Virus record (IMG/VR): IMGVR_UViG_3300045988_139610
Reading direction: 5' to 3' (one strand)
Source: a virus
Length of the DNA stretch: 64,000 nucleotides
Under the pieces are notes generated by a model. That model was not told the DNA's origin and made no database searches. It worked only from the letters and a program-made list of their open reading frames with translations. Positions 1 through 64,000 of this stretch are shown here, piece after piece (the first letter of the stretch is position 1; each line of letters starts with the position of its first letter). Position numbers and translations under genes: made by a program.

Positions 1-34
1 CCTCCAATAAAATATACAAAAGGAGGATAATTAA

Positions 35-1450
35 ATGAGCGATAAAATAAAAGTAAGAGAAGGTAATGATGGTTATTCTTACCCTTACACTTCACCAGAT
101 TTAGTTGTGGATAAAAATGGTAAAAGCAATACTTCAAAATTTAACGAGATTGATACGCAAATTAAAGATATTGTGAATAAAAAAATATATATAACTCCAG
201 AAGATTTTGGTGCAAAAGGCGATGGAATAACAGATGATACATCAGCATTACAAAATGCTATCAATGAAGCTCAGTCACAAAATATACCAATAAGAAGTAA
301 GCATAAAACTTATTTAATTTCAGCTTCTATTACTATAACAAATAAAATTGATTTAGATTTTTCTAATTCAATTTTAACCTCTAACACTAATATAAATAAC
401 ATTATAGATGTAGCATCAGGGCAAAATCATTATAGTCAAATAAAAAACCTAACAATAGACTGTAATAATATAGAAAATTTAAACGGATTTAATATTAGTC
501 ATGCCGAAAAATTAGAAATAAATCATTTGATAGTAAAAAATTGTACTAAATCATGTTATAAAATAGATAGTGGATATGAAGTTTTTATGTCTAATTCCCA
601 TTTAAATGGTGTTGGAGAAAGTTCTATAGGATTAAATATAAATACAAGTGATTGTAATTATACAGATATCATATTAATAGATTGCTTTACAGGTATATTT
701 TCTAACAATACAAATAATTATTATACTAGAATACATGGATGGATAAAGGAAAATACACTGTTAAATTCAACTTTTATAAACATAAACAATGGAAATATAT
801 TTATAAAAGATTGTTATTCGGATACTTATTATAAAACTATGTATGTAAATAACCCCGCAAATATAGTGATTAATGGTCTAAATGTATATTATTTTGATTC
901 AGACAAAGTTAATAATGAATACAAAATAAATAACCCATATGTTTTTTATTTTAATGAAACCACTTGTAATTCCTCTAATAGTGAATTTATAACATTAAAT
1001 AATTCGATTATAAAGGGGTCAGATAATTTTAATCTTAATTTATCCAATTTGGACGAATTAAGATGTAAAGGTTTTTATAACAATATATATACAAAATGTA
1101 AGAACATAAAATTTTATAAAAAAGGAAATTTATCTATAGATGATACTTCTAATATAAAAGTACTTGATGAAAAAATTATTAATATGGATAATAAAATTAC
1201 AATTAATATAGTATTACAAATTACATTAGATAATATAAATCATGACCAAAGTATTACATTAGGAGTTTTACCTAGTGGATTTAGACCAATTGAAAGTATA
1301 TATACCTATGCTATTTTAAGTAAGGATAGATATAAATTTACTGAAGCATATCCATTATATGTTTATATAAGTTCTTCTGGAAGTATACTTGTAAATATTC
1401 CTTCTAATATTATTGGTACAGGATACGCATTCTTAGATTTTTCTTTTTAG
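35..1450 (+). CDS. Tailspike-like receptor-binding protein with pectate-lyase-type beta-helix
   Basis: 471-aa ORF behind a GGAGG RBS. PEDFGAKGDGITDDTSALQNAINEA is the classic N-terminal motif of Pectate_lyase_3 / tailspike beta-helices. Confidence 0.6.
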   Translation: MSDKIKVREGNDGYSYPYTSPDLVVDKNGKSNTSKFNEIDTQIKDIVNKKIYITPEDFGAKGDGITDDTSALQNAINEAQSQNIPIRSKHKTYLISASITITNKIDLDFSNSILTSNTNINNIIDVASGQNHYSQIKNLTIDCNNIENLNGFNISHAEKLEINHLIVKNCTKSCYKIDSGYEVFMSNSHLNGVGESSIGLNINTSDCNYTDIILIDCFTGIFSNNTNNYYTRIHGWIKENTLLNSTFININNGNIFIKDCYSDTYYKTMYVNNPANIVINGLNVYYFDSDKVNNEYKINNPYVFYFNETTCNSSNSEFITLNNSIIKGSDNFNLNLSNLDELRCKGFYNNIYTKCKNIKFYKKGNLSIDDTSNIKVLDEKIINMDNKITINIVLQITLDNINHDQSITLGVLPSGFRPIESIYTYAILSKDRYKFTEAYPLYVYISSSGSILVNIPSNIIGTGYAFLDFSF

Positions 1451-1474
1451 TTCGCAATTTAAAAATATTGCGTA
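1448..1474 (+). repeat. 27-nt direct repeat, copy 1 (TAGTTCGCAATTTAAAAATATTGCGTA)
   Basis: Matches 5023-5049 at 26 of 27 positions. Contains the inverted repeat CGCAAT-N8-ATTGCG. Confidence 0.8.
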
Positions 1475-1497
1475 CTTAGTATCGAAATGAAACTATA

Positions 1498-1526
1498 AGA
1501 GTGGTGTTAATTTACCACTCTTTTTA
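1498..1526 (+). terminator. Rho-independent terminator
   Basis: AGAGTGGT-gttaattt-ACCACTCT followed by TTTTT. Confidence 0.65.
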
Positions 1527-1553
1527 TATAAAAATAATAAAGGAGATGATTAA

Positions 1554-2852
1554 ATGATTAATATAGATAAAGATTATTTAATTACCGTAGATTTAAAAAA
1601 TACAAAAGTTAAATCCGATAAAACTATATTTTTCTATAACACAGATTTAAATATTTGTAATATTTTTATAAAATTAATTTGTACTGATGAAGATAAAACC
1701 ATACCAGATGATTTAATCGTTGAATTTGCAGTATTAAAACCAGAAACAGATGAATTTAAACCTTTAGACGCAACGTTAATATCTAAAGAAGATTTGTTAT
1801 ATCAAGTTGATTTAACTACAGATTATTTTGATATAGTTGGTAAATATTCATGTGAAATAAGAGTTTCGGGAACAATAGAAAATGAATCAAAATGTTTTAC
1901 ATCTGAAGAATTTGATTATGTAGTTAAACCAAATATAACTGCTAAGTTAAATAAAAAAATAAAAAATGATAAAAATCTTCCTATATTAGAAAAATTAATA
2001 AAAGATGTGAAAGAAATAACTGACGGAATAAATAAAAATGAAATTCAAATGAAACGAGATGAAAATTTAGTTGGTGATAACAAAACTATAGTTGGTGCGA
2101 TAAATCAGTTAAGAGAAGATATTGATTCTGGAACTGGTGGAGGAACTGCGGAATTAAAAGATTATCAAAAGAAAAATGATGAATTTTTAAATACCGATGA
2201 AAAAACAATTACTGGTGGGATAAATGAAGTAAATAATAAAATAAAGAAAGTGCAAGAGAGTCAAATTGAACTTGATGCTAAAATATGGGATATACAAAAT
2301 CCTTTTGACATTTCATCTATTTCAGTAACTCCAAATATATCACAAATGGGTAGTACTGCTAGTCCTAAATTAACATGGAACTATACACATAGTACAATAA
2401 AAAGTCAAACTATTAATAACACATCCGTTGAGAATACATTAAGAACGAAAACATTTACAGGTGTTACTGCGACAACTACTTATACTTTAGCAGGAACATC
2501 TAATAGTGGTGTTCAAAAATCAAAGACTGCTACTATTACATTTGCTAATGGTGTTTACTACGGAAAATCTACTACAACAACTTATGACAGTGCTTTAATC
2601 AACTCATTAACAAAACAATTATCCAATTCTAAAAACAGAACCATAACAGTAAATGCAGGAACTGGAGAATATATATTCTATTGTGTTCCTAGTAGATTAG
2701 GTGCTTGTAATTTTAACGTTGGTGGTTTTGACGGAGGATTTAGCAAGGTGGCAACTGTAAACTTTACTAATAGTGATAACTATGCAGAAAAATATGATAT
2801 ATATAAATCAGATAATGCAAATTTAGGTAATACTAATGTAACTATAAAATAA
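1554..2852 (+). CDS. BppU-like baseplate / tail-fibre protein
   Basis: The N-terminus resembles the N-termini of ORFs 21194 and 26429 (BppU_N-type Ig fold pattern). Two copies of the fibre motif K-T-I-x-G-x-IN-x-hydrophobic (DNKTIVGAINQL, DEKTITGGINEV). Confidence 0.5.
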   Translation: MINIDKDYLITVDLKNTKVKSDKTIFFYNTDLNICNIFIKLICTDEDKTIPDDLIVEFAVLKPETDEFKPLDATLISKEDLLYQVDLTTDYFDIVGKYSCEIRVSGTIENESKCFTSEEFDYVVKPNITAKLNKKIKNDKNLPILEKLIKDVKEITDGINKNEIQMKRDENLVGDNKTIVGAINQLREDIDSGTGGGTAELKDYQKKNDEFLNTDEKTITGGINEVNNKIKKVQESQIELDAKIWDIQNPFDISSISVTPNISQMGSTASPKLTWNYTHSTIKSQTINNTSVENTLRTKTFTGVTATTTYTLAGTSNSGVQKSKTATITFANGVYYGKSTTTTYDSALINSLTKQLSNSKNRTITVNAGTGEYIFYCVPSRLGACNFNVGGFDGGFSKVATVNFTNSDNYAEKYDIYKSDNANLGNTNVTIK

Positions 2853-2866
2853 AGGAGGTATATAAA

Positions 2867-4129
2867 ATGGGTATTGAAATAATAGGAAAACTAACTCAAA
2901 AGAATAATGGTGACTTTAAATTAGTTGATTTAGAGAATGTTGACTACGATGGCACTGGCAAAAGCGCCAAACAAGAACTAGAGAAGAAAATAGAAGATGC
3001 TAAAAATAGTTCAACACCTTATGACGATTCTGTAATAAAAGCTGATATTCAAACATTAAAAGATAATAAAATAACTTTAGTTAAAGACGAGACATCTATG
3101 GAAGGTGTAAAAGACAATGAGTATGATACACTAACTACACAGGATAAAACATTGATAGGTAGTATAAATGAAATAAATGCACAATATAAAGATATTACGA
3201 ACAACCAACCAACTGATTTGTCATTAGATAGTGCTACTAATTTACTTCAACTTGTAAATTCAAAGGGTAGTAAATTAGGCAACGGAATAACACTTCCTAT
3301 ATCAAGTGGTGGGGGTACAAGTCAGTATTTACATATAAAATATTCAAGTACAGGAGCGCCACAGTTAGCAGGACAAATATCAGATATACCAAACGCATAT
3401 ATAGGCTTATGTGTAGATACAAATGCAGATTCTCCAACAAATCCAAAAAATTACACTTGGTATAATTGGAAAGGAGACAATGGAGATACTGGTGCAACTC
3501 CAAATTTACAAATAGGAACAGTAACTACACTTGAGAGTGGAAGTAATGCAACTGCATCAATTACTGGAACAACTGAAAATCCAGTATTGAATTTAGGTAT
3601 TCCAAAAGGAGACAAGGGAGATACTGAGACATGGGAAAAAGTTATTGAAACAACTTTTGGAGAAGAATGTTATGCTTTTACTGTAACAAAAGATAAAGAT
3701 GAAAATTCATTAAACTTAAAAGAAGGTTTTGTTTTTGTAACAGTTAGTCAACCTAAAAATACATCATCAAATCAAACTTTTGCAATAGGATTCCAAGATT
3801 GGGTATCAAGTTTCAACTCAAAGGCAAGCATACATAATATAAATTTGTTTAAAAATTATGAATTTTATAGATATGGATTTTATTTTAGAGTAATTAATAA
3901 TTATTTATTTTGTCAATCAATTGCTAAATGCAGGGTAGGAGTAGGTACTCCAAAATTTAATAATTTTTCTGCATCTACTCCAAATACAGCTGATTATTGT
4001 TCAATTGCAACTTTTAGAATTTTACAAAATAATTTAACATATGTTGATAAAATTACCGTAGGATTAGATATATCAACAACGGGTTTATTTTCAGCAGATT
4101 CTATTATGGAGGTGTGGGCTAAATGTTAG
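2867..4129 (+). CDS. Tail fibre protein with short collagen-like G-x-x runs
   Basis: Motif QDKTLIGSINEINAQ; GDNGDTGATP and GIPKGDKGDT triplet repeats; sits in the fibre cassette. Confidence 0.5.
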   Translation: MGIEIIGKLTQKNNGDFKLVDLENVDYDGTGKSAKQELEKKIEDAKNSSTPYDDSVIKADIQTLKDNKITLVKDETSMEGVKDNEYDTLTTQDKTLIGSINEINAQYKDITNNQPTDLSLDSATNLLQLVNSKGSKLGNGITLPISSGGGTSQYLHIKYSSTGAPQLAGQISDIPNAYIGLCVDTNADSPTNPKNYTWYNWKGDNGDTGATPNLQIGTVTTLESGSNATASITGTTENPVLNLGIPKGDKGDTETWEKVIETTFGEECYAFTVTKDKDENSLNLKEGFVFVTVSQPKNTSSNQTFAIGFQDWVSSFNSKASIHNINLFKNYEFYRYGFYFRVINNYLFCQSIAKCRVGVGTPKFNNFSASTPNTADYCSIATFRILQNNLTYVDKITVGLDISTTGLFSADSIMEVWAKC

Positions 4130-4275
4130 TTAAAAGAGTTATAGATGGAAAAGTTATAGAAACAGAATTGACACAAGAAGAAATTGACGCTCAAAAAAAA
4201 CAAAATAAACCAGAAGAAATAACAATAGAAGAAAGAGTTAGTGCAATCGAAGAAGTTATTTTAAATTTATTGTAA
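4123..4275 (+). CDS. Small fibre-associated protein (occupies the XkdW-like position)
   Basis: 50-codon ORF missing from the track. Its ATG overlaps the fibre gene stop. Translation MLVKRVIDGKVIETELTQEEIDAQKKQNKPEEITIEERVSAIEEVILNLL. Lies directly upstream of the XkdX gene. Confidence 0.4.
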   Translation: MLVKRVIDGKVIETELTQEEIDAQKKQNKPEEITIEERVSAIEEVILNLL

Positions 4276-4287
4276 GGAGGTAAAATT

Positions 4288-4416
4288 ATGTACAACTTTT
4301 TATTAAATATGTGGATTATGAAAAAAGTAAATGAAGAATATTTACAAAAGAGAGTTTCAAAAGGACAAATAACTCAAGATGAATATGAAATGATAATTGC
4401 TACACCTCAAATATAA
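4288..4416 (+). CDS. xkdX: XkdX-family small phage protein
   Basis: 42-codon ORF behind AAGGAGG. MYNFLLNMWIMKKVNEEYLQKRVSKGQITQDEYEMIIATPQI fits the XkdX pattern (W...V..G.IT.EEY..I). Confidence 0.55.
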   Translation: MYNFLLNMWIMKKVNEEYLQKRVSKGQITQDEYEMIIATPQI

Positions 4417-4467
4417 ATATAGAAAAATACACCCCCTTTTATTATAATGATAAAAGGGGGTGTATAT

Positions 4468-4992
4468 ATGGGAAATAGTGAAATTAGCTTATTAAGTAAG
4501 TATCGAACTCAATTAATGGGTTTAGCTATGCTATTAATATTCCATACAGGTATTAATGTTAAAAGTGTAAATGTTATAAGGAGTATAAAAGATATTGGAG
4601 ATATGGGTGTAGATATATTTTTATTGTTATCAGGTATAGGTCTATATTTTTGCTATTATTAGTTTAATAATTAGTTTACTAATTGTAAATCCAAATATTA
4701 TGTTTATATTCCACTATCTTTAAGTATCTGTTTATTAGCAACAAAGTTACTAGATAAATTTAGCGATGGTAAATTTAAAATATTAACATTTTTAGGTATA
4801 TATAGTTTAGAAATATACTTATTTCATGAAAAAATATTATGGATTTTATCATTTTCAGAAAGAATAAAAGTTATAGATAAATACCATATAGTATTAAATA
4901 TTATTGCATATTTAGTAGCTATGGTAGTAGCATATTTATGGAGTAATATTGTATCAAAAACTATATCAAGAAAACAAACTATTACAGGCTAG
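4468..4992 (+). pseudogene. Decayed acyltransferase-3 (OatA-like) gene
   Basis: The N-terminal piece (YRTQLMGLAMLLI...GVDIFLLLSG) stops at 4662. A C-terminal piece in another frame (LTFLGIYSLEIYLFHEKI...) runs to 4992. Together about 170 aa, versus the ~350 aa typical of the family. Confidence 0.5.
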
Positions 4993-5022
4993 ATTGATTT
5001 CTAGTCTTTTTTAATACGCATT

Positions 5023-5049
5023 TAGTTCGCAATTTAAAAAGATTGCGTA
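5023..5049 (+). repeat. 27-nt direct repeat, copy 2 (TAGTTCGCAATTTAAAAAGATTGCGTA)
   Basis: Matches 1448-1474 at 26 of 27 positions. Confidence 0.8.
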
Positions 5050-5133
5050 TATAAATTTAAAATAAACACATAATATAAACGTACACAAAACCAGCTGTGT
5101 ATTAACTCTAATTACTATTTGTATAATGTGTGG

Positions 5134-5170
5134 AAATAGGAGAGGATTAATTCTTCTCCTATTTTGTTTT
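5134..5170 (+). terminator. Rho-independent terminator
   Basis: AAATAGGAGA-ggattaatt-TCTCCTATTT followed by TGTTTTT. Confidence 0.6.
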
Positions 5171-5234
5171 TATAAAAAGATAAATGAAGAGAGGAAAAAT
5201 ATTAAAATAATTAATAAAGAAGGGAGATTAAGAA

Positions 5235-5699
5235 ATGAAATTAAGTGATTTAACATTAGATATGATTAGAAGTTCATATGATGTGGAAGTAAATAACGAA
5301 ATAGAAACTGTTTTAGTTTATAATATATTTGGTGAGAATAGAAATGAATTAAAAGAAAAAATATCTAAAGGACTAGAACAAGGATTAGAAGAAAAAGCAT
5401 TAATGGAACTTATATATAAAAAGGCGTTTGAATTAGCTACGGATTTAGAATTAGACGAAGATTTAATAGAATCAATAAATAAAGGTAAAAAAGAATTAAT
5501 GTTTATTGCACAAGATGTAGATGAAATAGTAAGTGAAATTGTTATAGAAGTTATGTTAGAAAAACAAAATCTATTAGCAAATATGACTTCATTAACTTTA
5601 AGCAAAAGAATATTATTAGAGGCTGAAAAATTAGAAATATTAAATAAACAATGTGAAAAATTGGAAGAGGAAATACAAGAAATGAAAAAAGGTGATTAA
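5235..5699 (+). CDS. Candidate tail assembly chaperone
   Basis: Acidic 154-aa ORF with RBS GAAGGGAG, immediately upstream of the tape-measure gene. Call is by position only. Confidence 0.35.
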   Translation: MKLSDLTLDMIRSSYDVEVNNEIETVLVYNIFGENRNELKEKISKGLEQGLEEKALMELIYKKAFELATDLELDEDLIESINKGKKELMFIAQDVDEIVSEIVIEVMLEKQNLLANMTSLTLSKRILLEAEKLEILNKQCEKLEEEIQEMKKGD

Positions 5700-6135
5700 T
5701 TTGGTTGTAAATGATATTGAAAGTGCAGTCAATTATATTAAATCCGTTGTTTCTACTGCCATGACACCTATGGCAAATAAAATGGTAGAGATAATGCAAC
5801 GAGAAGTAAATGAACAAATATATGCTGACCATGAACCATCTGTATATGAACGTACAGGGCAAATGGGAGAAATAGCACAAATATCAAGTATTGATATGAA
5901 TTGTGCTGTAGTAGAATTCCAAGATAATGGGGATTGGACAAGTGTATCAACGGGAGAACATTTCTTTCCTATTATAGGTTGGGAAGCAGGTAAAGTTTGG
6001 AGTTTTAAAAGTGATAATGTAGTTGCTTATTATCCTCCAACAACTATTATACCAGATTCGCAAGTTAAAATAGCTCAACAAATACCAACTGAATTGAAAC
6101 GATATTTAATAGAGCAAGGTTTAGATGTTATATAG
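5692..6135 (+). CDS. Hypothetical protein upstream of the TMP (second chaperone-position gene)
   Basis: ORF overlaps the end of 5235-5699 in the +1 frame. It may start at TTG 5701, behind AAGGTGAT. Confidence 0.35.
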   Translation: MINLVVNDIESAVNYIKSVVSTAMTPMANKMVEIMQREVNEQIYADHEPSVYERTGQMGEIAQISSIDMNCAVVEFQDNGDWTSVSTGEHFFPIIGWEAGKVWSFKSDNVVAYYPPTTIIPDSQVKIAQQIPTELKRYLIEQGLDVI

Positions 6136-6156
6136 AAAGGCAGGTGAGATTAATAT

Positions 6157-8358
6157 ATGGCAGATTTAACTATTAGATTAAAAACTTCTGTAGACGGAAG
6201 TGGAGCAGAACAAGAAGTTACAAAACTGAAAGAGAAATTAGAAAAAAAAGAAGTTAATCTAAAATTTGATACGACAAAAATGAAATCTCAAATGGAGGAA
6301 CTTCAAAAAGTATTAAATAATGCTTTTAAACTTAAAGACGACCAATTAAACAATCTTAAACAGATACAGAATACTTTGAAAGAAATAAATTCTTTAAGTA
6401 AAGACGTACAAAAAAATTTATTTGGCAGTGGTTCTACTAAAACTTCTACTGGTAATAAAGAATTAGATAATACTATAGCTAAATATAAAGTTTTACAAAA
6501 ACAATCAGAATCACTCCAAAAACAAATGTCTAAAACTATAAATACTCAAGCTTATAACGAATTAGAAACTAAATTATCAAAAATTAACAGTGAGATGCAA
6601 TCTACTGCACAAAAAATGGACAACTTAAAAAATAAATCTAATATAGATATAAGTAGAGATTTAATAAGTTCATTTGATAAAATTCAACAAAAGGCTAATA
6701 ACACCTCTGAACAAATTAATAATATGTTCAAAAATAAAAACTTAACAAGCTCACAGGTGGGACAACTCCAAGAACTTCAAAATAAAATCAATGATATTAA
6801 AGTTGCTGATTTAAGTAAAATATTAAAATCCGATGAAGCATATGAGAAGATACATAATTTAAATGCAGAGATTAGCAATGTTTCAGTATCGTTAAAAGGA
6901 TTAAACGGCTCAATTACATTCACTGATAAGGTAAATACATCTGTCGCTAAGTTAGAATCTCTTAAAGCTAAACTTGCTGAATTAGGAACGAGTAAATTTG
7001 CTAATACATCTGGAATACAAGAGCTAATAACTCAAATAGAACAATATCAATCAAAACTGCGAAATATAGACCCTAATACAGAAGGTGCTAAAGCTGAATT
7101 TGATGGTTTAAAAAATAAAATATCGGAATGTGAAAATAAATATAAACAATTTGAGAGTGAAATTTCTACTAAAAGAGCTAATGTAAAATTTGATGCAGAT
7201 TTTAATAAAGTATCTCAAGATTTAGCAAACTTAACAAGAAGATGTCAAGAATTAGGAGCTTCATCATCTAAGGTAGAAGAATTTAAACAAAGACTACAAA
7301 CTATAGCTAGTATAAGTAATTTAAAAGATAGGGATGCAGAGTTAAAAGCGTTAACTAAAGATGTGAGTACTTTTTCTAGTAGTCTATCTAATATTAACGG
7401 AAATGGTATAAATGGTGTCGCTAATGGAGCTAGAAGTGCAACTCAAGCAATGAATATATTAGGAAATGCAACCAAGAAAACGTCTGGATTTTTCAGTAAT
7501 TTAGCCTCTATGTTATCAATGTATTCAATACCAAATATGATTGGTAGACTTATCACTCAAGGTATATCTTCAATTCCTAGTACTATTATTGATACAGATA
7601 CGGCTATTAAAAAATTATTAAAAGTTGCACCAGACACCTTTACAGGAACAGCCAAGCAATTAGATTGGTTAACTCAAAAAGCAAGTGAGGCAGGTCAAGA
7701 GGTTGCCAGAAGTAGTATTGATATAATTGATTCCACTGCCGAGGCATTACAATCTGGTTTCCATAATGTCAGCAAAGCTTTACAATATGCTAAAAATGCA
7801 TCTATGTTTGCCAACGTTATAGATACAAGCCAAGCAGATGCAGATAAATACTTGAAATCAACATTAGCATCTTATGGTGGTGTTGCAAACTCATTAGATA
7901 AAGTTACAATGAAAGTCAAAGGTAACACCAAAGAAACTACCAAAATGATGCAAATGATGGATATGGTCAACTATGCAAACAACAACTATGCTGTTACAGG
8001 TAAAGACGTATCTGAAGCAATGATGCGTTCATCTTCTGTTGCGAAAACATTAGGTGTTAGTATGCAAGAGTTGGTTGCTATTATAATTGCAGGGCAAGAA
8101 CCATTACAAAATGCAAGTAAATTAGGTAATGGTTTAAAAACAATCATGCAAAACATGGCAGGTTGGAAAACAAGTGCCAAAGACGGTAGCATTTCAATGA
8201 ATAAAACAGCAATGGCTATAGAAAAAATAACTGGAATTGATATGCACGATTCAAATGGTCAAGTTAGAGATTTCTATGACATCATGGGCGATATAGCAGG
8301 AATGTGGGATAAATTAGATAAAAAAAGTAAATCTTCTGTAGCTGAAGCGATTGCAGGT
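6157..8358 (+). CDS. Tape measure protein, exon 1
   Basis: Coiled-coil N-terminus followed by a TP901-type TMP core (..LTQKASEAGQEVA..NNYAVTGKDVSEAMMRSSSVAKTLGVSMQELVAIIIAG..). The frame stops 2 codons after AEAIAG. Confidence 0.75.
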
Positions 8359-9526
8359 ATATAAATTAATAGTTTAAAAGGTTTAAAAATAATTAATAAA
8401 GGAAAGAATAAAAAAAGGGGGGTGAATATTATGATGGAGGAAACTTTAGAAAAATATAATTTGGGTTTAAAAATGTATTTAGAAGGAGTATCTACAGCTA
8501 GAATCAGTAAAGAATTAAAAATTTCAAGAAGTAGATTTTCTTCTTATTTAAAAAACCAAGGTATAAAAGTTAATATTATGCCACATAAAAAGAAGATAAA
8601 CGATGATATATTTGAGAAAATAGACTCTGAAGAAAAAGCTTATTGGTTAGGATTTTTATATGCCGATGGAAGTATTTCAAGTGGTAAAAGAAATGATATA
8701 GAACTTTCTTTACAATTATCAGATAAAGAGCATCTTCAAAAATTCAAAGATTTTATAGGGTTTGAGGGAAAATTAATTGTAGATGATTTTAGATGTAGAG
8801 CATCTTTTAAAAATAAAAAAATGAAGCAAGATTTAATTAAATTAGGATGTACTCCTAGAAAATCATTGACATTAACTTTTCCAACAGAAGAACAAGTTCC
8901 TAAAGAATTAACACCTCATTTTATAAGAGGGTATTTAGATGGAGATGGTTGTATTGTTTGTACTAAAAAACATCAAAGTATAGAAATATTAGGAACTAAA
9001 AATATCCTAGAAGGTATATGTTTGAATACAAATATCCCATTGGGGAGAATTTACAAAACGAATTGTAAATCTAATGATATCTTTAGATTAGTAACTAATA
9101 AAAAAGAAGATGTATTAACTTTTTGTGATTATATTTATAAAAATTCAAATATATATTTGGAAAGAAAATTTAAAAAATATAAACTATTAATTAAATATTA
9201 TGCCACTCATGGTAGAAATATCATGTAGATTAGAGGGGTGTATCGGTCAACTAAATCAAAAGATTAAGGTGGTAAGAGAGCCTAAGTCCTTAACGGATAT
9301 GGTAATACCGAGGGTGTCTTAACAGAGAACATCCGTAACGCATAGTAGGTGAACGATATTGTTAGTAATAATCCTACCACGAGCCTCCTCCACAACATTA
9401 TACAGTAATGTTTGAGATGGATTTGCAACCATCAATACCTAACGTTAAACGAGGGTGAAAATGTATGCTAGGCTTATAGGAAACTATAAGAGGTAGAGGA
9501 TAAAAAGCCTTTACGATAATAAACCG
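8359..9526 (+). mobile_element. Group I intron 1 carrying a LAGLIDADG homing endonuclease gene (boundaries approximate)
   Basis: Interrupts the TMP core. Contains the HEG plus a ~300-nt GC-richer, hairpin-dense 3' segment (9229-9526). U8358 and G9526 fit the splice-site rules and keep the reading frame. Confidence 0.6.
8431..9228 (+). CDS. LAGLIDADG homing endonuclease (double motif)
   Basis: Motifs YWLGFLYADGSIS and FIRGYLDGDGCIV. N-terminal HTH-like GVSTARISKELKISRS. RBS GGGGGGTGA precedes ATG 8431. Confidence 0.85.
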   Translation: MMEETLEKYNLGLKMYLEGVSTARISKELKISRSRFSSYLKNQGIKVNIMPHKKKINDDIFEKIDSEEKAYWLGFLYADGSISSGKRNDIELSLQLSDKEHLQKFKDFIGFEGKLIVDDFRCRASFKNKKMKQDLIKLGCTPRKSLTLTFPTEEQVPKELTPHFIRGYLDGDGCIVCTKKHQSIEILGTKNILEGICLNTNIPLGRIYKTNCKSNDIFRLVTNKKEDVLTFCDYIYKNSNIYLERKFKKYKLLIKYYATHGRNIM

Positions 9527-10516
9527 AAAAACCAGTTGAACGTTTTCACAGCAATAATGAGTAACTGGAGTCAAGCAGAAAAATTCTTAAAAGAATACGA
9601 AAATGGCGACACTTTCGGAAGTTCAATGAAAGAAAATGCGAGATATATAGACTCTGTACAAGGGAAACTTACATTATTGCAAGAAAAATGGAGAAGTATA
9701 ATTAATACTGCCATAAGTGGTAATACGGCAAAACAATTTTTAGATATTGGTATAACTGTATTAGATATAATAGATAAGATTATTAAAAAATTAGACGATG
9801 CAGGAGTAGCACTTCCCGTAATAGCAGGTGCAATTTCTGGTCTTTTTCAATCATTAAAATTTAATCGAAGCGGTGGATTTGAAGCATTAATTAATCAAGA
9901 AAGAAGATTAAAAGCCGAAGCTTTAAGTACAACTACTGCACTAGAAGGACAAGCCACTGCAACACGACAAGCATCTAGTGCTACAATGATTGGAACTACT
10001 AATCCAGGATTCTTTGCAACAATAAGAGAAGGATTTCAAGCTAGTTATCTTGGAAAAACTATAAATGTAATGAGAGGAATAGGCACTTCGTTTAAAGAGG
10101 CTCGTCAATCATCTGGGGTATTTGCCTCTGGATTAACAGCAGTTAGAAGTGCTTTAACAGGTGTAGAGGCTAAAGCATTAGGAACAAAAGTAGCTTTAGG
10201 AGCTATGAATTTAGCTATGACTGCTGTAAATATGGGTGTAGGTATGCTTATATCGTGGGGAATAGGTAAAGTTATCCAACATTTTACAGACGAGGCTAAT
10301 AGACTTAATGACGCTTTAGAAAAAAATGCAGAAAATATAACTAATTTGAACAATAAAGTAACTAGCTCAACAAAAGCAAAAACAAATCTTTCAAATATTA
10401 GAGACGAATATAAAAAATTATATGATACGGTAGATAAAACTTCTGAACAGCAAGAAAGATTTAAAGAGTTACAACAACAAATAATTGATATTTGTGGTGA
10501 AGATATTGTCTTGGGT
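9527..10516 (+). CDS. Tape measure protein, exon 2
   Basis: No ATG or RBS. The frame reads KNQLNVFTAIMSNW..., continuing the TMP core. Gly/Ala-rich hydrophobic middle; stops just after GEDIVLG. Confidence 0.7.
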
Positions 10517-10865
10517 TAATAAATAGCCCCTATAATAAGAAATTATTATTAGAAAACATATTGAATTGCTGGAAAACCCTTAGAGCCTTAATACCACAAC
10601 GTAATTAGTAATGATAAGCGTGATGGTTTTAAAAAGTTTAAGGATTGGGCAATCAGCAGGTAAGAATTATTTTATTAATTTTTTAAAAGAAATAAATAAA
10701 AATAATTAATAAAATAATTAAACTTCAACGACTATCTCGAAAGAGAGTACACTTAAGTGAGTGGAAGTGGTATGTGCCTAGTAACAGGTAAAGATATAGT
10801 CTCAACGTCTAGTGAAAACTAGAGAAGTTCATAAGAGAACTGCATAAGATTAACGACCTTATGTG
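10517..10865 (+). ncRNA. Group I intron 2 (ORF-less, 349 nt)
   Basis: Core elements recognisable: P-like AAUUGCUGGAAAACCC (10564-10579), Q-like AAUCAGCAGG (10651-10660), R-like UUCAACGACUAUC (10724-10736), S-like AAGAUAUAGUCU (10791-10802). Exon GGGU can pair with GCCC (10526-10529), placing a U-G wobble at the splice site. G10865 would be omega-G. Confidence 0.8.
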
Positions 10866-13800
10866 AAGATATTGTATGATAAAGATAATAACCCGATTTT
10901 ATCAATGGGTGGAGATATTGATAAATTAATTGCAAAATATGATAAATTAATCAAGAAACAGCAAGAGGCTCTAAATCAAGAATATAAAGACCAACAAAGA
11001 AACGCTACAGACAAAATGAATGAAGGACAAGGATTTGCTGGTAAAGATGGGGCTTTCAATAAACAAGCAATTAAGGAATATAATAGACAAATAGAAAACA
11101 TCAGAAAAAAGAAAAGTGAACTTAACAATACATTTACTCAAACAGGTGATTCAGCATGGCTAGAAGATTATTCAGAAAGGCTTGCTAAATTAAGTGATAC
11201 TTACGCTAGTGCTAAAGAGGCAGTTGTAGATGCCGAAGCAAAAATAAGTGCCGAATCTCAAAAAATAAATAAAAGTATAGTAAACTCTTTGTCTATAGGT
11301 GATGGTTTTAGTAAATTAAAAAGTGACGTTCAATCTGAAATGATAGAAGTTGTAAATGGATTAGATTTTTCTCAATTAACAAGTGGACAACAAAGTTTAT
11401 TTGAATCAAATATGAAGAAAATGTTTGATTCTGGAACAATAGATAAGTCAATAAGAAAATTGTATGATTTGCAACAAGCATATGCAGATACAAGTGACAT
11501 TACTGCTTATGAACAAGGAATTGAAAAATTAATCCCTTCTTTAGCTAAATTATGGGGAGTAAATGAAGATGTAGCTAGAAGTATGGTGGAATTACCAGAA
11601 AGTGCTAAAATGGCTCAAAATGCTATGGATGCTTATTTACGTTCTTTTGGTAAAAACATAAACATGACAGATAAAGAAACTAAAGATTTGATGGCAACAT
11701 GGGACGCTTACAATAATTTTCTTCAAGATTTAAGTGGTCTTGATACAGTAGAAAAAGACGGAAAAATGGTTTATAATATCAAAGAAGTTAAAGCCACTTT
11801 AGAAGATAGTAATTTACCAGACAAAGTAAAAGACTTGGTTAATAAATTAATGGGTGACGGTGAATTTTCTTTAGACGATATGGAATTAACAGCTAAATTA
11901 TCTCAAATTTATGTAGAAGACGATGAAGAAACTAGAAATAATTTAATTCAAGACGTTCAAAATCTTGTAGATAAACAATTTGGAAAAGGTAAAATAGACG
12001 TAGGTAAACTGTTTGTTACAGGGGAATATGCTGTATCTGATGACGATAAAAAGAAAATAGATGACGCTTTTGCAAGTTTTAAACAATTTGACGGAAAAGA
12101 TGAAATAGTAAAAACTTTAAGAGCGAATATAGAAAATACCGACCAAGTTGAAAATTATGCTAAATTAATGGATAATTTAAGAGGTAAAGATAAAGACATT
12201 GAAACATTTTTTAAAAATAACATTCAAGATTTATCTGAATTAGAATCTTATGAAGACATGATTCAATGGGTATTTGACCACCCAGAAGCAGTAACAAAAT
12301 GTCACATAAATGTTTTAGGTGAAGATACAATAAAAACTGCTAAAGCTGAAATAGATAGTCTATTAAATGAAAAAGATGAAAAAGACATAAAAGTAAAAAT
12401 AGATAAAGCTTTAGCTCAAGGTGACATAGCAACCGTAATGGACTTAATAGGGCAATTACCAGCAGAAAAACAAATTGAAGTTGGAGTAGCATTATCTAAC
12501 GCATTAGATGAACTTGGAACTGTAGATGCTATACAATTAAAAAATAAAGTTGTAGATGTTACCGTAATGGCTTTTCAAGCATTACAGCAACTTTATGCAC
12601 TTCAAGGATTAAAAATTCCAGAGAAATATATTAAAATAATTAGTAATAGTGCTGATGTAGCAAATAAATTAGATAGTTTGAAACAACAAATAAACGAAAT
12701 ACCACGAAGTATATCAATAATGGCTACTTTAACCTATACAGAAAAAGGTAAATCAAAAGTCCCCCATAGTGGAAAGGGAAAATCAGTAATGTGGGGAGAT
12801 TCTATAGGTGAATTTTCTAATATAGAAGATAATCCTTATTCTGTAGAGCAGTTGAGTGCTACACCAATGGTGACTTCACAACCTGTAGTAACTGCAAATG
12901 ATGTAAACACAACAACTCCTACTTCAGATAGTTCTGGTGGAATAAGTACTTATGCTACAAGAGATTTTAATAGCATAGGTGATATAGAAACAGCTTTAAC
13001 TCCTATAAACCTTGAATATCAAAATGTATTAGATATGATTGAGTACTCCGTTGAATTATTTAAAGAATTACAATATAGAATTGAAACAGTAACTAAGAAA
13101 ACTTCATTATTAGATAAACAAATGGAAAAAGCAGTAGGTACTGAAAAAATTAAATATCTTAAACAAAAAAATAAATTATTAGAAGAACAGGCTAAACTTC
13201 AAAAAGAATATTATGACGATTTAATTTCTGAAAGAGAAACACTTCAACAAAAACTTCAAAAAGAAGGATTCAAATTTAATGAAGATGGGAATATGACTAA
13301 CTATGAAGAAAAATTATTGGCTATGCAAAAAGAATATAAACGACTTCAAGATGTAGCCGATAAATCTTCTAAAAGTAGCTCTTCTAGTGGTTCTTCAAAT
13401 AATACAGCAAGCGATAAAGCTAGTAAATATAAAGAAGAATTGGATAAACTTACAAACTTAGCTAATAAATATTATGATATACAACAAAGTGATATATTTA
13501 GTTGTGAAGAACAATGGCAAGAAATGAAAAATACAATTAAAGAAAATAATGACGAAATTGAAAAACTAACTAGAGAAGATAAATTGTATAAATTTAGCAA
13601 CGCCATAACTCAATTAAAAAATCAATTCGATATACTAGGAAATAAAATTGATATAATAGATGTTAAACTAGAAAATTCAAATGGAGTAGATACAATTAAA
13701 TTGACAGAAGAAAAATTAAAACTTATGAATGAACAACTATCTAAACAAATGGATTTAATGACTAATATGAAAAATAAGATTCCTACATATCAAGAAAGTT

Positions 13801-14828
13801 TATCTAAATATGGTTTCACATTTGATGTAGAAGGAAATGTAAGTAATATAGACGAAGTATTAAACAGTTTTCAAAACAGTGAAGATTTGGAAAAAGTTAA
13901 TGATTTATTAGAAGAATATACTTCTTTAATAAATGACGATTTAGCCGACGCAGAAAAAAATTATGCTGATTTACAAAAAAACATAGTAGATTTACAAAAA
14001 GATAAACTTAATAAAGTGAAAGACATAGAAGATAAAATCACAGATGTAATAAAAGATGAAATAGATAAACGTAAAGACGCTATAGAAAAACAATATGACA
14101 AAGAAAAAGAATTAATAGAAAAAAGAAGAGATGATTATAAAAAACAACGTGATGAAGATGATTATGCAAAAAATTTAAAAGAACAACAAGACGAAATTGA
14201 CACTATTAATAAAAAAATAGAATTAGCAAAACGAGATAATTCTATGAGTGGTAAATCTAAGTTGAAAGAATTATTAGACGATTTAAAAGAAGCTCAAGAT
14301 AAATTAGATGAAACAGTTCAAAATAAGGTTGATGAAGACATCGATAATATGTTCCAAGAACAATTAGACGCTTTAGATAAAAAGAAAGAAGATATGACAC
14401 AAAATATAGATGACACTTATACTCCACAAAAAATAGCACAAATGGTTAAAGATGCGATGATGACTAATACTTTTACTGATTTAAATGGTAATATTACCAA
14501 TTTACAAGATAAATTGATTGACTTTGCAGAAACAAGTGGAGACGCAGTAGGAATATTAGGTGATTCAATTAAAACAGAATTGTGTGATAATCTTGAAGTA
14601 GCTTTGGATTATTTAAAAGACTATAAAGATATATTTAAAGAACTTGGATTCAAACAATTAGGAAATGTAAATTATAAAGAAGGTATGAATAAAGATACAA
14701 CTTCTAAAACATTAAATGTGGGTGATATCAATATTAATGTTGAAGGAAGTGTTGATGAAAATGTTCTTGATGACATGCAAGAAATGATTAATAAAACTTT
14801 AAAAGATATTGTTAATAAATCATTATAG
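10866..14828 (+). CDS. Tape measure protein, exon 3
   Basis: 1320 in-frame codons with no RBS upstream. Long coiled-coil, K/E/D-rich sequence. Confidence 0.7.
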   Translation, partial: KILYDKDNNPILSMGGDIDKLIAKYDKLIKKQQEALNQEYKDQQRNATDKMNEGQGFAGKDGAFNKQAIKEYNRQIENIRKKKSELNNTFTQTGDSAWLEDYSERLAKLSDTYASAKEAVVDAEAKISAESQKINKSIVNSLSIGDGFSKLKSDVQSEMIEVVNGLDFSQLTSGQQSLFESNMKKMFDSGTIDKSIRKLYDLQQAYADTSDITAYEQGIEKLIPSLAKLWGVNEDVARSMVELPESAKMAQNAMDAYLRSFGKNINMTDKETKDLMATWDAYNNFLQDLSGLDTVEKDGKMVYNIKEVKATLEDSNLPDKVKDLVNKLMGDGEFSLDDMELTAKLSQIYVEDDEETRNNLIQDVQNLVDKQFGKGKIDVGKLFVTGEYAVSDDDKKKIDDAFASFKQFDGKDEIVKTLRANIENTDQVENYAKLMDNLRGKDKDIETFFKNNIQDLSELESYEDMIQWVFDHPEAVTKCHINVLGEDTIKTAKAEIDSLLNEKDEKDIKVKIDKALAQGDIATVMDLIGQLPAEKQIEVGVALSNALDELGTVDAIQLKNKVVDVTVMAFQALQQLYALQGLKIPEKYIKIISNSADVANKLDSLKQQINEIPRSISIMATLTYTEKGKSKVPHSGKGKSVMWGDSIGEFSNIEDNPYSVEQLSATPMVTSQPVVTANDVNTTTPTSDSSGGISTYATRDFNSIGDIETALTPINLEYQNVLDMIEYSVELFKELQYRIETVTKKTSLLDKQMEKAVGTEKIKYLKQKNKLLEEQAKLQKEYYDDLISERETLQQKLQKEGFKFNEDGNMTNYEEKLLAMQKEYKRLQDVADKSSKSSSSSGSSNNTASDKASKYKEELDKLTNLANKYYDIQQSDIFSCEEQWQEMKNTIKENNDEIEKLTREDKLYKFSNAITQLKNQFDILGNKIDIIDVKLENSNGVDTIKLTEEKLKLMNEQLSKQMDLMTNMKNKIPTYQESLSKYGFTFDVEGNVSNIDEVLNSFQNSEDLEKVNDLLEEYTSLINDDLADAEKNYADLQKNIVDLQKDKLNKVKDIEDKITDVIKDEIDKRKDAIEKQYDKEKELIEKRRDDYKKQRDEDDYAKNLKEQQDEIDTINKKIELAKRDNSMSGKSKLKELLDDLKEAQDKLDETVQNKVDEDIDNMFQEQLDALDKKKEDMTQNIDDTYTPQKIAQMVKDAMMTNTFTDLNGNITNLQDKLIDFAETSGDAVGILGDSIKTELCDNLEVALDYLKDYKDIFKELGFKQLGNVNYKEGMNKDTTSKTLNVGDININVEGSVDENVLDDMQEMINKTLKDIVNKSL

Positions 14829-14854
14829 AGGGTTAATATATTAGCCCTCTTTTA
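14827..14854 (+). terminator. Hairpin / possible partial terminator after the TMP gene
   Basis: AGAGGG-ttaatatattag-CCCTCT followed by TTTTAT. Confidence 0.4.
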
Positions 14855-14871
14855 TAAGGAGGGTGATGTAA

Positions 14872-15612
14872 TTGTTTAAAAGTCAATATTTTATTTGGAA
14901 AGGAAAACAATCTAAAGATAAATTTTTAAGTATATTAACCACTGATAATGATGTTCTAAATGATTTTGGAGTTCCATATAATAAAACATTAGAAAAAGAA
15001 GATAATTTAGATTTATATAATGAAAAAGAAGAAGAACCCGAAGATATAATATTGCAATTATATTTAGAAAAAGACGGAATGCCTTTAATATGGACTGGTG
15101 AAAATTTTAGAGAAATTAAAAAATGGTTAGTAAGTGATGACTTTGAAGAATTTATTTCTTATGACAATTTAGATTATGTGTATTATTTAAAATGTACGAA
15201 AATACAAAAAAAATTTACATACGGTGAACCTAAAGGTTGTATAGAAGTTACATTTAAACCTTTAAGTCAATATGCATATAAAAAAGTAATTATAGAAAAA
15301 GAAGTAAAAGGTAAAGAATTAATAGATATACATAATAGTGGAGACTTAAATTATGAACCTATAATTGTAATTGAAAGTAATTGTAAAAGAAATCAAAAAG
15401 TAAAAGTAAACGATTTTATAATAAATAATTTACTTGAAGAGGAAACTATTAAAATAGATAATAAAATGTGTTTAGTTAAATCCAATAAACGATATTATCC
15501 TATATCAGATTGTAATAGAAAATGGATTACTTTAAAACAAGGAGATAATCAATTAATCGTTGAAGGAGAATGTAATATAATTATTTATTGTAGTTTCCCA
15601 GAAGTAATATAG
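14872..15612 (+). CDS. Distal tail protein (Dit) candidate
   Basis: 246-aa ORF directly after the TMP and abutting the Tal gene. RBS AAGGAGGGTGA with a TTG start. Call is by position. Confidence 0.55.
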   Translation: MFKSQYFIWKGKQSKDKFLSILTTDNDVLNDFGVPYNKTLEKEDNLDLYNEKEEEPEDIILQLYLEKDGMPLIWTGENFREIKKWLVSDDFEEFISYDNLDYVYYLKCTKIQKKFTYGEPKGCIEVTFKPLSQYAYKKVIIEKEVKGKELIDIHNSGDLNYEPIIVIESNCKRNQKVKVNDFIINNLLEEETIKIDNKMCLVKSNKRYYPISDCNRKWITLKQGDNQLIVEGECNIIIYCSFPEVI

Positions 15613-18600
15613 GTGATGGATATGAATGATGTAATTATTAAGGAATTAAAACCAATACAAGAGATTGTATTAACAAAATTAAATGGAGACGTTATTGCAG
15701 AAATACCTATATTTTATTTAACAGAAGAAAGTAGAAATATCGACGAGGTAGATACGATAACTTTTACAATGCCTTTGAGATATAGAGACAATTTCTCAAA
15801 GAAGATAGTAAATTATTATGTATATGATGAAGTTATAGCAGAAAGATTAATATGTGTTGATGGTGAATATTTTGTGATTAAAGAAATAAATGAAAATCAA
15901 TCAAATCATACAAAAGAAATTACTGCTTATGGATTAGAAAAAAAATTAGAAAAAAACACAATAGCTTTATCAGATTGTGGACTTATGTTAAAAGATAAAG
16001 ATGAAGAGACGGATACTTATTCTTTTGACGAATATTTATACCAACAAACAGGTTGGAGATTAGGTCATATAGACGATTCAGTTAGATATATGGACAATGG
16101 GGAACCTAAACTTCGTATGCAAGAGGAAACAAATACTTCTTTTTATTCATTTATAACCGAAACCATTGCAGAACAATTTTGTTGCGTCCCTGTGTTTGAT
16201 AGAAAAAATAAATTAATAAATCTATATGATATTGACGGATTTGGAAATGATTTAAAATTAGTTTTAAATAAAGATAATTACTTAAAGTCATTGGAAAAAA
16301 CTTTTAATTCTTCCGATATTGTAACTAGATTAATTCTTGAAGGTAATGAAGAAGAGTGTATAGTAGAGGAGGCAAATCCAACGGGATTAAATTATATTGA
16401 AAATTATTCATATTTTATAGAAAATGAAGATATGAGCAAAGAATTAATTAGAGCTTTAAAACTATTTGAAGAATTAACTCCTAAAAGAATGGAAAAATGG
16501 AAAGAATATGTAAGTTTAAAAACACAAAAAAATTCAGAATTGTCTACATTGGATTCTTCAGAAAATATACTTATGACTAAATGTAATCAATTACAAAATA
16601 TAATAGACGGTTATACAGATATGGAAACTGAAGAAGAATATTATTTATTAGATGATATAAAAAGTGAATTAGATGTATCTAATTTAGAATTGCAATCTGT
16701 TTCAAGTCAAATATATAAAATAGAAAAAGAATTAAAAGAATTAGATATTAAAATTAATAGATTAAACAAATTATGTAGAAGAGAGACATCAGAAGACGAG
16801 GCAGGGAATTTATTATTTGATGAAAAATTATTAAGTGAATTAAAAGATTATATTTATTATGATACATATTCAGATGATAGTTTTGTAGATGCTAATGAAT
16901 TAATAAAAACAGGAAAACATATTTTAGAATCTAAATGTAAACCTACGGTAGAATTCTCGATAGATTCAGTGAATTTTGTAAATAGATTGTTGGGTGATAA
17001 AAGTAGATTGAGTCCAGAAATTCAATTAGGTTTAGGAGACGTTATATCTACTTACGATAAAGAAAGAGATAAAGAAGAATTAGTTTTTTTTACAGGTTGG
17101 ACTATGAATTATGAAGATAATAAATTAGGTTTAACCTTCTCGAATAAAAAAACTAATAAAGAAGATACTAGAGTAATTGCTGATTTATTAAAAAAATCAA
17201 AAGAAACAAAAAAAATTATATCAGTTAATAAATGGTTGTGGAATAAACAAAAATACAATAAAGTTAATAGTACATTAATGACTGGTATGGATTTAGACTT
17301 AGATTTTTCCCCTAATAAAGCTTACGTTGACAGTGTTTCAAGTGTAGATTTAAATCAGCATACTTTAAATATAAATTTAAATGAAGAATATATTTTAAAG
17401 GCGACAATACTACCAGATACAGCTAAAAATAAAAATGTAATATGGATTAGTAGTGATGAAAACATTGCAAGTGTAAGTGACGGTGTAATAGTAGGAAATG
17501 GATATGGAGCTTGCATAATAACCGTAATAACAGAAGACGGTAATAAAACAGATACTTGTAAAGTAGTTGTAGAAGTTGATATGGGGGATAGTAGTAATGT
17601 TAATGTTACAGGTATCAGATTAAATACAAATTCATTAGAAATAGATAAACATGAATCAGTTTATTTATTACCTACAGTAATTCCTACTAATGCGAATCAA
17701 TCAATAACATATATTAGTTCCGATGGTAATATAGCTAAAGTATCAAATGAGGGATTAATAACAGGTGTAGGTCAAGGAAAATGTACTATAACAGCTATAT
17801 CAAATAAAAATGCTAAAATAAAAGCATCTTGCACAGTTACGGTTAGTGGTAAAGAGGCAGAAATAAATATAGATGATTTAGACGAAGTATTAATTATAGG
17901 AACAAAAAGAATCCAAAATCTACAAGAGTATAATTTAGCCCCAAAAATGACGTATTTTGGAAATATTGTTGAAGATTTTGATATTACAACTTATCCATCC
18001 GACCCAAAAGCTATCGTTGTTATGTTAGGATTAAACAATGATTCCCTATGTGACATAAGCAAAATAAAGACATTGTTAAATTCTATAAAAACTAAATACA
18101 CAGGAAAATATATATTTGTAGCAAATGAATTGCCTGTCGGTATAAATTATGCAACTGTAGATTATAGCTATGAACAATTAAATAGTCAAATTAAAAATTA
18201 TAATAATACATTACAAAAAATCGCAAATGAATTAGGATTAAAATCTATAACAGTTCAAGGTGGAATGGTTGAAAGCGATATATTAGCTTCACATTACACT
18301 TATAATGGATTAGACTTAAATGTAGTAGGATGTAAAATGTTATTAAATAATATCAAATATCAAATCAAAAATAATGTTGGTTCTTTTATTCCTCCAGATG
18401 ATAATGAAGACAGTGGGACAAATGGAGTAAATCCTATAAGAGAAAAGATTATGGAAAAAGCTGAAGAAATAGTTAGAATGTGTGTAAACCATCAAGCTAA
18501 TTACAGTCAAAGATATAGAACAATAAGTTATAAAGCTCCAAATACCATTAAATCGAGAACTGAATATGTATCTGGCACTTTATATACACAGCCTTCATGG

Positions 18601-19602
18601 GTGGTGCTAAATCAAACAATAGGCTATGACTGTAGTTCATTTACTGGCGTATGTTATGAATATGCTGGAATTGAATATCTAAAAGGATTGTCATGTAGTG
18701 CAGGTAGCTTACAAACCGTATGTAAAAATCATGGAGCTGAATTTTGGAGGTATACTGGACAAGAAAGTGTTGATAAGTTAAAAGAAGGCGATATTATAAT
18801 GGTCGCTAATTATAATGTTACAGATAGTAATATGACAACGGTTAGTACTCACCATGTTATGATTAGTGGTGGAGGAAATACAGTTTTACATGCTAGTGGA
18901 TTTACTTCTGGTATATTAAAACAAAAAATTAATTTTACAAATAAACATTTCTTTATAAGAATTAAAGAGGTAGCTGAAGCTGATAAAAACATTTCTAATG
19001 GAAATACAAATATTGGTAATGGTGTAGAAGAATATAAGAACTGTTTCAATGAACAAGGTATTATAAATGGACATGAATATATTTACAAATTTAAAGGATT
19101 AAGATGTACGTGCTATAACGCAACCGAAAACGATAAAGGTGGACGTTCTGGATTAGGTACTCATATGGGTAAAACTTTTGGTTGTGGCAATTTAAGCTAC
19201 GGTACATTAGTATATTTTCCAGAATTAGATGGCAAAATATGGACTAATGCAGATGGTAGTCAAATTAAATTAGATGGTATACTTATGGCTACAGATTCGG
19301 GAATTTTAATGACAGATTGCGATATCGTGGCAGGTTCTACTATACAAGCCTGTACTTCAAATTGGACTAATCCAAAACGTTTAGATGGTTATGTAATTAA
19401 ATGGGGTACAAGTAATATCAAAAATTACAGTTTTACTGACACTTACAAAATAGCATACAATAATGGTAGTTTGTCAAGATTTAAAACAGCATTTAAAAAT
19501 TATATGAATAATGGAGATGGCGTATTAATTAATTTCACTAAATTCTATGATACAGACAAAAACATTAGAAATACTATTTATTGGACAATATTAAATAGTT
19601 AA
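15613..19602 (+). CDS. Tail-associated lysin (Tal): prophage-tail N-domain, 2x Big_2, SGNH-like esterase, NlpC/P60 peptidase, 3D domain
   Basis: Two Big_2-like repeats (ILPDTAKNKNVIWISSDENIASVS..; VIPTNANQSITYISSDGNIAKVS..). VVMLGLNNDS resembles an SGNH block. GYDCSSFTG...HHVMISGG gives the NlpC/P60 Cys/His. CTCYNATENDKGGRSGLG...ATDSGILMTDCDI is 3D-domain-like. Confidence 0.7.
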   Translation: MMDMNDVIIKELKPIQEIVLTKLNGDVIAEIPIFYLTEESRNIDEVDTITFTMPLRYRDNFSKKIVNYYVYDEVIAERLICVDGEYFVIKEINENQSNHTKEITAYGLEKKLEKNTIALSDCGLMLKDKDEETDTYSFDEYLYQQTGWRLGHIDDSVRYMDNGEPKLRMQEETNTSFYSFITETIAEQFCCVPVFDRKNKLINLYDIDGFGNDLKLVLNKDNYLKSLEKTFNSSDIVTRLILEGNEEECIVEEANPTGLNYIENYSYFIENEDMSKELIRALKLFEELTPKRMEKWKEYVSLKTQKNSELSTLDSSENILMTKCNQLQNIIDGYTDMETEEEYYLLDDIKSELDVSNLELQSVSSQIYKIEKELKELDIKINRLNKLCRRETSEDEAGNLLFDEKLLSELKDYIYYDTYSDDSFVDANELIKTGKHILESKCKPTVEFSIDSVNFVNRLLGDKSRLSPEIQLGLGDVISTYDKERDKEELVFFTGWTMNYEDNKLGLTFSNKKTNKEDTRVIADLLKKSKETKKIISVNKWLWNKQKYNKVNSTLMTGMDLDLDFSPNKAYVDSVSSVDLNQHTLNINLNEEYILKATILPDTAKNKNVIWISSDENIASVSDGVIVGNGYGACIITVITEDGNKTDTCKVVVEVDMGDSSNVNVTGIRLNTNSLEIDKHESVYLLPTVIPTNANQSITYISSDGNIAKVSNEGLITGVGQGKCTITAISNKNAKIKASCTVTVSGKEAEINIDDLDEVLIIGTKRIQNLQEYNLAPKMTYFGNIVEDFDITTYPSDPKAIVVMLGLNNDSLCDISKIKTLLNSIKTKYTGKYIFVANELPVGINYATVDYSYEQLNSQIKNYNNTLQKIANELGLKSITVQGGMVESDILASHYTYNGLDLNVVGCKMLLNNIKYQIKNNVGSFIPPDDNEDSGTNGVNPIREKIMEKAEEIVRMCVNHQANYSQRYRTISYKAPNTIKSRTEYVSGTLYTQPSWVVLNQTIGYDCSSFTGVCYEYAGIEYLKGLSCSAGSLQTVCKNHGAEFWRYTGQESVDKLKEGDIIMVANYNVTDSNMTTVSTHHVMISGGGNTVLHASGFTSGILKQKINFTNKHFFIRIKEVAEADKNISNGNTNIGNGVEEYKNCFNEQGIINGHEYIYKFKGLRCTCYNATENDKGGRSGLGTHMGKTFGCGNLSYGTLVYFPELDGKIWTNADGSQIKLDGILMATDSGILMTDCDIVAGSTIQACTSNWTNPKRLDGYVIKWGTSNIKNYSFTDTYKIAYNNGSLSRFKTAFKNYMNNGDGVLINFTKFYDTDKNIRNTIYWTILNS

Positions 19603-19613
19603 AATAATCAATA

Positions 19614-19637
19614 AAGAGGGTATAACATCCCTCTTTA
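19614..19637 (+). terminator. Weak hairpin after the Tal gene
   Basis: AGAGGG-tataacat-CCCTCT followed by TTAAAAG. The T-tract is poor. Confidence 0.3.
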
Positions 19638-19652
19638 AAAGAAGGTGAAAAA

Positions 19653-21179
19653 ATGGCGATTGAAAATAATAGCCCCACACAAAAATATATTTATATTAAA
19701 GATTTAGTTATTAAATATTCAGAAAAATTATATCCAATAAATAATATATACACCAGTAATAAATATGTTTATTGGAAGATAGAAACTTCTGATTTAGTAA
19801 GTTCAAATAATAAATTAGATGAAGAGGAAAATTTAATATTTATAATTAAAAACATAGAGGGCATAGGAGTAACAACTACGACAGATTTATTAGATATGTT
19901 ATTTGATGGGTATGACAAAAAGTCGATAGCAGAGAAACTTCAGAATGTGAATGAGAACAATAAATTTTATAAAAAACAATTAGAAATTACTCAAAATAAT
20001 ATAGAAAGTTTATCAAAAGAATATCAAGAAAACTTATCATTTGAACAAATTAAAGAATTATTAAATACAGCAATAATAAATTCCAATTCTTTAATGATAG
20101 ATTTAAAGACTGTATTAATAGATAGATTATCAGACGAGACATTTAATTCAGCTGAAAAAGCAGATGTTAATTATAGACTTGACATAATCAATAATAAATT
20201 TGAAGAAATGCTAGGATACAGTGACGCTTTAATTGATATGATGGCAGAAGATTCTAATGACGTAGACACAACATCTTTTTTAGAATATCAACTATCTTTG
20301 CAAAAAATGCTGGCTGATTTAATTGTAGAAATTAAAATTATCACAGAGGGCAGTGAAGAAAATATAACATTAGCAGATATTTCTTCCATAACATCTAATA
20401 TAACTACGATATTGATAACATTATCCTCTTTTAAAGATTCATGTAGTACAATATTGTCTATAGGTTCAGAAGGCGAAAAAACATTAGGAGCTTCAAGTAC
20501 TATATCAGATGAAGTTTATAATACAAATGCTAGAATAGATGATTTATCTAGTAATATGAATGAATTACAGGCTTCACTAATTAATTCATTCGCTAAAGAA
20601 CAACAAACTATTCAAGGATACTTTGATGCGAATCAAAAGTACAGTAATGACATGTTACCTATAACTAATTCGTTGCTAAACGTGGATGGAAAATTAACGG
20701 TGGCACAATATAATTCATTGGACGCTTTAGCAAATGGAATGGTTAATTACGTTTCTAAAATAGAAGCTAGTTATCAATCTTACTATAATAATGAGAAGTT
20801 AGGCAATAATAATAAACAATTATTAAAAGAATATTTTGATGATTTTAAAACAAAACATACAAATTTCATTAATTCAATACGAGTAGATATGAAAGATTTA
20901 ATTTTTAATAAAGACGAGAGAAAAGAATTTAATATAAGATTAGCATTATATAGGGAAGCTAGAAATAAATTGAACTCACAAATGTTAAACTGTATAAATT
21001 TAATTAATTCAGCAACAAGTGAAGTTAATTTACAACAAATTGAAAAAAGATTAAATGATAAAATCTTAGAAGTTCAAAATCAAGTTAATGATTTAAATTC
21101 TAAAATAGGAAATATAAATTCAAGATTATCTAACATAGAATCAAGATTAGATGCTCTTGAAAATAATACAAATGTTTAG
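19653..21179 (+). CDS. Coiled-coil baseplate / fibre protein
   Basis: 508-aa ORF behind AAGGTGA. C-terminal heptad-like NDLNSKIGNINSRLSNIESRLDALE. Lies in the tail module. Confidence 0.4.
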   Translation: MAIENNSPTQKYIYIKDLVIKYSEKLYPINNIYTSNKYVYWKIETSDLVSSNNKLDEEENLIFIIKNIEGIGVTTTTDLLDMLFDGYDKKSIAEKLQNVNENNKFYKKQLEITQNNIESLSKEYQENLSFEQIKELLNTAIINSNSLMIDLKTVLIDRLSDETFNSAEKADVNYRLDIINNKFEEMLGYSDALIDMMAEDSNDVDTTSFLEYQLSLQKMLADLIVEIKIITEGSEENITLADISSITSNITTILITLSSFKDSCSTILSIGSEGEKTLGASSTISDEVYNTNARIDDLSSNMNELQASLINSFAKEQQTIQGYFDANQKYSNDMLPITNSLLNVDGKLTVAQYNSLDALANGMVNYVSKIEASYQSYYNNEKLGNNNKQLLKEYFDDFKTKHTNFINSIRVDMKDLIFNKDERKEFNIRLALYREARNKLNSQMLNCINLINSATSEVNLQQIEKRLNDKILEVQNQVNDLNSKIGNINSRLSNIESRLDALENNTNV

Positions 21180-21193
21180 AAAGGAGTAAATAG

Positions 21194-22438
21194 ATGAAGA
21201 AAGAATATTCAATAATTATTAATAAACAAAAGAGTATTTTAAATCGTCAGCTATCAATATTTCAACACGATAAAGGTATAGATATATATTTCAAATTGAT
21301 GGATACTGATTATTTAGATTTAAGTTCTAATTATTTGTTATCTGATATAGTATTAGTTAGTCCTTTAAAAAAACAAATAAAATCAGATATAGTACCTATT
21401 ATAGATAATAAAATATTATTTACAATCAATAATGAAATAATGAATCAAATTGACGAAATAGGAAATTATCATGTTCATATTAGAATTTATGATGATAAAG
21501 GTGGAAGAATAAAATTACCTTATTTTATAATGTCAGTTGAAGAATGTGAAGTGGACGATGACGATTTATCTTATGGAACAGTTGACGGAACAGCAATAGA
21601 CAACACAAAAGTTGCTAAATATGGAAAAGAATTAAAAACTTTCAATGACGATGGGTCTTATAATAGAACTATTTGGATATCTGGAGATGTAATTACCGAT
21701 TCTAAATTGAATAAATTAGAACAAGCAACTAGCGAAATCAGAGATGAAATATTACAACATAAAACAAAATTAATAGAATTAGAAGAAAGTAAAGGCTATA
21801 CAATTAAAAAGGGTACAGAAGATACACCTATAATAATATCAGAATTAAGTAAAGGTTCTTATATATTAAAAGGTTGGGCAAAAGATTTTAATTCTAGTAC
21901 TGAAATAATATATTTAGATGGTAATAGAAATTATGCATACATAACAAGTAATACAGATACTTATACATACGGTTTATGTTGCTTTGATGAAGATTATTTT
22001 AAACTATATAGATTTAATAAAGTTAAATCTATAAAAGAATACGTTCCAGACAATTTAGTAAAAATAACTGCTGAAGATGAAAAATTAACTCTTACTGGAG
22101 ACAAATATCAATATTTAGTTTGTAATGATATTAATGTAATAATACTCCCTTCTATTGATGGATTTGCTGAATTACATTTATACATAAGACCTGCAACCGA
22201 TAATTTGGTAATAATATTCCCTGCAATTAGATGGAAAACTAAACCAGATATAATAAAGGATACATTAGTTGAAATAAAATTAACATATATTGATGAAATG
22301 TGGTTTGGAGATGCCCACATTTGTGGAGATGTGTATATAGGTCAAACTTCTGATTCTACAGATTTAGATGTAACTTATCAAGATTATAAAGATATAATAT
22401 CGAGTACGTTAGGAAAGGATTATGTTGTAAATGAATAA
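21194..22438 (+). CDS. BppU-like baseplate upper protein
   Basis: The N-terminal ~115 aa are paralogous in pattern to ORFs 1554 and 26429 (..IDIYFKLMD...IGNYHVHIRIYD..). Confidence 0.5.
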   Translation: MKKEYSIIINKQKSILNRQLSIFQHDKGIDIYFKLMDTDYLDLSSNYLLSDIVLVSPLKKQIKSDIVPIIDNKILFTINNEIMNQIDEIGNYHVHIRIYDDKGGRIKLPYFIMSVEECEVDDDDLSYGTVDGTAIDNTKVAKYGKELKTFNDDGSYNRTIWISGDVITDSKLNKLEQATSEIRDEILQHKTKLIELEESKGYTIKKGTEDTPIIISELSKGSYILKGWAKDFNSSTEIIYLDGNRNYAYITSNTDTYTYGLCCFDEDYFKLYRFNKVKSIKEYVPDNLVKITAEDEKLTLTGDKYQYLVCNDINVIILPSIDGFAELHLYIRPATDNLVIIFPAIRWKTKPDIIKDTLVEIKLTYIDEMWFGDAHICGDVYIGQTSDSTDLDVTYQDYKDIISSTLGKDYVVNE

Positions 22439-24233
22439 TTTAAGTACAAATTTAAAAAGAATAGTAGAATCTTTAAAATTATACATAAATCAAAGACTCA
22501 AAGATACTATAGGAGAAGGAACATTAGAAACTTCGAGTAAAGACATAATAGGAGCTATTAATGAAGTTAATAGAAATAAAGGTACTGGCAGTGGTGGCTT
22601 ACCTAGTGGTGGTAAAACAGGTCAAATATTGGCTAAAAAATCAAATACAGGATATGACGTAGAATGGAAAAATGAAACAACTTACACCCATCCAGTTTCT
22701 CATCCAGCCACAATGATTACAGAGGACTCAACACACAGGTTTGTTACTGATGCTGAAAAAAACAAATGGAACAATATTACAACGTCTGAATCAGATTTAT
22801 CAAAGATAGCTATAGTTTGTGGTGATAAATTATCTAGTGATATATCTGATTCCGAAAGAATACAAAGAGCAATTAACAGCTCAAATGTTGGAGATATTAT
22901 ATTATTACCAAAAGGTGATATAGAAATACATAAAACAATAGAGTTGAAACCAAATAGAACTTACATGGGTAACGGTTGGGGTGGTTCAATAAAAGCTTCA
23001 GATAATGCCAACTTAACTGAAATGATTCGTTTACCTCATAGTACAAATAATTACAGAACTATTATTGACAATATTAGATTGGATGGTAATAAAGATAACA
23101 ACGGTACTACTATAGGTTTATATATTGGTTCTTCAGTGCACAGTGTTTTTAGAAATGTATATGCAACATATTGTAAAGGTACAGGTATTTACATCGATGG
23201 GAATACTTCATTTAGAAGTAATACAACAAATATAATTAATTGTAGAGCTTTAGGTTGTGGAGGATATGGACTTTATATAAGCGAATATTGTGAAGATATG
23301 CATGTGTTGCAGGGTGATTATGGTTCAAATCAAAATCCAGGTATTTATATAAAATCTCCATCCTCATCAATAAGAGATGTTACTTGTTGGGGAAACATGA
23401 GTAATGGTCTTTGGATTGATATAAATGCAGTTTGCGTCCAAGTATGGAATTCACAAATAGAAGGTAATGCTCAAAATGGTATATTTATTGAGGGAGCTTT
23501 CGCAGAAATAGTAGGTAATAAGATATATGACAATGCCAATATTCCTGCTAATTATGGAAAATTTGATGGAATATATGTAAATGCATATGAAAGTGCTTTT
23601 AAAGATGCTCCAATGAAAGGTGTAACCATAATAGGTAATAAAGTTTATAGTGGTTTATATAATAACACAGGATTACAAAGATTTGCTTTATCAACAGATA
23701 AATACCACGAAGGATTTAGTATATTTGGTAATGATTTTTTCTATCAAGGTAATGGGAACATTGACAATAGTAGAACTTTAGTAAACGGGTTAAATGAAAC
23801 AGATAAATCAGACTATAATTGGATAAAATCATTTATAAAATTAAATCTATTAGAAGACCAAGCTATAACAAATTCTACTGTAACAAAACTTAAATTTACT
23901 AAGGTTACTGATTTAGATGAAAACTTTGATTCAACCACTAACAAAATTAAAATAAAAGAAAGTGGATATTATAGAATAGGGTGTAATATTCATGTGGATA
24001 ATTGTTCAGCAACAACGTATTGTTATTTACAATATAACGTTAATGATGAAATAAAATCAAGAATAGCTGGTGGTTATGGAGGTACATCTAATTTCTTAAC
24101 TTTAAGTGGTGATGATGTGGTTTACATGGAAACAGGAGATACTATTGATTTTAGCTTTTATTGTAGTGAAAACGTGACATTAAATAGACTTTATTATTTA
24201 TCTTCAATAACATTTTCAAAATATGTAATATAA
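22431..24233 (+). CDS. Tail fibre / tailspike with right-handed beta-helix repeats
   Basis: Motif SSKDIIGAINEVN. Repeated beta-helix rungs (NIRLDGNKDNNG, GIYIDGN, GLYISEY, GIFIEGA, IIGNKVY). Confidence 0.55.
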   Translation: MNNLSTNLKRIVESLKLYINQRLKDTIGEGTLETSSKDIIGAINEVNRNKGTGSGGLPSGGKTGQILAKKSNTGYDVEWKNETTYTHPVSHPATMITEDSTHRFVTDAEKNKWNNITTSESDLSKIAIVCGDKLSSDISDSERIQRAINSSNVGDIILLPKGDIEIHKTIELKPNRTYMGNGWGGSIKASDNANLTEMIRLPHSTNNYRTIIDNIRLDGNKDNNGTTIGLYIGSSVHSVFRNVYATYCKGTGIYIDGNTSFRSNTTNIINCRALGCGGYGLYISEYCEDMHVLQGDYGSNQNPGIYIKSPSSSIRDVTCWGNMSNGLWIDINAVCVQVWNSQIEGNAQNGIFIEGAFAEIVGNKIYDNANIPANYGKFDGIYVNAYESAFKDAPMKGVTIIGNKVYSGLYNNTGLQRFALSTDKYHEGFSIFGNDFFYQGNGNIDNSRTLVNGLNETDKSDYNWIKSFIKLNLLEDQAITNSTVTKLKFTKVTDLDENFDSTTNKIKIKESGYYRIGCNIHVDNCSATTYCYLQYNVNDEIKSRIAGGYGGTSNFLTLSGDDVVYMETGDTIDFSFYCSENVTLNRLYYLSSITFSKYVI

Positions 24234-24246
24234 AAGGAGGAATAAT

Positions 24247-26016
24247 ATGTACGGTAAAATTATCAATGGAAAATTGGTTTTTGCTCCAGTAAACTATGGA
24301 GCAAGTAATGGAGTTTTAATTACTAATTTTAATACAAATGAAGATTTAATGAAAAGATATGGGTTTAAAAAAATAAACGGAGTAGAACCAGAATATGACG
24401 AAGAAAGAGAATGTTTGATAATTTCTTCTTTTGAAGAATTAGATACGGAAATTAAAGTTGCGTATGAAGTAAAAGGCATAGGAGCTTTATTAGATAATAA
24501 CGATATGACTAAAGATGAATTAATTGAAACTATGAGAAAAGAATTATGCAGTTATAAAGAAGGTTTAATTGAAGGAACTAAATTTGATTCTCTTAATGAT
24601 ATATTTAAATATATGTTTGAACATTTTACAGAAGAAGAAATATATATTGGTAAAGATATTCCTAATGACCCAAAATATAAATTATGGATAAGAATTTATG
24701 AAGAACCTAAAGACGATGACGACGACGGTAAAGATGTTCCGAGTAATCCAACACCTGTAAAACCACCTGCTGAAGATAAAACTGTATGGGTATCTAATTT
24801 AACTTTAGACTCAACTATAATGGGTTATTATATAGATTCAGAATTTACAAGTGATAAATATCCAGATAAAAATGTATGTTTAACTACCGACCAAAGATAT
24901 GTTGGACAATATGTTAAATTTGCAGACACTGGAAAAGATATAGATGGTAAGGTATTCCAAATAACAGGAACAATAAGTAAGGATGCTTTAGGATTAAGTT
25001 CTTCACACAGTCTTCCCGTATTCGCTATAAACTGTAAAGACCAACCTACTGCTACTGCAATAGGAGAAAATACAGGTAAAGCGTATGTGGGATTATTATT
25101 ATCTTCTACTACTAAAGTTGCAAAAGTAATTTGTAATGCTTTAAACGTTAGAAGTGGTATGGGTGTAAAATATCCAGTATTAGGAGCTATACCTAATGGA
25201 TATACATTACCAATACTTGAAACCTATACAAATACTTCATGGGTTAAAGTAAGTTACAATAATAGTATAGGGTATATAAATGCTAATCCCTCATATGTAA
25301 CTATATCCACTATAACAGTTGATGCAGGAGGAACGGGAGAAGTAGGTGGCAATACAGGATTTACAGTGCCTTGTATGGGTGTAGATATATCTAAATATCA
25401 AGGAAATCTTGACTTCGCTAAAATTAAAACTTATGGCGAAACTAACTTTGCAATACTTAGAATAGGTTATGGTAGCAGAAAAGGTGGACAACCTATAATA
25501 GACCCTAAATTTGAAGAATATTTAAAAGGATGTATTGAAAACAAAATACCTGTAGGTGTGTATTTTTTCTCATATGCAAATACAGTTGAAAAAGTTAAAA
25601 TAGAAGCAAATTGGGTGGTTCAACAATTAAATAAGTATTCTCAAACATTTGAATTCCCAATATTCTTCGACCAAGAAAATGACTTAGTTGATAAATTAGG
25701 GAATCCTGGCAAAACCGTATTGACAAATTGTATGAACGCTTTTTGTCAAATAATAAATGATGCAGGATATATGGCAGGAATTTATACTAATAACTCATGG
25801 GCAACAAGTTATGTAAATTGGAATAATGTAAAATATACTGACCACATATGGGTGGCTCAATGGAGTTCAGCTTGTACTTGGACTAGAACTGATGTTAAGT
25901 TATGGCAAGGTGGATATAAGAAATTAAGTGGTTACGGTGGAGTAGACGTAGATTTTGATACTTGCTATTTCGATTATCCAACATATGTAAGAGCTAATCA
26001 CAAAAATGGATTTTAG
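24247..26016 (+). CDS. GH25 muramidase with SH3_3 domain (structural-module lysozyme)
   Basis: GVDISKYQGNLDFAKIKTYGETNFAILRIGYG is a GH25 signature. The preceding ALNVRSGMGVKYPVLGAIPNGYTLPILE...WVKVSYNNSIGYI is SH3_3-like. Confidence 0.75.
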   Translation: MYGKIINGKLVFAPVNYGASNGVLITNFNTNEDLMKRYGFKKINGVEPEYDEERECLIISSFEELDTEIKVAYEVKGIGALLDNNDMTKDELIETMRKELCSYKEGLIEGTKFDSLNDIFKYMFEHFTEEEIYIGKDIPNDPKYKLWIRIYEEPKDDDDDGKDVPSNPTPVKPPAEDKTVWVSNLTLDSTIMGYYIDSEFTSDKYPDKNVCLTTDQRYVGQYVKFADTGKDIDGKVFQITGTISKDALGLSSSHSLPVFAINCKDQPTATAIGENTGKAYVGLLLSSTTKVAKVICNALNVRSGMGVKYPVLGAIPNGYTLPILETYTNTSWVKVSYNNSIGYINANPSYVTISTITVDAGGTGEVGGNTGFTVPCMGVDISKYQGNLDFAKIKTYGETNFAILRIGYGSRKGGQPIIDPKFEEYLKGCIENKIPVGVYFFSYANTVEKVKIEANWVVQQLNKYSQTFEFPIFFDQENDLVDKLGNPGKTVLTNCMNAFCQIINDAGYMAGIYTNNSWATSYVNWNNVKYTDHIWVAQWSSACTWTRTDVKLWQGGYKKLSGYGGVDVDFDTCYFDYPTYVRANHKNGF

Positions 26017-26027
26017 GAGGTGATTTA

Positions 26028-26417
26028 ATGAATTTATCAATATTAGGAAAAATTGATGGTGCATGGAAATCATTAGGAACAACTGCAGTTGGAGATAATT
26101 CAAGTTCAGTTACATTAGGTGATGATTATATTTATAATAACATAAATGGAATGATAGTAGAATGTATGACTATTTCATTAACTGCTGATGGGAGTTCGGA
26201 AAATATAACACAGGAAATTACATTAAAAAAATCATTTCCTAATGTGATTCTCACAGTGGCTTGTAGTTGTGAATCTACAAAATATATTTATAGCAATCTA
26301 AATGTTGTAGCTATTCCGTCTGGAAAAGATAAAGTAAAAATAGGATTAAGACATTTGGATTCAAAGATAAAATTAGAAGGTAGCTTTACGGTATTTTTAA
26401 CTTGTTTTGGTAAATAG
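26028..26417 (+). CDS. Hypothetical structural-module protein
   Basis: 129-aa ORF with RBS GGAGGTGA; no recognisable motif. Confidence 0.4.
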   Translation: MNLSILGKIDGAWKSLGTTAVGDNSSSVTLGDDYIYNNINGMIVECMTISLTADGSSENITQEITLKKSFPNVILTVACSCESTKYIYSNLNVVAIPSGKDKVKIGLRHLDSKIKLEGSFTVFLTCFGK

Positions 26418-26428
26418 GAGGTGATTTT

Positions 26429-28708
26429 ATGTACGGTAAATTTAATATAAAAATAAAAAGTGGTAAAGCAACATTAGACAGAGATATATTTTTAAGTAAA
26501 AAAGATAAAGATATAGTGCTTTATTTTACTGTTGATGGTTTTCCTTATAAATTTTCCAATGGTGAAGGTATAGAAGGTGCTAGTTATTCTCAAATAACAT
26601 TAGAAAAACCTAATAAAACTAAAGTAGTTCTTCCTAAAACAGCAGTGGATATTAACGAAATAATTTTAAAAGTTACAGAAGATATAGTTGATGAAGTTGT
26701 AGAAATAGGAGATTATAATTTTCAAATAAAATTATTCGGTAAAGATAACAGTGAAATCCATTTACCTATAGTTTATAATCAATTTCATGTAAATCCTATA
26801 ATTGATTATTCAGAAGATACTTCAAGTGGAATAAATCAAGGAGGTATAGGAAACTCTCATATAACTATAGGAGATTCTATAGAAATATTTGATGTAAATA
26901 AAAGATATAATAAAACCACATGGCATGATAAAGACACTATAACAGCACAAAAAATGAATAAGATAGAAGATGCTTTATATTATTCATTAGATAATTTAGT
27001 TGTAAATAAACTTCCTGTAAATGGAGAAATAAGTTTATCTTTAGATAGATATCAAAGTGTAACTACAGACAATGATTTAGTTATAAAATTTCCTAGTATA
27101 GATTTCCATAATGAATTTATACTATACATAAACACATCAGAAGTAATTTATGCAACATTTAGAAGTGCAGAAAAAGATTATGTTTATAGACTTGCTAGAG
27201 GTTATTATAAATGTAGATTAAGTTATATAGGTACATGGTTAGTTGAAATAATTATGGACAATAACAATATCGATTTTGATGGATTTGCTAGTGAAAAAGA
27301 TATAAAAGATTTACAAGATAGTGTTAAAACTACTCTAACAGATTTTAAAAATAATTGTGATAAAAAATATGCCGATATAAATCATACACATAATAATTAC
27401 ATTGAAAAAATAAATGAAACAAAAGGTTTATTAGTTAAAGAGATAGACGGTTACAAAGGTATGATTACTGAAGATGGTAATGAAACTAGAGCTATTCGTA
27501 CAACTAAAGAAGGCTTAATACCTTATGAAAGAGGAATAAGTTCTAGTTTAGGTTCAGAAGAATATAGATTTGATAAGGCTTATGTTAACAAAGCTGATAT
27601 AAACGAAGTTAATTCGGTAAAAAATGTAACAGATAGATTAGATGTTAACGGAGATATAAATGTTTCAGTTGAAGGAAAAATAGATTACAATGTTGACAAT
27701 TCTCAATTTGAAATGAAGAAAAATGGAGAAATCAATAATAGTAGATTAGCATTAGGTTGTATTGAAATAAATGGAATCAGAATTTATACAGGTTCAGAAT
27801 TTCCCTCAGACGCTAGGGTAAATGACATATTAATAAAAATAGATGGAATTTCTAGTGGAGGAAGTACTACTCCAAGTACTAATAAATATGTTATTTCAAA
27901 TAACTTAACTAATGTAATTACAAACAATGATATGACAAGTATAGAAAAAAATAAATCATATAGTGCAAAATTAACAGCTTATAATGGATATACTATTAAT
28001 TCTATAATAGTTACAATGGGTGGAACAAATATAACCTCTACTTCAGTGGCAAATAATACAATTAACATATCTAAAGTTACTGGTAATGTAATAATAACAG
28101 CAAGTGCTACATTGACAACTACTACAACCGTTCCTAATCCTGTATTTGAATTAAATGCATCTAATTTTACAAGTGGAGCAAGTAAATGGGTGGATTTAGT
28201 AGGAGATAAATCAGCTACAATTAATGGAACTGTGCAAAAGGTTAATGGTAGAGTTAGATTTAATGGAAATAAATATTTCTTATGCAATGTTAGCTCATTA
28301 AATCTAAATAGTTATACATTGGTGGCTAAAATATTAGTTAATCCTACAAATGCAAGTGTAGTATCTTCTGGTGATAACATTGTGACTTTAGGAGCAGGAA
28401 CAGGAAATTGGACTGATAATATGGCTTGTAATATAATGCCTTCAAGCACAGTTTACCAAGCTATAATTAATGGTGATAATGTAACAGGTAAAGTTGCTAC
28501 AGGAGAAATAATTTTAGTTATGAGATGTGATTCTACTAAGAAACAATTAACTTTAAATGTAGGCGACACTAAATATGAAGGAACTTATACAACAAGAGCT
28601 TCATCATTAAGATACTTATACAATGCTACAAATAGTTATTCCGATTATGAGTACATTAAAGTATATGATTCAGTTTTAACAGATTCGCAAATTTCAAATA
28701 TTAATTAG
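26429..28708 (+). CDS. BppU-N-domain fibre protein with C-terminal LamG/ConA-like lectin domain
   Basis: N-terminus paralogous to ORFs 1554 and 21194 (..IGDYNFQIKLFG..). The C-terminal ~200 aa end in VYDSVLTDSQISNI, a LamG-like pattern. Confidence 0.5.
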   Translation: MYGKFNIKIKSGKATLDRDIFLSKKDKDIVLYFTVDGFPYKFSNGEGIEGASYSQITLEKPNKTKVVLPKTAVDINEIILKVTEDIVDEVVEIGDYNFQIKLFGKDNSEIHLPIVYNQFHVNPIIDYSEDTSSGINQGGIGNSHITIGDSIEIFDVNKRYNKTTWHDKDTITAQKMNKIEDALYYSLDNLVVNKLPVNGEISLSLDRYQSVTTDNDLVIKFPSIDFHNEFILYINTSEVIYATFRSAEKDYVYRLARGYYKCRLSYIGTWLVEIIMDNNNIDFDGFASEKDIKDLQDSVKTTLTDFKNNCDKKYADINHTHNNYIEKINETKGLLVKEIDGYKGMITEDGNETRAIRTTKEGLIPYERGISSSLGSEEYRFDKAYVNKADINEVNSVKNVTDRLDVNGDINVSVEGKIDYNVDNSQFEMKKNGEINNSRLALGCIEINGIRIYTGSEFPSDARVNDILIKIDGISSGGSTTPSTNKYVISNNLTNVITNNDMTSIEKNKSYSAKLTAYNGYTINSIIVTMGGTNITSTSVANNTINISKVTGNVIITASATLTTTTTVPNPVFELNASNFTSGASKWVDLVGDKSATINGTVQKVNGRVRFNGNKYFLCNVSSLNLNSYTLVAKILVNPTNASVVSSGDNIVTLGAGTGNWTDNMACNIMPSSTVYQAIINGDNVTGKVATGEIILVMRCDSTKKQLTLNVGDTKYEGTYTTRASSLRYLYNATNSYSDYEYIKVYDSVLTDSQISNIN

Positions 28709-28719
28709 GAGGGACTTTT

Positions 28720-29415
28720 ATGAGTGGTATATACATTAATAAAAATGGTTCATTAAATAACATACTTATCTATAGAAAAACTTCTAATGGTATGGAAATT
28801 TGTCCTGTTTATAAAAAAACTTTTAATGGTATGGAAAGAATAGATTTAAACAATGGCTCTTCTGGAGGTGGAGGTTCAACTCCATCTTCACCATATATTG
28901 TAAAAGGTTATGCTGATTGGAGTGGAAGTTATCGTGGCTCTAGTACAACTGGAACATTTACGGATAATTTCAATGACGATAGAAGAGATAGAATATATCA
29001 AGGTTATTATCCTAATTTTAATTATTTAGGAATAATATGTTTTAAAAGTTTATTTGAACAAGCTAGACAGCTAGGAACAATAACAAGCGTAAAATTAAAA
29101 TTAACTAATTTACATTCGTATTATTATGCAGGATTAAACACTATAATAAGTGGAGCAACTAATATGAGCACTTACAGACCGACAAGTTTTTCAATGAGTA
29201 ATGTTAATTCTACTCAATATTGTAGCAATACTCATTTTAATAAAGGAGGAACTTTAACATTAACACTAAATAGCACAGCAATACAATCTATCCAAAATGG
29301 TACTATTGATGGTTTTAGACTGTTAGCACCAGCTGGATTCGCAGTTACAGATTATGGATATTTTAGTGGTACGGGTAGTACTCGACCATATATTGAAATA
29401 ACTATAGCCTTATAA
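28720..29415 (+). CDS. Hypothetical protein
   Basis: 231-aa ORF with RBS GGAGGGA; no motif recognised. Confidence 0.4.
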   Translation: MSGIYINKNGSLNNILIYRKTSNGMEICPVYKKTFNGMERIDLNNGSSGGGGSTPSSPYIVKGYADWSGSYRGSSTTGTFTDNFNDDRRDRIYQGYYPNFNYLGIICFKSLFEQARQLGTITSVKLKLTNLHSYYYAGLNTIISGATNMSTYRPTSFSMSNVNSTQYCSNTHFNKGGTLTLTLNSTAIQSIQNGTIDGFRLLAPAGFAVTDYGYFSGTGSTRPYIEITIAL

Positions 29416-29447
29416 TAAATAATTAATAAAGAAAGGTGGTGCTAATA

Positions 29448-29738
29448 ATGGATTTATTGGAGGTGTTAAGTAATTATGGTGCAATGGGTGTTTTTGTAAT
29501 ATTAGTATGGATTTTAATACAACAAGTTTTAAACGAGGCTAATCAAAATAGAGACTTATATAAAACTTCAGTAGAAGAATTTCATAAAACTGTAAATGAA
29601 TTCTCATTGACCATAAAAGGAATAAGTAATGAAGTAAGAGATACAAATGTTAAAATTGACGATTTAAAACATGATATGGATGATTTAAAATTGGATATTA
29701 GAGATATAAAACAACATGAAAGAGAAGGTGAAAAATAA
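29448..29738 (+). CDS. BhlA/UviB-family holin-like protein
   Basis: One N-terminal TM segment (YGAMGVFVILVWILIQQV), then NEANQNRDLY and a coiled coil, matching BhlA architecture. ATG 29448 follows AAAGGTGGTG. Confidence 0.6.
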   Translation: MDLLEVLSNYGAMGVFVILVWILIQQVLNEANQNRDLYKTSVEEFHKTVNEFSLTIKGISNEVRDTNVKIDDLKHDMDDLKLDIRDIKQHEREGEK

Positions 29739-30004
29739 TGATTGATTTAGATTTATACATGAGTTTAATAAATGGTGGTGTGATGTTATTTTGTTTGGCG
29801 ATTGGATATATAATTAAAACTTCAATACCTAAAATACCAAATAGATATATACCTTTAATTATGGGAATTGTAGGTATGCTTGTTGCAATAGTTAACGCTC
29901 AAAGTTATGATTTTAATGTAATTTTAAGTGGTTTAATTACAGGATTAGCAAGTACAGGATTGTATGAAGCTTATAGAAATTTAATCAATAAAGACAAAAA
30001 ATAA
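29738..30004 (+). CDS. Holin (phiLC3-like, three TM segments)
   Basis: 88 aa with 3 hydrophobic segments and a charged C-terminus (NLINKDKK). Motif IPNRYIPLIMGIVG. Overlaps the upstream stop (ATAATG). Confidence 0.7.
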   Translation: MIDLDLYMSLINGGVMLFCLAIGYIIKTSIPKIPNRYIPLIMGIVGMLVAIVNAQSYDFNVILSGLITGLASTGLYEAYRNLINKDKK

Positions 30005-30007
30005 ATA

Positions 30008-30036
30008 TTGTAAAATGAGATGTAAAGTATTATAAT
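30008..30036 (+). promoter_or_regulatory. Sigma-A type promoter TTGTAA-17-TATAAT
   Basis: TTGTAA (30008-30013), an exact 17-nt spacer, then TATAAT (30031-30036). Confidence 0.55.
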
Positions 30037-30162
30037 GAAGTAAGGATAAATTTTGTCAAAATTATATTCCAAAAACTTTATTAATTATTTTATAATACTA
30101 CTATTTAAATTATAAGTAAGATTAATTTATAATTTCTTATATTTTAAATATAAACCAAACCC

Positions 30163-30198
30163 AAAAGAGAGTGGATTTTATCTGCTCTCTTTTTATTT
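30163..30198 (+). terminator. Rho-independent terminator directly upstream of the endolysin RBS
   Basis: AAAAGAGAG-tggattttatctg-CTCTCTTTTTATTTT, with the RBS AAAGGAG starting about 4 nt later. Confidence 0.65.
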
Positions 30199-30218
30199 TA
30201 TAAAGGAGTTGATTGATA

Positions 30219-31307
30219 ATGAAAACACAAAATGGATTCACATTATTAGAAACTGAAAAAGAATTCAAAGAATGGTTAGATAAACAACATCCAACTAGAA
30301 AAATAACTAGATTACAAGTCCACCATATGGCATTGCCCGATTATTCAACTTGGAATAATACGGATAAAAGAGTATATGGAGATAATAGAGAATTAGGTAG
30401 AACTTTAGCTTTAGATGCATATGGAAAACAAACTTGGCATAGTTCTGACGGTTATGGACATTATATAGCACAACATTTTTCTATATTTCCTAATGGAAAA
30501 ATAACAACTGGTAGAAACTTAAATAGTACACCTATAGGTATAGCAGGTTGGAATAGTAATGCGATATGCGTGGAAATATATGGTAACTTTGATAAAGGAC
30601 AAGATATAATGACAAAAGAACAAAGAAAAGCTGTTATATTTGTTTTTGCATTATTAGCAGAAAAATTTAGTATACCTAAAACTTCTACATATATAAGACC
30701 ACACGCATGGTTTACAAGTGGGGGTACTTGTTTATGGAATTATTATCCTGGTAAATCAAGAAAGACTTGTCCAGGTACTAACTTTATGGGATTCGGAAAT
30801 ACTAAAAAAGCATTTGAAAACAATTTTTATCCATTATTAAAAGCATATAAATATGGTTCTTCATCTACAACAACTGCTCCTATAGTAGATACAACCGAAG
30901 ATAATGAATATAAAGTAGGCATATACGAAGTAACAGCAGATGTATTAAACGTAAGAAATGGAGCAAATGCTAGTTATACTAAAGTAGGTTCTCTTAATAA
31001 AGGTGAACAAGTAGTAATATCTAAAATAGAAAACAATTGGGGCTATGTAAAAGATAAGAATGGTTGGATATCTTTAGCATATACTAAATTTGTAAAAGCA
31101 GAAACGGAAGCATTTAAACAATATATAATAAGAACTACAGCAGATGTATTAAATGGAAGAAAAGAACCCACCACTAATTCTGAAATAGTATGTAAGCTTA
31201 ATAAAGGAACTGCTGTAACTATAGTTGCAAAAGAAGGTAAATGGTTAAAAACTAAAGTTGGATATTATATTTATGAAGATTACGTTGAGTTTGTAAAATA
31301 TATATAA
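30219..31307 (+). CDS. Endolysin: N-acetylmuramoyl-L-alanine amidase (Amidase_2/PGRP) with 2x SH3_3
   Basis: RLQVHHMALPDYS...RPHAWF...KTCPG is amidase_2-like. Two repeats of ADVLN(V/G)R...G..V.I....W resemble SH3_3. Confidence 0.8.
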   Translation: MKTQNGFTLLETEKEFKEWLDKQHPTRKITRLQVHHMALPDYSTWNNTDKRVYGDNRELGRTLALDAYGKQTWHSSDGYGHYIAQHFSIFPNGKITTGRNLNSTPIGIAGWNSNAICVEIYGNFDKGQDIMTKEQRKAVIFVFALLAEKFSIPKTSTYIRPHAWFTSGGTCLWNYYPGKSRKTCPGTNFMGFGNTKKAFENNFYPLLKAYKYGSSSTTTAPIVDTTEDNEYKVGIYEVTADVLNVRNGANASYTKVGSLNKGEQVVISKIENNWGYVKDKNGWISLAYTKFVKAETEAFKQYIIRTTADVLNGRKEPTTNSEIVCKLNKGTAVTIVAKEGKWLKTKVGYYIYEDYVEFVKYI

Positions 31308-31319
31308 AATTTCCTAGTA

Positions 31320-31395
31320 TTACAAAATTTTTGACCTCATAGAATCAATTCTAAGGCGTTTGAAATTCTTCATTGATAGTTTATACCTGTAAAAA
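31320..31395 (-). repeat. ~75-nt repeat, copy A (contains a 17-codon mini-ORF, 31320-31373)
   Basis: Aligns with 55970-56045: the flanks are conserved and the central 11 nt diverge. Mini-ORF translation MKNFKRLRIDSMRSKIL. Confidence 0.7.
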
Positions 31396-31409
31396 TAAGC
31401 ATTAATAAA

Positions 31410-31456
31410 GGGATAGGTGTTTGAAATTAACATCTATCCCAACTTTTTTATTTTTT
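31410..31456. terminator. Bidirectional terminator between the convergent late and early arms
   Basis: GGGATAGGTG-tttgaaattaa-CATCTATCCC, followed by AACTTTTTTATTTTTT on the plus strand and TTTATTAATG on the minus strand. Confidence 0.7.
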
Positions 31457-31472
31457 GGACTATTTCTTTCTT

Positions 31473-31832
31473 TTATGTCCTTTTTTCATTTCTTTTTCTC
31501 TTGCTCTTTTTCATTTCTTTTTCTCTTGCTCTTTTTCTTTCTTCTTTTATTCTTTCTTCGTGTTCAGCTTTTAACTCTTCTCTCATATCTTTTAATACTG
31601 GAAATAAAATTTTATCAAATCTTGACTTTAATTTCATATCGTCTTTGACATCTTCGTATTGTATCCCCATATACCTTTCAATATAATTAACAAGAAAACT
31701 GTCATACTTATATTCACATTGTAATCTCAAGTATTTATCCGTAGATTCCCATAATATTGTATTTTTAAGTCCTCTTCCTAGTTCTTCTACATAAGTATCA
31801 AACTGTTGTAATTCTTTTTTATTCATTTTCAT
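31473..31832 (-). CDS. Hypothetical protein with a basic K/R/E tail
   Basis: 119-aa ORF with RBS AGGGAGGA. The 3' end carries a 25-nt tandem duplication. Confidence 0.5.
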   Translation of the reverse strand: MKMNKKELQQFDTYVEELGRGLKNTILWESTDKYLRLQCEYKYDSFLVNYIERYMGIQYEDVKDDMKLKSRFDKILFPVLKDMREELKAEHEERIKEERKRAREKEMKKSKRKRNEKRT

Positions 31833-31844
31833 AATATATCCTCC

Positions 31845-32000
31845 CTAAAATAATAAATCAAACGAATTAAACATAACTAATATAACTGATAACATTATAA
31901 CACTAATCATTATATGTCTATATGGTTTTACTAATGTGAAAGATTGTTTTAATGCATATGACAAAATTATTAACAATATAAAGTTAATTAAAATTTTCAT
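31845..32000 (-). CDS. Small membrane protein (51 aa)
   Basis: Not in the track. MKILINFILLIILSYALKQSFTLVKPYRHIMISVIMLSVILVMFNSFDLLF. Its ATG overlaps the upstream stop (TAATG). Confidence 0.45.
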   Translation of the reverse strand: MKILINFILLIILSYALKQSFTLVKPYRHIMISVIMLSVILVMFNSFDLLF

Positions 32001-32164
32001 TATCTATTTCCTTCCTTTTTAGATAAATAATAACAACCTGCTACTGTATATGCCATTACAACTCCACTAACTGGTAAACTTAATCCTGCTATTGCTAACA
32101 TAGCTCCAACTCCACCTATTGTTAATACATTTGCACTCGCAATACTTATTTTATTTTTATTCAT
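32000..32164 (-). CDS. Small hydrophobic protein (54 aa)
   Basis: Not in the track. RBS AGGAGGGA. MNKNKISIASANVLTIGGVGAMLAIAGLSLPVSGVVMAYTVAGCYYLSKKEGNR. Confidence 0.45.
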   Translation of the reverse strand: MNKNKISIASANVLTIGGVGAMLAIAGLSLPVSGVVMAYTVAGCYYLSKKEGNR

Positions 32165-32178
32165 ACTCTTTATCCCTC

Positions 32179-32409
32179 CTAATCTATTAATTCTAATTCA
32201 CTCTCTTTCCAACAAACATCATTATTTGTATCTAAACAATAATAATTTTCTGAAATGAATTTACTTGGTAAAAATTTATCAACTATTATTCCTATCTTTA
32301 CATTGTAACATTCCATGATTTCATTTTCCAAATCTTTGTTATCTTTTAATATTTTATTTAATTCTTCCTCTGTTATTATTAATTTAACTAAATCTCCTAT
32401 ACTAAACAT
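32179..32409 (-). CDS. Hypothetical protein (stand-alone GD-x-V-K/R-I module)
   Basis: Likely starts at MFSIGDLVKL, behind AAGGAGG. Shares a pattern with the N-termini of ORFs 32875 and 34155. Confidence 0.45.
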   Translation of the reverse strand: MFSIGDLVKLIITEEELNKILKDNKDLENEIMECYNVKIGIIVDKFLPSKFISENYYCLDTNNDVCWKESELELID

Positions 32410-32410
32410 A

Positions 32411-32614
32411 TTATTTAGCCTCCTTTTTATAAAATTTATTCCAATCATCTATAATTGTTTTACCTATTGTAAAACTTACTGTTAAAAATAAAATAATGCT
32501 TAATAAAATCCAACCATATTCATTATATAAAGCAAATAAAATAAGTCCTACAGTAAATCCTAATGGAATAGCACCGACCAATATAGGTTTTAAAACATCT
32601 ATTATGTTTCTCAT
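32411..32614 (-). CDS. Small two-TM membrane protein
   Basis: 67 aa with two hydrophobic segments; RBS GGAGGAGGA. Confidence 0.5.
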   Translation of the reverse strand: MRNIIDVLKPILVGAIPLGFTVGLILFALYNEYGWILLSIILFLTVSFTIGKTIIDDWNKFYKKEAK

Positions 32615-32615
32615 A

Positions 32616-32792
32616 TTAATCCTCCTCCTTTAAAAATAATTTTATACCTTCATAACAATTACTTTCTTTATGTGAAATACTTAGACACTTATTATCTGAT
32701 TGGTATTTACATATATTACATAATTTATATTCACCTAATACTTTTGCTAATTGTTCTAATGTTAATGTATGTAATATTTCATATCTATTCAT
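32616..32792 (-). CDS. Small Cys-rich protein (58 aa), first gene after promoter copy 1
   Basis: Not in the track. MNRYEILHTLTLEQLAKVLGEYKLCNICKYQSDNKCLSISHKESNCYEGIKLFLKEED. Confidence 0.4.
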   Translation of the reverse strand: MNRYEILHTLTLEQLAKVLGEYKLCNICKYQSDNKCLSISHKESNCYEGIKLFLKEED

Positions 32793-32807
32793 TTTATCAC
32801 GTCCTTT

Positions 32808-32849
32808 CTATACTTATATATTAACGGATAGTATAAAGAAATTACCTAT
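32808..32849 (-). promoter_or_regulatory. 45-bp promoter-like element, copy 1 (divergent)
   Basis: Minus strand: GATAGGTAATTTCTTTATACTATCCGTTAATATATAAGTATAGAAAGG. Confidence 0.45.
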
Positions 32850-32874
32850 CCGTCATAAAATTTATTAATTATTT

Positions 32875-33612
32875 TTATTTAGTACCCGACGAACCAATCC
32901 CACTCTTTCTAATTATATTACAATTATCTTCATCTGCTAATAAATATTTCTTGAATATCCCTTGCAAAATTCTTTCTCCTGCTTTTAATTCTACTGTTTT
33001 ATCTGTTAAATTTTTAAATTTAAGCCCTATATTCCCATCATTATCTGGATTACCATAATAATCACTATCTATAATTCCACATGTATTTACTAACATTAAT
33101 CCTTTTTTAAATCCAATGATACTTCTAGGTACTATTTCCAAATATTCATTATATAACATATATGCTTTGATATCTGTTTGTATTGCTTCGGATATACCAT
33201 GAGGTGGTATTTTAATATCTATTGGAGTTGATATATCATATCCTGCTGATTCACTAGTGGCACGTGTAGGTATTCTTATATCTACATTTGGATGTTTTCT
33301 AAATTCATCAGACACAATTTCAAATCCCCTTACCTTTTGTGAGACACTTTCCTCTATTTTTAATGTATTTGTTGTATAATCTACACCTAATATTTTAATT
33401 TCTGATTCATTTACTAATTCTAACGCATCTCCATACCAAAAATAATCAACATCGTTTAACACATAACATTTACCAAAGATAGCATTATAACGTATATCTA
33501 TTATTTCAAATTCCTTCCCTCTATATTTTAACATCTCTGGAATTATATCATGAAAATTATATTCATTTAAATCCTCTCTTATTCTTACTTTATCACCTAT
33601 ATTAAAATTCAT
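32875..33612 (-). CDS. dut: dUTPase with an extra ~85-aa N-terminal module
   Basis: dUTPase motifs SAGYDI, VPRS, GIIDSDYYG, GERILQ and RKSGIGSSG. The N-terminus is MNFNIGDKVRIREDL... Confidence 0.85.
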   Translation of the reverse strand: MNFNIGDKVRIREDLNEYNFHDIIPEMLKYRGKEFEIIDIRYNAIFGKCYVLNDVDYFWYGDALELVNESEIKILGVDYTTNTLKIEESVSQKVRGFEIVSDEFRKHPNVDIRIPTRATSESAGYDISTPIDIKIPPHGISEAIQTDIKAYMLYNEYLEIVPRSIIGFKKGLMLVNTCGIIDSDYYGNPDNDGNIGLKFKNLTDKTVELKAGERILQGIFKKYLLADEDNCNIIRKSGIGSSGTK

Positions 33613-33629
33613 ATTACATCTCTCCTTTA

Positions 33630-34127
33630 TTAATAATTTATATATTTTAACACATCTAAATCATTCATTAATATACCTATATTTTTGAACTCTTTATACG
33701 GTATACTTTTACGCTTGTTATTTTCTTTAAACTTTTTGATTGCTAGCCCACTCACCAAATACACTTCTTTAAATTCTCTAAATTCTATTATAAAGAATAC
33801 ATTATTTGCATAGTTTTGAATCTCATCAATTAAATCGTATTGATAGTCTTTTATATTTGAAAGAGGAAATGAAGTTTTATTAGCTGTTGTTTTAGCCTCA
33901 AATACTATGCTTTTTCCATTAGGTAATATACCTATGTAATCTAGACAAGGTGATTGTTTCTTAGGAAAAGCCGATATAATTTTAGCTCCTTTTCTTAATA
34001 CAGTAAATTCAGTTGGAATCTTAAATATATAAGCCTTTCCTTCTTTTCTATATTTTTCAAATTGTTTTGTTAATCTATTTTCAAATTTAGCACCTATTTT
34101 ATTACTTTTATTTGGTATAAGAATCAC
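33630..34127 (-). CDS. recU: Holliday-junction resolvase RecU
   Basis: LDYIGILPNGKSIVFEAKTTANKTSFPLSNIKDYQ closely parallels the Bacillus RecU core [33 protein letters not shown]. Confidence 0.85.
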   Translation of the reverse strand: MILIPNKSNKIGAKFENRLTKQFEKYRKEGKAYIFKIPTEFTVLRKGAKIISAFPKKQSPCLDYIGILPNGKSIVFEAKTTANKTSFPLSNIKDYQYDLIDEIQNYANNVFFIIEFREFKEVYLVSGLAIKKFKENNKRKSIPYKEFKNIGILMNDLDVLKYINY

Positions 34128-34154
34128 TTCCTTTCTTTTTAGATTATTAAAAAC

Positions 34155-34664
34155 TTATTTATTTTTGTCTTGCAATTTTTTAAGTCTTTCTATCTCTCTA
34201 TTTAAATACCAAAATCCTTTTTGAAGGTCTTCGAGTTCTTTATTTGGGTCTTTTTTTCCTGCTCGGGACACATATTTTATTACGTTTCCTCTAGCAAAAT
34301 TTAATTGTTTATCTTCTATAAAATCCATAACTTCTATGTTGCCATCTGTATAATGTGATGGATGATTAACAACATCATCTTCAATTTCTTTAGATATTTC
34401 AGAATCTTTCAAATCTGATTCATTTACTTTGTTCTCTTCTATTTTCGTATTCATATTATCATTCTCTTTTATTAATTCTAATACATTTTCTGACCAATCC
34501 CAGACTTGTTCATCTATATCTAACTTTATTATACCTTTACCAAAAGTACTTGTTACAATTGCCTCTTTATCTACAAACCCTTCCATATAACAATTACATC
34601 CAAATTCGCATTTACTCAAATCTCCTTTTATTCTAACTTTATCACCAACATTAAATTTGTTCAT
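34155..34664 (-). CDS. DUF3310 (SaV-like) domain protein with N-terminal GDKVRI module
   Basis: The C-terminal HPSHYTDGNIEVMDFIEDKQLNFARGNVIKYVSRAGKK...DLQKGFWYL fits the DUF3310 pattern. Confidence 0.7.
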   Translation of the reverse strand: MNKFNVGDKVRIKGDLSKCEFGCNCYMEGFVDKEAIVTSTFGKGIIKLDIDEQVWDWSENVLELIKENDNMNTKIEENKVNESDLKDSEISKEIEDDVVNHPSHYTDGNIEVMDFIEDKQLNFARGNVIKYVSRAGKKDPNKELEDLQKGFWYLNREIERLKKLQDKNK

Positions 34665-34680
34665 TAAATATCATCTCCTT

Positions 34681-34711
34681 AAAATTTGTTATTTTTATTA
34701 ATATTTTATTT
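34681..34711 (-). repeat. 31-nt AT-rich intergenic repeat, copy 1
   Basis: Plus strand AAAATTTGTTATTTTTATTAATATTTTATTT. Near-identical copies at 35236 and 48331. Confidence 0.7.
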
Positions 34712-34734
34712 AGAGTATATTTTATCACCTCCTT

Positions 34735-34778
34735 CCTTATATTACTGTATTAGCGTTAGTTATTTAAAAATTACCTAT
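34735..34778 (-). promoter_or_regulatory. 45-bp promoter-like element, copy 2
   Basis: Minus strand: AATAGGTAATTTTTAAATAACTAACGCTAATACAGTAATATAAGG. Confidence 0.55.
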
Positions 34779-34796
34779 TCACCACAAATTTATTAA

Positions 34797-34970
34797 TTAT
34801 TTTCCGTATTCATCATTAATAAATTTAAAAATTGATATTATATCACATAAACATTCAGCCCCAGAACAGCTACGCATATTACATGTTTCGTCAAAGATAC
34901 AATCTTTACATTTTACAGTCCTTAATGCTTCATACAAACTATCTAAAGCTAAATTGAAATCGTCTCCCAT
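34797..34970 (-). CDS. Small Cys-rich protein (57 aa)
   Basis: Not in the track. RBS GGAGGT. MGDDFNLALDSLYEALRTVKCKDCIFDETCNMRSCSGAECLCDIISIFKFINDEYGK. Confidence 0.4.
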   Translation of the reverse strand: MGDDFNLALDSLYEALRTVKCKDCIFDETCNMRSCSGAECLCDIISIFKFINDEYGK

Positions 34971-34984
34971 AACATACCTCCTAT

Positions 34985-35218
34985 TTATTCTTCGTTTAAA
35001 TCTTTCATTATAAATAAACTGTTATTATCATTATCTGAAATTATTACATATCTACCTTCATTATTTATATTTATATTAGATGATAATTTGATATATTTTC
35101 CTGTTTGTAATGCATTAATATATAATTCACCTGTCATACTATCAAAATCCAAACTAACTCTCTCTCCTATCACTTCTTGTAAGTGATTTATTTTTGAATC
35201 TATGAATAACATTACCAT
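34985..35218 (-). CDS. Hypothetical protein
   Basis: 77-aa ORF with RBS AAGGAGATGA. Confidence 0.45.
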   Translation of the reverse strand: MVMLFIDSKINHLQEVIGERVSLDFDSMTGELYINALQTGKYIKLSSNININNEGRYVIISDNDNNSLFIMKDLNEE

Positions 35219-35235
35219 AACAACATCATCTCCTT

Positions 35236-35266
35236 AAAATTTATTATTTTTATTAATATTTTATTT
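35236..35266 (-). repeat. 31-nt AT-rich intergenic repeat, copy 2
   Basis: Plus strand AAAATTTATTATTTTTATTAATATTTTATTT. Confidence 0.7.
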
Positions 35267-35599
35267 TTTTGTAAATTCGTATAATATTTGTATAACTTCT
35301 TCGTTATTCCTTTTTATAATTAAAGGTAAGCAAGCATAATTGTTATATATTACAACTTTATCTATTCTAAAATCATTTATTTGTGAATTTAACACAATAC
35401 GTTCTAACTCTTTTAACACTTCATAATATGTTTCTGTCTTGTCCCCATGTTCATTTATAAGCATACCAATTGGTGTAACTCTCATTTCTTTTGTGAATAA
35501 AGAATTTCCATCATAAACGGCTTCTATTTTAGTTGTCAAGTCATATTCCTCTAAATTTATATTTGTTTTCATATAAAATAATTCATAAAATTCATTCAA
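35261..35599 (-). CDS. Hypothetical protein
   Basis: 112-aa ORF with a TTG start directly after promoter copy 3 and GGAGGTGA. Confidence 0.45.
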   Translation of the reverse strand: MNEFYELFYMKTNINLEEYDLTTKIEAVYDGNSLFTKEMRVTPIGMLINEHGDKTETYYEVLKELERIVLNSQINDFRIDKVVIYNNYACLPLIIKRNNEEVIQILYEFTKK

Positions 35600-35615
35600 C
35601 TTTTATCACCTCCTT

Positions 35616-35660
35616 CCTTATATTATTGTATTAACATGACTTACTTAAAAATTACCTATG
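35616..35660 (-). promoter_or_regulatory. 45-bp promoter-like element, copy 3
   Basis: Minus strand: CATAGGTAATTTTTAAGTAAGTCATGTTAATACAATAATATAAGG. Confidence 0.6.
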
Positions 35661-35674
35661 TTTATTAATTATTT

Positions 35675-36172
35675 TTAATTTATATATTCAAATTCATAAT
35701 CGTAATTATTTTTCTTTTGTCCTTTCAGTATTGAAGTTATAGTTTTTCTATTTAATTGTAACTGTTCTGCACATGAACGTATAGATTTAAAAATATATGT
35801 TTCTCCTGTTATTTTATGTGTTACCTTAACCTCGCATCTATATGTACTTTTATAAAGATTATTATCGTATGCATGTTGAGTATTCTTTTTATTTGAAGTC
35901 CATTCTAAATTCTCAACATTGTTGTTTAATTTATTCCCGTCAATATGATTGACCATATTATTATTTTCTGATTTACCTTTAACAAATGCTTCAGCAACCA
36001 AAATATGTACTCTTTTATAGCATCTCTTTTTATTTTTTCTTAATATGACTTGTTTATATCCTACATCATCTATTCATTGACATAATTCTTTATACTTAGA
36101 TTTAACTTTAGATATAACTCTTCCGTCATCTGTAATAAAATAATTTTTAAACCCCTCAATTTCTCTTTCCAT
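35675..36172 (-). pseudogene. HNH homing endonuclease (I-HmuI-like) with an in-frame TGA at codon 33
   Basis: ATG 36172 follows GGGGTGA. Reads MEREIEGFKNYFITDDGRVISKVKSKYKELCQ-TGA(36074-36076)-IDDVGYKQVILRK...VNHIDGNKLNNNVENLEWTSNKKN (HNH-N motif), all in one frame. Confidence 0.65.
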
Positions 36173-36305
36173 ACTATTCACCCCAAATTTATTAATTATT
36201 TTTAACCCTTAACCTATATAGCATATTATCCAAATAATTTAATCATCATTAATTTTGATAATTGTTTTTCTAATGTTTCTAATATACCATACATATTATC
36301 ACCTC

Positions 36306-39300
36306 CTAACATTTTGAGAATCCACATTTACATTGTAAACAAGACCCCACAGTTGATAATTCTTCACCACACTCTGGACATTTATGATATCTACTTGCAA
36401 ATGCAGTTTCTCCATATTCTTTTATATAATCTAAATCTTCTTTAGTTAATGCGTTTTCTTCGATTTCTTTTTGCTTATCATGATTGTAATAATTTAAATC
36501 TACTAATTCTTTTAATACTTCTTCTTGTAAATCATTTTCTACATCAAGCAAACAATATAATATTGATGCACCACAGCTATTTCCTTTTGAAACTTCTATA
36601 CCTTTGCCTTTGGCTCTAACATAACTAGGACAAGTTCCAGCACCCTTAAATGATTTTTCTAATGATTTTAAATTACCTCCTATTCTTAAATCATGACTCA
36701 TTGCTATAGCTAAATTTTGTATCCCTAAAGCACATCCACCTTTAGATGAATTGGTAACATAAAAATCAAATATTCTCTTTTCTGTAGGTATAATTCCTAT
36801 ATGTAAAGTCATAGAACCACAACCACTTTTTATTTTTCTACGAATTTCAATTATTGATTCTGGTCTTTTTTCCCATTCACCTCTTAATAATTGTTCCTTT
36901 TCTTTATTATCTTTTTCGTTATCTATTGTTAATATACCTTTTCTTATTTCATTAGGTCTAAATATAGTACAACCACTTATACCATTTTTCCAACATTTAG
37001 TGTAAACATCTTTAGTATCTTCAAATGAATATTCAGTAGGAATATTAATTGTTTTACTACAACTCATATCAACATGATAAGACACTGTGCTTAATATGTT
37101 AACGTGGTCATCAACTGATAATTCCATAGCTGTAACAAATTTATTTTTATCAACTATATTTTCTTCAGAATTAAATTCTAACCATTTTTCATAAACATAG
37201 TCTCTCATTTTAAAAATTTCTATATTTTCGTCGTCCTGCCCACCTATTTTTATTTGTCTGTCATATTCTAAACTAAATATAGGTTCTAATGAAGAAGAAC
37301 AGTTATTACCATATGAAAGAGAAAGAGTCCCAGCAGGAGCTACACTTATCAATCTCCCATTACGTATACCATAAAATAAAATTTTATCTTTTATTTTTTC
37401 CCATTCTGGATATTTTTCAATATGTTTTCTTATAAAATTACTTTCAACGAATTTATTTTTGTCTAAAAAATTAAATGAACCTTTTTCTTTGGCTAAATCA
37501 CAGCTTGTATCGTAAGCATTTAAAGATATAAAATTCATCAATTCATCTGTAAATTTTATCGATTCTTCACTCCCGTATCTCATATTTAACATTGCAAACG
37601 TATCGGCTAATCCTGTTATTCCTAAACCAATAGTTCTTATATTTTTTTGATAATTTTCAAATTGTTTTAAAGGATAATTGTTAATATCTATTATATTATC
37701 CAACATTCTAACTGCGACGTTTATAACCTTTTGTAATTTATCGTAATCCATTTTCGCATCTTTTGTAAATGGGGCAATTACAAAATTGTGTAAAAATAAA
37801 CTCCCTAAATTACAAGCACCCATATAATCTTTTTTAATTCCTTCATCGTCATATAATATTCCACTAATATATTCAGCACAGTTATGTGCAACATATCCTT
37901 CTATTATGCCCCAATGATTTTTAGGTTCTGTAAAATCATATACTAATTTTTTACCATTATCTTTAATACTTCTTACATAAGGTACTCTTGATTTTATTAA
38001 TTTATTAAGTTTTATTTTTTTATAAGTTTGATAAAACCCTATAAATTGTGCAAATATTAATATGTCATCATATTTATTTATATTTACATCATAACTTTCT
38101 CTACATTCATATTCTCCATTTTTAAATTCTACCATATGTTTTTTATTTATTGTTAAATTTGCTGTTATTCCAAAATCTTTTTCTAAGGTATTTATAAGTT
38201 CTGTGGCAAATTCTTTACAAGTTGTTTTATAACTTACCCTTTTATTTGAATTAACACACCCATTGGCTGAAAAACAACCTTGTAAAAAGTTTGCCTTTTG
38301 ATTTAAATCCCATTCATTATAAGCTTTAGGCATTGCTCTATTTGGTAAAATTTCTTGTGAGAATTGAAATTTTTTCAGTAAATCATTATATCCTTGTAAA
38401 TATATTTCTCTATATGATTTCACAGTATACTTGTCATTTTCAAATAGATATCTTACGTCACCATCTTTCTCACCTATATTAACTTCAATGCCTTCATGTG
38501 ATTCACTATTTAATCTACTTAACTGTCCATCACCTTGTATAAATCCTAATTTAATATATAAATCGTCATCTTTGATTGTTTTATATATTTTTGGCATAAT
38601 TTTTTTACTTTTTAAATCTTTAGCTTTACATTCTTCTCCGTCTATTGTCATAAATCTATGGTCTGGAGTACAAGTTATTTCTTTTCCATTTGAAAATTTT
38701 AATTTAATTGTATCTTTTTCTCCATTACACCATACTTTTCCTTTTGTTATCTCACCGTCATAACTATAAATTAAAGGTTCTGTATTACATAATTCTTCCA
38801 ATGTTTTATAACCATCTTGTGTTAATAGTTTCATATCTCCTGTAAAACATGGGTTGGTAGTTACTATATTTTCCATGTAATAAAGATTGTTATTTTTATT
38901 CATGTTGTCATAATATAAAACTCCGTATTCACCTGTGTTATAAGCTTTTGTTATAATCAAATCCCACAGTTCTTTAGCATTAACTTCTTTTTTTGTTTTC
39001 CATTTTGACTCTTCATTAATTATTTCACCGTAATCACTCATACAAGGGTATCTTAAATATATTTTTTGATTATTTTCTACAGCCTTCATAAAATTATCAT
39101 CTACTAAAACTGATAAATTAAAATGAGTCAATCGTCCTTCGTCCCATGATTTTGATTCTAAAAAATCATATATATCTGGATGATAAATGCATAAACAACC
39201 CATATTAGCTCCTCTACGACTTCCTTGTAGGACGGTATGAGTTTGACTATCAAATGCATTCATAAAACTAACTACACCACTCGCTACAGCGTCATTTGAA

Positions 39301-39650
39301 GTAGGTGTACCGTTAGGTCTCAATAAACTAAAATTGTACCCTGTTCCTCCACCTGCTTTTTGTGTTATAGCACCGTATTTAACATAATCAAATATTCCTT
39401 CCATGGAATCTGGTACTAAATTTAAAGTAAAACAATTATTAAGAGTCAATGTTTTCCCTATACCAGAATTACTCATAGTTCTTCCAGCAGGATAAAATAA
39501 TCCTTCTAACATAATTTTTTTAAATTCTTCACATTCTTTTTCATTAGTACTCACATATTTTGCCACTCTTTCTATAGACTCATTGAAAGATTCATTGTTT
39601 TTTCTATATCTATCTTCCCATATTTGTTTTGAAATTAAATTAGTTATCAT
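36306..39650 (-). CDS. nrdJ: Class II (B12-dependent) ribonucleotide reductase NrdJ, intein-containing precursor
   Basis: PAGRTMSNSG, GGGTGYNFSLLRPNG, SRRGANMGCL..HPDI and TTNPC..AEY match the NrdJ pattern. C-terminal Cys cluster CPECGEE..CLQCKC. Confidence 0.85.
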   Translation of the reverse strand: MITNLISKQIWEDRYRKNNESFNESIERVAKYVSTNEKECEEFKKIMLEGLFYPAGRTMSNSGIGKTLTLNNCFTLNLVPDSMEGIFDYVKYGAITQKAGGGTGYNFSLLRPNGTPTSNDAVASGVVSFMNAFDSQTHTVLQGSRRGANMGCLCIYHPDIYDFLESKSWDEGRLTHFNLSVLVDDNFMKAVENNQKIYLRYPCMSDYGEIINEESKWKTKKEVNAKELWDLIITKAYNTGEYGVLYYDNMNKNNNLYYMENIVTTNPCFTGDMKLLTQDGYKTLEELCNTEPLIYSYDGEITKGKVWCNGEKDTIKLKFSNGKEITCTPDHRFMTIDGEECKAKDLKSKKIMPKIYKTIKDDDLYIKLGFIQGDGQLSRLNSESHEGIEVNIGEKDGDVRYLFENDKYTVKSYREIYLQGYNDLLKKFQFSQEILPNRAMPKAYNEWDLNQKANFLQGCFSANGCVNSNKRVSYKTTCKEFATELINTLEKDFGITANLTINKKHMVEFKNGEYECRESYDVNINKYDDILIFAQFIGFYQTYKKIKLNKLIKSRVPYVRSIKDNGKKLVYDFTEPKNHWGIIEGYVAHNCAEYISGILYDDEGIKKDYMGACNLGSLFLHNFVIAPFTKDAKMDYDKLQKVINVAVRMLDNIIDINNYPLKQFENYQKNIRTIGLGITGLADTFAMLNMRYGSEESIKFTDELMNFISLNAYDTSCDLAKEKGSFNFLDKNKFVESNFIRKHIEKYPEWEKIKDKILFYGIRNGRLISVAPAGTLSLSYGNNCSSSLEPIFSLEYDRQIKIGGQDDENIEIFKMRDYVYEKWLEFNSEENIVDKNKFVTAMELSVDDHVNILSTVSYHVDMSCSKTINIPTEYSFEDTKDVYTKCWKNGISGCTIFRPNEIRKGILTIDNEKDNKEKEQLLRGEWEKRPESIIEIRRKIKSGCGSMTLHIGIIPTEKRIFDFYVTNSSKGGCALGIQNLAIAMSHDLRIGGNLKSLEKSFKGAGTCPSYVRAKGKGIEVSKGNSCGASILYCLLDVENDLQEEVLKELVDLNYYNHDKQKEIEENALTKEDLDYIKEYGETAFASRYHKCPECGEELSTVGSCLQCKCGFSKC
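37881..38849 (-). mobile_element. Intein with LAGLIDADG endonuclease domain (residues 268-590 of NrdJ)
   Basis: TTNP|CFTGDMKLL (block A), TCTPDH (block B), LGFIQGDGQL and FLQGCFSANGCV (LAGLIDADG x2), YVAHN|CAEY (HN plus the +1 Cys). Confidence 0.85.
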
Positions 39651-39675
39651 ATAACCACTCCTTTATTAATTATTT

Positions 39676-40443
39676 TTAATCTGTTATTTCAACTTCATAA
39701 GAATACATACCGTCATATAGCCTTTTAGGTATTAAGTCAAAGTAATAATCTGCTACTTCTTTAATATTCTTTTCTTTATAATATTTATATATTTCAAATC
39801 CTTTCTTTTGAGTTTCATAATAGCCTAAATATTCACATTTCGATTTTCCTGTTTCTGGATTAATCATATTACAACGTATTACATATTTACCATTTACAGG
39901 AGTTGTTCCTATCAGAGAATCACCTCTTGATTTATCACATTTAGTAAATAAACTATTGATTGTATGTGGCACAAAAATACAAGTTTCTGGACTATAAATT
40001 TTATTACCTTTAACTAATATATCTTTGTCCAAATGCATCCTTTCCCCTTCTACTTCATAATAATTTTCATAATACCATTTAGCGAAATTCTGAAAGTTAT
40101 GCCATTCATCACAAACTTCGCATCCAATGTAAGTCGGATTTCTTTTATGGAATTTATCAGAATAACATCTTTTTAGCATATCGTGCCAAACATCATAACA
40201 TTTTGTAGCCTTACTATTTTTACTTACTTTATATTTACCTTCCCCTAAATACCCCACTCCATATATACTTCTCTCATAAGGACATTTTATTTCACCTTTT
40301 TTAAAATTTCTATATGCTTTATTTTTAACCGTCCAATCATATTGAGGAAAATAAACGTCTATATCTATAGCCTTCCTATAATTAATAATTATCATCTCAC
40401 TTCCGAAGTTATTTATATTCTTTTCACCAGTTCTATCATTCAT
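39676..40443 (-). CDS. Free-standing HNH-like / AP2-domain homing endonuclease, paralog 1
   Basis: 255 aa. C-x2-C-x2-W-x-N-F and LDKDILVKGNKIYSPETC form an HNH-like core. C-terminal GTTPVNGKY...YLGYYETQKKGFEIY is AP2-like. About 60% alike by eye to ORFs 52481 and 56088. Confidence 0.55.
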   Translation of the reverse strand: MNDRTGEKNINNFGSEMIIINYRKAIDIDVYFPQYDWTVKNKAYRNFKKGEIKCPYERSIYGVGYLGEGKYKVSKNSKATKCYDVWHDMLKRCYSDKFHKRNPTYIGCEVCDEWHNFQNFAKWYYENYYEVEGERMHLDKDILVKGNKIYSPETCIFVPHTINSLFTKCDKSRGDSLIGTTPVNGKYVIRCNMINPETGKSKCEYLGYYETQKKGFEIYKYYKEKNIKEVADYYFDLIPKRLYDGMYSYEVEITD

Positions 40444-40454
40444 ATTATCACCTC

Positions 40455-40498
40455 CTTCATATTACTATATTAACAAAACTTTTATAAAAATTACCTAT
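40455..40498 (-). promoter_or_regulatory. 45-bp promoter-like element, copy 4
   Basis: Minus strand: TATAGGTAATTTTTATAAAAGTTTTGTTAATATAGTAATATGAAGG. Confidence 0.55.
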
Positions 40499-40502
40499 AA
40501 AT

Positions 40503-40883
40503 TTAATTATTTATATACCAAACACCGAATATTTCTTTAAGACTAAACATACTACACTCATTCCATTTATTATATTCTGTATCAAAATAATGTACATTTT
40601 CATTCCCTTTGGGGGACATTACATACTTTATTTCACTATAACAGCTTTCTATCTCTTTCCCTTCTTTTAAGGCTTTCATAGCCTCCTCAAAAGTATATTT
40701 TTTCTTGTCTAATACAAATATGTCATCTAACATTACACCAATTTTTTCAAACTCACCATTAAATTTAAAATGTATAACATTTGAAGATTTTTCTATTTTC
40801 GCCAATCTTCTATCATCATATTTATTAATCCATGTTTCACCTTCTTTAATTGTATTCATTACCTCTTGAAATGTTTTCTCCAT
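40503..40883 (-). CDS. Hypothetical protein with two F-x-E-x-M-x-x-hydrophobic-KEG half-repeats (possibly DUF2829-like)
   Basis: Likely starts at MEKTFQEVMNTIKEGETW, behind AAAGGAGGAGA. The second half reads YTFEEAMKALKEGKEI...SLKEIFGVWYI. Confidence 0.3.
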   Translation of the reverse strand: MEKTFQEVMNTIKEGETWINKYDDRRLAKIEKSSNVIHFKFNGEFEKIGVMLDDIFVLDKKKYTFEEAMKALKEGKEIESCYSEIKYVMSPKGNENVHYFDTEYNKWNECSMFSLKEIFGVWYINN

Positions 40884-40896
40884 AATATCTCCTCCT

Positions 40897-41361
40897 TTAA
40901 TATAAATTAATAACACCATAATCAATAAACATATTTTCTGGTTCTTTATTGATTATTTTCTTTGCCTTATCTAAATCAATCTCTTTGAATTTATTATAAT
41001 TCATATCAAATAATACACAGCTATACTTTAAATGATATGTTAATTCTAAATATTTCTCATATGATATTACTCTAAATTGTAAATGTATGTTTATATCTAA
41101 ATTATCAAAATAAAATTTTAATACAACTAAATAAAAATCTTTACATTTAATTTTATCATACGATAATGATGTTTCAAATGTATTAATAGCAGTCAATAAC
41201 TTATCTAACATAATATCTATATTTCTATCTGATACAACTAGAATTATATTTGTTAAATCAATTAAATTACAATATTCACTTTCTATATTAAATTTCCAGC
41301 AATTTAATAAATCATGTATTGTATCTATTGTTTCTGTTTTATTCCTTTGTATTACATCCAA
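40897..41361 (-). CDS. Hypothetical protein
   Basis: 154-aa ORF with a TTG start just after promoter copy 5. Confidence 0.45.
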   Translation of the reverse strand: MDVIQRNKTETIDTIHDLLNCWKFNIESEYCNLIDLTNIILVVSDRNIDIMLDKLLTAINTFETSLSYDKIKCKDFYLVVLKFYFDNLDINIHLQFRVISYEKYLELTYHLKYSCVLFDMNYNKFKEIDLDKAKKIINKEPENMFIDYGVINLY

Positions 41362-41372
41362 TTTACATCACC

Positions 41373-41418
41373 CCTTATATTTAATATATTAACAATTAAT
41401 GAGTAAAAATTACCTATG
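41373..41418 (-). promoter_or_regulatory. 45-bp promoter-like element, copy 5
   Basis: Minus strand: CATAGGTAATTTTTACTCATTAATTGTTAATATATTAAATATAAGG. Confidence 0.55.
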
Positions 41419-41486
41419 AATTTGAATTTTTATTATTGTCACTTTGAATTTATGAATGTAATGAATAAATGAAAAAGTGAAGAGGA

Positions 41487-41517
41487 AAGAGTTTAATCGG
41501 TTTTAAATTAAACTCTT
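41487..41517 (-). terminator. Hairpin terminator after the P-loop/tdk/MTase operon
   Basis: 11-bp stem AAGAGTTTAAT / ATTAAACTCTT with a 9-nt loop, then TCCTCTTCACTTTTT on the minus strand. Confidence 0.5.
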
Positions 41518-41638
41518 GACGAATAGCTCCCTATATAATACTTTTTTATAAGAGATAACTATTTTTAATATTGAAATATCATAATTTTATCGTATTATTT
41601 TAAAAGTGTATTTTTAATTTTGTTGCTTTTTATCTTAA

Positions 41639-42847
41639 TTATTGTTGTAACCAATTTTCTAATAAATTTCTCATTCTTTTAGATGGTATATAAATATTAA
41701 TTTTCTTTCCATCTCTTAACTGTGACCTAAATATCCATTGAATCAATTCTGATAATGCAAATGTATTCTCATCGACTTTAACGTCTTTACTCCTAAAGAA
41801 TTTTAATATCATTGGATTATTGAATATGTTTACTATATATGCTAAATTTTTCTTATGTCTATATTCATTAGTTGCTCTAGCATTACAGCTTACGAAACCT
41901 TTAGTGTATCCTTTACCTTTACATTTAGATTTATAATCTTTAAATGTAGTCCACATATTTTCTTGACTTTTTGATTTTACTTTATGTTGAAAATAATTTA
42001 GTATATTATTTTTTAATACATCAAATCCATCTCCCTTGCTTTCATCTTGTTTCATATACCAAGATTTACTTAACGCATATTTATCTTCACCTATTTTATT
42101 TAACTTTTTATCGTCACATATATTTACTAATTCTTTTATATGAGATAAATCTTCATGTTTATTATAATCCACAATTTCATATTTGTTATTAATTTTATTC
42201 ACTGATTTATATTCATACTCGACATTATTCATATCGTAATAATACCTTTGTATTTGCCCTGTAAACATATAAGTTAAGATATAAGTGTGCTTTAAAGCTC
42301 TCATAATAGAGACTGGGAAAGTCCATAATATAAAGCAATTATCATATATGTAACAATCTCCTTTTTCAATTGCATTTTTATATTTAAATAATGTCCCTTT
42401 GTAATTTTTATCAATCCATGTTAACTTACCATCTTCAGATACATCAACTTTATCTCTAAGCAATATTTCTCTATCTGATTTAGTTATTTTTATTTCTTCT
42501 AAAACATTAAATACCTCGTCAAGTATTAAAGTGTAATTATACTCTTTTAGATATTTCAAAGTGCTTTCATCTATCATAGCAAATAGTGAATGCGTGGATA
42601 CGATATTCTTACCTTGACTTAACAATTTGTTAAAGTCTTTTAATTTAGAACCTTCACCTCTGTCTGTTTTAGGTTCATAGAAAGCTCTATCTACACACCC
42701 ATCTAACACTCTTTGTATTTCATCTAAATAAGGTGTAATGTAAATAAATTTTTTATTTGTGTTTGTATTCATATAATCGATTGCCCAGCTTGTTTTACCT
42801 GCTCCTGGTATGCAATCAACTACTGTTACTTTGCATTGATTTTCCAT
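41639..42847 (-). CDS. P-loop NTPase, helicase-like
   Basis: Walker A CIPGAGKTS and Walker B TLILDEVF. No further family assignment is possible by eye. Confidence 0.45.
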   Translation of the reverse strand: MENQCKVTVVDCIPGAGKTSWAIDYMNTNTNKKFIYITPYLDEIQRVLDGCVDRAFYEPKTDRGEGSKLKDFNKLLSQGKNIVSTHSLFAMIDESTLKYLKEYNYTLILDEVFNVLEEIKITKSDREILLRDKVDVSEDGKLTWIDKNYKGTLFKYKNAIEKGDCYIYDNCFILWTFPVSIMRALKHTYILTYMFTGQIQRYYYDMNNVEYEYKSVNKINNKYEIVDYNKHEDLSHIKELVNICDDKKLNKIGEDKYALSKSWYMKQDESKGDGFDVLKNNILNYFQHKVKSKSQENMWTTFKDYKSKCKGKGYTKGFVSCNARATNEYRHKKNLAYIVNIFNNPMILKFFRSKDVKVDENTFALSELIQWIFRSQLRDGKKINIYIPSKRMRNLLENWLQQ

Positions 42848-42851
42848 AATA

Positions 42852-43436
42852 TTACTCTCCTTTATTAATTATTTTTTCTTTTTCAAAGCAATGTTTACAC
42901 ATGGACTTATATCTTTCATTACCGCCTATTTCGATTTGTTCTCCGTCTAGAAGTATTTCTCCGTTTTCGTTTATGCGTGCGTTTATTGTTGCCTTTTTGC
43001 CACATGCACAAACTGTTTTTAACTCTCTAATATCGTCAGCTAATTCAAATAATGCTTTACTTCCTTCAAAGAAGCATTGTCTAAAGTCTGTTTTTAATCC
43101 GAAGCAAACTACTGTATATTTAAGAGAGATTTCGTATAATTCTCTTACTTGTTTTTGTGTTAAAAATTGAGCTTCGTCGACCATTATTATAGTTTGTTGT
43201 TGAAAACTATCTGTAAAATTAAAATCTTTATCAATTAACTCACATTCTGTTTCTAAGCCTATCCTTGAAGAAATTGTATTTCCCCTTTTATTAGTTTTAA
43301 AACTCTTTCTAGTATCTAACGAAGGTTTATATACTATTACTTTATACCCTGCTTTTTCATAATTATATTTCCAAGTGAGAAGTTGTAAACTTTTACCAGA
43401 CCCCATTGTACCATAACAAAATATTAATTTACTCAT
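42852..43436 (-). CDS. tdk: Thymidine kinase
   Basis: YGTMGSGKSLQLL P-loop, VDEAQFL, and a C-terminal C-x-C-G...C-x2-C zinc motif. Confidence 0.85.
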   Translation of the reverse strand: MSKLIFCYGTMGSGKSLQLLTWKYNYEKAGYKVIVYKPSLDTRKSFKTNKRGNTISSRIGLETECELIDKDFNFTDSFQQQTIIMVDEAQFLTQKQVRELYEISLKYTVVCFGLKTDFRQCFFEGSKALFELADDIRELKTVCACGKKATINARINENGEILLDGEQIEIGGNERYKSMCKHCFEKEKIINKGE

Positions 43437-43451
43437 TTTGTTCCTCCTTTA

Positions 43452-44492
43452 TTAATTATTTTTTAATAATAAATTTACAAATAATTCTTCCAAAACATTA
43501 ACAACTATACTATTTCCTGCTTGTTTATATAGTTGAGTATCACTAATTTTATTTTCTTTTAATTTAAAATAATCTTTATCGTCAAATCCCATCAATCTAA
43601 AACATTCTAGTGGTGTCAGCCTTCTTATATCATAGTTATTTATTTCATTAATTTTTTCTAATAAATCATTACTTGATAAAAATTTATTAGTATATTCTAT
43701 ATATTCATATGGTAAATCTATATCAATAATATAATTGTCGTCCATTCTACTTCCCGCTTTAGTAGTTAAAGTATATGCTATATTGGCATTCTTTTTAACA
43801 TGAGGTCTAAACTTAAATGTATTTCCTTTTTGTTCCTGTTTAAAACTATTATTTATATAAAAATCTTTTGTTTTTAATAAATTATATTTTTTATCTACAT
43901 TTTCTTCTAACAAGTCTTTTAATGTTATGGTAAGTTCTTTTTCTTCTGGAAATTCATAAGGTTTATGTTTACCTAATACACTTATACAATATATTCGTCT
44001 TCTATTTTGAGGAATTCCATAATCTATAGCGTTTAATACTTTATAATAAGATGTATATCCTATCTCTTCTAATACGTCGATATATTTTTGAAAATTATGT
44101 ATATGTTTTTTATGTAACACATTCCTTACGTTTTCCCAAATAACATATTTTGGTTTACAATGTTTTATTATCTCAACGCTATTCCACATCAAACTACTTT
44201 TTGTTCCACTACCTTCGTCAGCTCCATCTTGTGCCCCTACACTTGAAAAGCTTTGACAAGGTGACCCATGTGTTATAATATCTATATTTTTGGGCAAATC
44301 AAATATGTTTATTTTTGTTATATCTTTTAAATTTAATTCTTCTGATACGTTATGTATTATACTATAAGATTTACTGGCAAATTTATCTATTTCACAATAA
44401 TTAACCAATTCATAATCAACACCTATATTGTTCAATGCTTTTTCAAAAGCACCTATCCCACTAAATAAACTTAACATCCTCAACTTTTCCAT
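43452..44492 (-). CDS. DNA cytosine-5 methyltransferase
   Basis: Motifs LFSGIGAF (I), GSPCQSFS (IV), ENV (VI), QNRRRIY (VIII) and AGNSI (X). Confidence 0.9.
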   Translation of the reverse strand: MEKLRMLSLFSGIGAFEKALNNIGVDYELVNYCEIDKFASKSYSIIHNVSEELNLKDITKINIFDLPKNIDIITHGSPCQSFSSVGAQDGADEGSGTKSSLMWNSVEIIKHCKPKYVIWENVRNVLHKKHIHNFQKYIDVLEEIGYTSYYKVLNAIDYGIPQNRRRIYCISVLGKHKPYEFPEEKELTITLKDLLEENVDKKYNLLKTKDFYINNSFKQEQKGNTFKFRPHVKKNANIAYTLTTKAGSRMDDNYIIDIDLPYEYIEYTNKFLSSNDLLEKINEINNYDIRRLTPLECFRLMGFDDKDYFKLKENKISDTQLYKQAGNSIVVNVLEELFVNLLLKNN

Positions 44493-44520
44493 AATATTAC
44501 CTCCTTTTAATTTATTATAT

Positions 44521-44564
44521 CTTATATTACAGTATTAACATAACTTACTTAAAAATTACCTATG
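44521..44564 (-). promoter_or_regulatory. 45-bp promoter-like element, copy 6
   Basis: Minus strand: CATAGGTAATTTTTAAGTAAGTTATGTTAATACTGTAATATAAGA. Confidence 0.55.
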
Positions 44565-44609
44565 GATGAAAATTATTTTATTAATTATTTTCATCGCCCT
44601 ATATTAATA

Positions 44610-44637
44610 AGTATACCATATTGTAAAAATTTGTCAA
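44610..44637 (-). promoter_or_regulatory. Sigma-A type promoter TTGACA-16-TATACT
   Basis: On the minus strand, TTGACA (44637-44632), a 16-nt spacer, then TATACT (44615-44610). Lies upstream of promoter copy 6 and the C5-MTase gene. Confidence 0.5.
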
Positions 44638-44649
44638 TACTTTTTTAAA

Positions 44650-44683
44650 TAAAAAATCACCACCTTTTTACAGATGGTGATGA
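44650..44683 (-). terminator. Rho-independent terminator after the DGQHR gene
   Basis: Minus strand: ATCACCA-tctgtaaaaagg-TGGTGAT followed by TTTTTTATTT. Confidence 0.65.
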
Positions 44684-44685
44684 AA

Positions 44686-45810
44686 TTATAAATTACTATA
44701 AAACTCTTGTTTAAACACCCTTATCATTAATGCTCTTGATTGTTTAGTGTTAATTGTGATATAAGTTTCTTTTCCTTCTTTAATTATGCAATCCCAAATA
44801 CTATTAGACTTTGAAAAATCTATTTCTTCTAAAGCTTTCAATTCTTCTTTCCACTTGCCAGATTTTCGCTTCATGTATAAATCTTCTGCTAGTGATATAT
44901 AAGCATGGAACATAATATCTTCACATTCTAATGATTCTTTTCTAATTAATATACGTCCTTCTCCATCTTTCATGTGGGGGAATAAACAAAATAGTTCATT
45001 GAAAAATGAAGATAAAAACATATATATTTCCTTCTCTTCTGATTCATTTTTAATTGAGGGGAACGATTCATCTATTGCCATTTTTAGGGTATTAAAAGTT
45101 ACTATGTGTTCCATATCATCTTTGCTTACGCTATTTTTTCTTACGTCAATCATGCCTTTAAGAACAGAATGTTCATTTAACCTTAATATGATTCGGTTGC
45201 TAGCTTTAGTGCTGTCAAAACTCTCGGCTAAAGATTTACTTATTTTTAATCCTTTAGACATTTGAGAAAACACAATCTTGGCTTTAGAATCACTGTAATG
45301 AGTTAACATAATTGGAAATATAGTATTTTTCACATTCTTAATTAATTCTTCATCGCCAAGTATTTGAGAAGATTTATAAGCTCGGTAACATGCTTTAACT
45401 CTATGATTTCCGTCTAATAAAGCTATGCTTCCTTTAATAAAAAGTTCTCTTTTATCTTTATTATAATTAATTAATCCTTTACCATTATTAAGCACATTGA
45501 ATGTTAATTGAGTAGTTCCTAGTTGCCCTTTTAATATTAAATTCTGCATTTCTAATATGTTTGATTGTTTTGTTATTGTTTCTTCTTTTATTTTATTATT
45601 AATTTTTTTATATTTCACTCCACGTTGAGTAGGAATGTAATATGTCAATTCCTCTTTATCCCACATTCTACCGATTTCTTCTGCTGATAGGTGTGTAAGA
45701 TATTTGTTATTGCCTAAATCTATTACATCTTTAAAAGTTTTAAGTACGAAAAATTCTTTTTCATTTTCTTTATAAATATTATTTTTATTTATAATTTTCA
45801 CATTAATCAC
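44686..45810 (-). CDS. DGQHR-domain (DndB/ParB-like) protein
   Basis: IALLDGNHRVKACYRAY resembles the DGQHR signature of the DndB-like ParB/Srx fold. PTQRG lies upstream of it. The start may be GTG 45810 or GTG 45801. Confidence 0.45.
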   Translation of the reverse strand: MINVKIINKNNIYKENEKEFFVLKTFKDVIDLGNNKYLTHLSAEEIGRMWDKEELTYYIPTQRGVKYKKINNKIKEETITKQSNILEMQNLILKGQLGTTQLTFNVLNNGKGLINYNKDKRELFIKGSIALLDGNHRVKACYRAYKSSQILGDEELIKNVKNTIFPIMLTHYSDSKAKIVFSQMSKGLKISKSLAESFDSTKASNRIILRLNEHSVLKGMIDVRKNSVSKDDMEHIVTFNTLKMAIDESFPSIKNESEEKEIYMFLSSFFNELFCLFPHMKDGEGRILIRKESLECEDIMFHAYISLAEDLYMKRKSGKWKEELKALEEIDFSKSNSIWDCIIKEGKETYITINTKQSRALMIRVFKQEFYSNL

Positions 45811-45821
45811 CTCTTATATAA

Positions 45822-45850
45822 ATGATAACATATAAGATGATTAATGTCAA
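45822..45850 (-). promoter_or_regulatory. Sigma-A type promoter TTGACA-17-TATCAT
   Basis: Minus strand: TTGACATTAATCATCTTATATGTTATCAT, directly upstream of the RBS of the DGQHR gene. Confidence 0.55.
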
Positions 45851-45871
45851 TACTATCTTTAAATTTATTAA

Positions 45872-46607
45872 TTATTTTCTTTTATAATTTTTATAATACT
45901 CCTTCTTTATTTCTTTTTTCTTTTTCAATATTCTGACTCTGCTATACTCTACTTGCTCCTTGTCTATTTCACTTGCAATGTAATAAATATTTTCATTAAT
46001 TGTTGCTAAACATGTACTCCCAGTCCCACAAAACGTGTCAAAGACAATTCCTCTTTTTTTCACATACATATTTAATAATTCTTTTACTAATTCAGTTGAA
46101 AATACATGATGATTAAATGTTTTAACTCCTTTGTCTCTAACTGGTGCATTAATTATATTAGATATATTAGTATATGTTTTTTGTCCGTTCTCTCTGTGGC
46201 TTTTAACCTTTTTGTTAGTCTTGTAAGTTTTGAATTCATTCTTTCTGCAAAATAAATGTATTTGTGATACATTTTTTGTTGATTGATTACAACTCATATT
46301 ATCTGGTAAAATACCAACTTTATTCCAATATATAATGTCACCTAATTGAAATTCTGTATTCATTTCTATTTCATTTATTATTTGGAATATTTCACTTGGT
46401 TTCTTTCTGTTATATGGGATTTCAATTAATATTGTTCCATTATCTACTAATATTTTATCAAACTGTTGAAATAGATTTATGTAGTCCTCCTTAGATAAGT
46501 TAGGGAGGACTTTGAGTCAGTATAACATCTACTTTGAAATTTTCTTCAACCATTTGTTCCATTAGAGAAAAACAATCTGTATTATATATTACATTTTTTT
46601 CAATCAT
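45872..46607 (-). pseudogene. N6/N4 DNA methyltransferase (beta class) interrupted by a frameshift at the (S)PPY motif
   Basis: ATG 46607 behind AAAGGAGA gives MIEKNVIYNTDCFSLMEQMVEENFKVDVILTQSPP-TAA. The +1 frame continues NLSKEDYINLFQQFDKILVDNGTILIEI...HHVFSTEL...VFDTFCGTGSTCLA (motif I) down to 45872. Confidence 0.65.
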
Positions 46608-46624
46608 ATCATTCTCCTTTTATA

Positions 46625-47359
46625 TTAATCTCTTTTTTTTGGACTTCCACAATTCATTTTACCTTCTGGACAAGACCCATATTGACAAGGTGCTCCTATT
46701 TTACTAAATAACAATGGTGCTTCTTCTCTGCATATTTCTAACATTTTCTCTGCAAGTTCTCTAATTTCTTCTTGTGCTCTATTACAACATCTTTTACTAA
46801 AGAAATTATATAAACTTCTAACATTCATTGTAACTATTATTTTAGTTTCTGAAGCATTAGGTAAAACATATCTTGCATTTTCATTAGCCACTTTAGTTGA
46901 ATTCATGCCATAAGTAGGATAATCATTTTCTTCAACATATTGTTTTATATTTTTTTGCCATTTTAAGTACATAGCATGAATTGAGTGCATATCATTTTCG
47001 TATTCTTTAACATAATCTTCTCCCATTTCTTTAATTATGCTAGGAGTTATAAATTCAAATTTACCTTCTTCTTCCTTAACATATCTTTGAGATTGTTGAC
47101 TGTAAGATGCTATTCTATGTCTTACTAATTGATGAGTTAAAGCTCTACTAACACCTTCCACTGCAAATGAAAAACTACAATGTTCTAATGGAGACTCATG
47201 TCCCATATCTATTAATCTTTTTATAAAACCTTGTATTTTATCTTCTGTTAAACCTTCTTCTAATTCGTCTATACCTACAGGACTATAACATAATTTACCT
47301 GCCATAGCTATAACTTCTTCTACATTTCCATATTTCCCAATTAATTTTACTTTCATCAT
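46625..47359 (-). CDS. thyX: FAD-dependent thymidylate synthase ThyX
   Basis: The ThyX signature RHRIASYSQQSQRY is present. Confidence 0.85.
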   Translation of the reverse strand: MMKVKLIGKYGNVEEVIAMAGKLCYSPVGIDELEEGLTEDKIQGFIKRLIDMGHESPLEHCSFSFAVEGVSRALTHQLVRHRIASYSQQSQRYVKEEEGKFEFITPSIIKEMGEDYVKEYENDMHSIHAMYLKWQKNIKQYVEENDYPTYGMNSTKVANENARYVLPNASETKIIVTMNVRSLYNFFSKRCCNRAQEEIRELAEKMLEICREEAPLLFSKIGAPCQYGSCPEGKMNCGSPKKRD

Positions 47360-47392
47360 ATTATCATTCTCCTTTTTTATTAATTATTTTTA

Positions 47393-47644
47393 TTATATTC
47401 TATCTAACATTTCTTGCATAACTTTTATTGAATCTTCTAAGAATTTTTTATCTACCAAATCTATATTTATATAATCTGGTACAGTAATTACGTCTCCTTT
47501 GAATATTTTCCTAACACGATTATGAAAATCTGAAAGTTCTTCGTCCGTAGCTATTGGTTCTCCGTCAATTGTTTTATATCTAAATAAAAGTATATCTCCT
47601 TCTTTTGGCTTTAATACGTTTATTTCGTATTCTAATTTATCCAT
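47393..47644 (-). CDS. Hypothetical protein
   Basis: Likely starts at MDKLEYEINV, behind AAAGGAGGA. Confidence 0.45.
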   Translation of the reverse strand: MDKLEYEINVLKPKEGDILLFRYKTIDGEPIATDEELSDFHNRVRKIFKGDVITVPDYINIDLVDKKFLEDSIKVMQEMLDRI

Positions 47645-47660
47645 AATAAATCCTCCTTTA

Positions 47661-47963
47661 TTAATTATTTTCATTTTCAAAATCTTTTAATACTTCTAAC
47701 ATTGCTTTATTTCCATTTTTGTCTTTAAATATATTAAATATAAAAAATGTACTGTTTTCAATTAAAGTAAATAAGTTATAGATAGGTAATATAGAATTTA
47801 TTATTATTTTTTTTCGTTTAATATGTCTGTCATATATTATTATTCCTAATTGATGTGCTAACAGCACATCAACAAATTCTGTATTTTTATTTAAATCATT
47901 TTTTAGTTTTAATCCTAATATTATATTTAAAATACTTATTACTCCATATATTTTTAATAACAT
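47661..47963 (-). CDS. Hypothetical membrane protein
   Basis: 100-aa ORF with a hydrophobic N-terminus. Abuts ORF 47964. Confidence 0.4.
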   Translation of the reverse strand: MLLKIYGVISILNIILGLKLKNDLNKNTEFVDVLLAHQLGIIIYDRHIKRKKIIINSILPIYNLFTLIENSTFFIFNIFKDKNGNKAMLEVLKDFENENN

Positions 47964-48317
47964 TTATTCCACCTCACTTTCATAAACATTTATTACTCGG
48001 AATATTGGCAATACAGATGATATTTCGTCATATTTTTTTTCATATATTGTACCTTCTGCTATTTCGCATAGAAAAATTGTTTTTAATTTATTTGTAACAC
48101 CCATATCGTCTATTGTTGTTTCTACTATAGATATATTATACAAATTATTACTATTGGTGATAACACTTAATAAAAATTTTCTGATTTCGTTTGTAAATAC
48201 TTCATTATCTATATACAATAATACGTCTTTTCCTTTTTTATAAATTTTATAACCATTTATAGTCCTTAAATATAAATCATTTATTTTTATATGGTCTATA
48301 TTTTTAATACAATACAT
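47964..48317 (-). CDS. Hypothetical protein
   Basis: 117-aa ORF with RBS AAGGAGGAGA. Confidence 0.45.
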   Translation of the reverse strand: MYCIKNIDHIKINDLYLRTINGYKIYKKGKDVLLYIDNEVFTNEIRKFLLSVITNSNNLYNISIVETTIDDMGVTNKLKTIFLCEIAEGTIYEKKYDEISSVLPIFRVINVYESEVE

Positions 48318-48330
48318 ATTATTCTCCTCC

Positions 48331-48360
48331 TTATTTGTTATTTTTATTAATATTTTATTT
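48331..48360 (-). repeat. 31-nt AT-rich intergenic repeat, copy 3
   Basis: Plus strand TTATTTGTTATTTTTATTAATATTTTATTT. Confidence 0.65.
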
Positions 48361-48382
48361 ACATTTTACATTTTTATCGCCT

Positions 48383-48427
48383 CCTTATATTACTATATTA
48401 ACTAAAGTTATTTAAAAATTACCTATG
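48383..48427 (-). promoter_or_regulatory. 45-bp promoter-like element, copy 7
   Basis: Minus strand: CATAGGTAATTTTTAAATAACTTTAGTTAATATAGTAATATAAGG. Confidence 0.55.
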
Positions 48428-48429
48428 AT

Positions 48430-51400
48430 TTAATAAATTTTATAACTTTCTACTATAAGTTCTTTCTCTTCAGTTTGAATCCATTTATCATCTACCTTTT
48501 TCTTTTTATGTTTCCATTGTGCATCTTTTATGCCAATTATATCACCTAGTTTAAGAGGGTTTAATTTAAAATGCTTTTTATATATCTTAATAGTAGTTGA
48601 TTTACCTTTAGAAAGTGAATAAAGGGTTATTTTAGGTGCATATTTGGTATCAATGTCAACTACAAGATATTTGTTACCAAATGATTTATCTTTAATATCA
48701 CAGCTACCAGTAAATTCAAAATAGTCTTGTATAAGTTGTGCTGTGTTATTTTCTTTATTTTTTACTTTAGATTCCATATATTTAAGCATAGGTAATGTAT
48801 TATTGAATTTAAACATTTTATCTGACTCTTTTATAGCAAATTTAGTAAATATTTTATTTAAATTAGGATATTTCTCTTTAGATATTTGTTTCTTACCATA
48901 AAAGGTTTGATATAATTCGTATACTTTTAATAATTTAGGTATTGTTCCAAAGGTAGAGAAAAAATCAAGTCTAATTAATATATTTATATTTTTACTATTT
49001 ATTTTATTTCCTATGTCTATTAATAAATCTATGAAGGAATCATATTGATTATCTTTGAGATTATATAAAATTTCACCTGCATTTTTAGATATAAATTTAA
49101 TTGAGGACAAACCTTTATAAATGGAATTAGTTTCTTTATCCATAAAATATTCACTTTTAGAATATCTAAATTTAGGATTTTTTAAATTAATGTTAAGTTT
49201 TTCTGCATAATCAACTATTTTCTTAGTTTTGTCTATATCTCCCTCATATATATTAAACATTGTTGTTAAAAATTCTAGTGGGTAATAATATCTCAAATAA
49301 CCACATATATATCCTATATAACTGTACGCTTGGCTGTGATTTAAACTAAATAAATATGATGACGCATCATATATTACTTTTAAGAAATCTACAATTATCT
49401 TGTTAGACTCTTCTTCGGACAAACCATATTCATCTTTCATTGTTTTGGTGAAGCCCTCTTTTATTTTAGGTATATATTGTTCTGTCCCAGTTTTTTTAGC
49501 AAATCCACGTCTTACGATATCAGCCTCGCCCATTGAAAATCCACAAAATTTATTTAAGAATTCTATAATTTGTTCTTGATAAACTAAATACCCTAATGTT
49601 GGACTTAAAAATTCATTTAAAGCTTTATGTCCGTTATCTTTAAATATACCTTTTGATAATTGTTCTCTATATGACGCTCCAGCAGGTCTAATAGCCCCAT
49701 TTCCAACAGAAAATAAATCTATATATTTAAAATTAGGATTATATTTTTTTACATTAGCTATAGTTTCATCTGAAAATAAATCTTTTATATAATTCTCTCC
49801 TGTTCCCTCCCATTGGAATATACCTAATGTATTATCTCTGATTGATTTCCATACCTTTTCATCATCTGGTACATTGTTAGGATTTAATCGTTTTATGCCT
49901 AGCAACTCACACGTTTTATTTATTAATGTAATATTGTCTAATGCTAACAAATCTAGTTTTACATAATTTTGACTATCTATTTCTTTCATATTTAACATTG
50001 TAACAGGATAATCACAAGTAGACAAACTCATTAACCCCATATTTTCGTCTAATGGTTCGGGAGAACACACTAAGCCACAAGGATGAGTTCCAACCGATAC
50101 TATTGTTCCATTTATTATGTCTACATATTCAAATAATTGAGGATATAACGCTCTATATTCTTCTTCTTTATTTTCTATATTATCACATATTTCATTTATT
50201 TCACTTAAAGGAATCTCCAAAGCTCTACCCACGTCTCTTATAGACCCTTTTAGGGCGACAGTATTAAATGTGATAATGTCTGCACAATATAAACCTTCTT
50301 TATTATATATATATTCTTTTATAAATTTTCTATCATCTTTATCCCAGTCTGTGTCTATATCAGCTAAACTGACTCTTTCTACATTCATAAATCTTTGAAA
50401 ATTTAACTTATGTTTTATTGAATCCATGTCGGTTAAGCCAATTATATAAGCAACTAAACTACCACTCACACTCCCTCTACTATATCCAGGAAGTCTATTA
50501 TTTTGTCTTGCATAAGATTTTATATCTTCATCTAATAATAAAAAGTCAATAGCTTTATTATGTTTATATGTTTTTAACTCCTCTTTGATTCTAGGTAGAT
50601 ATTCAGTCTTAAAATTATCTAATTTATTTAATCCCTTTTCTTTTATTCCTTTATTAATTTTTTCTTTTAATAATTCTTCGGGATTATCCCATAATTTAGG
50701 ATACTTATACTCTCTATTTATATCAAAAGTTTCGATACTGTTAGCTATTTTGTTGGTATTTTCTAATGCTTTTAAAACTTCATTCATAGGAATTGCATTT
50801 TGCCTTTGATACATATCTATTAATTCATCATATGTTTTAAATGTTATATCCCATTTATCTTCATCACTAAAATTTATTTTTTTTGCTTGCTGAAGAATCT
50901 TTCTGCCTTTTGCATGAACTTCATTTAATGCATGTGTATCTGTTCCAACGGTTAAATTTAAGTCGTTTTCTTTTGCTAGTTTAAATAATTTTTGATTTAA
51001 TTTAACTTGTTTTTCATCTAAATGATGTTGTATTTCAAGATAACATCTATTTTTATTTTTTATAAAAAATTTTAAATATCTATCTTGAATGTATTTGTCT
51101 GCTTTCCCAAATATCCCACCTAAACAAGCTGAAGTGATTATAATATTGTCGCTAGTTTGTTCTAATTCATCAAGAGTTATTCTTGGAGTATAATAAAAAT
51201 GATTGTCTTTTCTATTAAATGACTTGCTTATTAATTTATTTAACTCTTTAACACCATCATAGTTTTTAGCATAGAGACAACAATGATAGTTGTCCCTAAT
51301 TTTTTCATCTAGCATTTCTGTTAAATAAGCCTCTATTCCATGTATGTATTTTAAGCCATATTTTTCACAGTTTTCTTTCTTTTTAGCCCAGTTTAAAATA

Positions 51401-51543
51401 TTTCCATGTTCTGTAAATGCAATAGCTTTCATGCCCAATTCTGATGCTCTTTTTATATAATCTTCTGATTTTGTTACAGAATCTATGTTTGTTGTAGCTG
51501 TAGATAAATCAGTATGAAGATGTAGTATTGTATAGTTTTCCAT
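48430..51543 (-). CDS. dnaE: DNA polymerase III alpha subunit (DnaE-like, N-terminal PHP domain)
   Basis: LHLHTDLS and AFTEHGN are PHP motifs. Length is 1037 aa. A DID-type aspartate region (SLADIDTDW) is present. Confidence 0.8.
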   Translation of the reverse strand: MENYTILHLHTDLSTATTNIDSVTKSEDYIKRASELGMKAIAFTEHGNILNWAKKKENCEKYGLKYIHGIEAYLTEMLDEKIRDNYHCCLYAKNYDGVKELNKLISKSFNRKDNHFYYTPRITLDELEQTSDNIIITSACLGGIFGKADKYIQDRYLKFFIKNKNRCYLEIQHHLDEKQVKLNQKLFKLAKENDLNLTVGTDTHALNEVHAKGRKILQQAKKINFSDEDKWDITFKTYDELIDMYQRQNAIPMNEVLKALENTNKIANSIETFDINREYKYPKLWDNPEELLKEKINKGIKEKGLNKLDNFKTEYLPRIKEELKTYKHNKAIDFLLLDEDIKSYARQNNRLPGYSRGSVSGSLVAYIIGLTDMDSIKHKLNFQRFMNVERVSLADIDTDWDKDDRKFIKEYIYNKEGLYCADIITFNTVALKGSIRDVGRALEIPLSEINEICDNIENKEEEYRALYPQLFEYVDIINGTIVSVGTHPCGLVCSPEPLDENMGLMSLSTCDYPVTMLNMKEIDSQNYVKLDLLALDNITLINKTCELLGIKRLNPNNVPDDEKVWKSIRDNTLGIFQWEGTGENYIKDLFSDETIANVKKYNPNFKYIDLFSVGNGAIRPAGASYREQLSKGIFKDNGHKALNEFLSPTLGYLVYQEQIIEFLNKFCGFSMGEADIVRRGFAKKTGTEQYIPKIKEGFTKTMKDEYGLSEEESNKIIVDFLKVIYDASSYLFSLNHSQAYSYIGYICGYLRYYYPLEFLTTMFNIYEGDIDKTKKIVDYAEKLNINLKNPKFRYSKSEYFMDKETNSIYKGLSSIKFISKNAGEILYNLKDNQYDSFIDLLIDIGNKINSKNINILIRLDFFSTFGTIPKLLKVYELYQTFYGKKQISKEKYPNLNKIFTKFAIKESDKMFKFNNTLPMLKYMESKVKNKENNTAQLIQDYFEFTGSCDIKDKSFGNKYLVVDIDTKYAPKITLYSLSKGKSTTIKIYKKHFKLNPLKLGDIIGIKDAQWKHKKKKVDDKWIQTEEKELIVESYKIY

Positions 51544-51555
51544 CTGTCTTCCCCT

Positions 51556-51599
51556 CCTTATATTAGTGTATTAACATTAGTACACAGAAAATTACCTAT
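51556..51599 (-). promoter_or_regulatory. 45-bp promoter-like element, copy 8
   Basis: Minus strand: TATAGGTAATTTTCTGTGTACTAATGTTAATACACTAATATAAGG, followed directly by AGGGG and the polymerase ATG. Confidence 0.6.
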
Positions 51600-51610
51600 A
51601 AATTTATTAA

Positions 51611-52456
51611 TTATTTTCTTTTATTATAATACTTACATTGCCCACTTACCCCACATAAATTTTTACAGAAGAAAACATTCTTTTCTGGTTTCCATTCATT
51701 TAATTCTTTAGCATTATTAATATTTTCTAAACTGTCTTTAACATAATCTTCAAATATTTTATAATTTTCTTCATTAAATGGAATAGATATAAAATATCTT
51801 TCATAATCCCCCATTTCTTCTAAAGGTATATCTTTACGTTCTTTAACAGTAGTTTTGCCTTTTTTTCTAGCATACTTAATCATATCAAACTTTGTCTCCA
51901 CTATTTTATACCCTGGATAATTTATTTCCATTGCTTTAGAATAGAGCATCAGTTGATGACACTTCTCTACTAAATGTGCTTTTGTAAATCCACTTTTACT
52001 GCTTGTTTTATAATCTACTATAGTTATTTCTTTTTTTTCATGGTCTAAAATAGCTAAATCTATATATCCCATAATAGTTATACCACATAATTTTATTTCA
52101 AACTCTTGTTCTATTAAACATTCTTTGTTTGTAAAATCTAATGGTTCAAAATACTCCAGATATAGCTCTACGTCTTTAATGTAATTGTTTTTAGCGTTTT
52201 CAGTTGGAAATTTTAATTCATCAACAAATTCTAATATATCAATTTCACTCCTCCATTCTTCTAATGCTTTCTCCTTTGTCGTTTTTCCATGTTCTAAAGA
52301 CTCCATAATACTATGGAACTTAGAACCTAATACACCGTATACACCATTACTTCTTTTAACATGGTCTTGATATATAAGTTTATAGCTATATGGACAATTA
52401 TGAAATGTACCTAATTTAGAATAGCTAAATCTCTCTTTTTTATTTTCTGTTTCCAT
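51611..52456 (-). CDS. PD-(D/E)XK nuclease, Cas4/RecB-like, with Cys cluster
   Basis: GYIDLAILD...IVDYKTS is a PD-(D/E)XK core. N-terminal Cys (NCPYSY) plus C-terminal C-x3-C-x5-C (FFCKNLCGVSGQCKYY). Confidence 0.65.
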   Translation of the reverse strand: METENKKERFSYSKLGTFHNCPYSYKLIYQDHVKRSNGVYGVLGSKFHSIMESLEHGKTTKEKALEEWRSEIDILEFVDELKFPTENAKNNYIKDVELYLEYFEPLDFTNKECLIEQEFEIKLCGITIMGYIDLAILDHEKKEITIVDYKTSSKSGFTKAHLVEKCHQLMLYSKAMEINYPGYKIVETKFDMIKYARKKGKTTVKERKDIPLEEMGDYERYFISIPFNEENYKIFEDYVKDSLENINNAKELNEWKPEKNVFFCKNLCGVSGQCKYYNKRK

Positions 52457-52480
52457 ACAATCACTCCTTATTAATTATTT

Positions 52481-53260
52481 TTAGTCAGTTATTTCAACTT
52501 TATAAATATATAACGCTTGATATAATTCACTTGGTATTTTTCTTTTGAAGTAATCTGCAACTTCTTTTATGTTTCTCTCTTTGTAGTATTTATATATCTG
52601 AAATGCTTCCAACTCCGTATCATAATAACCTAAATGTTCTTGTTTTGATTTTCCAGTTTTTGGATTAATTATACGACATAGCACTCTATATTTACCATTT
52701 ACAGGAGTTGTCCCTATAACTGATTTACCTCTTTTATTGTCATTTTTAGTAAATAAGCCGTTGATAGTTTGAGGTACATATATGCAAGTCTCTGGGGAGT
52801 ATATTTTATTCCCTTTAACTAAAATGTCTTTATCTAAACACATTACTTCGTTTTTAACTGTATAATAGTTCTCACTATCCCAACTTCCAAAGTTTTGAAA
52901 ATTATGGAATTCTTCTGATGCTTCACATCCTATATATGTCGGTTCTTTTCCTTGATATTTGTCATCATAACATCTTTGTAACATATTATACCAACTTTGA
53001 AATACTCTAGTTAATTTCCCATTTTCGCTTACTTTATATTCCCCTTCGCCTAAATAGCCTATTTCAAAATATCTTCTTTCATATGGGCATTTTATATTTC
53101 CCTTTTTAAAATTTTGATATTTTGCTCCTTTAAAAGTCCAATTATATTCTGGAAAATATACATCAATATCCATACATCCTCTATACTCGACTATAACCAT
53201 CTCACTACCAAAGTTATTTATATTTCTTTCTCCTATCCTATTAATTTGATTTCTTCCCAT
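52481..53260 (-). CDS. Free-standing HNH-like / AP2-domain homing endonuclease, paralog 2
   Basis: Paralog of ORFs 39676 and 56088. Likely starts at MGRNQINRIGE, behind AGGAGGA, which overlaps the primase TGA stop. Confidence 0.55.
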   Translation of the reverse strand: MGRNQINRIGERNINNFGSEMVIVEYRGCMDIDVYFPEYNWTFKGAKYQNFKKGNIKCPYERRYFEIGYLGEGEYKVSENGKLTRVFQSWYNMLQRCYDDKYQGKEPTYIGCEASEEFHNFQNFGSWDSENYYTVKNEVMCLDKDILVKGNKIYSPETCIYVPQTINGLFTKNDNKRGKSVIGTTPVNGKYRVLCRIINPKTGKSKQEHLGYYDTELEAFQIYKYYKERNIKEVADYFKRKIPSELYQALYIYKVEITD

Positions 53261-53265
53261 ATTAA

Positions 53266-54279
53266 TCATCCTCCTATAATACATTCATCACAAAGTTTTT
53301 CAAATATTTCTTTCCCCTGGTCTGATGGAGATACTTTACTTCCTTTTTTCATATATTTATTTTCTTTATCAATCATTACTTTTATTTTTATATCTCGCAT
53401 AAAACAGCACGATTTAATAGTTTGAATATCTCGTTTTATAGCGTCTATTATTAAACCTTCGTCCATACACAAGACTATTTCTGAAACACCTAATTTTAAT
53501 AATTGTTCTACTTGAGTTATACTTATTTGGTTACCCCCTAATGCCGTAGTATTATGTACTCCGAAACTATCACATTGAAGCACAGATTTCTCTGCCTCGA
53601 AGATATATACCTCTTTACTTTCTTTGATGTATTCTTTATTCTGATATAGACCATAAAGATATTTGTGCTTAGGAAAAGGGATTAAAGGAAGGTATTTGAA
53701 ATTTGTTATTTCGTCTGAATCCAAATCTATACGACCCATGACTCCTATAATTTCTCCATGTTCATTATAATGAGGTATTGTAATGCGATTGTTCTCTTCA
53801 GAAAATCCTATATTAAATTTAACTTGACTCGAAGGTAATATACCGTCATCTGCGAAACGTTTAAACCATTTATAACCACTATTATATTCTTCTAAAACAC
53901 TTTCATCATAAGTCACTTCCTTTTCTTCATCTTCATAAGGTACATATAAGCTATCGAAGAAACCATCAAATAATACCTCTTCCTCTGGTTGATAATTACC
54001 TTCTATTTTCTTACCTAACATAGTTTGTGTTGTTTTTAATACTTCTCTATAGGTTAAACCTGTATGAGTAGCTATTAAACCGAATAAATCCCCATTATAA
54101 GACGTTGTAAAATCTGTAGCTGATAAATTATCATTTAATTTGATTCTACATCCACTAGGGTTATCTCCTCCTACTTTTGCACACCTAATCTCTTTATCTG
54201 TTATATTAATACTATGATAATTATAATAACTTAATATTTTTTCGATTTGTTCTGGATTATTTTTTAAATACTCTTTCAT
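53266..54279 (-). CDS. DNA primase (TOPRIM domain)
   Basis: YIFEAEKSVLQ (TOPRIM Glu) and IVLCMDEG (DxD-like). Lies next to the DnaB-like helicase. Ends in TGA. Confidence 0.6.
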   Translation of the reverse strand: MKEYLKNNPEQIEKILSYYNYHSINITDKEIRCAKVGGDNPSGCRIKLNDNLSATDFTTSYNGDLFGLIATHTGLTYREVLKTTQTMLGKKIEGNYQPEEEVLFDGFFDSLYVPYEDEEKEVTYDESVLEEYNSGYKWFKRFADDGILPSSQVKFNIGFSEENNRITIPHYNEHGEIIGVMGRIDLDSDEITNFKYLPLIPFPKHKYLYGLYQNKEYIKESKEVYIFEAEKSVLQCDSFGVHNTTALGGNQISITQVEQLLKLGVSEIVLCMDEGLIIDAIKRDIQTIKSCCFMRDIKIKVMIDKENKYMKKGSKVSPSDQGKEIFEKLCDECIIGG

Positions 54280-54292
54280 ATAGGCTTTTCAC

Positions 54293-55852
54293 CTACTTTT
54301 TACCAAATTTATTATTTTGTTGATTAATATTCTTTCTAACAGGTCTGCACATACATCTTTCTTGGAATGTTCCACTAAAAGTATTAAAGCTCATTATAAT
54401 CGCTTCTTGAGTGTCCACTGCTGTAAGTGTATCTCTTGATTTTGCAATAAATAAAATTCTATAATGATTATTTGGATTTAATGTCACCTCTTCTTCTTCC
54501 CACTTACCTGTTTTTTCGTTCTTTACTCTTCTAAATGGATGACAATAAAATGGACTATCTTTATCTAGTTCTTGAGGGTATAAAGCTCTCATCATATATA
54601 ATCCATGCAAAATCTCGTTTATGGCTTTTGCACCACTCAACATCGACAGCGTTAAGAACAATTCACCGTCATAAGTTTGTGAAGTTTGAATACAACATAA
54701 TCCAACTACATCATACTTTTTACATAATGTATGCAACTCTCTTGAATCTCTAATTAAATCTTTATAAGATGCTTCTCCATTTCCTTTAAACTCTTGTTTA
54801 AATGTATCATATATAACAGCTGATATATTATGAGAATTTTTATATTTTCTAACTAATTTAGATAATCCACCCATATTAGTATCTAACATACTCGCTATAA
54901 TAATTTTATCTGATAAATTTTCATCATAATATTTTTTAGCTTGCTTAACCATTTCAATGTCTTCTTCTGATAATGTTCCACTTTTTATTTTTCTTTTATT
55001 AATCTTTTTATAATCCAATACGTTACATAATATATATACAATAAATGTCGTAAAGAAGTCTTCTATTTTTTGTTCATTAGTTACACAAAGAATTGTGTTA
55101 TCGTTAGTAGCTAAAGATAATATTAAGTTACTCATCCACGTTGTCTTACCACAGTTAACATTCGCGCTTAGCATTGATAAAGTCTGACGTTTCAGACCTA
55201 GTACCTCTTTACTAAGATAAGGCATAAAATTTGTATCTCCAACTTTATCAAACATTAGACCAATTTCCCCACCTTGTAATAAATTATCTATATATGAATC
55301 TGGTATATATCCTGTATGCTCTTTAATAGAATTATCTATGGATGTTTTAATATAATTATTTTCTCTGCTCTCTCTAAATGCTATTATTTCTTCACAAGTC
55401 ATATTTTTGAATAGTTCTAACCAAGATATGTTAATTATTCCTTTCTTAGTTTCTACTTGTATTTCTTGCTCTAAATTCAATCCATCGGCATAATAATTAA
55501 TTAATAAATTACTTTTTTGTAAATCATCTAAATAAGATTCAAAGTTTTTTAAATCTACAGTTCTTCTTAAAGTTTCAATTATTTTAAAACCACCATATTC
55601 TCTATATTGTTTTAATATATCGGCATTACAATTTAATCTGATTTCTGTGTCGTTTATTTTGTTAATTTTTTTATTAGATAATGTTTTTAATATCGTAAAT
55701 AAAAAACTCCCTTCTTCTGATATAAACAGCTCACTATCTATATCATAATCGTTTAATAGTACTGGGTCTTCGTATAAACAACCTAAAACACAGGCTTCTG
55801 AAGATTTTCTTCCTGTCTTTAGATAGTCTGGTAAATCATTATAATTTAACAT
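54293..55852 (-). CDS. dnaB: Replicative DNA helicase (DnaB-like)
   Basis: N-terminal E..VLGCLYEDPVLL pattern and Walker A NVNCGKTT. Length is 519 aa. Confidence 0.7.
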   Translation of the reverse strand: MLNYNDLPDYLKTGRKSSEACVLGCLYEDPVLLNDYDIDSELFISEEGSFLFTILKTLSNKKINKINDTEIRLNCNADILKQYREYGGFKIIETLRRTVDLKNFESYLDDLQKSNLLINYYADGLNLEQEIQVETKKGIINISWLELFKNMTCEEIIAFRESRENNYIKTSIDNSIKEHTGYIPDSYIDNLLQGGEIGLMFDKVGDTNFMPYLSKEVLGLKRQTLSMLSANVNCGKTTWMSNLILSLATNDNTILCVTNEQKIEDFFTTFIVYILCNVLDYKKINKRKIKSGTLSEEDIEMVKQAKKYYDENLSDKIIIASMLDTNMGGLSKLVRKYKNSHNISAVIYDTFKQEFKGNGEASYKDLIRDSRELHTLCKKYDVVGLCCIQTSQTYDGELFLTLSMLSGAKAINEILHGLYMMRALYPQELDKDSPFYCHPFRRVKNEKTGKWEEEEVTLNPNNHYRILFIAKSRDTLTAVDTQEAIIMSFNTFSGTFQERCMCRPVRKNINQQNNKFGKK

Positions 55853-55922
55853 ATCACATCACCTCTTTCTTCAACCAATTTCTTATGTCCCTCATTATAA
55901 TACATTTTCTATCACTCCTTTC

Positions 55923-55966
55923 CTTATATTATCGTATTAACATTAATTCACTAAAAATTACCTATG
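55923..55966 (-). promoter_or_regulatory. 45-bp promoter-like element, copy 9
   Basis: Minus strand: CATAGGTAATTTTTAGTGAATTAATGTTAATACGATAATATAAGG. Confidence 0.6.
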
Positions 55967-55969
55967 AAT

Positions 55970-56045
55970 TTATAAAAATTTTGACCTTTTATGCGCCGTT
56001 CTAAGCGTTTTAAATTTCTTCATTGATAATTTATACCTTACAAAT
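55970..56045 (-). repeat. ~75-nt repeat, copy B (contains a 17-codon mini-ORF, 55970-56023)
   Basis: Aligns with 31320-31395. Mini-ORF translation MKKFKTLRTAHKRSKFL. Confidence 0.7.
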
Positions 56046-56047
56046 AT

Positions 56048-56072
56048 AGCTCAAGTCGATTAAACTTGAGCT
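56048..56072 (-). terminator. Hairpin after HNH paralog 3
   Basis: AGCTCAAGT-cgattaa-ACTTGAGCT (9-bp stem). The T-tract on the minus strand (ATATTTGT) is weak. Confidence 0.4.
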
Positions 56073-56087
56073 ATTTATTAATTATTT

Positions 56088-56879
56088 TTAATCTGTTATT
56101 TCTACCTTATAATTGTATAATGTATCATATAATTTTCTTGGTATTAAATTTTTATAATATTCTGCAACCTCTTTAATATATTGTTCTTTGAATTCTTTAT
56201 AAACTTTAAATGCTTTTTGTGGTGTATCATACGACCCTAAATATTTTGTTTTACTTTTATTTTCTTCAAAATCATATATACTAAAACTTGCTTGAAATTT
56301 TTTATCTCGTTTATTATAATGTACGCCTATAGGATATTCCCCTCGTTTATTACCCCTTTTAGTAAATAATATATTTATATTATTGGGTACAAACACGCAA
56401 TTATCTGGTGAATATATTTTATTCCCTTTATTTAGAATATCTTTATCTAAACACATTTTTTCATTATCAACCTCATAATAATTATTATCATACCACTCTG
56501 CAAAATTCTGAAAACACAACCATTCTTCACAGACTTTGCAATTAATATATGTTGGACGTTTTTTATGAAGTTTATCATCGTAACATCTTTTTAGCATATC
56601 GTGCCAAACATCATAACATTTTGTATTTTTACAATTTTCACTTACTTTATATTTACCTTCCCCTATATAAGCAACACCATAAACTCTTCTCTCATATGGA
56701 CAACTAATTTTGCCTTTTTTGAAATTATCATATGATACATTCTTGGCAATCCAATTATATTCTGTGAAACAAACATCAATATCTCTATTCATTCTGTATC
56801 CCACTATTATCATCTTACTACCAAAGTTATTGTAACCAATTTCCCCAACTCTATCTATCTTACTCCCCATAACCATCAC
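56088..56879 (-). CDS. Free-standing HNH-like / AP2-domain homing endonuclease, paralog 3
   Basis: Paralog of ORFs 39676 and 52481, sharing blocks such as NNFGSKMIIVGY, CPYERR, YDVWHDMLKRCYD, LDKDIL.KGNKIYSP and YKVEITD. Confidence 0.55.
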   Translation of the reverse strand: MMVMGSKIDRVGEIGYNNFGSKMIIVGYRMNRDIDVCFTEYNWIAKNVSYDNFKKGKISCPYERRVYGVAYIGEGKYKVSENCKNTKCYDVWHDMLKRCYDDKLHKKRPTYINCKVCEEWLCFQNFAEWYDNNYYEVDNEKMCLDKDILNKGNKIYSPDNCVFVPNNINILFTKRGNKRGEYPIGVHYNKRDKKFQASFSIYDFEENKSKTKYLGSYDTPQKAFKVYKEFKEQYIKEVAEYYKNLIPRKLYDTLYNYKVEITD

Positions 56880-56929
56880 CCCTTTATTAATTATTATATC
56901 ATAACCAAATTATTTATCAATAGATTTTA

Positions 56930-57985
56930 TTAATTATTTTTTATATTCTTTTTATAATAATTAAACAAACTATTAGGGTCTTTTCTTTGTCTTTCTACTT
57001 CATGCCAGTCCATTTTTCCTCTAACTTTCCAGTCCCCGTATCCTCCTTGTTCAACATGACAATCTTGGTTTAATCCCATATTTATTTCATCACCGTAATA
57101 TATACAAACATCACCATCTAATGAAAATAACATATCAACGGCTTTAAATAACTTATTCATATCATGTTCTACAGAATTGCTAATTCTGCTCATATCATGA
57201 TTACATAAGAAGTTGACATCATATTTTGGGTCATTTTTAATTACTAATGGATTTCCTGTGTTTAAGGAATGTTTCATCCAACCAGATTCTTCAAAATTAA
57301 AAGTTTTCATTCCTGTTTCTTTGGCATATTTATTACTTATTTCATATGTATCCCAAGCCTCTCCAACTATATAAGCGTTTGGTTTTATTTTATAAACTTC
57401 GTCACAAAACCATTTCCAAAATTCAATCGGATTACCAGATGCATAGATTATAGCATCTAATCTAAATCCATCTACTTTATGGTCTATTAACCAAAACTTT
57501 ATTATATCTTTTATCATATCTTTTACTGTTTCAGATTGATTGTTTAACTGTGGCATGTCATAACTCCATTTTGCTAAATAATATTTCTGATTATCATGAC
57601 ATATTCTCCATTGATTATTTTGTTGATTGTTACTCCAGAAGTAACAATCATTTTGCCCTTTTATACTTTCTTTAAATAATTCATTTTGTGTACTTGTATG
57701 ACATAATACTAAATCCAATAGAATTTCTAATCCATTTTCATGTGCTACTTCTACAAATCTATCAAAATCTTCTAATGTTCCGTATTCTTTTTTAATATCT
57801 GTGTAATCTATTATATCGTATCCATGTTGATTGCAAGAAGGGAAGATAGGAGTTAGCCATAGGGTAGTAACTCCTAATTCAACAAAGTAAGGAATTTTCT
57901 TTTCCAAATCTTTTAAGTCTTTACAAAATGCTGGAAAATATATCTCATAAATTATTCTTCTTTTTTTATTCTGCACAAAAATCAC
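56930..57985 (-). CDS. GH13 (alpha-amylase family) catalytic domain protein
   Basis: All four GH13 regions are present: DLVLCHTS (I), DGFRLDAI (II, nucleophile Asp), GEAWD (III, acid/base Glu), FLCNHDMSR (IV). N-terminal IYEIY...LGVTTLWLTPIF...GYDIIDY. Confidence 0.75.
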   Translation of the reverse strand: MIFVQNKKRRIIYEIYFPAFCKDLKDLEKKIPYFVELGVTTLWLTPIFPSCNQHGYDIIDYTDIKKEYGTLEDFDRFVEVAHENGLEILLDLVLCHTSTQNELFKESIKGQNDCYFWSNNQQNNQWRICHDNQKYYLAKWSYDMPQLNNQSETVKDMIKDIIKFWLIDHKVDGFRLDAIIYASGNPIEFWKWFCDEVYKIKPNAYIVGEAWDTYEISNKYAKETGMKTFNFEESGWMKHSLNTGNPLVIKNDPKYDVNFLCNHDMSRISNSVEHDMNKLFKAVDMLFSLDGDVCIYYGDEINMGLNQDCHVEQGGYGDWKVRGKMDWHEVERQRKDPNSLFNYYKKNIKNN

Positions 57986-57996
57986 CTCTTATATTA

Positions 57997-59121
57997 TTAT
58001 TTAAATCCAATAGTTGATTTTTTTACTTTTTTATCTCTAACCATTCTTTCTATTGTATGTAATAAACAATTTTGATTAATTTTACGTAAACCTTTATCTA
58101 CGGCATATATACCACTATGATTACAAACTGTATGAATAAATGCTCCATTTTTACCTTCTGTTATTTTAGCTAATAATTCGTAATCTATATCGTCCTCATG
58201 TTTAAGTTTGTTAACATATAATTTAAATAGTTCAACTCTTAATTCATAAGAAGGCAAAGGAATAGTTATAACCTTATCGAATCTCCCTTCTCTAATTAAT
58301 GCTGGGTCTAATTGTTCTACTAAATTCGTTGCTCCTATAACTATAATCTTATTATCACTTGCTTCATTCATACAAGATAATAATTTGTTCATTGCACTTC
58401 TATATTCCTTGTTATCGTCTCCTTCACGATTTACACCTATAGCGTCAATTTCATCTATAAAAAGAATTCCTCCACCTTTATTTTTTAAGTCATCAAATAT
58501 TTTTTGCACCTTTTTACTCGACTCCCCTACGTATTTTTCGGCAAAATCTGACGCTACTATAGATTTAAAATTCATATTAGATTCACTAGCTATTGATTTA
58601 GCTAACAATGTTTTACCAGTACCAGGTGACCCTTCTAGTAATATTCCACTTGGCAATTCACATCCAATCTCTTTATATTTTTCCATATTTTTTACAAAGT
58701 TTATTGTACTAAGCACGTCCTCTTTTATTTCTTTGTCAAGTATTACATCGTCTAATTTACATTCTTTTGTTTCTTTTTTACTTGTGTTATTCAACTTCCA
58801 TCTATCATAAGCTTTTTCATAATCTTCAATAATAGGTATGCTCATTGATTCTCCATATTTAAATTTTAATATTTGTTTACATAATAATATTGCTATTCTT
58901 GTTAAGGTATCTTTATTGGTGGTTTCTAATTCTTCATAATCTATGAATTGATAAGCACTAAAATCACTAATTAAGATACATTCTTCAATGTCTGGTTTAA
59001 GTTTTGTAGAAGTTAGAATGTCTAATTTTTCAAAAGCAAATAATAAACATTCAAAATCTACCGTTAATTGATATAAATCCTCGTTTGCAAGAAAATATCT
59101 TTTTCTATTTTTTTCATCCAT
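57997..59121 (-). CDS. AAA+ ATPase (classic FtsH/Cdc48-type AAA module)
   Basis: Walker A GSPGTGKTLLAK, Walker B GGILFIDEIDA, second region of homology ATNLVEQLDPALIREGRFD. Confidence 0.8.
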   Translation of the reverse strand: MDEKNRKRYFLANEDLYQLTVDFECLLFAFEKLDILTSTKLKPDIEECILISDFSAYQFIDYEELETTNKDTLTRIAILLCKQILKFKYGESMSIPIIEDYEKAYDRWKLNNTSKKETKECKLDDVILDKEIKEDVLSTINFVKNMEKYKEIGCELPSGILLEGSPGTGKTLLAKSIASESNMNFKSIVASDFAEKYVGESSKKVQKIFDDLKNKGGGILFIDEIDAIGVNREGDDNKEYRSAMNKLLSCMNEASDNKIIVIGATNLVEQLDPALIREGRFDKVITIPLPSYELRVELFKLYVNKLKHEDDIDYELLAKITEGKNGAFIHTVCNHSGIYAVDKGLRKINQNCLLHTIERMVRDKKVKKSTIGFK

Positions 59122-59148
59122 AATATCAACCCCCTATTGTATTATTAA

Positions 59149-59370
59149 TTATTTTTCAAATATAATATCGTTCTTTAATTCTTCTACAGCCCTCTCTACT
59201 GTTTTCCATACGCTTAATTTTGCCAATATTATTTTTTTCTCAATTTCTAATTGCACCTTAGTATCTTCGCTAAATTCACATTCATTATTTAATAAATTAT
59301 TTATACTATCTAACAAATTATTTAAATATTCCTGCTCTTTTCTCATTTGAAACTCTAATATATTTTCCAT
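59149..59370 (-). CDS. Hypothetical protein
   Basis: 73-aa helical ORF with RBS AGGAGGT. Confidence 0.4.
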   Translation of the reverse strand: MENILEFQMRKEQEYLNNLLDSINNLLNNECEFSEDTKVQLEIEKKIILAKLSVWKTVERAVEELKNDIIFEK

Positions 59371-59383
59371 AAATTAGACCTCC

Positions 59384-59680
59384 TTATTGTTTTAACATAT
59401 TTAATATATCTCTAATTAAACTCATATAATAAATTAGTTCTTCCTCATTATTTAAAGTAAATTCCCATACACTGTTATATATGTCTTTTAACATATCTAT
59501 ATTATTTTTAAAATTATTACAACACGCTTTGCTTATTTCATCTAGATTTTCCAAATTTTCAATATTCATATCTTCAGCCTGTTTCTTTATAACTCTTTTG
59601 AAGTCATCTTTAGTTATTGGTGAAAGTCTATCATATTCATCGAATAATTCTTTAATTTCCTTTTTATATATTTCATCCAT
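59384..59680 (-). CDS. Hypothetical protein
   Basis: 98-aa ORF with RBS AAGGAGGTAA. Confidence 0.45.
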   Translation of the reverse strand: MDEIYKKEIKELFDEYDRLSPITKDDFKRVIKKQAEDMNIENLENLDEISKACCNNFKNNIDMLKDIYNSVWEFTLNNEEELIYYMSLIRDILNMLKQ

Positions 59681-59695
59681 AAGATTATTACCTCC

Positions 59696-60256
59696 TTATA
59701 ATCCTAATATGTCGTCAATATCCCTAGGCGCTTTTTTCTTTACATTAACTACTATATCGAAATCATCTACAAAACTTGGTTCTACTTCTTTAACTTCTTC
59801 TGTTTTTTCTTTAGGTTCTTGTTTATCTAGTTGATTCTCGGCTATATAATGTTGTAATTGATTTTCTAACATTGATAAACAATATTTAATTCTTGAATTA
59901 ACGGTTTTAAAATCTATATTGTTTAATATATCTAACATATCTTTCTCATATTTATTAATAAATTCATATATTAATTCATCTTCAAATTTATCAGTAATTA
60001 TTTTATATGTAGAAGAAAAATATATGGATTTCTCTTTTTCTTTTAAATCACACAATTCTCTCACTTTATCTCTCGCTAATTTTTTTACTTGTTTTAACCA
60101 TTGCTTTCTAATTATTTCTTCATTCTTTTTATCAAAACATTCTTTATTACAATAATATCTGTTTTTAATTTCTAAGTTATCATTGAGATATTCTTCTATG
60201 AAAGCGTCTTTTTTATCTATCTTATTTTTACAATATCGACAAGTTACTTTTGACAT
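59696..60256 (-). CDS. Hypothetical protein with N-terminal zinc-ribbon-like Cys pairs
   Basis: CRYCKNKI...YYCNKECF. Confidence 0.4.
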   Translation of the reverse strand: MSKVTCRYCKNKIDKKDAFIEEYLNDNLEIKNRYYCNKECFDKKNEEIIRKQWLKQVKKLARDKVRELCDLKEKEKSIYFSSTYKIITDKFEDELIYEFINKYEKDMLDILNNIDFKTVNSRIKYCLSMLENQLQHYIAENQLDKQEPKEKTEEVKEVEPSFVDDFDIVVNVKKKAPRDIDDILGL

Positions 60257-61176
60257 TTAATCACTTCCTTTATATCAAAAATATCATTTATAAAATTATT
60301 TAATTTAACATTGTTTAATGGAAAACCACTAGCTTTTGGATGACCTCCTCCACCAAATTGTTTAGCTATATCTGTTAAATTAATATCATCTTTAACAGTT
60401 CTTAATGATACCGTTTCTTTTTTAATTATAGCTACAAAATCTAATTCTTCATGTCTTTCACATAATATATTTCCTAATTCACTTGTGTAAGAGTCAGCCA
60501 TAACTATACCTATTTTATAAAGTTTAAAATCTTTAATTATAAGTTCTTTTTCTTTTATATTAATGTAATTATCTATTTCTTTTTGTTTTATTTCTAATAT
60601 TAATTTATCTGTTTCGCTAAATAATTCTTTATTATCTTTTATTCTATGCACCATATCATTAACGAATTTTTCTCTACCTAATATATAAAGCAAATCACTT
60701 AACTGTTTAGCTTCTTCGTTTCTAAATATTTCTTTCCATTCCCAAGTGTCATATTGTCTTACTAATTCAACAAAATCTTCAAGAGATTCATTATACAATC
60801 CTTTATTTAGTAATTTATCTAACAAATAAATAAAAGATAGATGTGTACCACTATCTTTTAATCCATCTAACATGTGTGTTGTTACATTTGCGAATGAATA
60901 TTTATTTAAATGAGTTGCTGACGGATGATGGTCTAATAATTGTACTTTTAAACCTTCTTTATTTATTATCTCTGCTAATTCTTCGTTTACAGATAAATCT
61001 GTTATAAATAATTGCTCGTAAATTCCAAATCTTAGTTCTTCCAATGATTGTTCTACGATGTCATTGACTTCATTATTTCCTACTGAAAGGACATCCGCTT
61101 TATCACCATATAAAAGTTTAAATACTACTTCACATCCTATCCCATCTAAATCGTTATGTGTTATTAATTTAATCAT
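60244..61176 (-). CDS. DHH-family phosphoesterase (RecJ/NrnA-like)
   Basis: THNDLDGIG, LLDHHPS and GGGHPKASGF are DHH/DHHA1 motifs. Confidence 0.7.
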   Translation of the reverse strand: MIKLITHNDLDGIGCEVVFKLLYGDKADVLSVGNNEVNDIVEQSLEELRFGIYEQLFITDLSVNEELAEIINKEGLKVQLLDHHPSATHLNKYSFANVTTHMLDGLKDSGTHLSFIYLLDKLLNKGLYNESLEDFVELVRQYDTWEWKEIFRNEEAKQLSDLLYILGREKFVNDMVHRIKDNKELFSETDKLILEIKQKEIDNYINIKEKELIIKDFKLYKIGIVMADSYTSELGNILCERHEELDFVAIIKKETVSLRTVKDDINLTDIAKQFGGGGHPKASGFPLNNVKLNNFINDIFDIKEVIKCQK

Positions 61177-61243
61177 ATATTAATCCTCCTCTTTAAATCT
61201 ATAATTTGTTTAGGTTTTCTATTACACGCTCCAAACATTTAAT

Positions 61244-61280
61244 CACCTCCACAGGGGAGTGGAGATTAATTAATCTCCAC
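61244..61280 (-). promoter_or_regulatory. Alternative-hairpin element overlapping an RBS
   Basis: Minus strand: GTGGAG-attaattaat-CTCCAC-tcccct-GTGGAGGTGA. The middle arm can pair with either flank, and the third arm contains a GGAGGTGA Shine-Dalgarno sequence. Confidence 0.4.
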
Positions 61281-61286
61281 TATTTA

Positions 61287-62378
61287 TTATTGTAATTTCG
61301 ATAAAATTTCAGTTAATTGTTTAGCATCTAATGATGCAACGCTTTTAACACCTTTTTCTTTCATATAATCTTTTACTATATTTTTATTTTCTGTTGTTTT
61401 AAGTTTGTCTTTTAATTGAGACTTTAACTCATCTACTGATTTTTGTTCTTCTTCTTTTTCTTGTTGTTCAACTTCTTGTTGTACTTGTTTTAAATCTTTT
61501 TCAGCTTGTTTCTTTTCTTCTTCTACTTCTTTTTTAACTTGTTCTTTATCTATTGGTCTGGTTGCTGAATTCCTCATACCTTCTTTTAATGTTTGTAAAA
61601 AGTTTTTAGCAAACTCTTTTGGGTCATCATTAACCACTAAATATTCGGGTACAGAATTTGAAGAGAATCTTGTTCCAGCTTCTACATATCCATCACCTCT
61701 AAAATACAAACGTCTTTCTGTTCCATTTAATTTTCCATCTATTATCGTTTTTTCAATTGTTCCAGTAAGAATTATATCAAATATATCACTGAATATATTT
61801 TCGTAAGTATTTGGTAAATTACTGGTTAATACCATATAACCCTCATCTGGATTCATATTTTTTTCTGTTATCGTCTTGATTTTAGTATGTGAGATTGCCA
61901 TGACACCAAAACCAGCTTTGTATAAAGTTGTAAAGTATTCTTTCAATAATGATTTGACTTTAGCTTGTCCAGAACCAAATCCATTATAGCATTGATTAAT
62001 TGACTTAGCAGGTTTACCTGTTTCTATTTGTGAAAGTCTGCAAACTTCCTTTTCTGCTATGCTTATTATTTCATCTACCGTATCGAAAGCCACCATTTCT
62101 ATATTATGTTCTTTACCTTTTTCTTTAATTAACCATTGTTGTAATTCTCTTAATTCTTTCCAAGTATCAGCATGAGTACATTGTAATTCATCCAGTAATG
62201 TCTCACCAAATTCATTCCCCAAAGAGATTAACAATCCTTTTTCTGGTTTATTATCATATTCTTCTAATATTATATTTCTGAATAAAGTTGATTTTCCCCA
62301 TTTTGGGATTGCCCTTAAATACATTCTCAATTTATTTATATCGTTTGTACTTTTATTTATTTTTATTTTTATACTCAT
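61287..62378 (-). CDS. Sak4-like / AAA_24-type RecA-fold ATPase with K/E-rich C-terminal tail
   Basis: Walker A AIPKWGKST and Walker B MVAFDTVDE. About 270 aa of core, then EEEKKQAEKDLKQVQQEVEQQEKEEEQK. Confidence 0.55.
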   Translation of the reverse strand: MSIKIKINKSTNDINKLRMYLRAIPKWGKSTLFRNIILEEYDNKPEKGLLISLGNEFGETLLDELQCTHADTWKELRELQQWLIKEKGKEHNIEMVAFDTVDEIISIAEKEVCRLSQIETGKPAKSINQCYNGFGSGQAKVKSLLKEYFTTLYKAGFGVMAISHTKIKTITEKNMNPDEGYMVLTSNLPNTYENIFSDIFDIILTGTIEKTIIDGKLNGTERRLYFRGDGYVEAGTRFSSNSVPEYLVVNDDPKEFAKNFLQTLKEGMRNSATRPIDKEQVKKEVEEEKKQAEKDLKQVQQEVEQQEKEEEQKSVDELKSQLKDKLKTTENKNIVKDYMKEKGVKSVASLDAKQLTEILSKLQ

Positions 62379-62463
62379 TACACATCTCTCCTTTTATTAA
62401 TTATTTTTAATTTGTTATTTTTATTTATATCTTATAACTAATATATTCTACATTTTAATCACC

Positions 62464-62508
62464 CCTTATATTATCGTATTAACAATTCTAACTTCAAAAT
62501 TACCTATG
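62464..62508 (-). promoter_or_regulatory. 45-bp promoter-like element, copy 10
   Basis: Minus strand: CATAGGTAATTTTGAAGTTAGAATTGTTAATACGATAATATAAGG. Confidence 0.6.
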
Positions 62509-62517
62509 ATTTAAAAT

Positions 62518-62655
62518 TTATCTATTCATATAATATACATTAAATTCCATATCTTCACTTATTATTGTAATCTTAGGATATCTATCTGCTATTTCTTTTA
62601 CTTTATTTACAGCACCGTATACATTATGAGTTGTATATTTTTCGGGTATACAACT
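62518..62655 (-). pseudogene. 3' fragment of a phage gene truncated by the IS insertion
   Basis: An open frame (..CIPEKYTTHNVYGAVNKVKEIADRYPKITIISEDMEFNVYYMNR-stop) runs up to the IS-proximal sequence with no start codon or RBS. Confidence 0.4.
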
Positions 62656-64000
62656 TTAATTGTGGAAAAGAAAAGAGAGTGAATTAAAATTTATCACTCT
62701 CTAATACCTCTAGTAGTTGTGGAATATCTACTCCGAAACCTTCTGTTAATTTTGTACTTCCTACGAAATCATTCCAACTAAATGCCGTAGTAAATGTATA
62801 TGTTTTGTTACTTGTATTTGCTCTTGTATATTTAGGTTTTCTAGTAGCACTTGTACCGAATAACACCTTTGCTCTAAGCACTTCAAATGAGTAACCTCTC
62901 CCAGCTTTCTCGATGTTCTTAATCAAGTTGTTTAAACTCTCTGTATAAGCATTTGTAATTCTACATGTAAAGTAATTAAATATCTCATACTGCCAGTTAT
63001 CAACTGTTTTGATTACATCTTGGTAGTATTTCATATCCTTTGGAACTGCTTTTTTCCAGTCCTCATAAGCCTTTAAAGCATCTTCTCGATTATCATGTTT
63101 ATAGATATCCCTAAATTGTTCTTTTAACTCATAGGCTAACTTTAACTGTGGAAAATCTAGAAACATTAGCTGCATATCCCAAATCTGTTTAGGTTCTAAA
63201 TCTTCCTTATTCCTTAATAGCAAGAATCTATCCTTTAACAGCTTAGACCTTTGCTTTCTGTCTAGAGAACCTTTAAATGACTTTCTCTCACCTTCTAAAG
63301 CATTATTAACTAATTGTATTACATGGAATCTGTCAACTATTACCTGAGCTTTTGGCAACTCCTCATAGACTGCCTCTTTGTAGTATCTCCACATATCTAT
63401 GGTTACTACTTCTATGTTATTCTTATTAGGCAATTTGCTCAGAAAAGCCTTTACATCGGACTTCTTACGGCTTGGCTGGATATCCAATACCTTACGTCCA
63501 ATTATATCGGTATAAACGGCTCTCATGCTTTTATTTAGATGTGCTTCGTCTATGCCTAATATAACTGGAGTGAGGAATGTCATATCCTTTTCTAACCTTT
63601 CTATGTAAGCATTAAATATTCTCTTTACTGTAGTAGGAGAAACACTATATTCTTCTGCTATATTGGCGAATGGCTTTTTAAGGGATTCTTTTTCTATTTG
63701 CTCTCTTAAACGAATAGTGATTTTATCTCTATCGTCAATACTTTTGTAATGTTGACTAAATGTAGTACCGCAGTATCTGCATTTATATCTATGTGTATGT
63801 ATTTCAATCCCTACACGTTTCCCAAAGCTGTTCAAATCCCTCACAAATCTCTTTGATTTGCCATGCTTATAATATTCAACTCCACCACACTCTGGGCAAG
63901 CCACAGGCTCTTTAACTGGTTTAACTATTACTGTCATGTCATGTTCATCTTGTATTGTGTCTATAACTTCAAACTCTGGTAAATTTAGTATATTCATTTT
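62656..64000 (-). mobile_element. ISL3-family insertion sequence (partial: left boundary approximate, right end outside the window)
   Basis: Contains the ISL3-type transposase. Visibly less AT-rich than the flanking phage DNA. An 8-bp inverted repeat GTTGTATA/TATACAAC (62630-62654) lies at the junction. Confidence 0.6.
62684..63997 (-). CDS. ISL3-family transposase
   Basis: N-terminal zf-ISL3 pattern (CPECGG...H..YKCRYCG), HTH, and a DDE region (GIDE...TIDMW...VVDRFHV...TNAYTESLN). Confidence 0.8.
   Translation of the reverse strand: MNILNLPEFEVIDTIQDEHDMTVIVKPVKEPVACPECGGVEYYKHGKSKRFVRDLNSFGKRVGIEIHTHRYKCRYCGTTFSQHYKSIDDRDKITIRLREQIEKESLKKPFANIAEEYSVSPTTVKRIFNAYIERLEKDMTFLTPVILGIDEAHLNKSMRAVYTDIIGRKVLDIQPSRKKSDVKAFLSKLPNKNNIEVVTIDMWRYYKEAVYEELPKAQVIVDRFHVIQLVNNALEGERKSFKGSLDRKQRSKLLKDRFLLLRNKEDLEPKQIWDMQLMFLDFPQLKLAYELKEQFRDIYKHDNREDALKAYEDWKKAVPKDMKYYQDVIKTVDNWQYEIFNYFTCRITNAYTESLNNLIKNIEKAGRGYSFEVLRAKVLFGTSATRKPKYTRANTSNKTYTFTTAFSWNDFVGSTKLTEGFGVDIPQLLEVLESDKF

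Follow-up and report, generated by a model that had tools for sequence, protein, structure and literature searches.

A tape-measure gene with two predicted mobile group I introns in a siphophage of gut Clostridia

Reading frames and features of the tape-measure locus

The window analysed here (the whole 64,000-nt stretch of viral DNA, IMG/VR record IMGVR_UViG_3300045988_139610) carries three open reading frames on one strand, at 6157-8364, 9536-10519 and 10863-14828, as the first-pass annotation had placed them. Its late gene block is intact as a whole. The three frames had been read as a single tape-measure protein (TMP), and profile matches agree, identifying them as collinear pieces of a TP901-type TMP. 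Exon 1 matches PF10145 (2.3e-22). Alone it covers positions 6-239 of the TIGR01760 model (54 bits), and the spliced protein covers positions 6-346 of 349 (77 bits), so that a model broken by the first gap becomes whole once the exons are joined. Similarly, the TMP profile phrog_4211 is matched by exon 1 (570-839), exon 2 (see Table 1) and exon 3 (1984-2477), and continues from position 839 to 840 over the first junction. Exon 3 also matches phrog_10871 (1.7e-150) and aligns with homologs P0001 and P0004.

The ends of the frames are likewise as described: the first closes with ..AEAIAG-I-stop, its stop codon (8362-8364) lying just 3' of the 5' splice site of intron A; the second is open from 9527 onward, beginning KNQLNVF.., and ends with GEDIVLG and a stop. 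Before the exon 2 and exon 3 pieces we find neither a Shine-Dalgarno sequence nor an ATG, in accordance with the earlier claim.

Table 1. Features of the locus, with RNA helices and introns as predicted (a caret marks a splice site)
Feature	Position	Strand	Description
TMP exon 1	6157..8358	+	734 codons; ends ..AEAIAG, last exon base U8358
Intron A	8359..9526	+	1168 nt, predicted group I, IA-like architecture; homing-endonuclease ORF in P1 loop
P1 5' strand, intron A	8356..8361	+	GGU^AUA; pairs with 9199-9204 (UAUGCC)
LAGLIDADG homing-endonuclease gene	8431..9228	+	265 aa; LAGLIDADG_3, phrog_4645
Internal guide sequence, intron A	9199-9204	+	UAUGCC
P2 hairpin, intron A	9208-9225	+	CAUGGUA-GAAA-UAUCAUG; seen in MFE fold
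Intron A core, 5' part	9234..9389	+	P3 to P7.1; covariation and complementarity
P3, intron A	9234-9238 x 9385-9389	+	AGGGG x CUCCU
P4, intron A	9243-9247 x 9307-9311	+	UCGGU x ACCGA
11-nt GAAA-tetraloop receptor, intron A	9281-9286 / 9298-9302	+	CCUAAG / UAUGG
P6, intron A	9312-9334	+	outer part covaries
J6/7, intron A	9335-9339	+	GUAAC
P7 5' strand, intron A	9340-9344	+	GCAUA
P7.1, intron A	9345-9377	+	98.8% paired; 5/5 pairs covary
3' half of intron A	9392..9526	+	P8 to terminal G
Branched P8, intron A	9392-9457	+	81% paired
J8/7, intron A	9458-9463	+	AAAAUG
P7 3' strand, intron A	9464-9468	+	UAUGC
P9.0, intron A	G9471-G9472 x C9524-C9525	+	covaries (AU, GC, CG, UA types)
P9, intron A	9473-9490	+	CUUAUAG-GAAA-CUAUAAG
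P9.1, intron A	9493-9514	+	in 3' half of intron A
Terminal G, intron A	9526	+	from comparison of 3' tails
TMP exon 2	9527..10516	+	330 codons; phrog_4211 positions 840-1102
Intron C	10517..10874	+	358 nt, no ORF; canonical group I intron
Stop codon TAA, intron C	10517-10519	+	directly 3' of 5' splice site
P1, intron C	10513-10518 x 10524-10529	+	GGGU^UA x UAGCCC; U10516 pairs with G10526
P10, intron C	10875-10877 x 10523-10525	+	UAU x AUA
Terminal G, intron C	10874	+	from homologs without intron; conserved tail at unrelated sites
TMP exon 3	10875..14828	+	1317 codons and stop; starts YDKDNNPIL

Splice junctions and intron C

The junctions are fixed by relatives with or without introns at exactly the predicted positions. 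The first, claimed at 8358/9527, proves exact: the homolog P0011/L109 crosses site A without interruption, reading ..GEAVAG^KQNINTFNAIM... The second had been placed at 10516/10866, but its true position is 10516/10875, the gap ending at 10874 rather than 10865. All four homologs that lack intron C read ..V(L/A)(A/G)^YD(K/E)NNNPIL, with no KIL; site C is crossed without interruption in P0001 and P0003-P0010; and the tail GUGAAGAUAUUG also terminates related introns whose downstream exons are unrelated. Given the absence of KIL and the recurrence of this tail, the second gap measures 358 nt and the protein 2381 aa. Thus the claimed gap sizes of 1168 and 349 nt are right for the first gap only, the claimed length of about 2384 codons counts as coding three KIL codons that belong to the intron, and the junction peptide DIVLGKILYDK, whose 3' site should lie 9 nt further downstream, is to be replaced by DIVLGYDKDNNP.

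Intron C might nonetheless end at G10865, either as its sole 3' site or as an alternative one giving a second isoform, with the 2384-aa protein ..DIVLG-KIL-YDK... The conserved UUAUGUG does precede this position, and because G10865 keeps the frame and the site follows a G, a minor alternative 3' site could exist here. We regard such an ending as improbable, since the three extra residues occur in none of the four homologs without intron C, related introns that occupy unrelated sites, such as those of L126 and L137, keep the next 9 nt (AAGAUAUUG) at their 3' ends, and the P10 partner is UAU at 10875 and not AAG at 10866. The P1 U-G pair and the P10 pairing of intron C are consistent with the 10516/10875 junction, whose predicted product is the cDNA ..TTGGGT^TATGAT.. 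and the peptide IIDICGEDIVLGYDK; an ending at G10865 would give ..VLGKILYDK instead.

Both gaps had been proposed to be group I introns interrupting one TMP frame, and both assignments are supported. Intron C matches RF00028 (Intron_gpI; gathering score 50) at 64.9 bits (E 1.5e-15, match window 10507-10824), and its L003 ortholog at 84.1 bits. Its core contains canonical R and S elements, UUCAACGACUA and AAGAUAUAGUC, and agrees at 95% over 42 nt with DNA polymerase gene introns of T7-like phages. The folding z-score is -4.87. Its GC content of 29.1% is not higher than that of the exons (28-33%), contrary to the claim that the gaps are GC-rich.

Intron A and its endonuclease gene

The first gap, described as non-coding, in fact holds a LAGLIDADG ORF of 265 aa, which has a ribosome-binding site of its own, a G-rich Shine-Dalgarno sequence at 8417-8424. 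The first-pass annotation was silent on this gene. Its product bears two motifs, LGFLYADGS and IRGYLDGDG, scores 33.7 bits against Pfam LAGLIDADG_3 (cut-off 22.5) and matches the endonuclease profile phrog_4645 at 3.5e-60; the internal guide sequence and P2 overlap the ORF at its 3' end. As to GC content, the entire gap (27.8%) scarcely departs from the window (27.1%), and the claim of GC richness holds only for the 298-nt core (9229-9526; 38.9%), whose folding z-score is a modest -2.06.

The Rfam Intron_gpI search that had been suggested as a check, successful for the second gap, finds no match in the first, where intron A falls below any Rfam threshold; even an ORF-less ortholog of the intron reaches just 12.4 bits (E 7.3). 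We take this to be a false negative. Intron A has a homolog in phage phiCP13O that RF00028 does recognise (33.7 bits, E 1.6e-6), and a full architecture together with covariation supports the assignment of intron A to group I despite the missing match.

Covariation over 33 family members supports the predicted core (P3-P9.1, P9.0 and the final G). The P6-P7-P7.1-P8-P9-P9.1-P9.0 model is 89.7% paired over these members, as compared with 31-55% for slid controls; 20 pairs are changed on both sides, and 0 of 500 shuffles attain the covariation score. P7 is 100% paired in the family, with AU<->GC and CG<->AU exchanges. The complementarity of P3 and P4 is found again in 24 of the 33 members, with varied P3 sequence, and at least 12 distinct complementary P3 sequences accompany the P3/P7 pseudoknot and P4. 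Two GAAA loops lie beside the 11-nt tetraloop receptor. P1, with its splice-site wobble pair U8358 x G9202, becomes GGU^AAAA x UUUUGCC in ORF-less relatives, which is compensatory with respect to the ORF-carrying version of the window; P2 in L001 (CAUAAUA/UGUUAUG) is compensatory as well. In the window P1 pairs three exon bases and no more, and closes over an 840-nt loop under translation, while P10 is weak. The short P1 and the long translated loop could render splicing of intron A inefficient.

These structures bear on two other readings of the locus. According to the first, the insertions stay in the RNA and three polypeptides assemble, with a free-standing endonuclease gene between the first two. 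Gene callers do split the TMP in relatives and in phiCP13O, GTG 10863 and TTG 9536 are possible start codons, and phage genes split through endonuclease insertion have precedent in T4-like nrdA and Aeh1. We consider this reading very unlikely, however: neither possible start is preceded by a Shine-Dalgarno sequence; the frame is interrupted within a conserved domain, where the sequence of relatives is continuous; both gaps appear to carry complete group I ribozymes, with P1 and terminal G exactly at the frame breaks; and the conservation of ORF-less insertions of 337 and 358 nt is unexplained unless they are ribozymes. We assign an equally slight probability to a decaying pseudogene in a defective prophage, whose insertions would be dead remnants that have lost splicing. 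An endonuclease gene is indeed missing from intron C and from intron A where it is ORF-less, as expected late in a homing cycle, and P1 of intron A is short; but the three exons are intact across 2381 codons, the same layout recurs at 94-96% nucleotide identity in independent metagenomic contigs, compensatory changes preserve helix pairing between close relatives, and the complete late gene block is intact. We hold with high confidence that the window contains one 2381-codon tape-measure gene with two mobile group I introns, in a large phiCD211-related siphophage of gut Clostridia.

Mobility, proposed mechanism and known systems

At site A, L003, L020 and L039 carry ORF-less intron orthologs of 337 nt; in L109 this site holds no intron. 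The endonuclease gene is absent from the orthologous introns of L003 and L001; it is polymorphic, present or absent at one and the same intron site. A third site, B, at 9635/9636 in exon 2, is empty in the window and occupied in L003, L001, L109 and L110. For this TMP gene, the analysis shows how the intron RNAs fold, where exactly the exons join, and that introns and endonuclease gene have been gained and lost among relatives. More broadly, a 31-nt motif of the intron A family occurs in 104 IMG/VR stretches with 34 distinct 3' flanks, and members of the family occupy about 30 or more insertion sites spread over more than 100 viral contigs.

From the sequence we predict that introns A and C are spliced, and self-splice, and that the intron A endonuclease is active. 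The late transcript would first be made as a precursor, in which each intron RNA would fold into a group I ribozyme. Free guanosine would then attack 3' of U8358 and U10516, each held in a U-G wobble with the guide sequence, and the released exon ends would attack 3' of the terminal G of each intron (9526 in A, 10874 in C). Ligation would yield ..GCAGGU^AAAAAC.. (protein ..AEAIAG^KNQLNVF..) and ..UUGGGU^UAUGAU.. (protein ..EDIVLG^YDKDNNP..). The stops just 3' of both 5' splice sites probably bar ribosomes from the ribozymes. By analogy with other homing endonucleases, the enzyme may cut intron-less TMP alleles of co-infecting phages, whereupon repair would copy intron A in.

A doubly interrupted tape measure had been thought unusual, but there are precedents from 2008 (PMC2504315) and 2023 (PMC10448857). 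Since introns in tape-measure genes have already been described, the window's TMP is a good example of modest interest.

Intron C resembles RF00028 and the phage IA2-type introns (T4 td, SPO1, T7-like DNA polymerase) in its core, whereas intron A diverges from them in the P3-P6 region. A counterpart to intron A lies in the Clostridium perfringens phage phiCP13O (NC_019506), between gp23 and gp24, two CDSs called 'tail length tape measure protein'. The GenBank record annotates no intron. This family member ends exactly at the gp24 start, shares 81% identity with intron A over P7'-P9-P9.1 and the 3' tail, and likewise carries an internal ORF (268 aa), although it occupies a different TMP position (..NGIKG^..EGGTALRN..). 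Its P7 is the canonical GACUA/UAGUC, as opposed to GCAUA/UAUGC in intron A, and RF00028 therefore detects it.

In Vibrio phage ICP1, intronic HNH endonuclease genes interrupt the TMP gene, which is termed frequently interrupted; splicing was demonstrated by RNA-seq and RT-PCR, and one isolate has two endonuclease-carrying introns in a single TMP locus (Barth et al., NAR Genom Bioinform 2023, PMC10448857). The window shares with ICP1 a TMP gene broken up by endonuclease-carrying introns, but the host there is Gram-negative, the endonucleases are HNH rather than LAGLIDADG, and splicing is experimental there and predicted here.

Prophages of the Bacillus cereus group carry the TMP group I introns TMP-IVS1, -IVS2 and -IVS3, with two introns within one TMP gene in E33L (Tourasse & Kolsto, NAR 2008, PMC2504315). 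We detect no DNA similarity between the window's TMP and the Bacillus phages, which represent another host clade and phage type than a phiCD211-related phage of gut Clostridia, and the LAGLIDADG gene in the P1 loop is a further difference. Like the window's introns, however, those of the Bacillus prophages are of IA type and lie inside the TMP gene, at three alternative insertion sites whose occupancy varies among related phages; they include both endonuclease-carrying and endonuclease-free versions, and related introns are fitted to different sites via P1 (PMC2504315).

One tape-measure gene across three reading frames

Three consecutive open reading frames on the plus strand, at 6157-8364, 9536-10519 (within a frame open from 9527) and 10863-14828, were taken in the first-pass annotation to be the pieces of a single tape-measure protein (TMP). 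We find the frames at these coordinates, and translation gives the ends that had been described, ..SSVAEAIAG-I-stop for the first and ..GEDIVLG-stop for the second. The second and third frames indeed have neither an ATG nor a Shine-Dalgarno sequence; the latter is present for exon 1, for a 265-aa ORF in the first gap, and for the gene after the TMP. Below, the 1168-nt interruption at 8359-9526 is called intron A and the 358-nt one at 10517-10874 intron C.

The single-protein reading is borne out by profiles and homologs that run across both junctions. The TMP matches PF10145 with 80.3 bits (cut-off 33.2), the match ending at the last residue of exon 1. TIGR01760, which has 349 positions, is covered from 6 to 239 by exon 1 alone (54 bits) and from 6 to 346 by the spliced protein (77.3 bits, cut-off 28.8). 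In phrog_4211, one of eight TMP PHROGs matched and a profile of 2625 positions, exon 1 corresponds to 570-839, exon 2 to 840-1102 and exon 3 to 1984-2477, which places junction 1 between two neighbouring positions of the profile. Among database proteins, P0011 (768 aa, 60% identical) is continuous over junction 1, as are more distant TMPs, and P0001 (78%) and P0003-P0010 (about 59%) are continuous over junction 2. A TMP gene is expected between the genes for tail chaperones and for the distal tail protein, and a Dit-like gene lies 3' of this one, at 14872; by profile score, large size and gene position the protein is a TP901-type TMP (TIGR01760 / PF10145). The mature protein would comprise 734 + 330 + 1317 = 2381 aa, with a predicted mass of about 265 kDa. 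Among isolated phages, those nearest in TMP sequence (27-30% identity) belong to the phiCD211-like phages of C. difficile, which measure about 131 kb; a megablast of the locus against isolated phages returned short intron-core matches only and no close relative.

Separate translation of the three frames into distinct TMP polypeptides is contradicted by the missing start signals, by the continuity of the domain, and by ribozymes positioned precisely where the frame is broken. Intact exons, and compensatory changes in the helices described below, contradict a dead pseudogene.

Immediately upstream of the TMP, two overlapping ORFs at 5235-5699 (154 aa) and 5692-6135 (147 aa) occupy the usual place of tail assembly chaperones that are made by programmed frameshifting; in the relatives, the ORF corresponding to the second has a weak YomN match. 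Between these chaperone-like genes and a 420-aa ORF (2867-4129) lies a 1.1-kb stretch, 4130-5234, with a GC content of 23.6% and small ORFs of 50, 42 and 71 aa. We rejected it as a third interrupted gene: the homolog in L003, a close relative of the window, has 580 aa and aligns with ORF 2867-4129 over that ORF's first 99 residues only, and nothing matches in the gap. The stretch resembles a variable region more than it does an intron.

Exact junctions and intron occupancy

Because relatives differ in intron occupancy, the junctions can be fixed independently of any RNA model. The relative L109 has no intron at site A, where it reads ..GGTGAGGCTGTAGCTGGT|AAACAAAAT.., that is, ..GEAVAG|KQNINTFNAIM.. 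against ..AEAIAG|KNQLNVFTAIM.. in the window; the L109-type sequence lacking the intron is ..GAGGCTGTAGCTGGTAAACAAAATATA.. This confirms the junction first proposed, 8358/9527.

For the second junction, proposed at 10516/10866, the 5' side stands and the 3' side does not: the true site is 10875, nine nucleotides downstream. The relative L110 reads ..GAAGATATTGTCTTGGCT|TATGATAAAAAT.. at site C, and four proteins without intron C all read ..V(L/A)(A/G)|YD(K/E)NNNPIL, with no counterpart of the residues 'KIL' that the earlier 2384-codon TMP had included. Within the intron C family, conservation extends through ..YUAUGUGAA and about 7 further nucleotides ending in G, after which the sequences diverge; two members, L126 and L137, share the identical tail GUGAAGAUAUUG, followed by unrelated exons. 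From the intron-less homologs and the conservation of the tail, it follows that 10866-10874 is intronic, that the terminal G is G10874, and that exon 3 begins at 10875. In P10 of intron C, UAU at 10875-10877 pairs with AUA at 10523-10525, and the AAG at 10866 does not pair. A 3' site at 10865 would give the junction ..TTGGGT|AAGATATTG..; it is contradicted both by the homologs, which lack 'KIL', and by the conserved tail, which runs on to G10874. With the 3' site at G10874, the predicted spliced junction reads are ..GCGATTGCAGGT|AAAAACCAGTTG.. and ..ATTGTCTTGGGT|TATGATAAAGAT.., and the predicted tryptic junction peptides are SSVAEAIAGK and ELQQQIIDICGEDIVLGYDK. Apart from this one displaced junction, the first-pass interpretation is essentially correct.

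An exact 13-nt direct repeat, GTGAAGATATTGT, misled the earlier choice of 3' junction. One copy (10497-10509) belongs to exon 2 and ends 7 nt short of the 5' splice site of intron C, and the other (10863-10875) consists of the conserved 3' tail of the intron together with the first base of exon 3. The tail is a family feature, and the likeness of the exon 2 copy to it may be due to chance.

Occupancy of three TMP intron sites, as determined from the relatives' DNA (site positions in window coordinates)
Sequence	Site A (8358/9527)	Site B (9635/9636)	Site C (after 10516)	Coordinates of site B intron in own sequence
Window	intron with ORF	empty	intron
L003 (94% nt identity)	337-nt intron without ORF	intron	intron	~11644-12069
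L001	intron without ORF	intron with 377-aa ORF	empty	4451-6013
L110	outside contig, which starts inside intron B	intron with 378-aa ORF	empty	~1-1738
L109	empty	intron	outside contig, which ends	from ~2440

The relatives show gain and loss of introns and of an endonuclease gene within one late gene, each of the three sites being empty, occupied by an intron without an ORF, or occupied by an intron with one. Site B is vacant in the window and filled in all four relatives. The ORFs of intron B in L001 and L110 have weak matches to DUF723 and faint ones to CapR and DUF4379. Over its 3' part, intron B shares about 75% identity with intron C. The exon on its 5' side ends in ..AAAGAG(AA), without the U for the usual U-G pair, and the 5' splice site of intron B is thus approximate.

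The ribozymes of introns A and C

Of the two gaps proposed to hold group I introns, the second matches the Rfam group I model (RF00028, Intron_gpI) above its gathering score and the first does not match it. In a scan of 8200-11000, intron C reaches 64.9 bits at 10507-10824 (E 1.5e-15, against a gathering score of 50), and the match spans the whole model, 1-253; its ortholog in L003 scores 84.1 bits. The P1 helix is GGGU|UA paired with UAGCCC, in which U10516 pairs with G10526, so that the splice sites combine a U-G pair in P1, a terminal G and P10. The intron contains both canonical core elements, UUCAACGACUA and AAGAUAUAGUC, and its folding z-score is -4.87. By these features of its sequence, intron C is a group I intron, for which self-splicing is predicted.

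Rfam scans of the whole 64-kb window, in gathering and E-value modes alike, returned nothing, not even the intron C that the 2.8-kb scan finds, presumably owing to speed filters. Since intron C was missed there despite its 64.9 bits, the whole-window scans are no evidence that group I introns are absent. A search of the window for further copies of either intron type, by nhmmer profile and core motifs, found none.

Intron A differs from its first description in content. The gap had been called non-coding, whereas it holds the 265-aa ORF (8431-9228) with its own ribosome-binding site. Both gaps had also been called GC-rich, which is true only of the 298 nt after this ORF (38.9%, against 27.1% for the window); the second gap, at 29.1%, is no richer than the exons. 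RF00028 gives no match to intron A at E<=10 in either 8200-11000 or 9180-9560, and the ORF-less ortholog in L003 reaches only 12.4 bits (E 7.3). The Rfam group I model is reported to be incomplete for phage introns (PMC11878797), and the miss of intron A is a false negative of the kind discussed there.

We therefore rely for the structure of intron A on a comparative analysis of 33 non-redundant family members (alignment A1). In the family model 89.7% of cells are paired, compared with 31-55% in slid controls, and its covariation score was reached by 0 of 500 shuffles. P7 (GCAUA with UAUGC) is 100% paired, with nine AU-to-GC exchanges and one CG-to-AU exchange; P8 is 81% paired, the outer part of P6 covaries, and P9 and P9.1 are invariant hairpins. 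P9.0, formed between J7/9 and the two bases before the terminal G, also covaries (GG/CC, AA/UU, AC/GU, AG/CU, AU/AU).

For P3 and P4, a script searched upstream in each member for a 5-mer complementary to that member's own P3 3' strand, followed after 2-8 nt by a 4-mer complementary to P4'. This recovered P3 (5 bp), J3/4 and P4 in 24 of the 33 members, almost always as N5-AAAA-UCGG-UGAAGGCUAA, and the members carry many different complementary P3 variants (CGAGC/GCUCG, AAACC/GGUUU, CGUUC/GAACG, UGAAC/GUUCA and others). The upstream strand lies 28-70 nt away in ORF-less members and 0.5-1.1 kb away where an endonuclease gene sits in the P5 loop. These pairings constitute both the P4-P6 domain known from group I introns and the pseudoknot of P3 with P7, and with the P3-P8 domain they complete the group I core topology, supported by covariation.

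The peripheral elements agree with this topology. In P1, G8356-G8357-U8358|A-U-A pairs with U9199-A-U-G9202-C-C, U8358 opposite G9202, and the ORF-less relatives have the compensatory GGU|AAAA with UUUUGCC at the same site. P2 is CAUGGUA-GAAA-UAUCAUG, with the compensatory CAUAAUA/UGUUAUG in L001. The P5 region contains the canonical 11-nt GAAA-tetraloop receptor, CCUAAG..UAUGG (UCUAAG..UAUGA in L001), and two segments, J6/7-P7 (GUAAC-GCAUAG) and J8/7-P7' (AAAAUG-UAUGC), are parallels to the classical elements R and S. The terminal G9526 directly precedes the exon as defined by L109, so that the 5' U-G pair, the terminal G and P9.0 are all found. Introns of subgroup IA reportedly have one or more extra helices (P7.1/P7.2) after P7 and before P3 is closed by its 3' strand; in intron A one hairpin, P7.1 (9345-9377), lies exactly at this place, and in the family it is 98.8% paired with 5 of 5 pairs covarying. 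Intron A can on this comparative evidence be assigned to the group I introns, with an IA-like design and a divergent core sequence.

In alignment A1, J6/7 (9337-9339) is AAC where the P7 3' strand is followed by U (9469), and AGA where it is followed by C, the latter in 9 of 9 AGA cases. This non-Watson-Crick covariation is independent of the AU/GC exchange within P7 and suggests that the two places are in tertiary contact or that P7 is extended in a non-canonical way.

The ORF of intron A matches Pfam LAGLIDADG_3 with 33.7 bits (cut-off 22.5) and phrog_4645 at 3.5e-60, and two LAGLIDADG motifs are visible in its translation; it is by homology a LAGLIDADG homing endonuclease, with predicted cleavage activity. 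It is placed in the P1 loop (8362-9198), and its last codons overlap both P2 and the internal guide sequence. Among the orthologous introns, those of L003, L020, L039 and L001 lack it, and that of L063 has it.

Two other kinds of intervening element were rejected. An intein, an in-frame insertion free of stop codons that is excised from the protein, does not accord with the stops at 8362 and 10517, nor with the lengths of the ORF-less intron A (337 nt) and of intron C (358 nt), neither a multiple of 3. A group II intron, a six-domain RNA with domain V, a 5' GUGYG and usually a reverse-transcriptase ORF, does not accord with the lack of any match to RF00029 or other group II models, with 5' ends of AUAUAA and UAAUAA, with ribozyme cores that at about 300 nt are too short, or with an ORF that is a LAGLIDADG protein without a reverse-transcriptase domain.

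For group I introns at these positions, guanosine-initiated self-splicing of the late transcript would restore the 2381-codon frame, and the stop codons right after both 5' splice sites would keep ribosomes out of the ribozymes. The LAGLIDADG enzyme would cut intron-less alleles, and repair would then copy the intron in.

Spread of the two introns and known cases

The 20-mer GTTCATAAGAGAACTGCATA, which belongs to the P9 region of intron C and so to its 3' part, is present on more than 119 IMG/VR contigs (L112-L229), with about 90 different 3' flanks among the matches listed and with two or three copies on several contigs; the canonical lineage of intron C is thus very widespread in large phages. 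For intron A, a 31-nt motif of the 3' part occurs in 104 IMG/VR stretches with 34 different 3' flanks, and the family therefore has many insertion sites; its members (L005-L108, L004, L111) occupy about 30 or more distinct sites. By BLAST, the 3' module is present in 67 isolated phages of Staphylococcus, Bacillus, Clostridium and Clostridioides. Most members carry their endonuclease ORF in the P5 loop, between the P4 strands (0.5-1.1 kb), unlike the window, where it lies in the P1 loop.

In Clostridium phage phiCP13O (L111), a family member stands between two CDSs, each annotated as tape-measure protein. It is collinear with intron A, with the same J3/4-P4', J6/7, P3', P9, P9.1 and tail, but its P7 is the classical GACUA/UAGUC rather than GCAUA/UAUGC. 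It matches RF00028 with 33.7 bits (E 1.6e-6), below the gathering score, a result supportive of a group I identity for intron A. In the Clostridioides phage CD1801 (L004, 65-6111), a member is flanked by a 300-aa 'portal protein' CDS and the CDS that comes next; neither this record nor that of phiCP13O has an intron annotated.

Tentatively, and with somewhat less than even confidence, we propose that intron A represents a widespread, uncatalogued IA-like group I lineage of Firmicutes phages, beyond the standard Rfam model, with a GCAUA/UAUGC P7, a nearly invariant P9-P9.1 tail, endonuclease genes in the P1 or P5 loop, and some 30 or more sites in structural genes, those for TMP and portal among them. 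In that case many of the phage genes now labelled 'split' or 'truncated' would contain introns, and a dedicated model would recover them.

For annotation, the three ORFs become one 2381-aa TMP and the 265-aa ORF an intron-encoded LAGLIDADG endonuclease; left as annotated, the TMP fragments would lead to wrong tail-length estimates and gene-sharing networks. Routine screens under-count phage introns, since intron A is invisible to Rfam and intron C, although 15 bits above the gathering score in the short scan, is missed in the 64-kb one. The finding is of value for correct annotation, and because it shows a widespread lineage of phage introns to escape the standard Rfam model.

The TMP gene has been called a frequently interrupted one (Barth et al. 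2023, PMC10448857). In prophages of the B. cereus group, IA1 and IA2 introns occupy three TMP sites, with two introns in one gene, adaptation to the site via P1 and loss of endonuclease genes (Tourasse & Kolsto 2008, PMC2504315). The interrupted TMP of ICP1 is spliced, as established by RNA-seq and RT-PCR, and one ICP1 isolate has two intronic endonuclease genes in the TMP locus (Barth et al. 2023, PMC10448857). The pattern of intron and endonuclease gain and loss among the relatives of the window agrees with these earlier descriptions for Bacillus prophages and ICP1.

Follow-up and report, generated by a model that had tools for sequence, protein, structure and literature searches.

A repeated bipartite promoter-like element in an SPbeta-like gut phage is probably read by a phage-encoded sigma factor

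The use of a phage-encoded sigma factor for middle promoters is a well-known phage strategy, of which the locus described here would be a new example. T4-type phages carry mobile PeSL cassettes. SPbeta has YonO, whose gene was seen in its genome. In the lytic promoters of SPbeta, ten SPBRE sites are bound by MrpR (PMC10516654). Our comparison showed that several SPBRE sites abut a Shine-Dalgarno (SD) sequence, as does the element reported here. However, SPBRE contains canonical sigma-A hexamers (TAGACA-N17-TATAAT), whereas the element lacks a TTGACA-like -35 sequence.

The window, a 64,000-nt stretch of the IMG/VR record IMGVR_UViG_3300045988_139610, is part of a 133.6-kb human-gut contig (ENA ERZ916593 k127_3831). 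The phage is a distant SPbeta-like siphophage living as a plasmid, and its backbone is collinear with that of SPbeta (YonV, YopQ-like, YopX, PolIII, DnaB-like, RNR with intein, and RecU). Both strands of the window were searched for TAGGTAAT-N15-GTTAATA with up to one mismatch. Ten matches to TAGGTAAT-N15-GyTAATA were detected, all on the minus strand (Table 1), whereas dinucleotide shuffles averaged 0.10 matches and never gave more than 1; none of 100 shuffles reached 10. No copy was found on the plus strand of the window or in the structural arm. All copies are intergenic and have the same orientation as the downstream gene block. The -35-like and -10-like boxes were separated by 15 nt in 10 of 10 copies, and the second spacer was 3 nt in eight copies, 4 nt at 41418, and different at the divergent copy at 32850. 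These results confirm the ten rigidly spaced copies of the preliminary description, but two of its details were corrected. Its coordinates give lengths of 43, 45, 45, 45, 46, 44, 45, 45, 44, and 45 nt for copies 1 to 10 rather than 45 nt in seven copies and 46 nt in two, and TG is present in seven copies instead of eight (CG at 32850 and 34779, AG at 48427). Both the arm and the element extend past the window, with at least three further copies in the adjoining 13 kb of the contig.

Table 1. Element copies and sigma-A-type signals in the minus-strand arm. The 5' C/T of each element copy is at its higher coordinate.
Feature	Position (strand)	-35-type box	-10-type box	Remarks	Gene block or context
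Copy 1	32808..32850 (-)	32848-32841	32825-32819	Divergent	Arm's last six small genes; arm end ~31.4 kb
Copy 2	34735..34779 (-)	34777-34770	34754-34748	-10 box is GCTAATA; orphan SD, ~70-nt leader	DUF3310 protein, RecU, dUTPase genes
Copy 3	35616..35660 (-)	35658-35651	35635-35629	Consensus matched perfectly	Three small genes (112, 77, 57 aa)
Copy 4	40455..40499 (-)	40497-40490	40474-40468		255-aa AP2/HNH-like paralog (39676-40443), ribonucleotide reductase large subunit with intein (36306-39650), HNH endonuclease
Copy 5	41373..41418 (-)	41416-41409	41393-41387	Second spacer one base longer	154-aa and 140-aa genes, no assigned function
Copy 6	44521..44564 (-)	44562-44555	44539-44533	~50 nt downstream of canonical sigma-A promoter	C5 DNA methyltransferase (43452-44492), thymidine kinase, YonV-like protein
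Copy 7	48383..48427 (-)	48425-48418	48402-48396	SD and ATG-TAA mini-ORF 48371-48366 follow	117-aa gene (47964-48317), ThyX, N6 methyltransferase
Copy 8	51556..51600 (-)	51598-51591	51575-51569	Abuts SD of first gene	DNA polymerase III alpha (48430-51543)
Copy 9	55923..55966 (-)	55964-55957	55941-55935		DnaB-like helicase (54293-55852), primase-like protein, AP2/HNH-like paralog, PDDEXK nuclease
Copy 10	62464..62508 (-)	62506-62499 (TAGGTAAT)	62483-62477 (GTTAATA)	SD and ATG-TAG mini-ORF 62453-62448 follow	AAA_24/Sak4-like (61287-62378), RecJ-like DHHA1 protein, AAA ATPase
Sigma-A-type promoter	44610..44637 (-)	TTGACA	TATACT	16-nt spacer, with TG	Between terminator and copy 6
Sigma-A-type promoter	45822..45850 (-)	TTGACA	TATCAT	17-nt spacer, with TG	Before DndB/YopQ-like gene (44686-45810)
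Sigma-A-type promoter	56893..56920 (-)	TTGATA	TATAAT	16-nt spacer, with TG	Before AP2/HNH-like paralog (56088-56879)
Terminator	44681-44656				Within minus-strand arm

The element begins with an A/T-rich stretch, often AAAATAATTAATAAATT, followed by a -35-type box (cATAGGTAATTTTT), a free 10-nt spacer, and a -10-type box (TGTTAATAy), an arrangement equivalent to GGTAAT-N17-TAATAy. Its 3' part is a conserved start region, TAATATAAGG, which merges into the SD sequence. The -35 position was TTGACA-like in none of the copies, as had been described, and no copy had a good score in sigma-70 scoring. Genuine TTGACA-N17-TATAAT promoters, which are intergenic and common elsewhere in the phage family, look different. 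The extended -10 reading proposed for TGnTAATAy is a possible register; however, the TAyAnT hexamer three bases downstream, at +28 to +33 (TATAGT, TATAAT, TACAAT, and similar), is equally good or better and would make a respectable sigma-A -10 sequence; for most of the 186 instances collected below, it agrees with TATAAT in 4-6 of the 6 bases. In most copies, the AAGG end was said to run into the SD of the first gene. This was observed for copies such as 51600 but not for 34779, 48427, and 62508, where the SD is an orphan, with an ATG-stop mini-ORF in two cases, and the real gene begins 40-70 nt further.

We also compared the element among related phages. At least 13 related contigs of ~135 kb carry 8-18 copies each. 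Among the 186 unique instances from related contigs, TAGGTAAT(TTT), TGTTAATA, and TAATAT were near-invariant, whereas the spacers were uninformative and the flanks varied freely. At the site of copy 8, the element is kept in seven related loci with PolIII identities of 40-99%, and the boxes are retained even where PolIII is only 40-60% identical. These results indicate that the boxes are under purifying selection and are not merely recent copies. When one genome per species was scanned for 185,579 bacterial and archaeal species, only scattered single matches were obtained, and the sole double match was located on a 2.8-kb gut MAG contig with a phage gene (YonV homologue). The element was multi-copy in no bacterial genome, and a host regulon signal was rejected.

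The preliminary description had pointed to the rest of the genome as the place to look for a sigma-like protein. Two tandem small sigma-70-family genes (L219:114-704 and L219:785-1357) were found on the same contig, on the same strand, 18.5-19.8 kb past the right end of the window. They encode sigma1 (196 aa) and sigmaX (190 aa). SigmaX passed NCBIfam TIGR02937 (43.5 bits, cut-off 42.9; profile positions 25-163 of 165), and the PHROGs label of the family is "RNA polymerase sigma factor". PDB profile matches of the phage sigma were sigma factors (8x6g_H; 3mzy, sigma-H), and the best ~40 Foldseek matches of its predicted model were almost all sigma factors. A canonical sigma-A promoter, TTGACT-N16-18-TATAAT (TATGAT or TATACT in two loci), is located directly before the operon in 12 of 13 loci, and the element is not. 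More distant relatives were also inspected. The complete record pCD1602_4 has neither the element nor a homologue of the phage sigma. In a 130.8-kb IMG/VR contig (L185), no element was found in the 23 kb examined, a sigma-A-type promoter takes its place at the orthologous site, and the contig is absent from the sigma-scan matches.

A second allele of the element, class B (AAGGTGAyTTTT-N10-TGTTAATAT), shares its spacing and -10 box with the allele described above (class A). Class B replaces class A at orthologous sites, including that of copy 7 in three relatives, and the switch affects only the -35 box. Across all of IMG/VR, class B was found only in contigs 123101, 135797, and 108657 and one 5.6-kb fragment. 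A second sigma with a variant region 4.2, sigmaZ, is encoded in 123101 and 135797, and also in L180, L181, and L223. Its region 4.2 reads CTKNCIHKKVKRIQ, compared with VSSVTINRKINLIK in sigmaX, and its region-2 stretch is similar to that of sigmaX (FI....YNS(Y/F)N.Y(L/I)R). In these genomes, sigmaX is frameshifted just before the helix-turn-helix (123101, L180, and L181) or absent (135797 and L223), whereas it is intact in 10 of 10 long class-A-only contigs and in the window's own contig. However, 135797 carries six class A copies with no detectable sigmaX, so sigmaX and sigmaZ cannot be paired strictly with class A and class B, respectively; this implies cross-reading by the sigmas or the action of a further factor. 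Moreover, there are few sigmaZ genomes and their lineage is narrow (a single protein cluster at 90% identity), so the co-variation could be due to shared ancestry.

Taken together, these results suggest that the elements are probably phage-specific bipartite promoters of the replication and nucleotide-metabolism ("middle") genes, in a cascade from sigma-A through a phage sigma to the element. Host sigma-A RNA polymerase would transcribe the early region, including the sigma1-sigmaX operon, from canonical TTGACA-N17-TATAAT promoters. A phage sigma, most likely sigmaX, would then join the host core polymerase, with its region 4.2 reading TAGGTAAT and its region 2 reading the TGTTAATA box. Transcription would start within TAATATAAGG, roughly 6-9 nt past the -10 box, so that the leaders would be very short, with their 5' ends immediately ahead of AAGGAGG. 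The fixed distance between the two boxes and an allele switch in the -35 box only are more readily explained by a sigma with two domains than by a regulator with a single site. On the other hand, the conserved region, which comprises the start block and ~20 nt at the -35 box, exceeds what a sigma usually needs. If the phage sigma does read the element, swapping TAGGTAAT for AAGGTGAT would change the sigma required. The earlier proposal, in which a phage sigma or activator takes the place of plain host sigma-A, is supported computationally by the -35 position that is never TTGACA-like, the sigma genes, the allele co-occurrence, the sigma-less relatives, and the host scan.

Alternatively, the element might be a host sigma-A promoter that uses TAyAnT or TGnTAATAy as its -10 sequence, with a phage DNA-binding protein at -35, although we consider this unlikely. 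TAGGTAAT would then be either the site of an activator or sigma-appropriation factor comparable to T4 MotA, or the operator of an MrpR-like master repressor silencing lytic genes in a plasmid-prophage, the role that MrpR has at SPBRE in SPbeta. The closeness of TAyAnT to TATAAT makes sigma-A with an activator possible, but no MotA/AsiA-like protein was found among the annotated ORFs, many ORFs being unannotated. The SPbeta-collinear backbone is consistent with a repressor. In relatives, an MrpR-like gene with its own sigma-A promoter is located immediately 5' of the long arm's first element copy. Its product has YopR/MrpR as top PDB matches (E = 0.009) and a precomputed Pfam assignment to PF22823 (MrpR_C_cat), and it also differs (~60% identity) when genomes of the class A group are compared with those of the class B group. 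However, pCD1602_4 has an MrpR-like gene (35% identity) and no element, and a repressor alone leaves unexplained why a TTGACA-like -35 is missing in every copy when true sigma-A promoters of the same genomes are near-consensus.

It is considerably less plausible that the element is a promoter/RBS cassette (stop codons, promoter, SD, and ATG), comparable to PeSL cassettes, that is conserved mainly by recent spread through duplication or recombination and has no dedicated factor. The cassette-like layout is real, often with AAAATAATTAATAAA upstream, and an ATG followed immediately by a stop codon in 41 of 127 instances fits a cassette dropped before an existing SD and gene. Allele hybrids were also observed: copy 1, with a tail (GTTAATATATAAGTATAG) similar to that of class B, and some relatives; L189 carries class B and class A copies in tandem. 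By contrast, the purifying selection on the boxes argues against spread alone, and mobility, which is compatible with the phage sigma, does not explain boxes that are not of the sigma-A type.

A promoter for a phage-encoded RNA polymerase, either YonO-like or single-subunit T7-type, is highly improbable. The SPbeta-like backbone agrees with it, and promoters of phage polymerases are brought to mind by the conserved start block, but tblastn with YonO gave no match in the window, ~220 related loci, or complete pCD1602_4. Furthermore, no RNA-polymerase family appeared in Pfam and PHROG scans, which covered all but ~40 kb of the window's contig, and the element is absent from the structural arm, on which YonO acts in SPbeta. 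Equally improbable is an RNA-level signal (processing site, structured leader, or translational enhancer): the element does end at the SD between genes of one co-oriented arm, but the z-scores of six folded copies (-0.7 to +1.1) indicate no structure, the window has no Rfam match, and two boxes joined by a sequence-free spacer of fixed length form a DNA-recognition pattern.

The element had further been described as driving the whole minus-strand arm. The copies do precede gene blocks, but the interspersed sigma-A promoters and terminator make this claim too strong. The sigma-A-type promoters reported earlier at 44610 and 45822 were both found, together with a third at 56920-56893; all three are strong and intergenic. 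The DndB/YopQ-like gene has its own sigma-A promoter and is therefore outside the control of the element.

A search of the window for TAGGTAAT-N15-GTTAATA with at most one mismatch returned ten matches between 32.8 and 62.5 kb, all on the minus strand, confirming the ten oriented copies of the preliminary description. The composite pattern is expected by chance 0.10 ± 0.30 times, and none of 100 dinucleotide shuffles reached ten. All ten copies are intergenic, point in the direction of the genes 3' of them, and lie at promoter-like leader distances from a Shine-Dalgarno (SD) sequence and start codon. The distance between the boxes was constant, with TAGGTAAT-N15-GyTAATA found in 10 of 10 copies. 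Read as GGTAAT-N17-TAATAy, this is the geometry of a bipartite sigma-70-family promoter: two boxes, a fixed sequence-free spacer, and ~16-18 bp between hexamers. The rigid spacing described earlier therefore stood, whereas the TG before the second box was present in seven copies and not in eight. The AAGG end had also been described as entering, in most copies, the SD of the first gene; this does not hold at 34779, 48427, and 62508, where an orphan SD was found instead, in two cases with an ATG-stop mini-ORF. Finally, the element had been taken to drive the whole minus-strand arm. Its ten copies do precede gene blocks, but the arm also holds three near-consensus sigma-A promoters and a terminator (see table). 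At least three further copies lie up the arm in the same contig, at window-equivalent positions of ~65.9, 71.8, and 77.3 kb.

By exact protein matches, the window maps to ENA ERZ916593 k127_3831, a contig of 133,615 bp from a human-gut metagenome (record coordinate = window + 49,718). Tail and lysis proteins are encoded on the plus arm (1-31.3 kb). The minus arm encodes nucleotide enzymes (ribonucleotide reductase with an intein, ThyX, thymidine kinase, and dUTPase), replication and recombination proteins (DNA polymerase III alpha [PolIII], a DnaB-like helicase, and RecU), two DNA methyltransferases, a DndB/YopQ-like protein, a YonV-like protein, and an inserted ISL3 transposase, and its gene order follows that of the yor-yos-yot arm in Bacillus phage SPbeta. 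Relatives show phage-plasmid features, namely a Rep_3 initiator with iterons, an actin-like partition protein, and a Xer-like recombinase; the phage is a phage-plasmid, whereas SPbeta integrates. In the replicon of one related IMG/VR contig, CCCTTAAAAACACATAT iterons lie 5' of the Rep_3 gene, and the replicon stands back to back with three element copies within ~430 bp. Megablast gave only a 56-bp HNH fragment and no near-identical annotated phage. In GenBank, the closest record is that of Clostridioides phage pCD1602_4, which is unannotated and has a PolIII 64% identical to that of the window.

An exact-pattern scan of IMG/VR detected the element at 108 loci or more. At least 13 long contigs, mostly of 126-140 kb, carry 8-18 copies each, typically with 10-13 copies along the ~60-kb replication arm; a second cluster of 3-5 copies, on the opposite strand, heads the other arm beside the plasmid replicon. 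Across the 186 unique instances listed, cATAGGTAATTTTT, TGTTAATA, and TAATATaAg are conserved, and the 10-nt and 3-nt spacers are almost without information. An SD-like AGGAGG begins 38-45 nt past the T of TAGG in 125 of these instances. At the site directly 5' of PolIII, seven loci with 40-99% PolIII identity to the window keep all three boxes, while spacers and flanks differ; this argues for selection on the boxes and not recent copying. The element is very probably a family-specific transcription-initiation signal.

In line with the preliminary description, nothing like TTGACA occupies the -35 position: GGTAAT agrees at one of six positions at 17 bp, and TAGGTA agrees at three of six but is 19 or 22 bp away from the -10, so that no TTGACA-like hexamer lies 16-18 bp 5' of the -10 box. 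Only two copies (40499 and 62508) reached the 9-of-12 floor of a sigma-70 scan, a level no commoner than in shuffles. Generic sigma-70 scans gave chance-level counts in this DNA of 27% GC, and only near-perfect intergenic matches were used as sigma-A promoters. The -10 box can be read in two registers. TGnTAATAy agrees with TATAAT at 3-4 of six positions and has C at -7 in 45% of the instances listed; TAyAnT, three bases further 3', agrees at 4-6 of six positions and lacks the TG.

No candidate factor had been noticed in the window, and we likewise found nothing sigma-like there or in the neighboring regions first examined. When the search was extended outside the window, as had been proposed, two tandem sigma genes were found in the same contig. 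The trail to them was the presence, in relatives, of two or three tandem small Sigma70_r2 proteins ~6 kb 3' of a gene for a protein resembling MrpR/YopR, the master repressor of SPbeta. The two genes encode sigma1 (196 aa) and sigmaX (P0057; 190 aa) and correspond to record 133,502-132,259, 18.5-19.8 kb past the right end of the window on the same strand. SigmaX scored 43.5 bits against the NCBIfam sigma-70 superfamily model TIGR02937 (cut-off 42.9; profile positions 25-163 of 165), with both region 2 and region 4 present, as in members of the sigma-70 family, and its paralogs scored 46-54 bits. PHROG sigma-factor families matched at 1e-10 to 1e-13, and the best solved-structure profile matches were sigma factors, including Fusobacterium 'sigma-H' (3mzy). 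Almost all of the ~40 top Foldseek PDB matches of a moderate-confidence AF2 sigma model (pLDDT 70.7) were sigma factors, but the matches themselves were weak (E 0.02-0.8, TM ~0.3).

A canonical TTGACT-N16-18-TATAAT-like promoter, and not the element, immediately precedes the sigma operon in 12 of 13 loci, and the early region around it is rich in canonical sigma-A promoters. The -35 hexamer of the operon promoter forms the center of a palindrome, seen ~19.8 kb past the right end of the window and in 11 related sigma loci. Its arms vary among phages yet stay complementary (CTTGCCAAA/TTTGGCAAG, TTTACTAGAA/TTCTAGTAAA, and TTCTCATTAGA/TCTAATGAGAA); one locus, L213, has chimeric arms. The palindrome resembles either an immunity-type operator that would gate the sigma cascade or a hairpin. 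Two more distant relatives bear on the pairing of element and sigma. The complete record of pCD1602_4 contains neither the element nor a homologue of this phage sigma. L185, an isolate-derived IMG/VR contig, lacks the element over the 23 kb covered, is absent from the sigma-scan matches, and carries a sigma-A-type promoter at the orthologous position. Both fit a pattern in which element and sigma occur together.

The most interesting feature is a natural promoter-and-sigma allele switch. In three relatives, class A, as we call the element of the window, is replaced at the site directly 3' of PolIII by a second promoter allele, class B (tAAAGGTGAyTTTT-N10-TGTTAATAT-ATAAsTATAA). Class B has the spacing and -10 box of class A, a different start block, and a -35 box changed at three positions, with AAGGTGAT as the counterpart of TAGGTAAT. 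In an exhaustive scan of IMG/VR, class B was confined to contigs 123101, 135797, and 108657 and a single 5.6-kb fragment. We recovered sigma loci for 13 contigs. An intact sigmaX with region 4.2 ISKTLNVSSVTINRKINLIK was present in 10 of 10 long contigs with class A only and in the window's own contig. In 123101 and two independent ENA assemblies (L180 and L181), by contrast, a 1-nt deletion cuts sigmaX just before the helix-turn-helix, and an extra paralog, sigmaZ, has region 4.2 IADKKGCTKNCIHKKVKRIQ. The recurrence of the lesion in three independent assemblies indicates that sigmaX there is a recent pseudogene or a frameshift site; the frame beyond the deletion is still intact. In 135797 and a fourth assembly (L223), sigmaZ is present and sigmaX absent. 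L223 also carries a class B copy 5' of its Rha-like gene; the equivalent place in the contig of the window is taken by a class A-like copy. The region-2 stretch FI....YNS(Y/F)N.Y(L/I)R occurs in both sigmaX and sigmaZ, which is in line with the -10 box common to both classes. Sigma1 departs from them in both regions, and its own sequence is mosaic across the class A genomes. The likeness of sigmaX and sigmaZ in region 2 and the divergence and mosaicism of sigma1 point to sigmaX, not sigma1, as the likelier reader.

On these grounds, we consider it fairly probable that a phage sigma reads the element. The main competing explanation is that host sigma-A acts with a phage activator, or that a MrpR-like operator occupies the -35 position. 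TAyAnT, three bases 3' of the -10 box proposed in the preliminary description, is a fair sigma-A -10; 135797 has six class A copies, yet lacks sigmaX; the sigmaZ genomes are few and close kin (one 90%-identity cluster); and the class A and class B groups have different versions of the MrpR-like protein as well. Together, these observations keep the explanation alive. Relatives encode the MrpR-like protein (290 aa) just 5' of the long arm's first element copy, from a gene with its own TTGTCA-N17-TATAAT promoter. Its best solved-structure matches were SPbeta YopR/MrpR (E = 0.009), and the precomputed Pfam match was PF22823 MrpR_C_cat. The covered part of the contig that holds the window showed no homologue. 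Candidate targets of the protein would be class A DNA, the palindrome of the sigma operon, and, as a third, AAAATAATTAATAAA.

The comparison with SPbeta bears on the repressor version of this explanation. The genome is SPbeta-like, its lytic blocks carry a repeated promoter element, and an MrpR homologue is encoded, the last known from relatives. In SPbeta, the corresponding element is SPBRE (TAGACAAATACAAAWAATATGTATATAAT, TAGACA-N17-TATAAT), which we derived from ten MrpR-bound promoters. Both systems, on related backbones, have about ten conserved promoter-associated copies before lytic blocks, several of them abutting an SD. However, SPBRE contains canonical sigma-A hexamers with a 17-nt spacer, whereas our element never does and departs from the SPBRE consensus, the two sequences being unrelated beyond TAG. 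Moreover, pCD1602_4 has an MrpR-like gene but lacks the element. Both points argue against a pure repressor site. SPbeta has no homologue of the phage sigmas, and the element-bearing family has no detectable YonO in the sequence covered. SPbeta-type genomes appear to have two solutions for lytic-gene control: a repressor on sigma-A promoters plus YonO in SPbeta, and a sigma cascade in the element-bearing family.

Other classes of signal fared less well. The sigma-H-type promoter of Firmicutes is RNAGGAWWW-N11-12-RNNGAAT. ATAGGTAAT agrees with its -35 part at seven of eight specified positions, and the solved structure that the phage sigma profile matches over its full length is the Fusobacterium 'sigma-H' (3mzy). 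However, the element has TTAAT/TAATA instead of GAAT, with no GAAT at the required distance and TTAAT 2-3 nt further on. Among the known consensus sequences for sigma-E, K, F, G, H, TcdR-type, and ECF factors, none fitted as a whole, and only the sigma-H -35 was close. A promoter for a phage RNA polymerase (YonO or T7-like) was rejected by a negative YonO tblastn and by family scans that found no polymerase in the sequence covered, which took in all but ~40 kb of the window's own contig. An RNA structure was rejected because six folded copies gave z-scores near 0 and Rfam had no match in the window. A host regulon signal was dismissed, since one genome each of 185,579 bacterial/archaeal species held only 62 scattered exact matches, the sole double match being a 2.8-kb gut MAG contig with a phage gene (YonV homologue).

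A literature search found nothing on the element or on transcription in its phage group; comparison was made with three known phage systems. In SPO1, host sigma-A transcribes an early phage sigma gene, and this small sigma redirects host core polymerase to bipartite non-TTGACA/TATAAT promoters before middle (replication) genes, the order being sigma-A early, gp28 middle, and gp33/gp34 late promoters (PMC13401047). The sigma operon described here is also behind a sigma-A promoter. By contrast, SPO1 is a strictly lytic myovirus and our phage a temperate SPbeta-like phage-plasmid, in which two paralogous sigmas are cotranscribed. The gp28 consensus, AGGAGA-N17-TTTnTTT, is unlike the element. In phiEco32 (gp36) and Salmonella phage 7-11 (gp47), a phage sigma serves 6-8 highly conserved promoters at fixed genome positions; the 7-11 promoters are bipartite, GTAAtg-(16)-aCTA, with starts 6-9 bp from the promoter element, and in related phages whose sigma has diverged, another motif occupies those positions (PMC8948821). 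This last pattern recurs in class A and class B. However, phiEco32 and 7-11 are Gram-negative podoviruses whose promoters serve late genes, and the switch here affects only the -35 box and region 4.2. To our knowledge, their sigmas are unrelated in sequence to those described here. T4 middle promoters combine a MotA box with a sigma-70 -10, two phage proteins (AsiA and MotA) remodeling and appropriating host sigma-70. As in T4, a phage box replaces the -35 hexamer at a fixed distance from a -10-like hexamer before replication genes; unlike in T4, no MotA/AsiA-like proteins were identified, and dedicated sigma genes are present. By its match to the logic of SPO1 and phiEco32/7-11, the element would be a new example of a known phage strategy.

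In the proposed mechanism, sigma-A would transcribe the early region, including sigma1 and sigmaX. A phage sigma would then take host core polymerase to at least 13 class A promoters, ten of them in the window, and in relatives also to the small cluster heading the opposite arm. Initiation would occur inside TAATATAAGG, with leaders beginning just before AAGGAGG. This gives a testable transcription map (sigma-A early, sigma operon, at least 13 middle promoters) for the uncultured ~135-kb SPbeta-like phage-plasmids of many human-gut assemblies. Two or three small sigmas with two promoter alleles differing only in the -35 box offer a natural experiment on DNA reading by region 4.2, and possibly orthogonal expression parts for low-GC Firmicutes. 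A joint reading goes further but is doubtful as a whole: orthogonal sigmaX/TAGGTAAT and sigmaZ/AAGGTGAy pairs would have been caught switching, with sigmaX freshly frameshifted, a single-point lytic gate, and an SD module. If it were true, the sigma-A promoter of the sigma operon would be the one control point for the whole lytic program of the plasmid-prophage, in contrast to the lysis-lysogeny design of SPbeta, where ten promoters are directly repressed, and the built-in SD, often with a one-codon ORF, would be a 5' ribosome-loading or mRNA-stabilizing module. If the sigma link were wrong, the element would still be a strongly selected family-specific control signal.

Positions of features in the window and at related loci
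Feature	Position	Strand	Remark
Element (class A)	32850, 34779, 35660, 40499, 41418, 44564, 48427, 51600, 55966, 62508	minus	5' coordinates
AAATAATTAATAAA	5205, 8387, 10700, 29417	plus	exact copies
AAATAATTAATAAA	30090, 32874, 34802, 35674, 36201, 39675, 42874, 43461	minus	exact copies, 5' coordinates
AAATAATTAATAAA	44590, 45877, 47389, 47670, 51616, 56087, 56939, 62406	minus	exact copies, 5' coordinates
Sigma-A promoter	44637-44610	minus	near-consensus
Sigma-A promoter	45850-45822	minus	near-consensus; DndB/YopQ-like gene
Sigma-A promoter	56920-56893	minus	near-consensus
Terminator	44681-44656	minus	
DndB/YopQ-like gene	44686-45810	minus	
Start-stop ORF	48371-48366	minus	ATGTAA; repeated 48364-48359
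Start-stop ORF	62453-62448	minus	ATGTAG
RNR large subunit	36306-39650	minus	with intein
255-267-aa paralogs	39676-40443, 52481-53284, 56088-56879	minus	
ISL3 transposase	62684-63997	minus	
Tape-measure gene	6157-14828	plus	parts 6157-8364, 10863-14828
ORFs between tape-measure parts	8422-9228, 9536-10519		
Non-coding, GC-richer	9229-9535, 10520-10862		
TTCGCAATTTAAAAAnATTGCGTA	1451-1474, 5026-5049	plus	non-coding DNA
Palindrome	L219:40-67		window's own contig
sigma1	L219:114-704		window's own contig
sigmaX	L219:785-1357		window's own contig
sigmaX lesion	L180:17479-18047, L214:5953-6600		
Plasmid replicon	L058:1340-2600		Rep_3 gene

A second oriented repeat, AAATAATTAATAAA, occurs in 20 exact copies in the window, where fewer than one is expected. 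Its direction follows the genes of its arm in 19 of the 20, the exception being 30090, a minus copy within the plus arm. The copies lie at gene junctions, either immediately in front of an SD or just 5' of a promoter, whichever its class, and are stop-rich and A/T-rich. The repeat could be an UP-like element, a translational stop/standby site, a recombination junction, or an operator. The one-codon ORFs listed in the table lie 3' of the strong SD that ends the element, and the real genes past them begin 40-70 nt later with their own SD. ATG is directly followed by a stop in 41 of the 127 family instances with a start codon. This module may be a ribosome loader or 5' mRNA stabilizer, or the scar of a cassette insertion.

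Two further motifs were discarded as regulatory candidates. An 'equivalent motif' in pCD1602_4, ACTATAAATATT, is a 120-nt coding tandem repeat. TTCGCAATTTAAAAAnATTGCGTA, considered as a late-promoter motif of the plus arm, lies in non-coding DNA in the window; in relatives it lies inside tail-fibre genes and encodes SQFKDIAN, which identifies the window copies as leftovers of an exchange of tail-fibre genes and not as regulatory sites. The analysis revealed no late promoter class.

The DndB/YopQ-like gene has its own near-consensus sigma-A promoter and a terminator and is thereby insulated from the element-driven units, which suggests that it may be expressed in the plasmid-prophage state. Directly past the terminator come a sigma-A promoter and then the sixth element copy, before the C5 methyltransferase. 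In SPbeta, yopQ adjoins the repressor gene yopR.

The intein of the RNR large subunit contains a LAGLIDADG endonuclease, as in SPbeta bnrdE. The ISL3-family transposase interrupts the replication arm between two copies of the element, and the exact protein was found only in contigs of this phage and in no host chromosome. The tape-measure gene is split into two ORFs, between which lie two further ORFs and GC-richer non-coding DNA; these stretches look like introns with endonuclease genes, but Rfam gave no match at gathering score. Three paralogous genes of 255-267 aa share 56-66% mutual identity, one with a weak AP2 domain match. Many further copies occur at varying positions in relatives, and the genes are probably a free-standing homing-endonuclease-like family.
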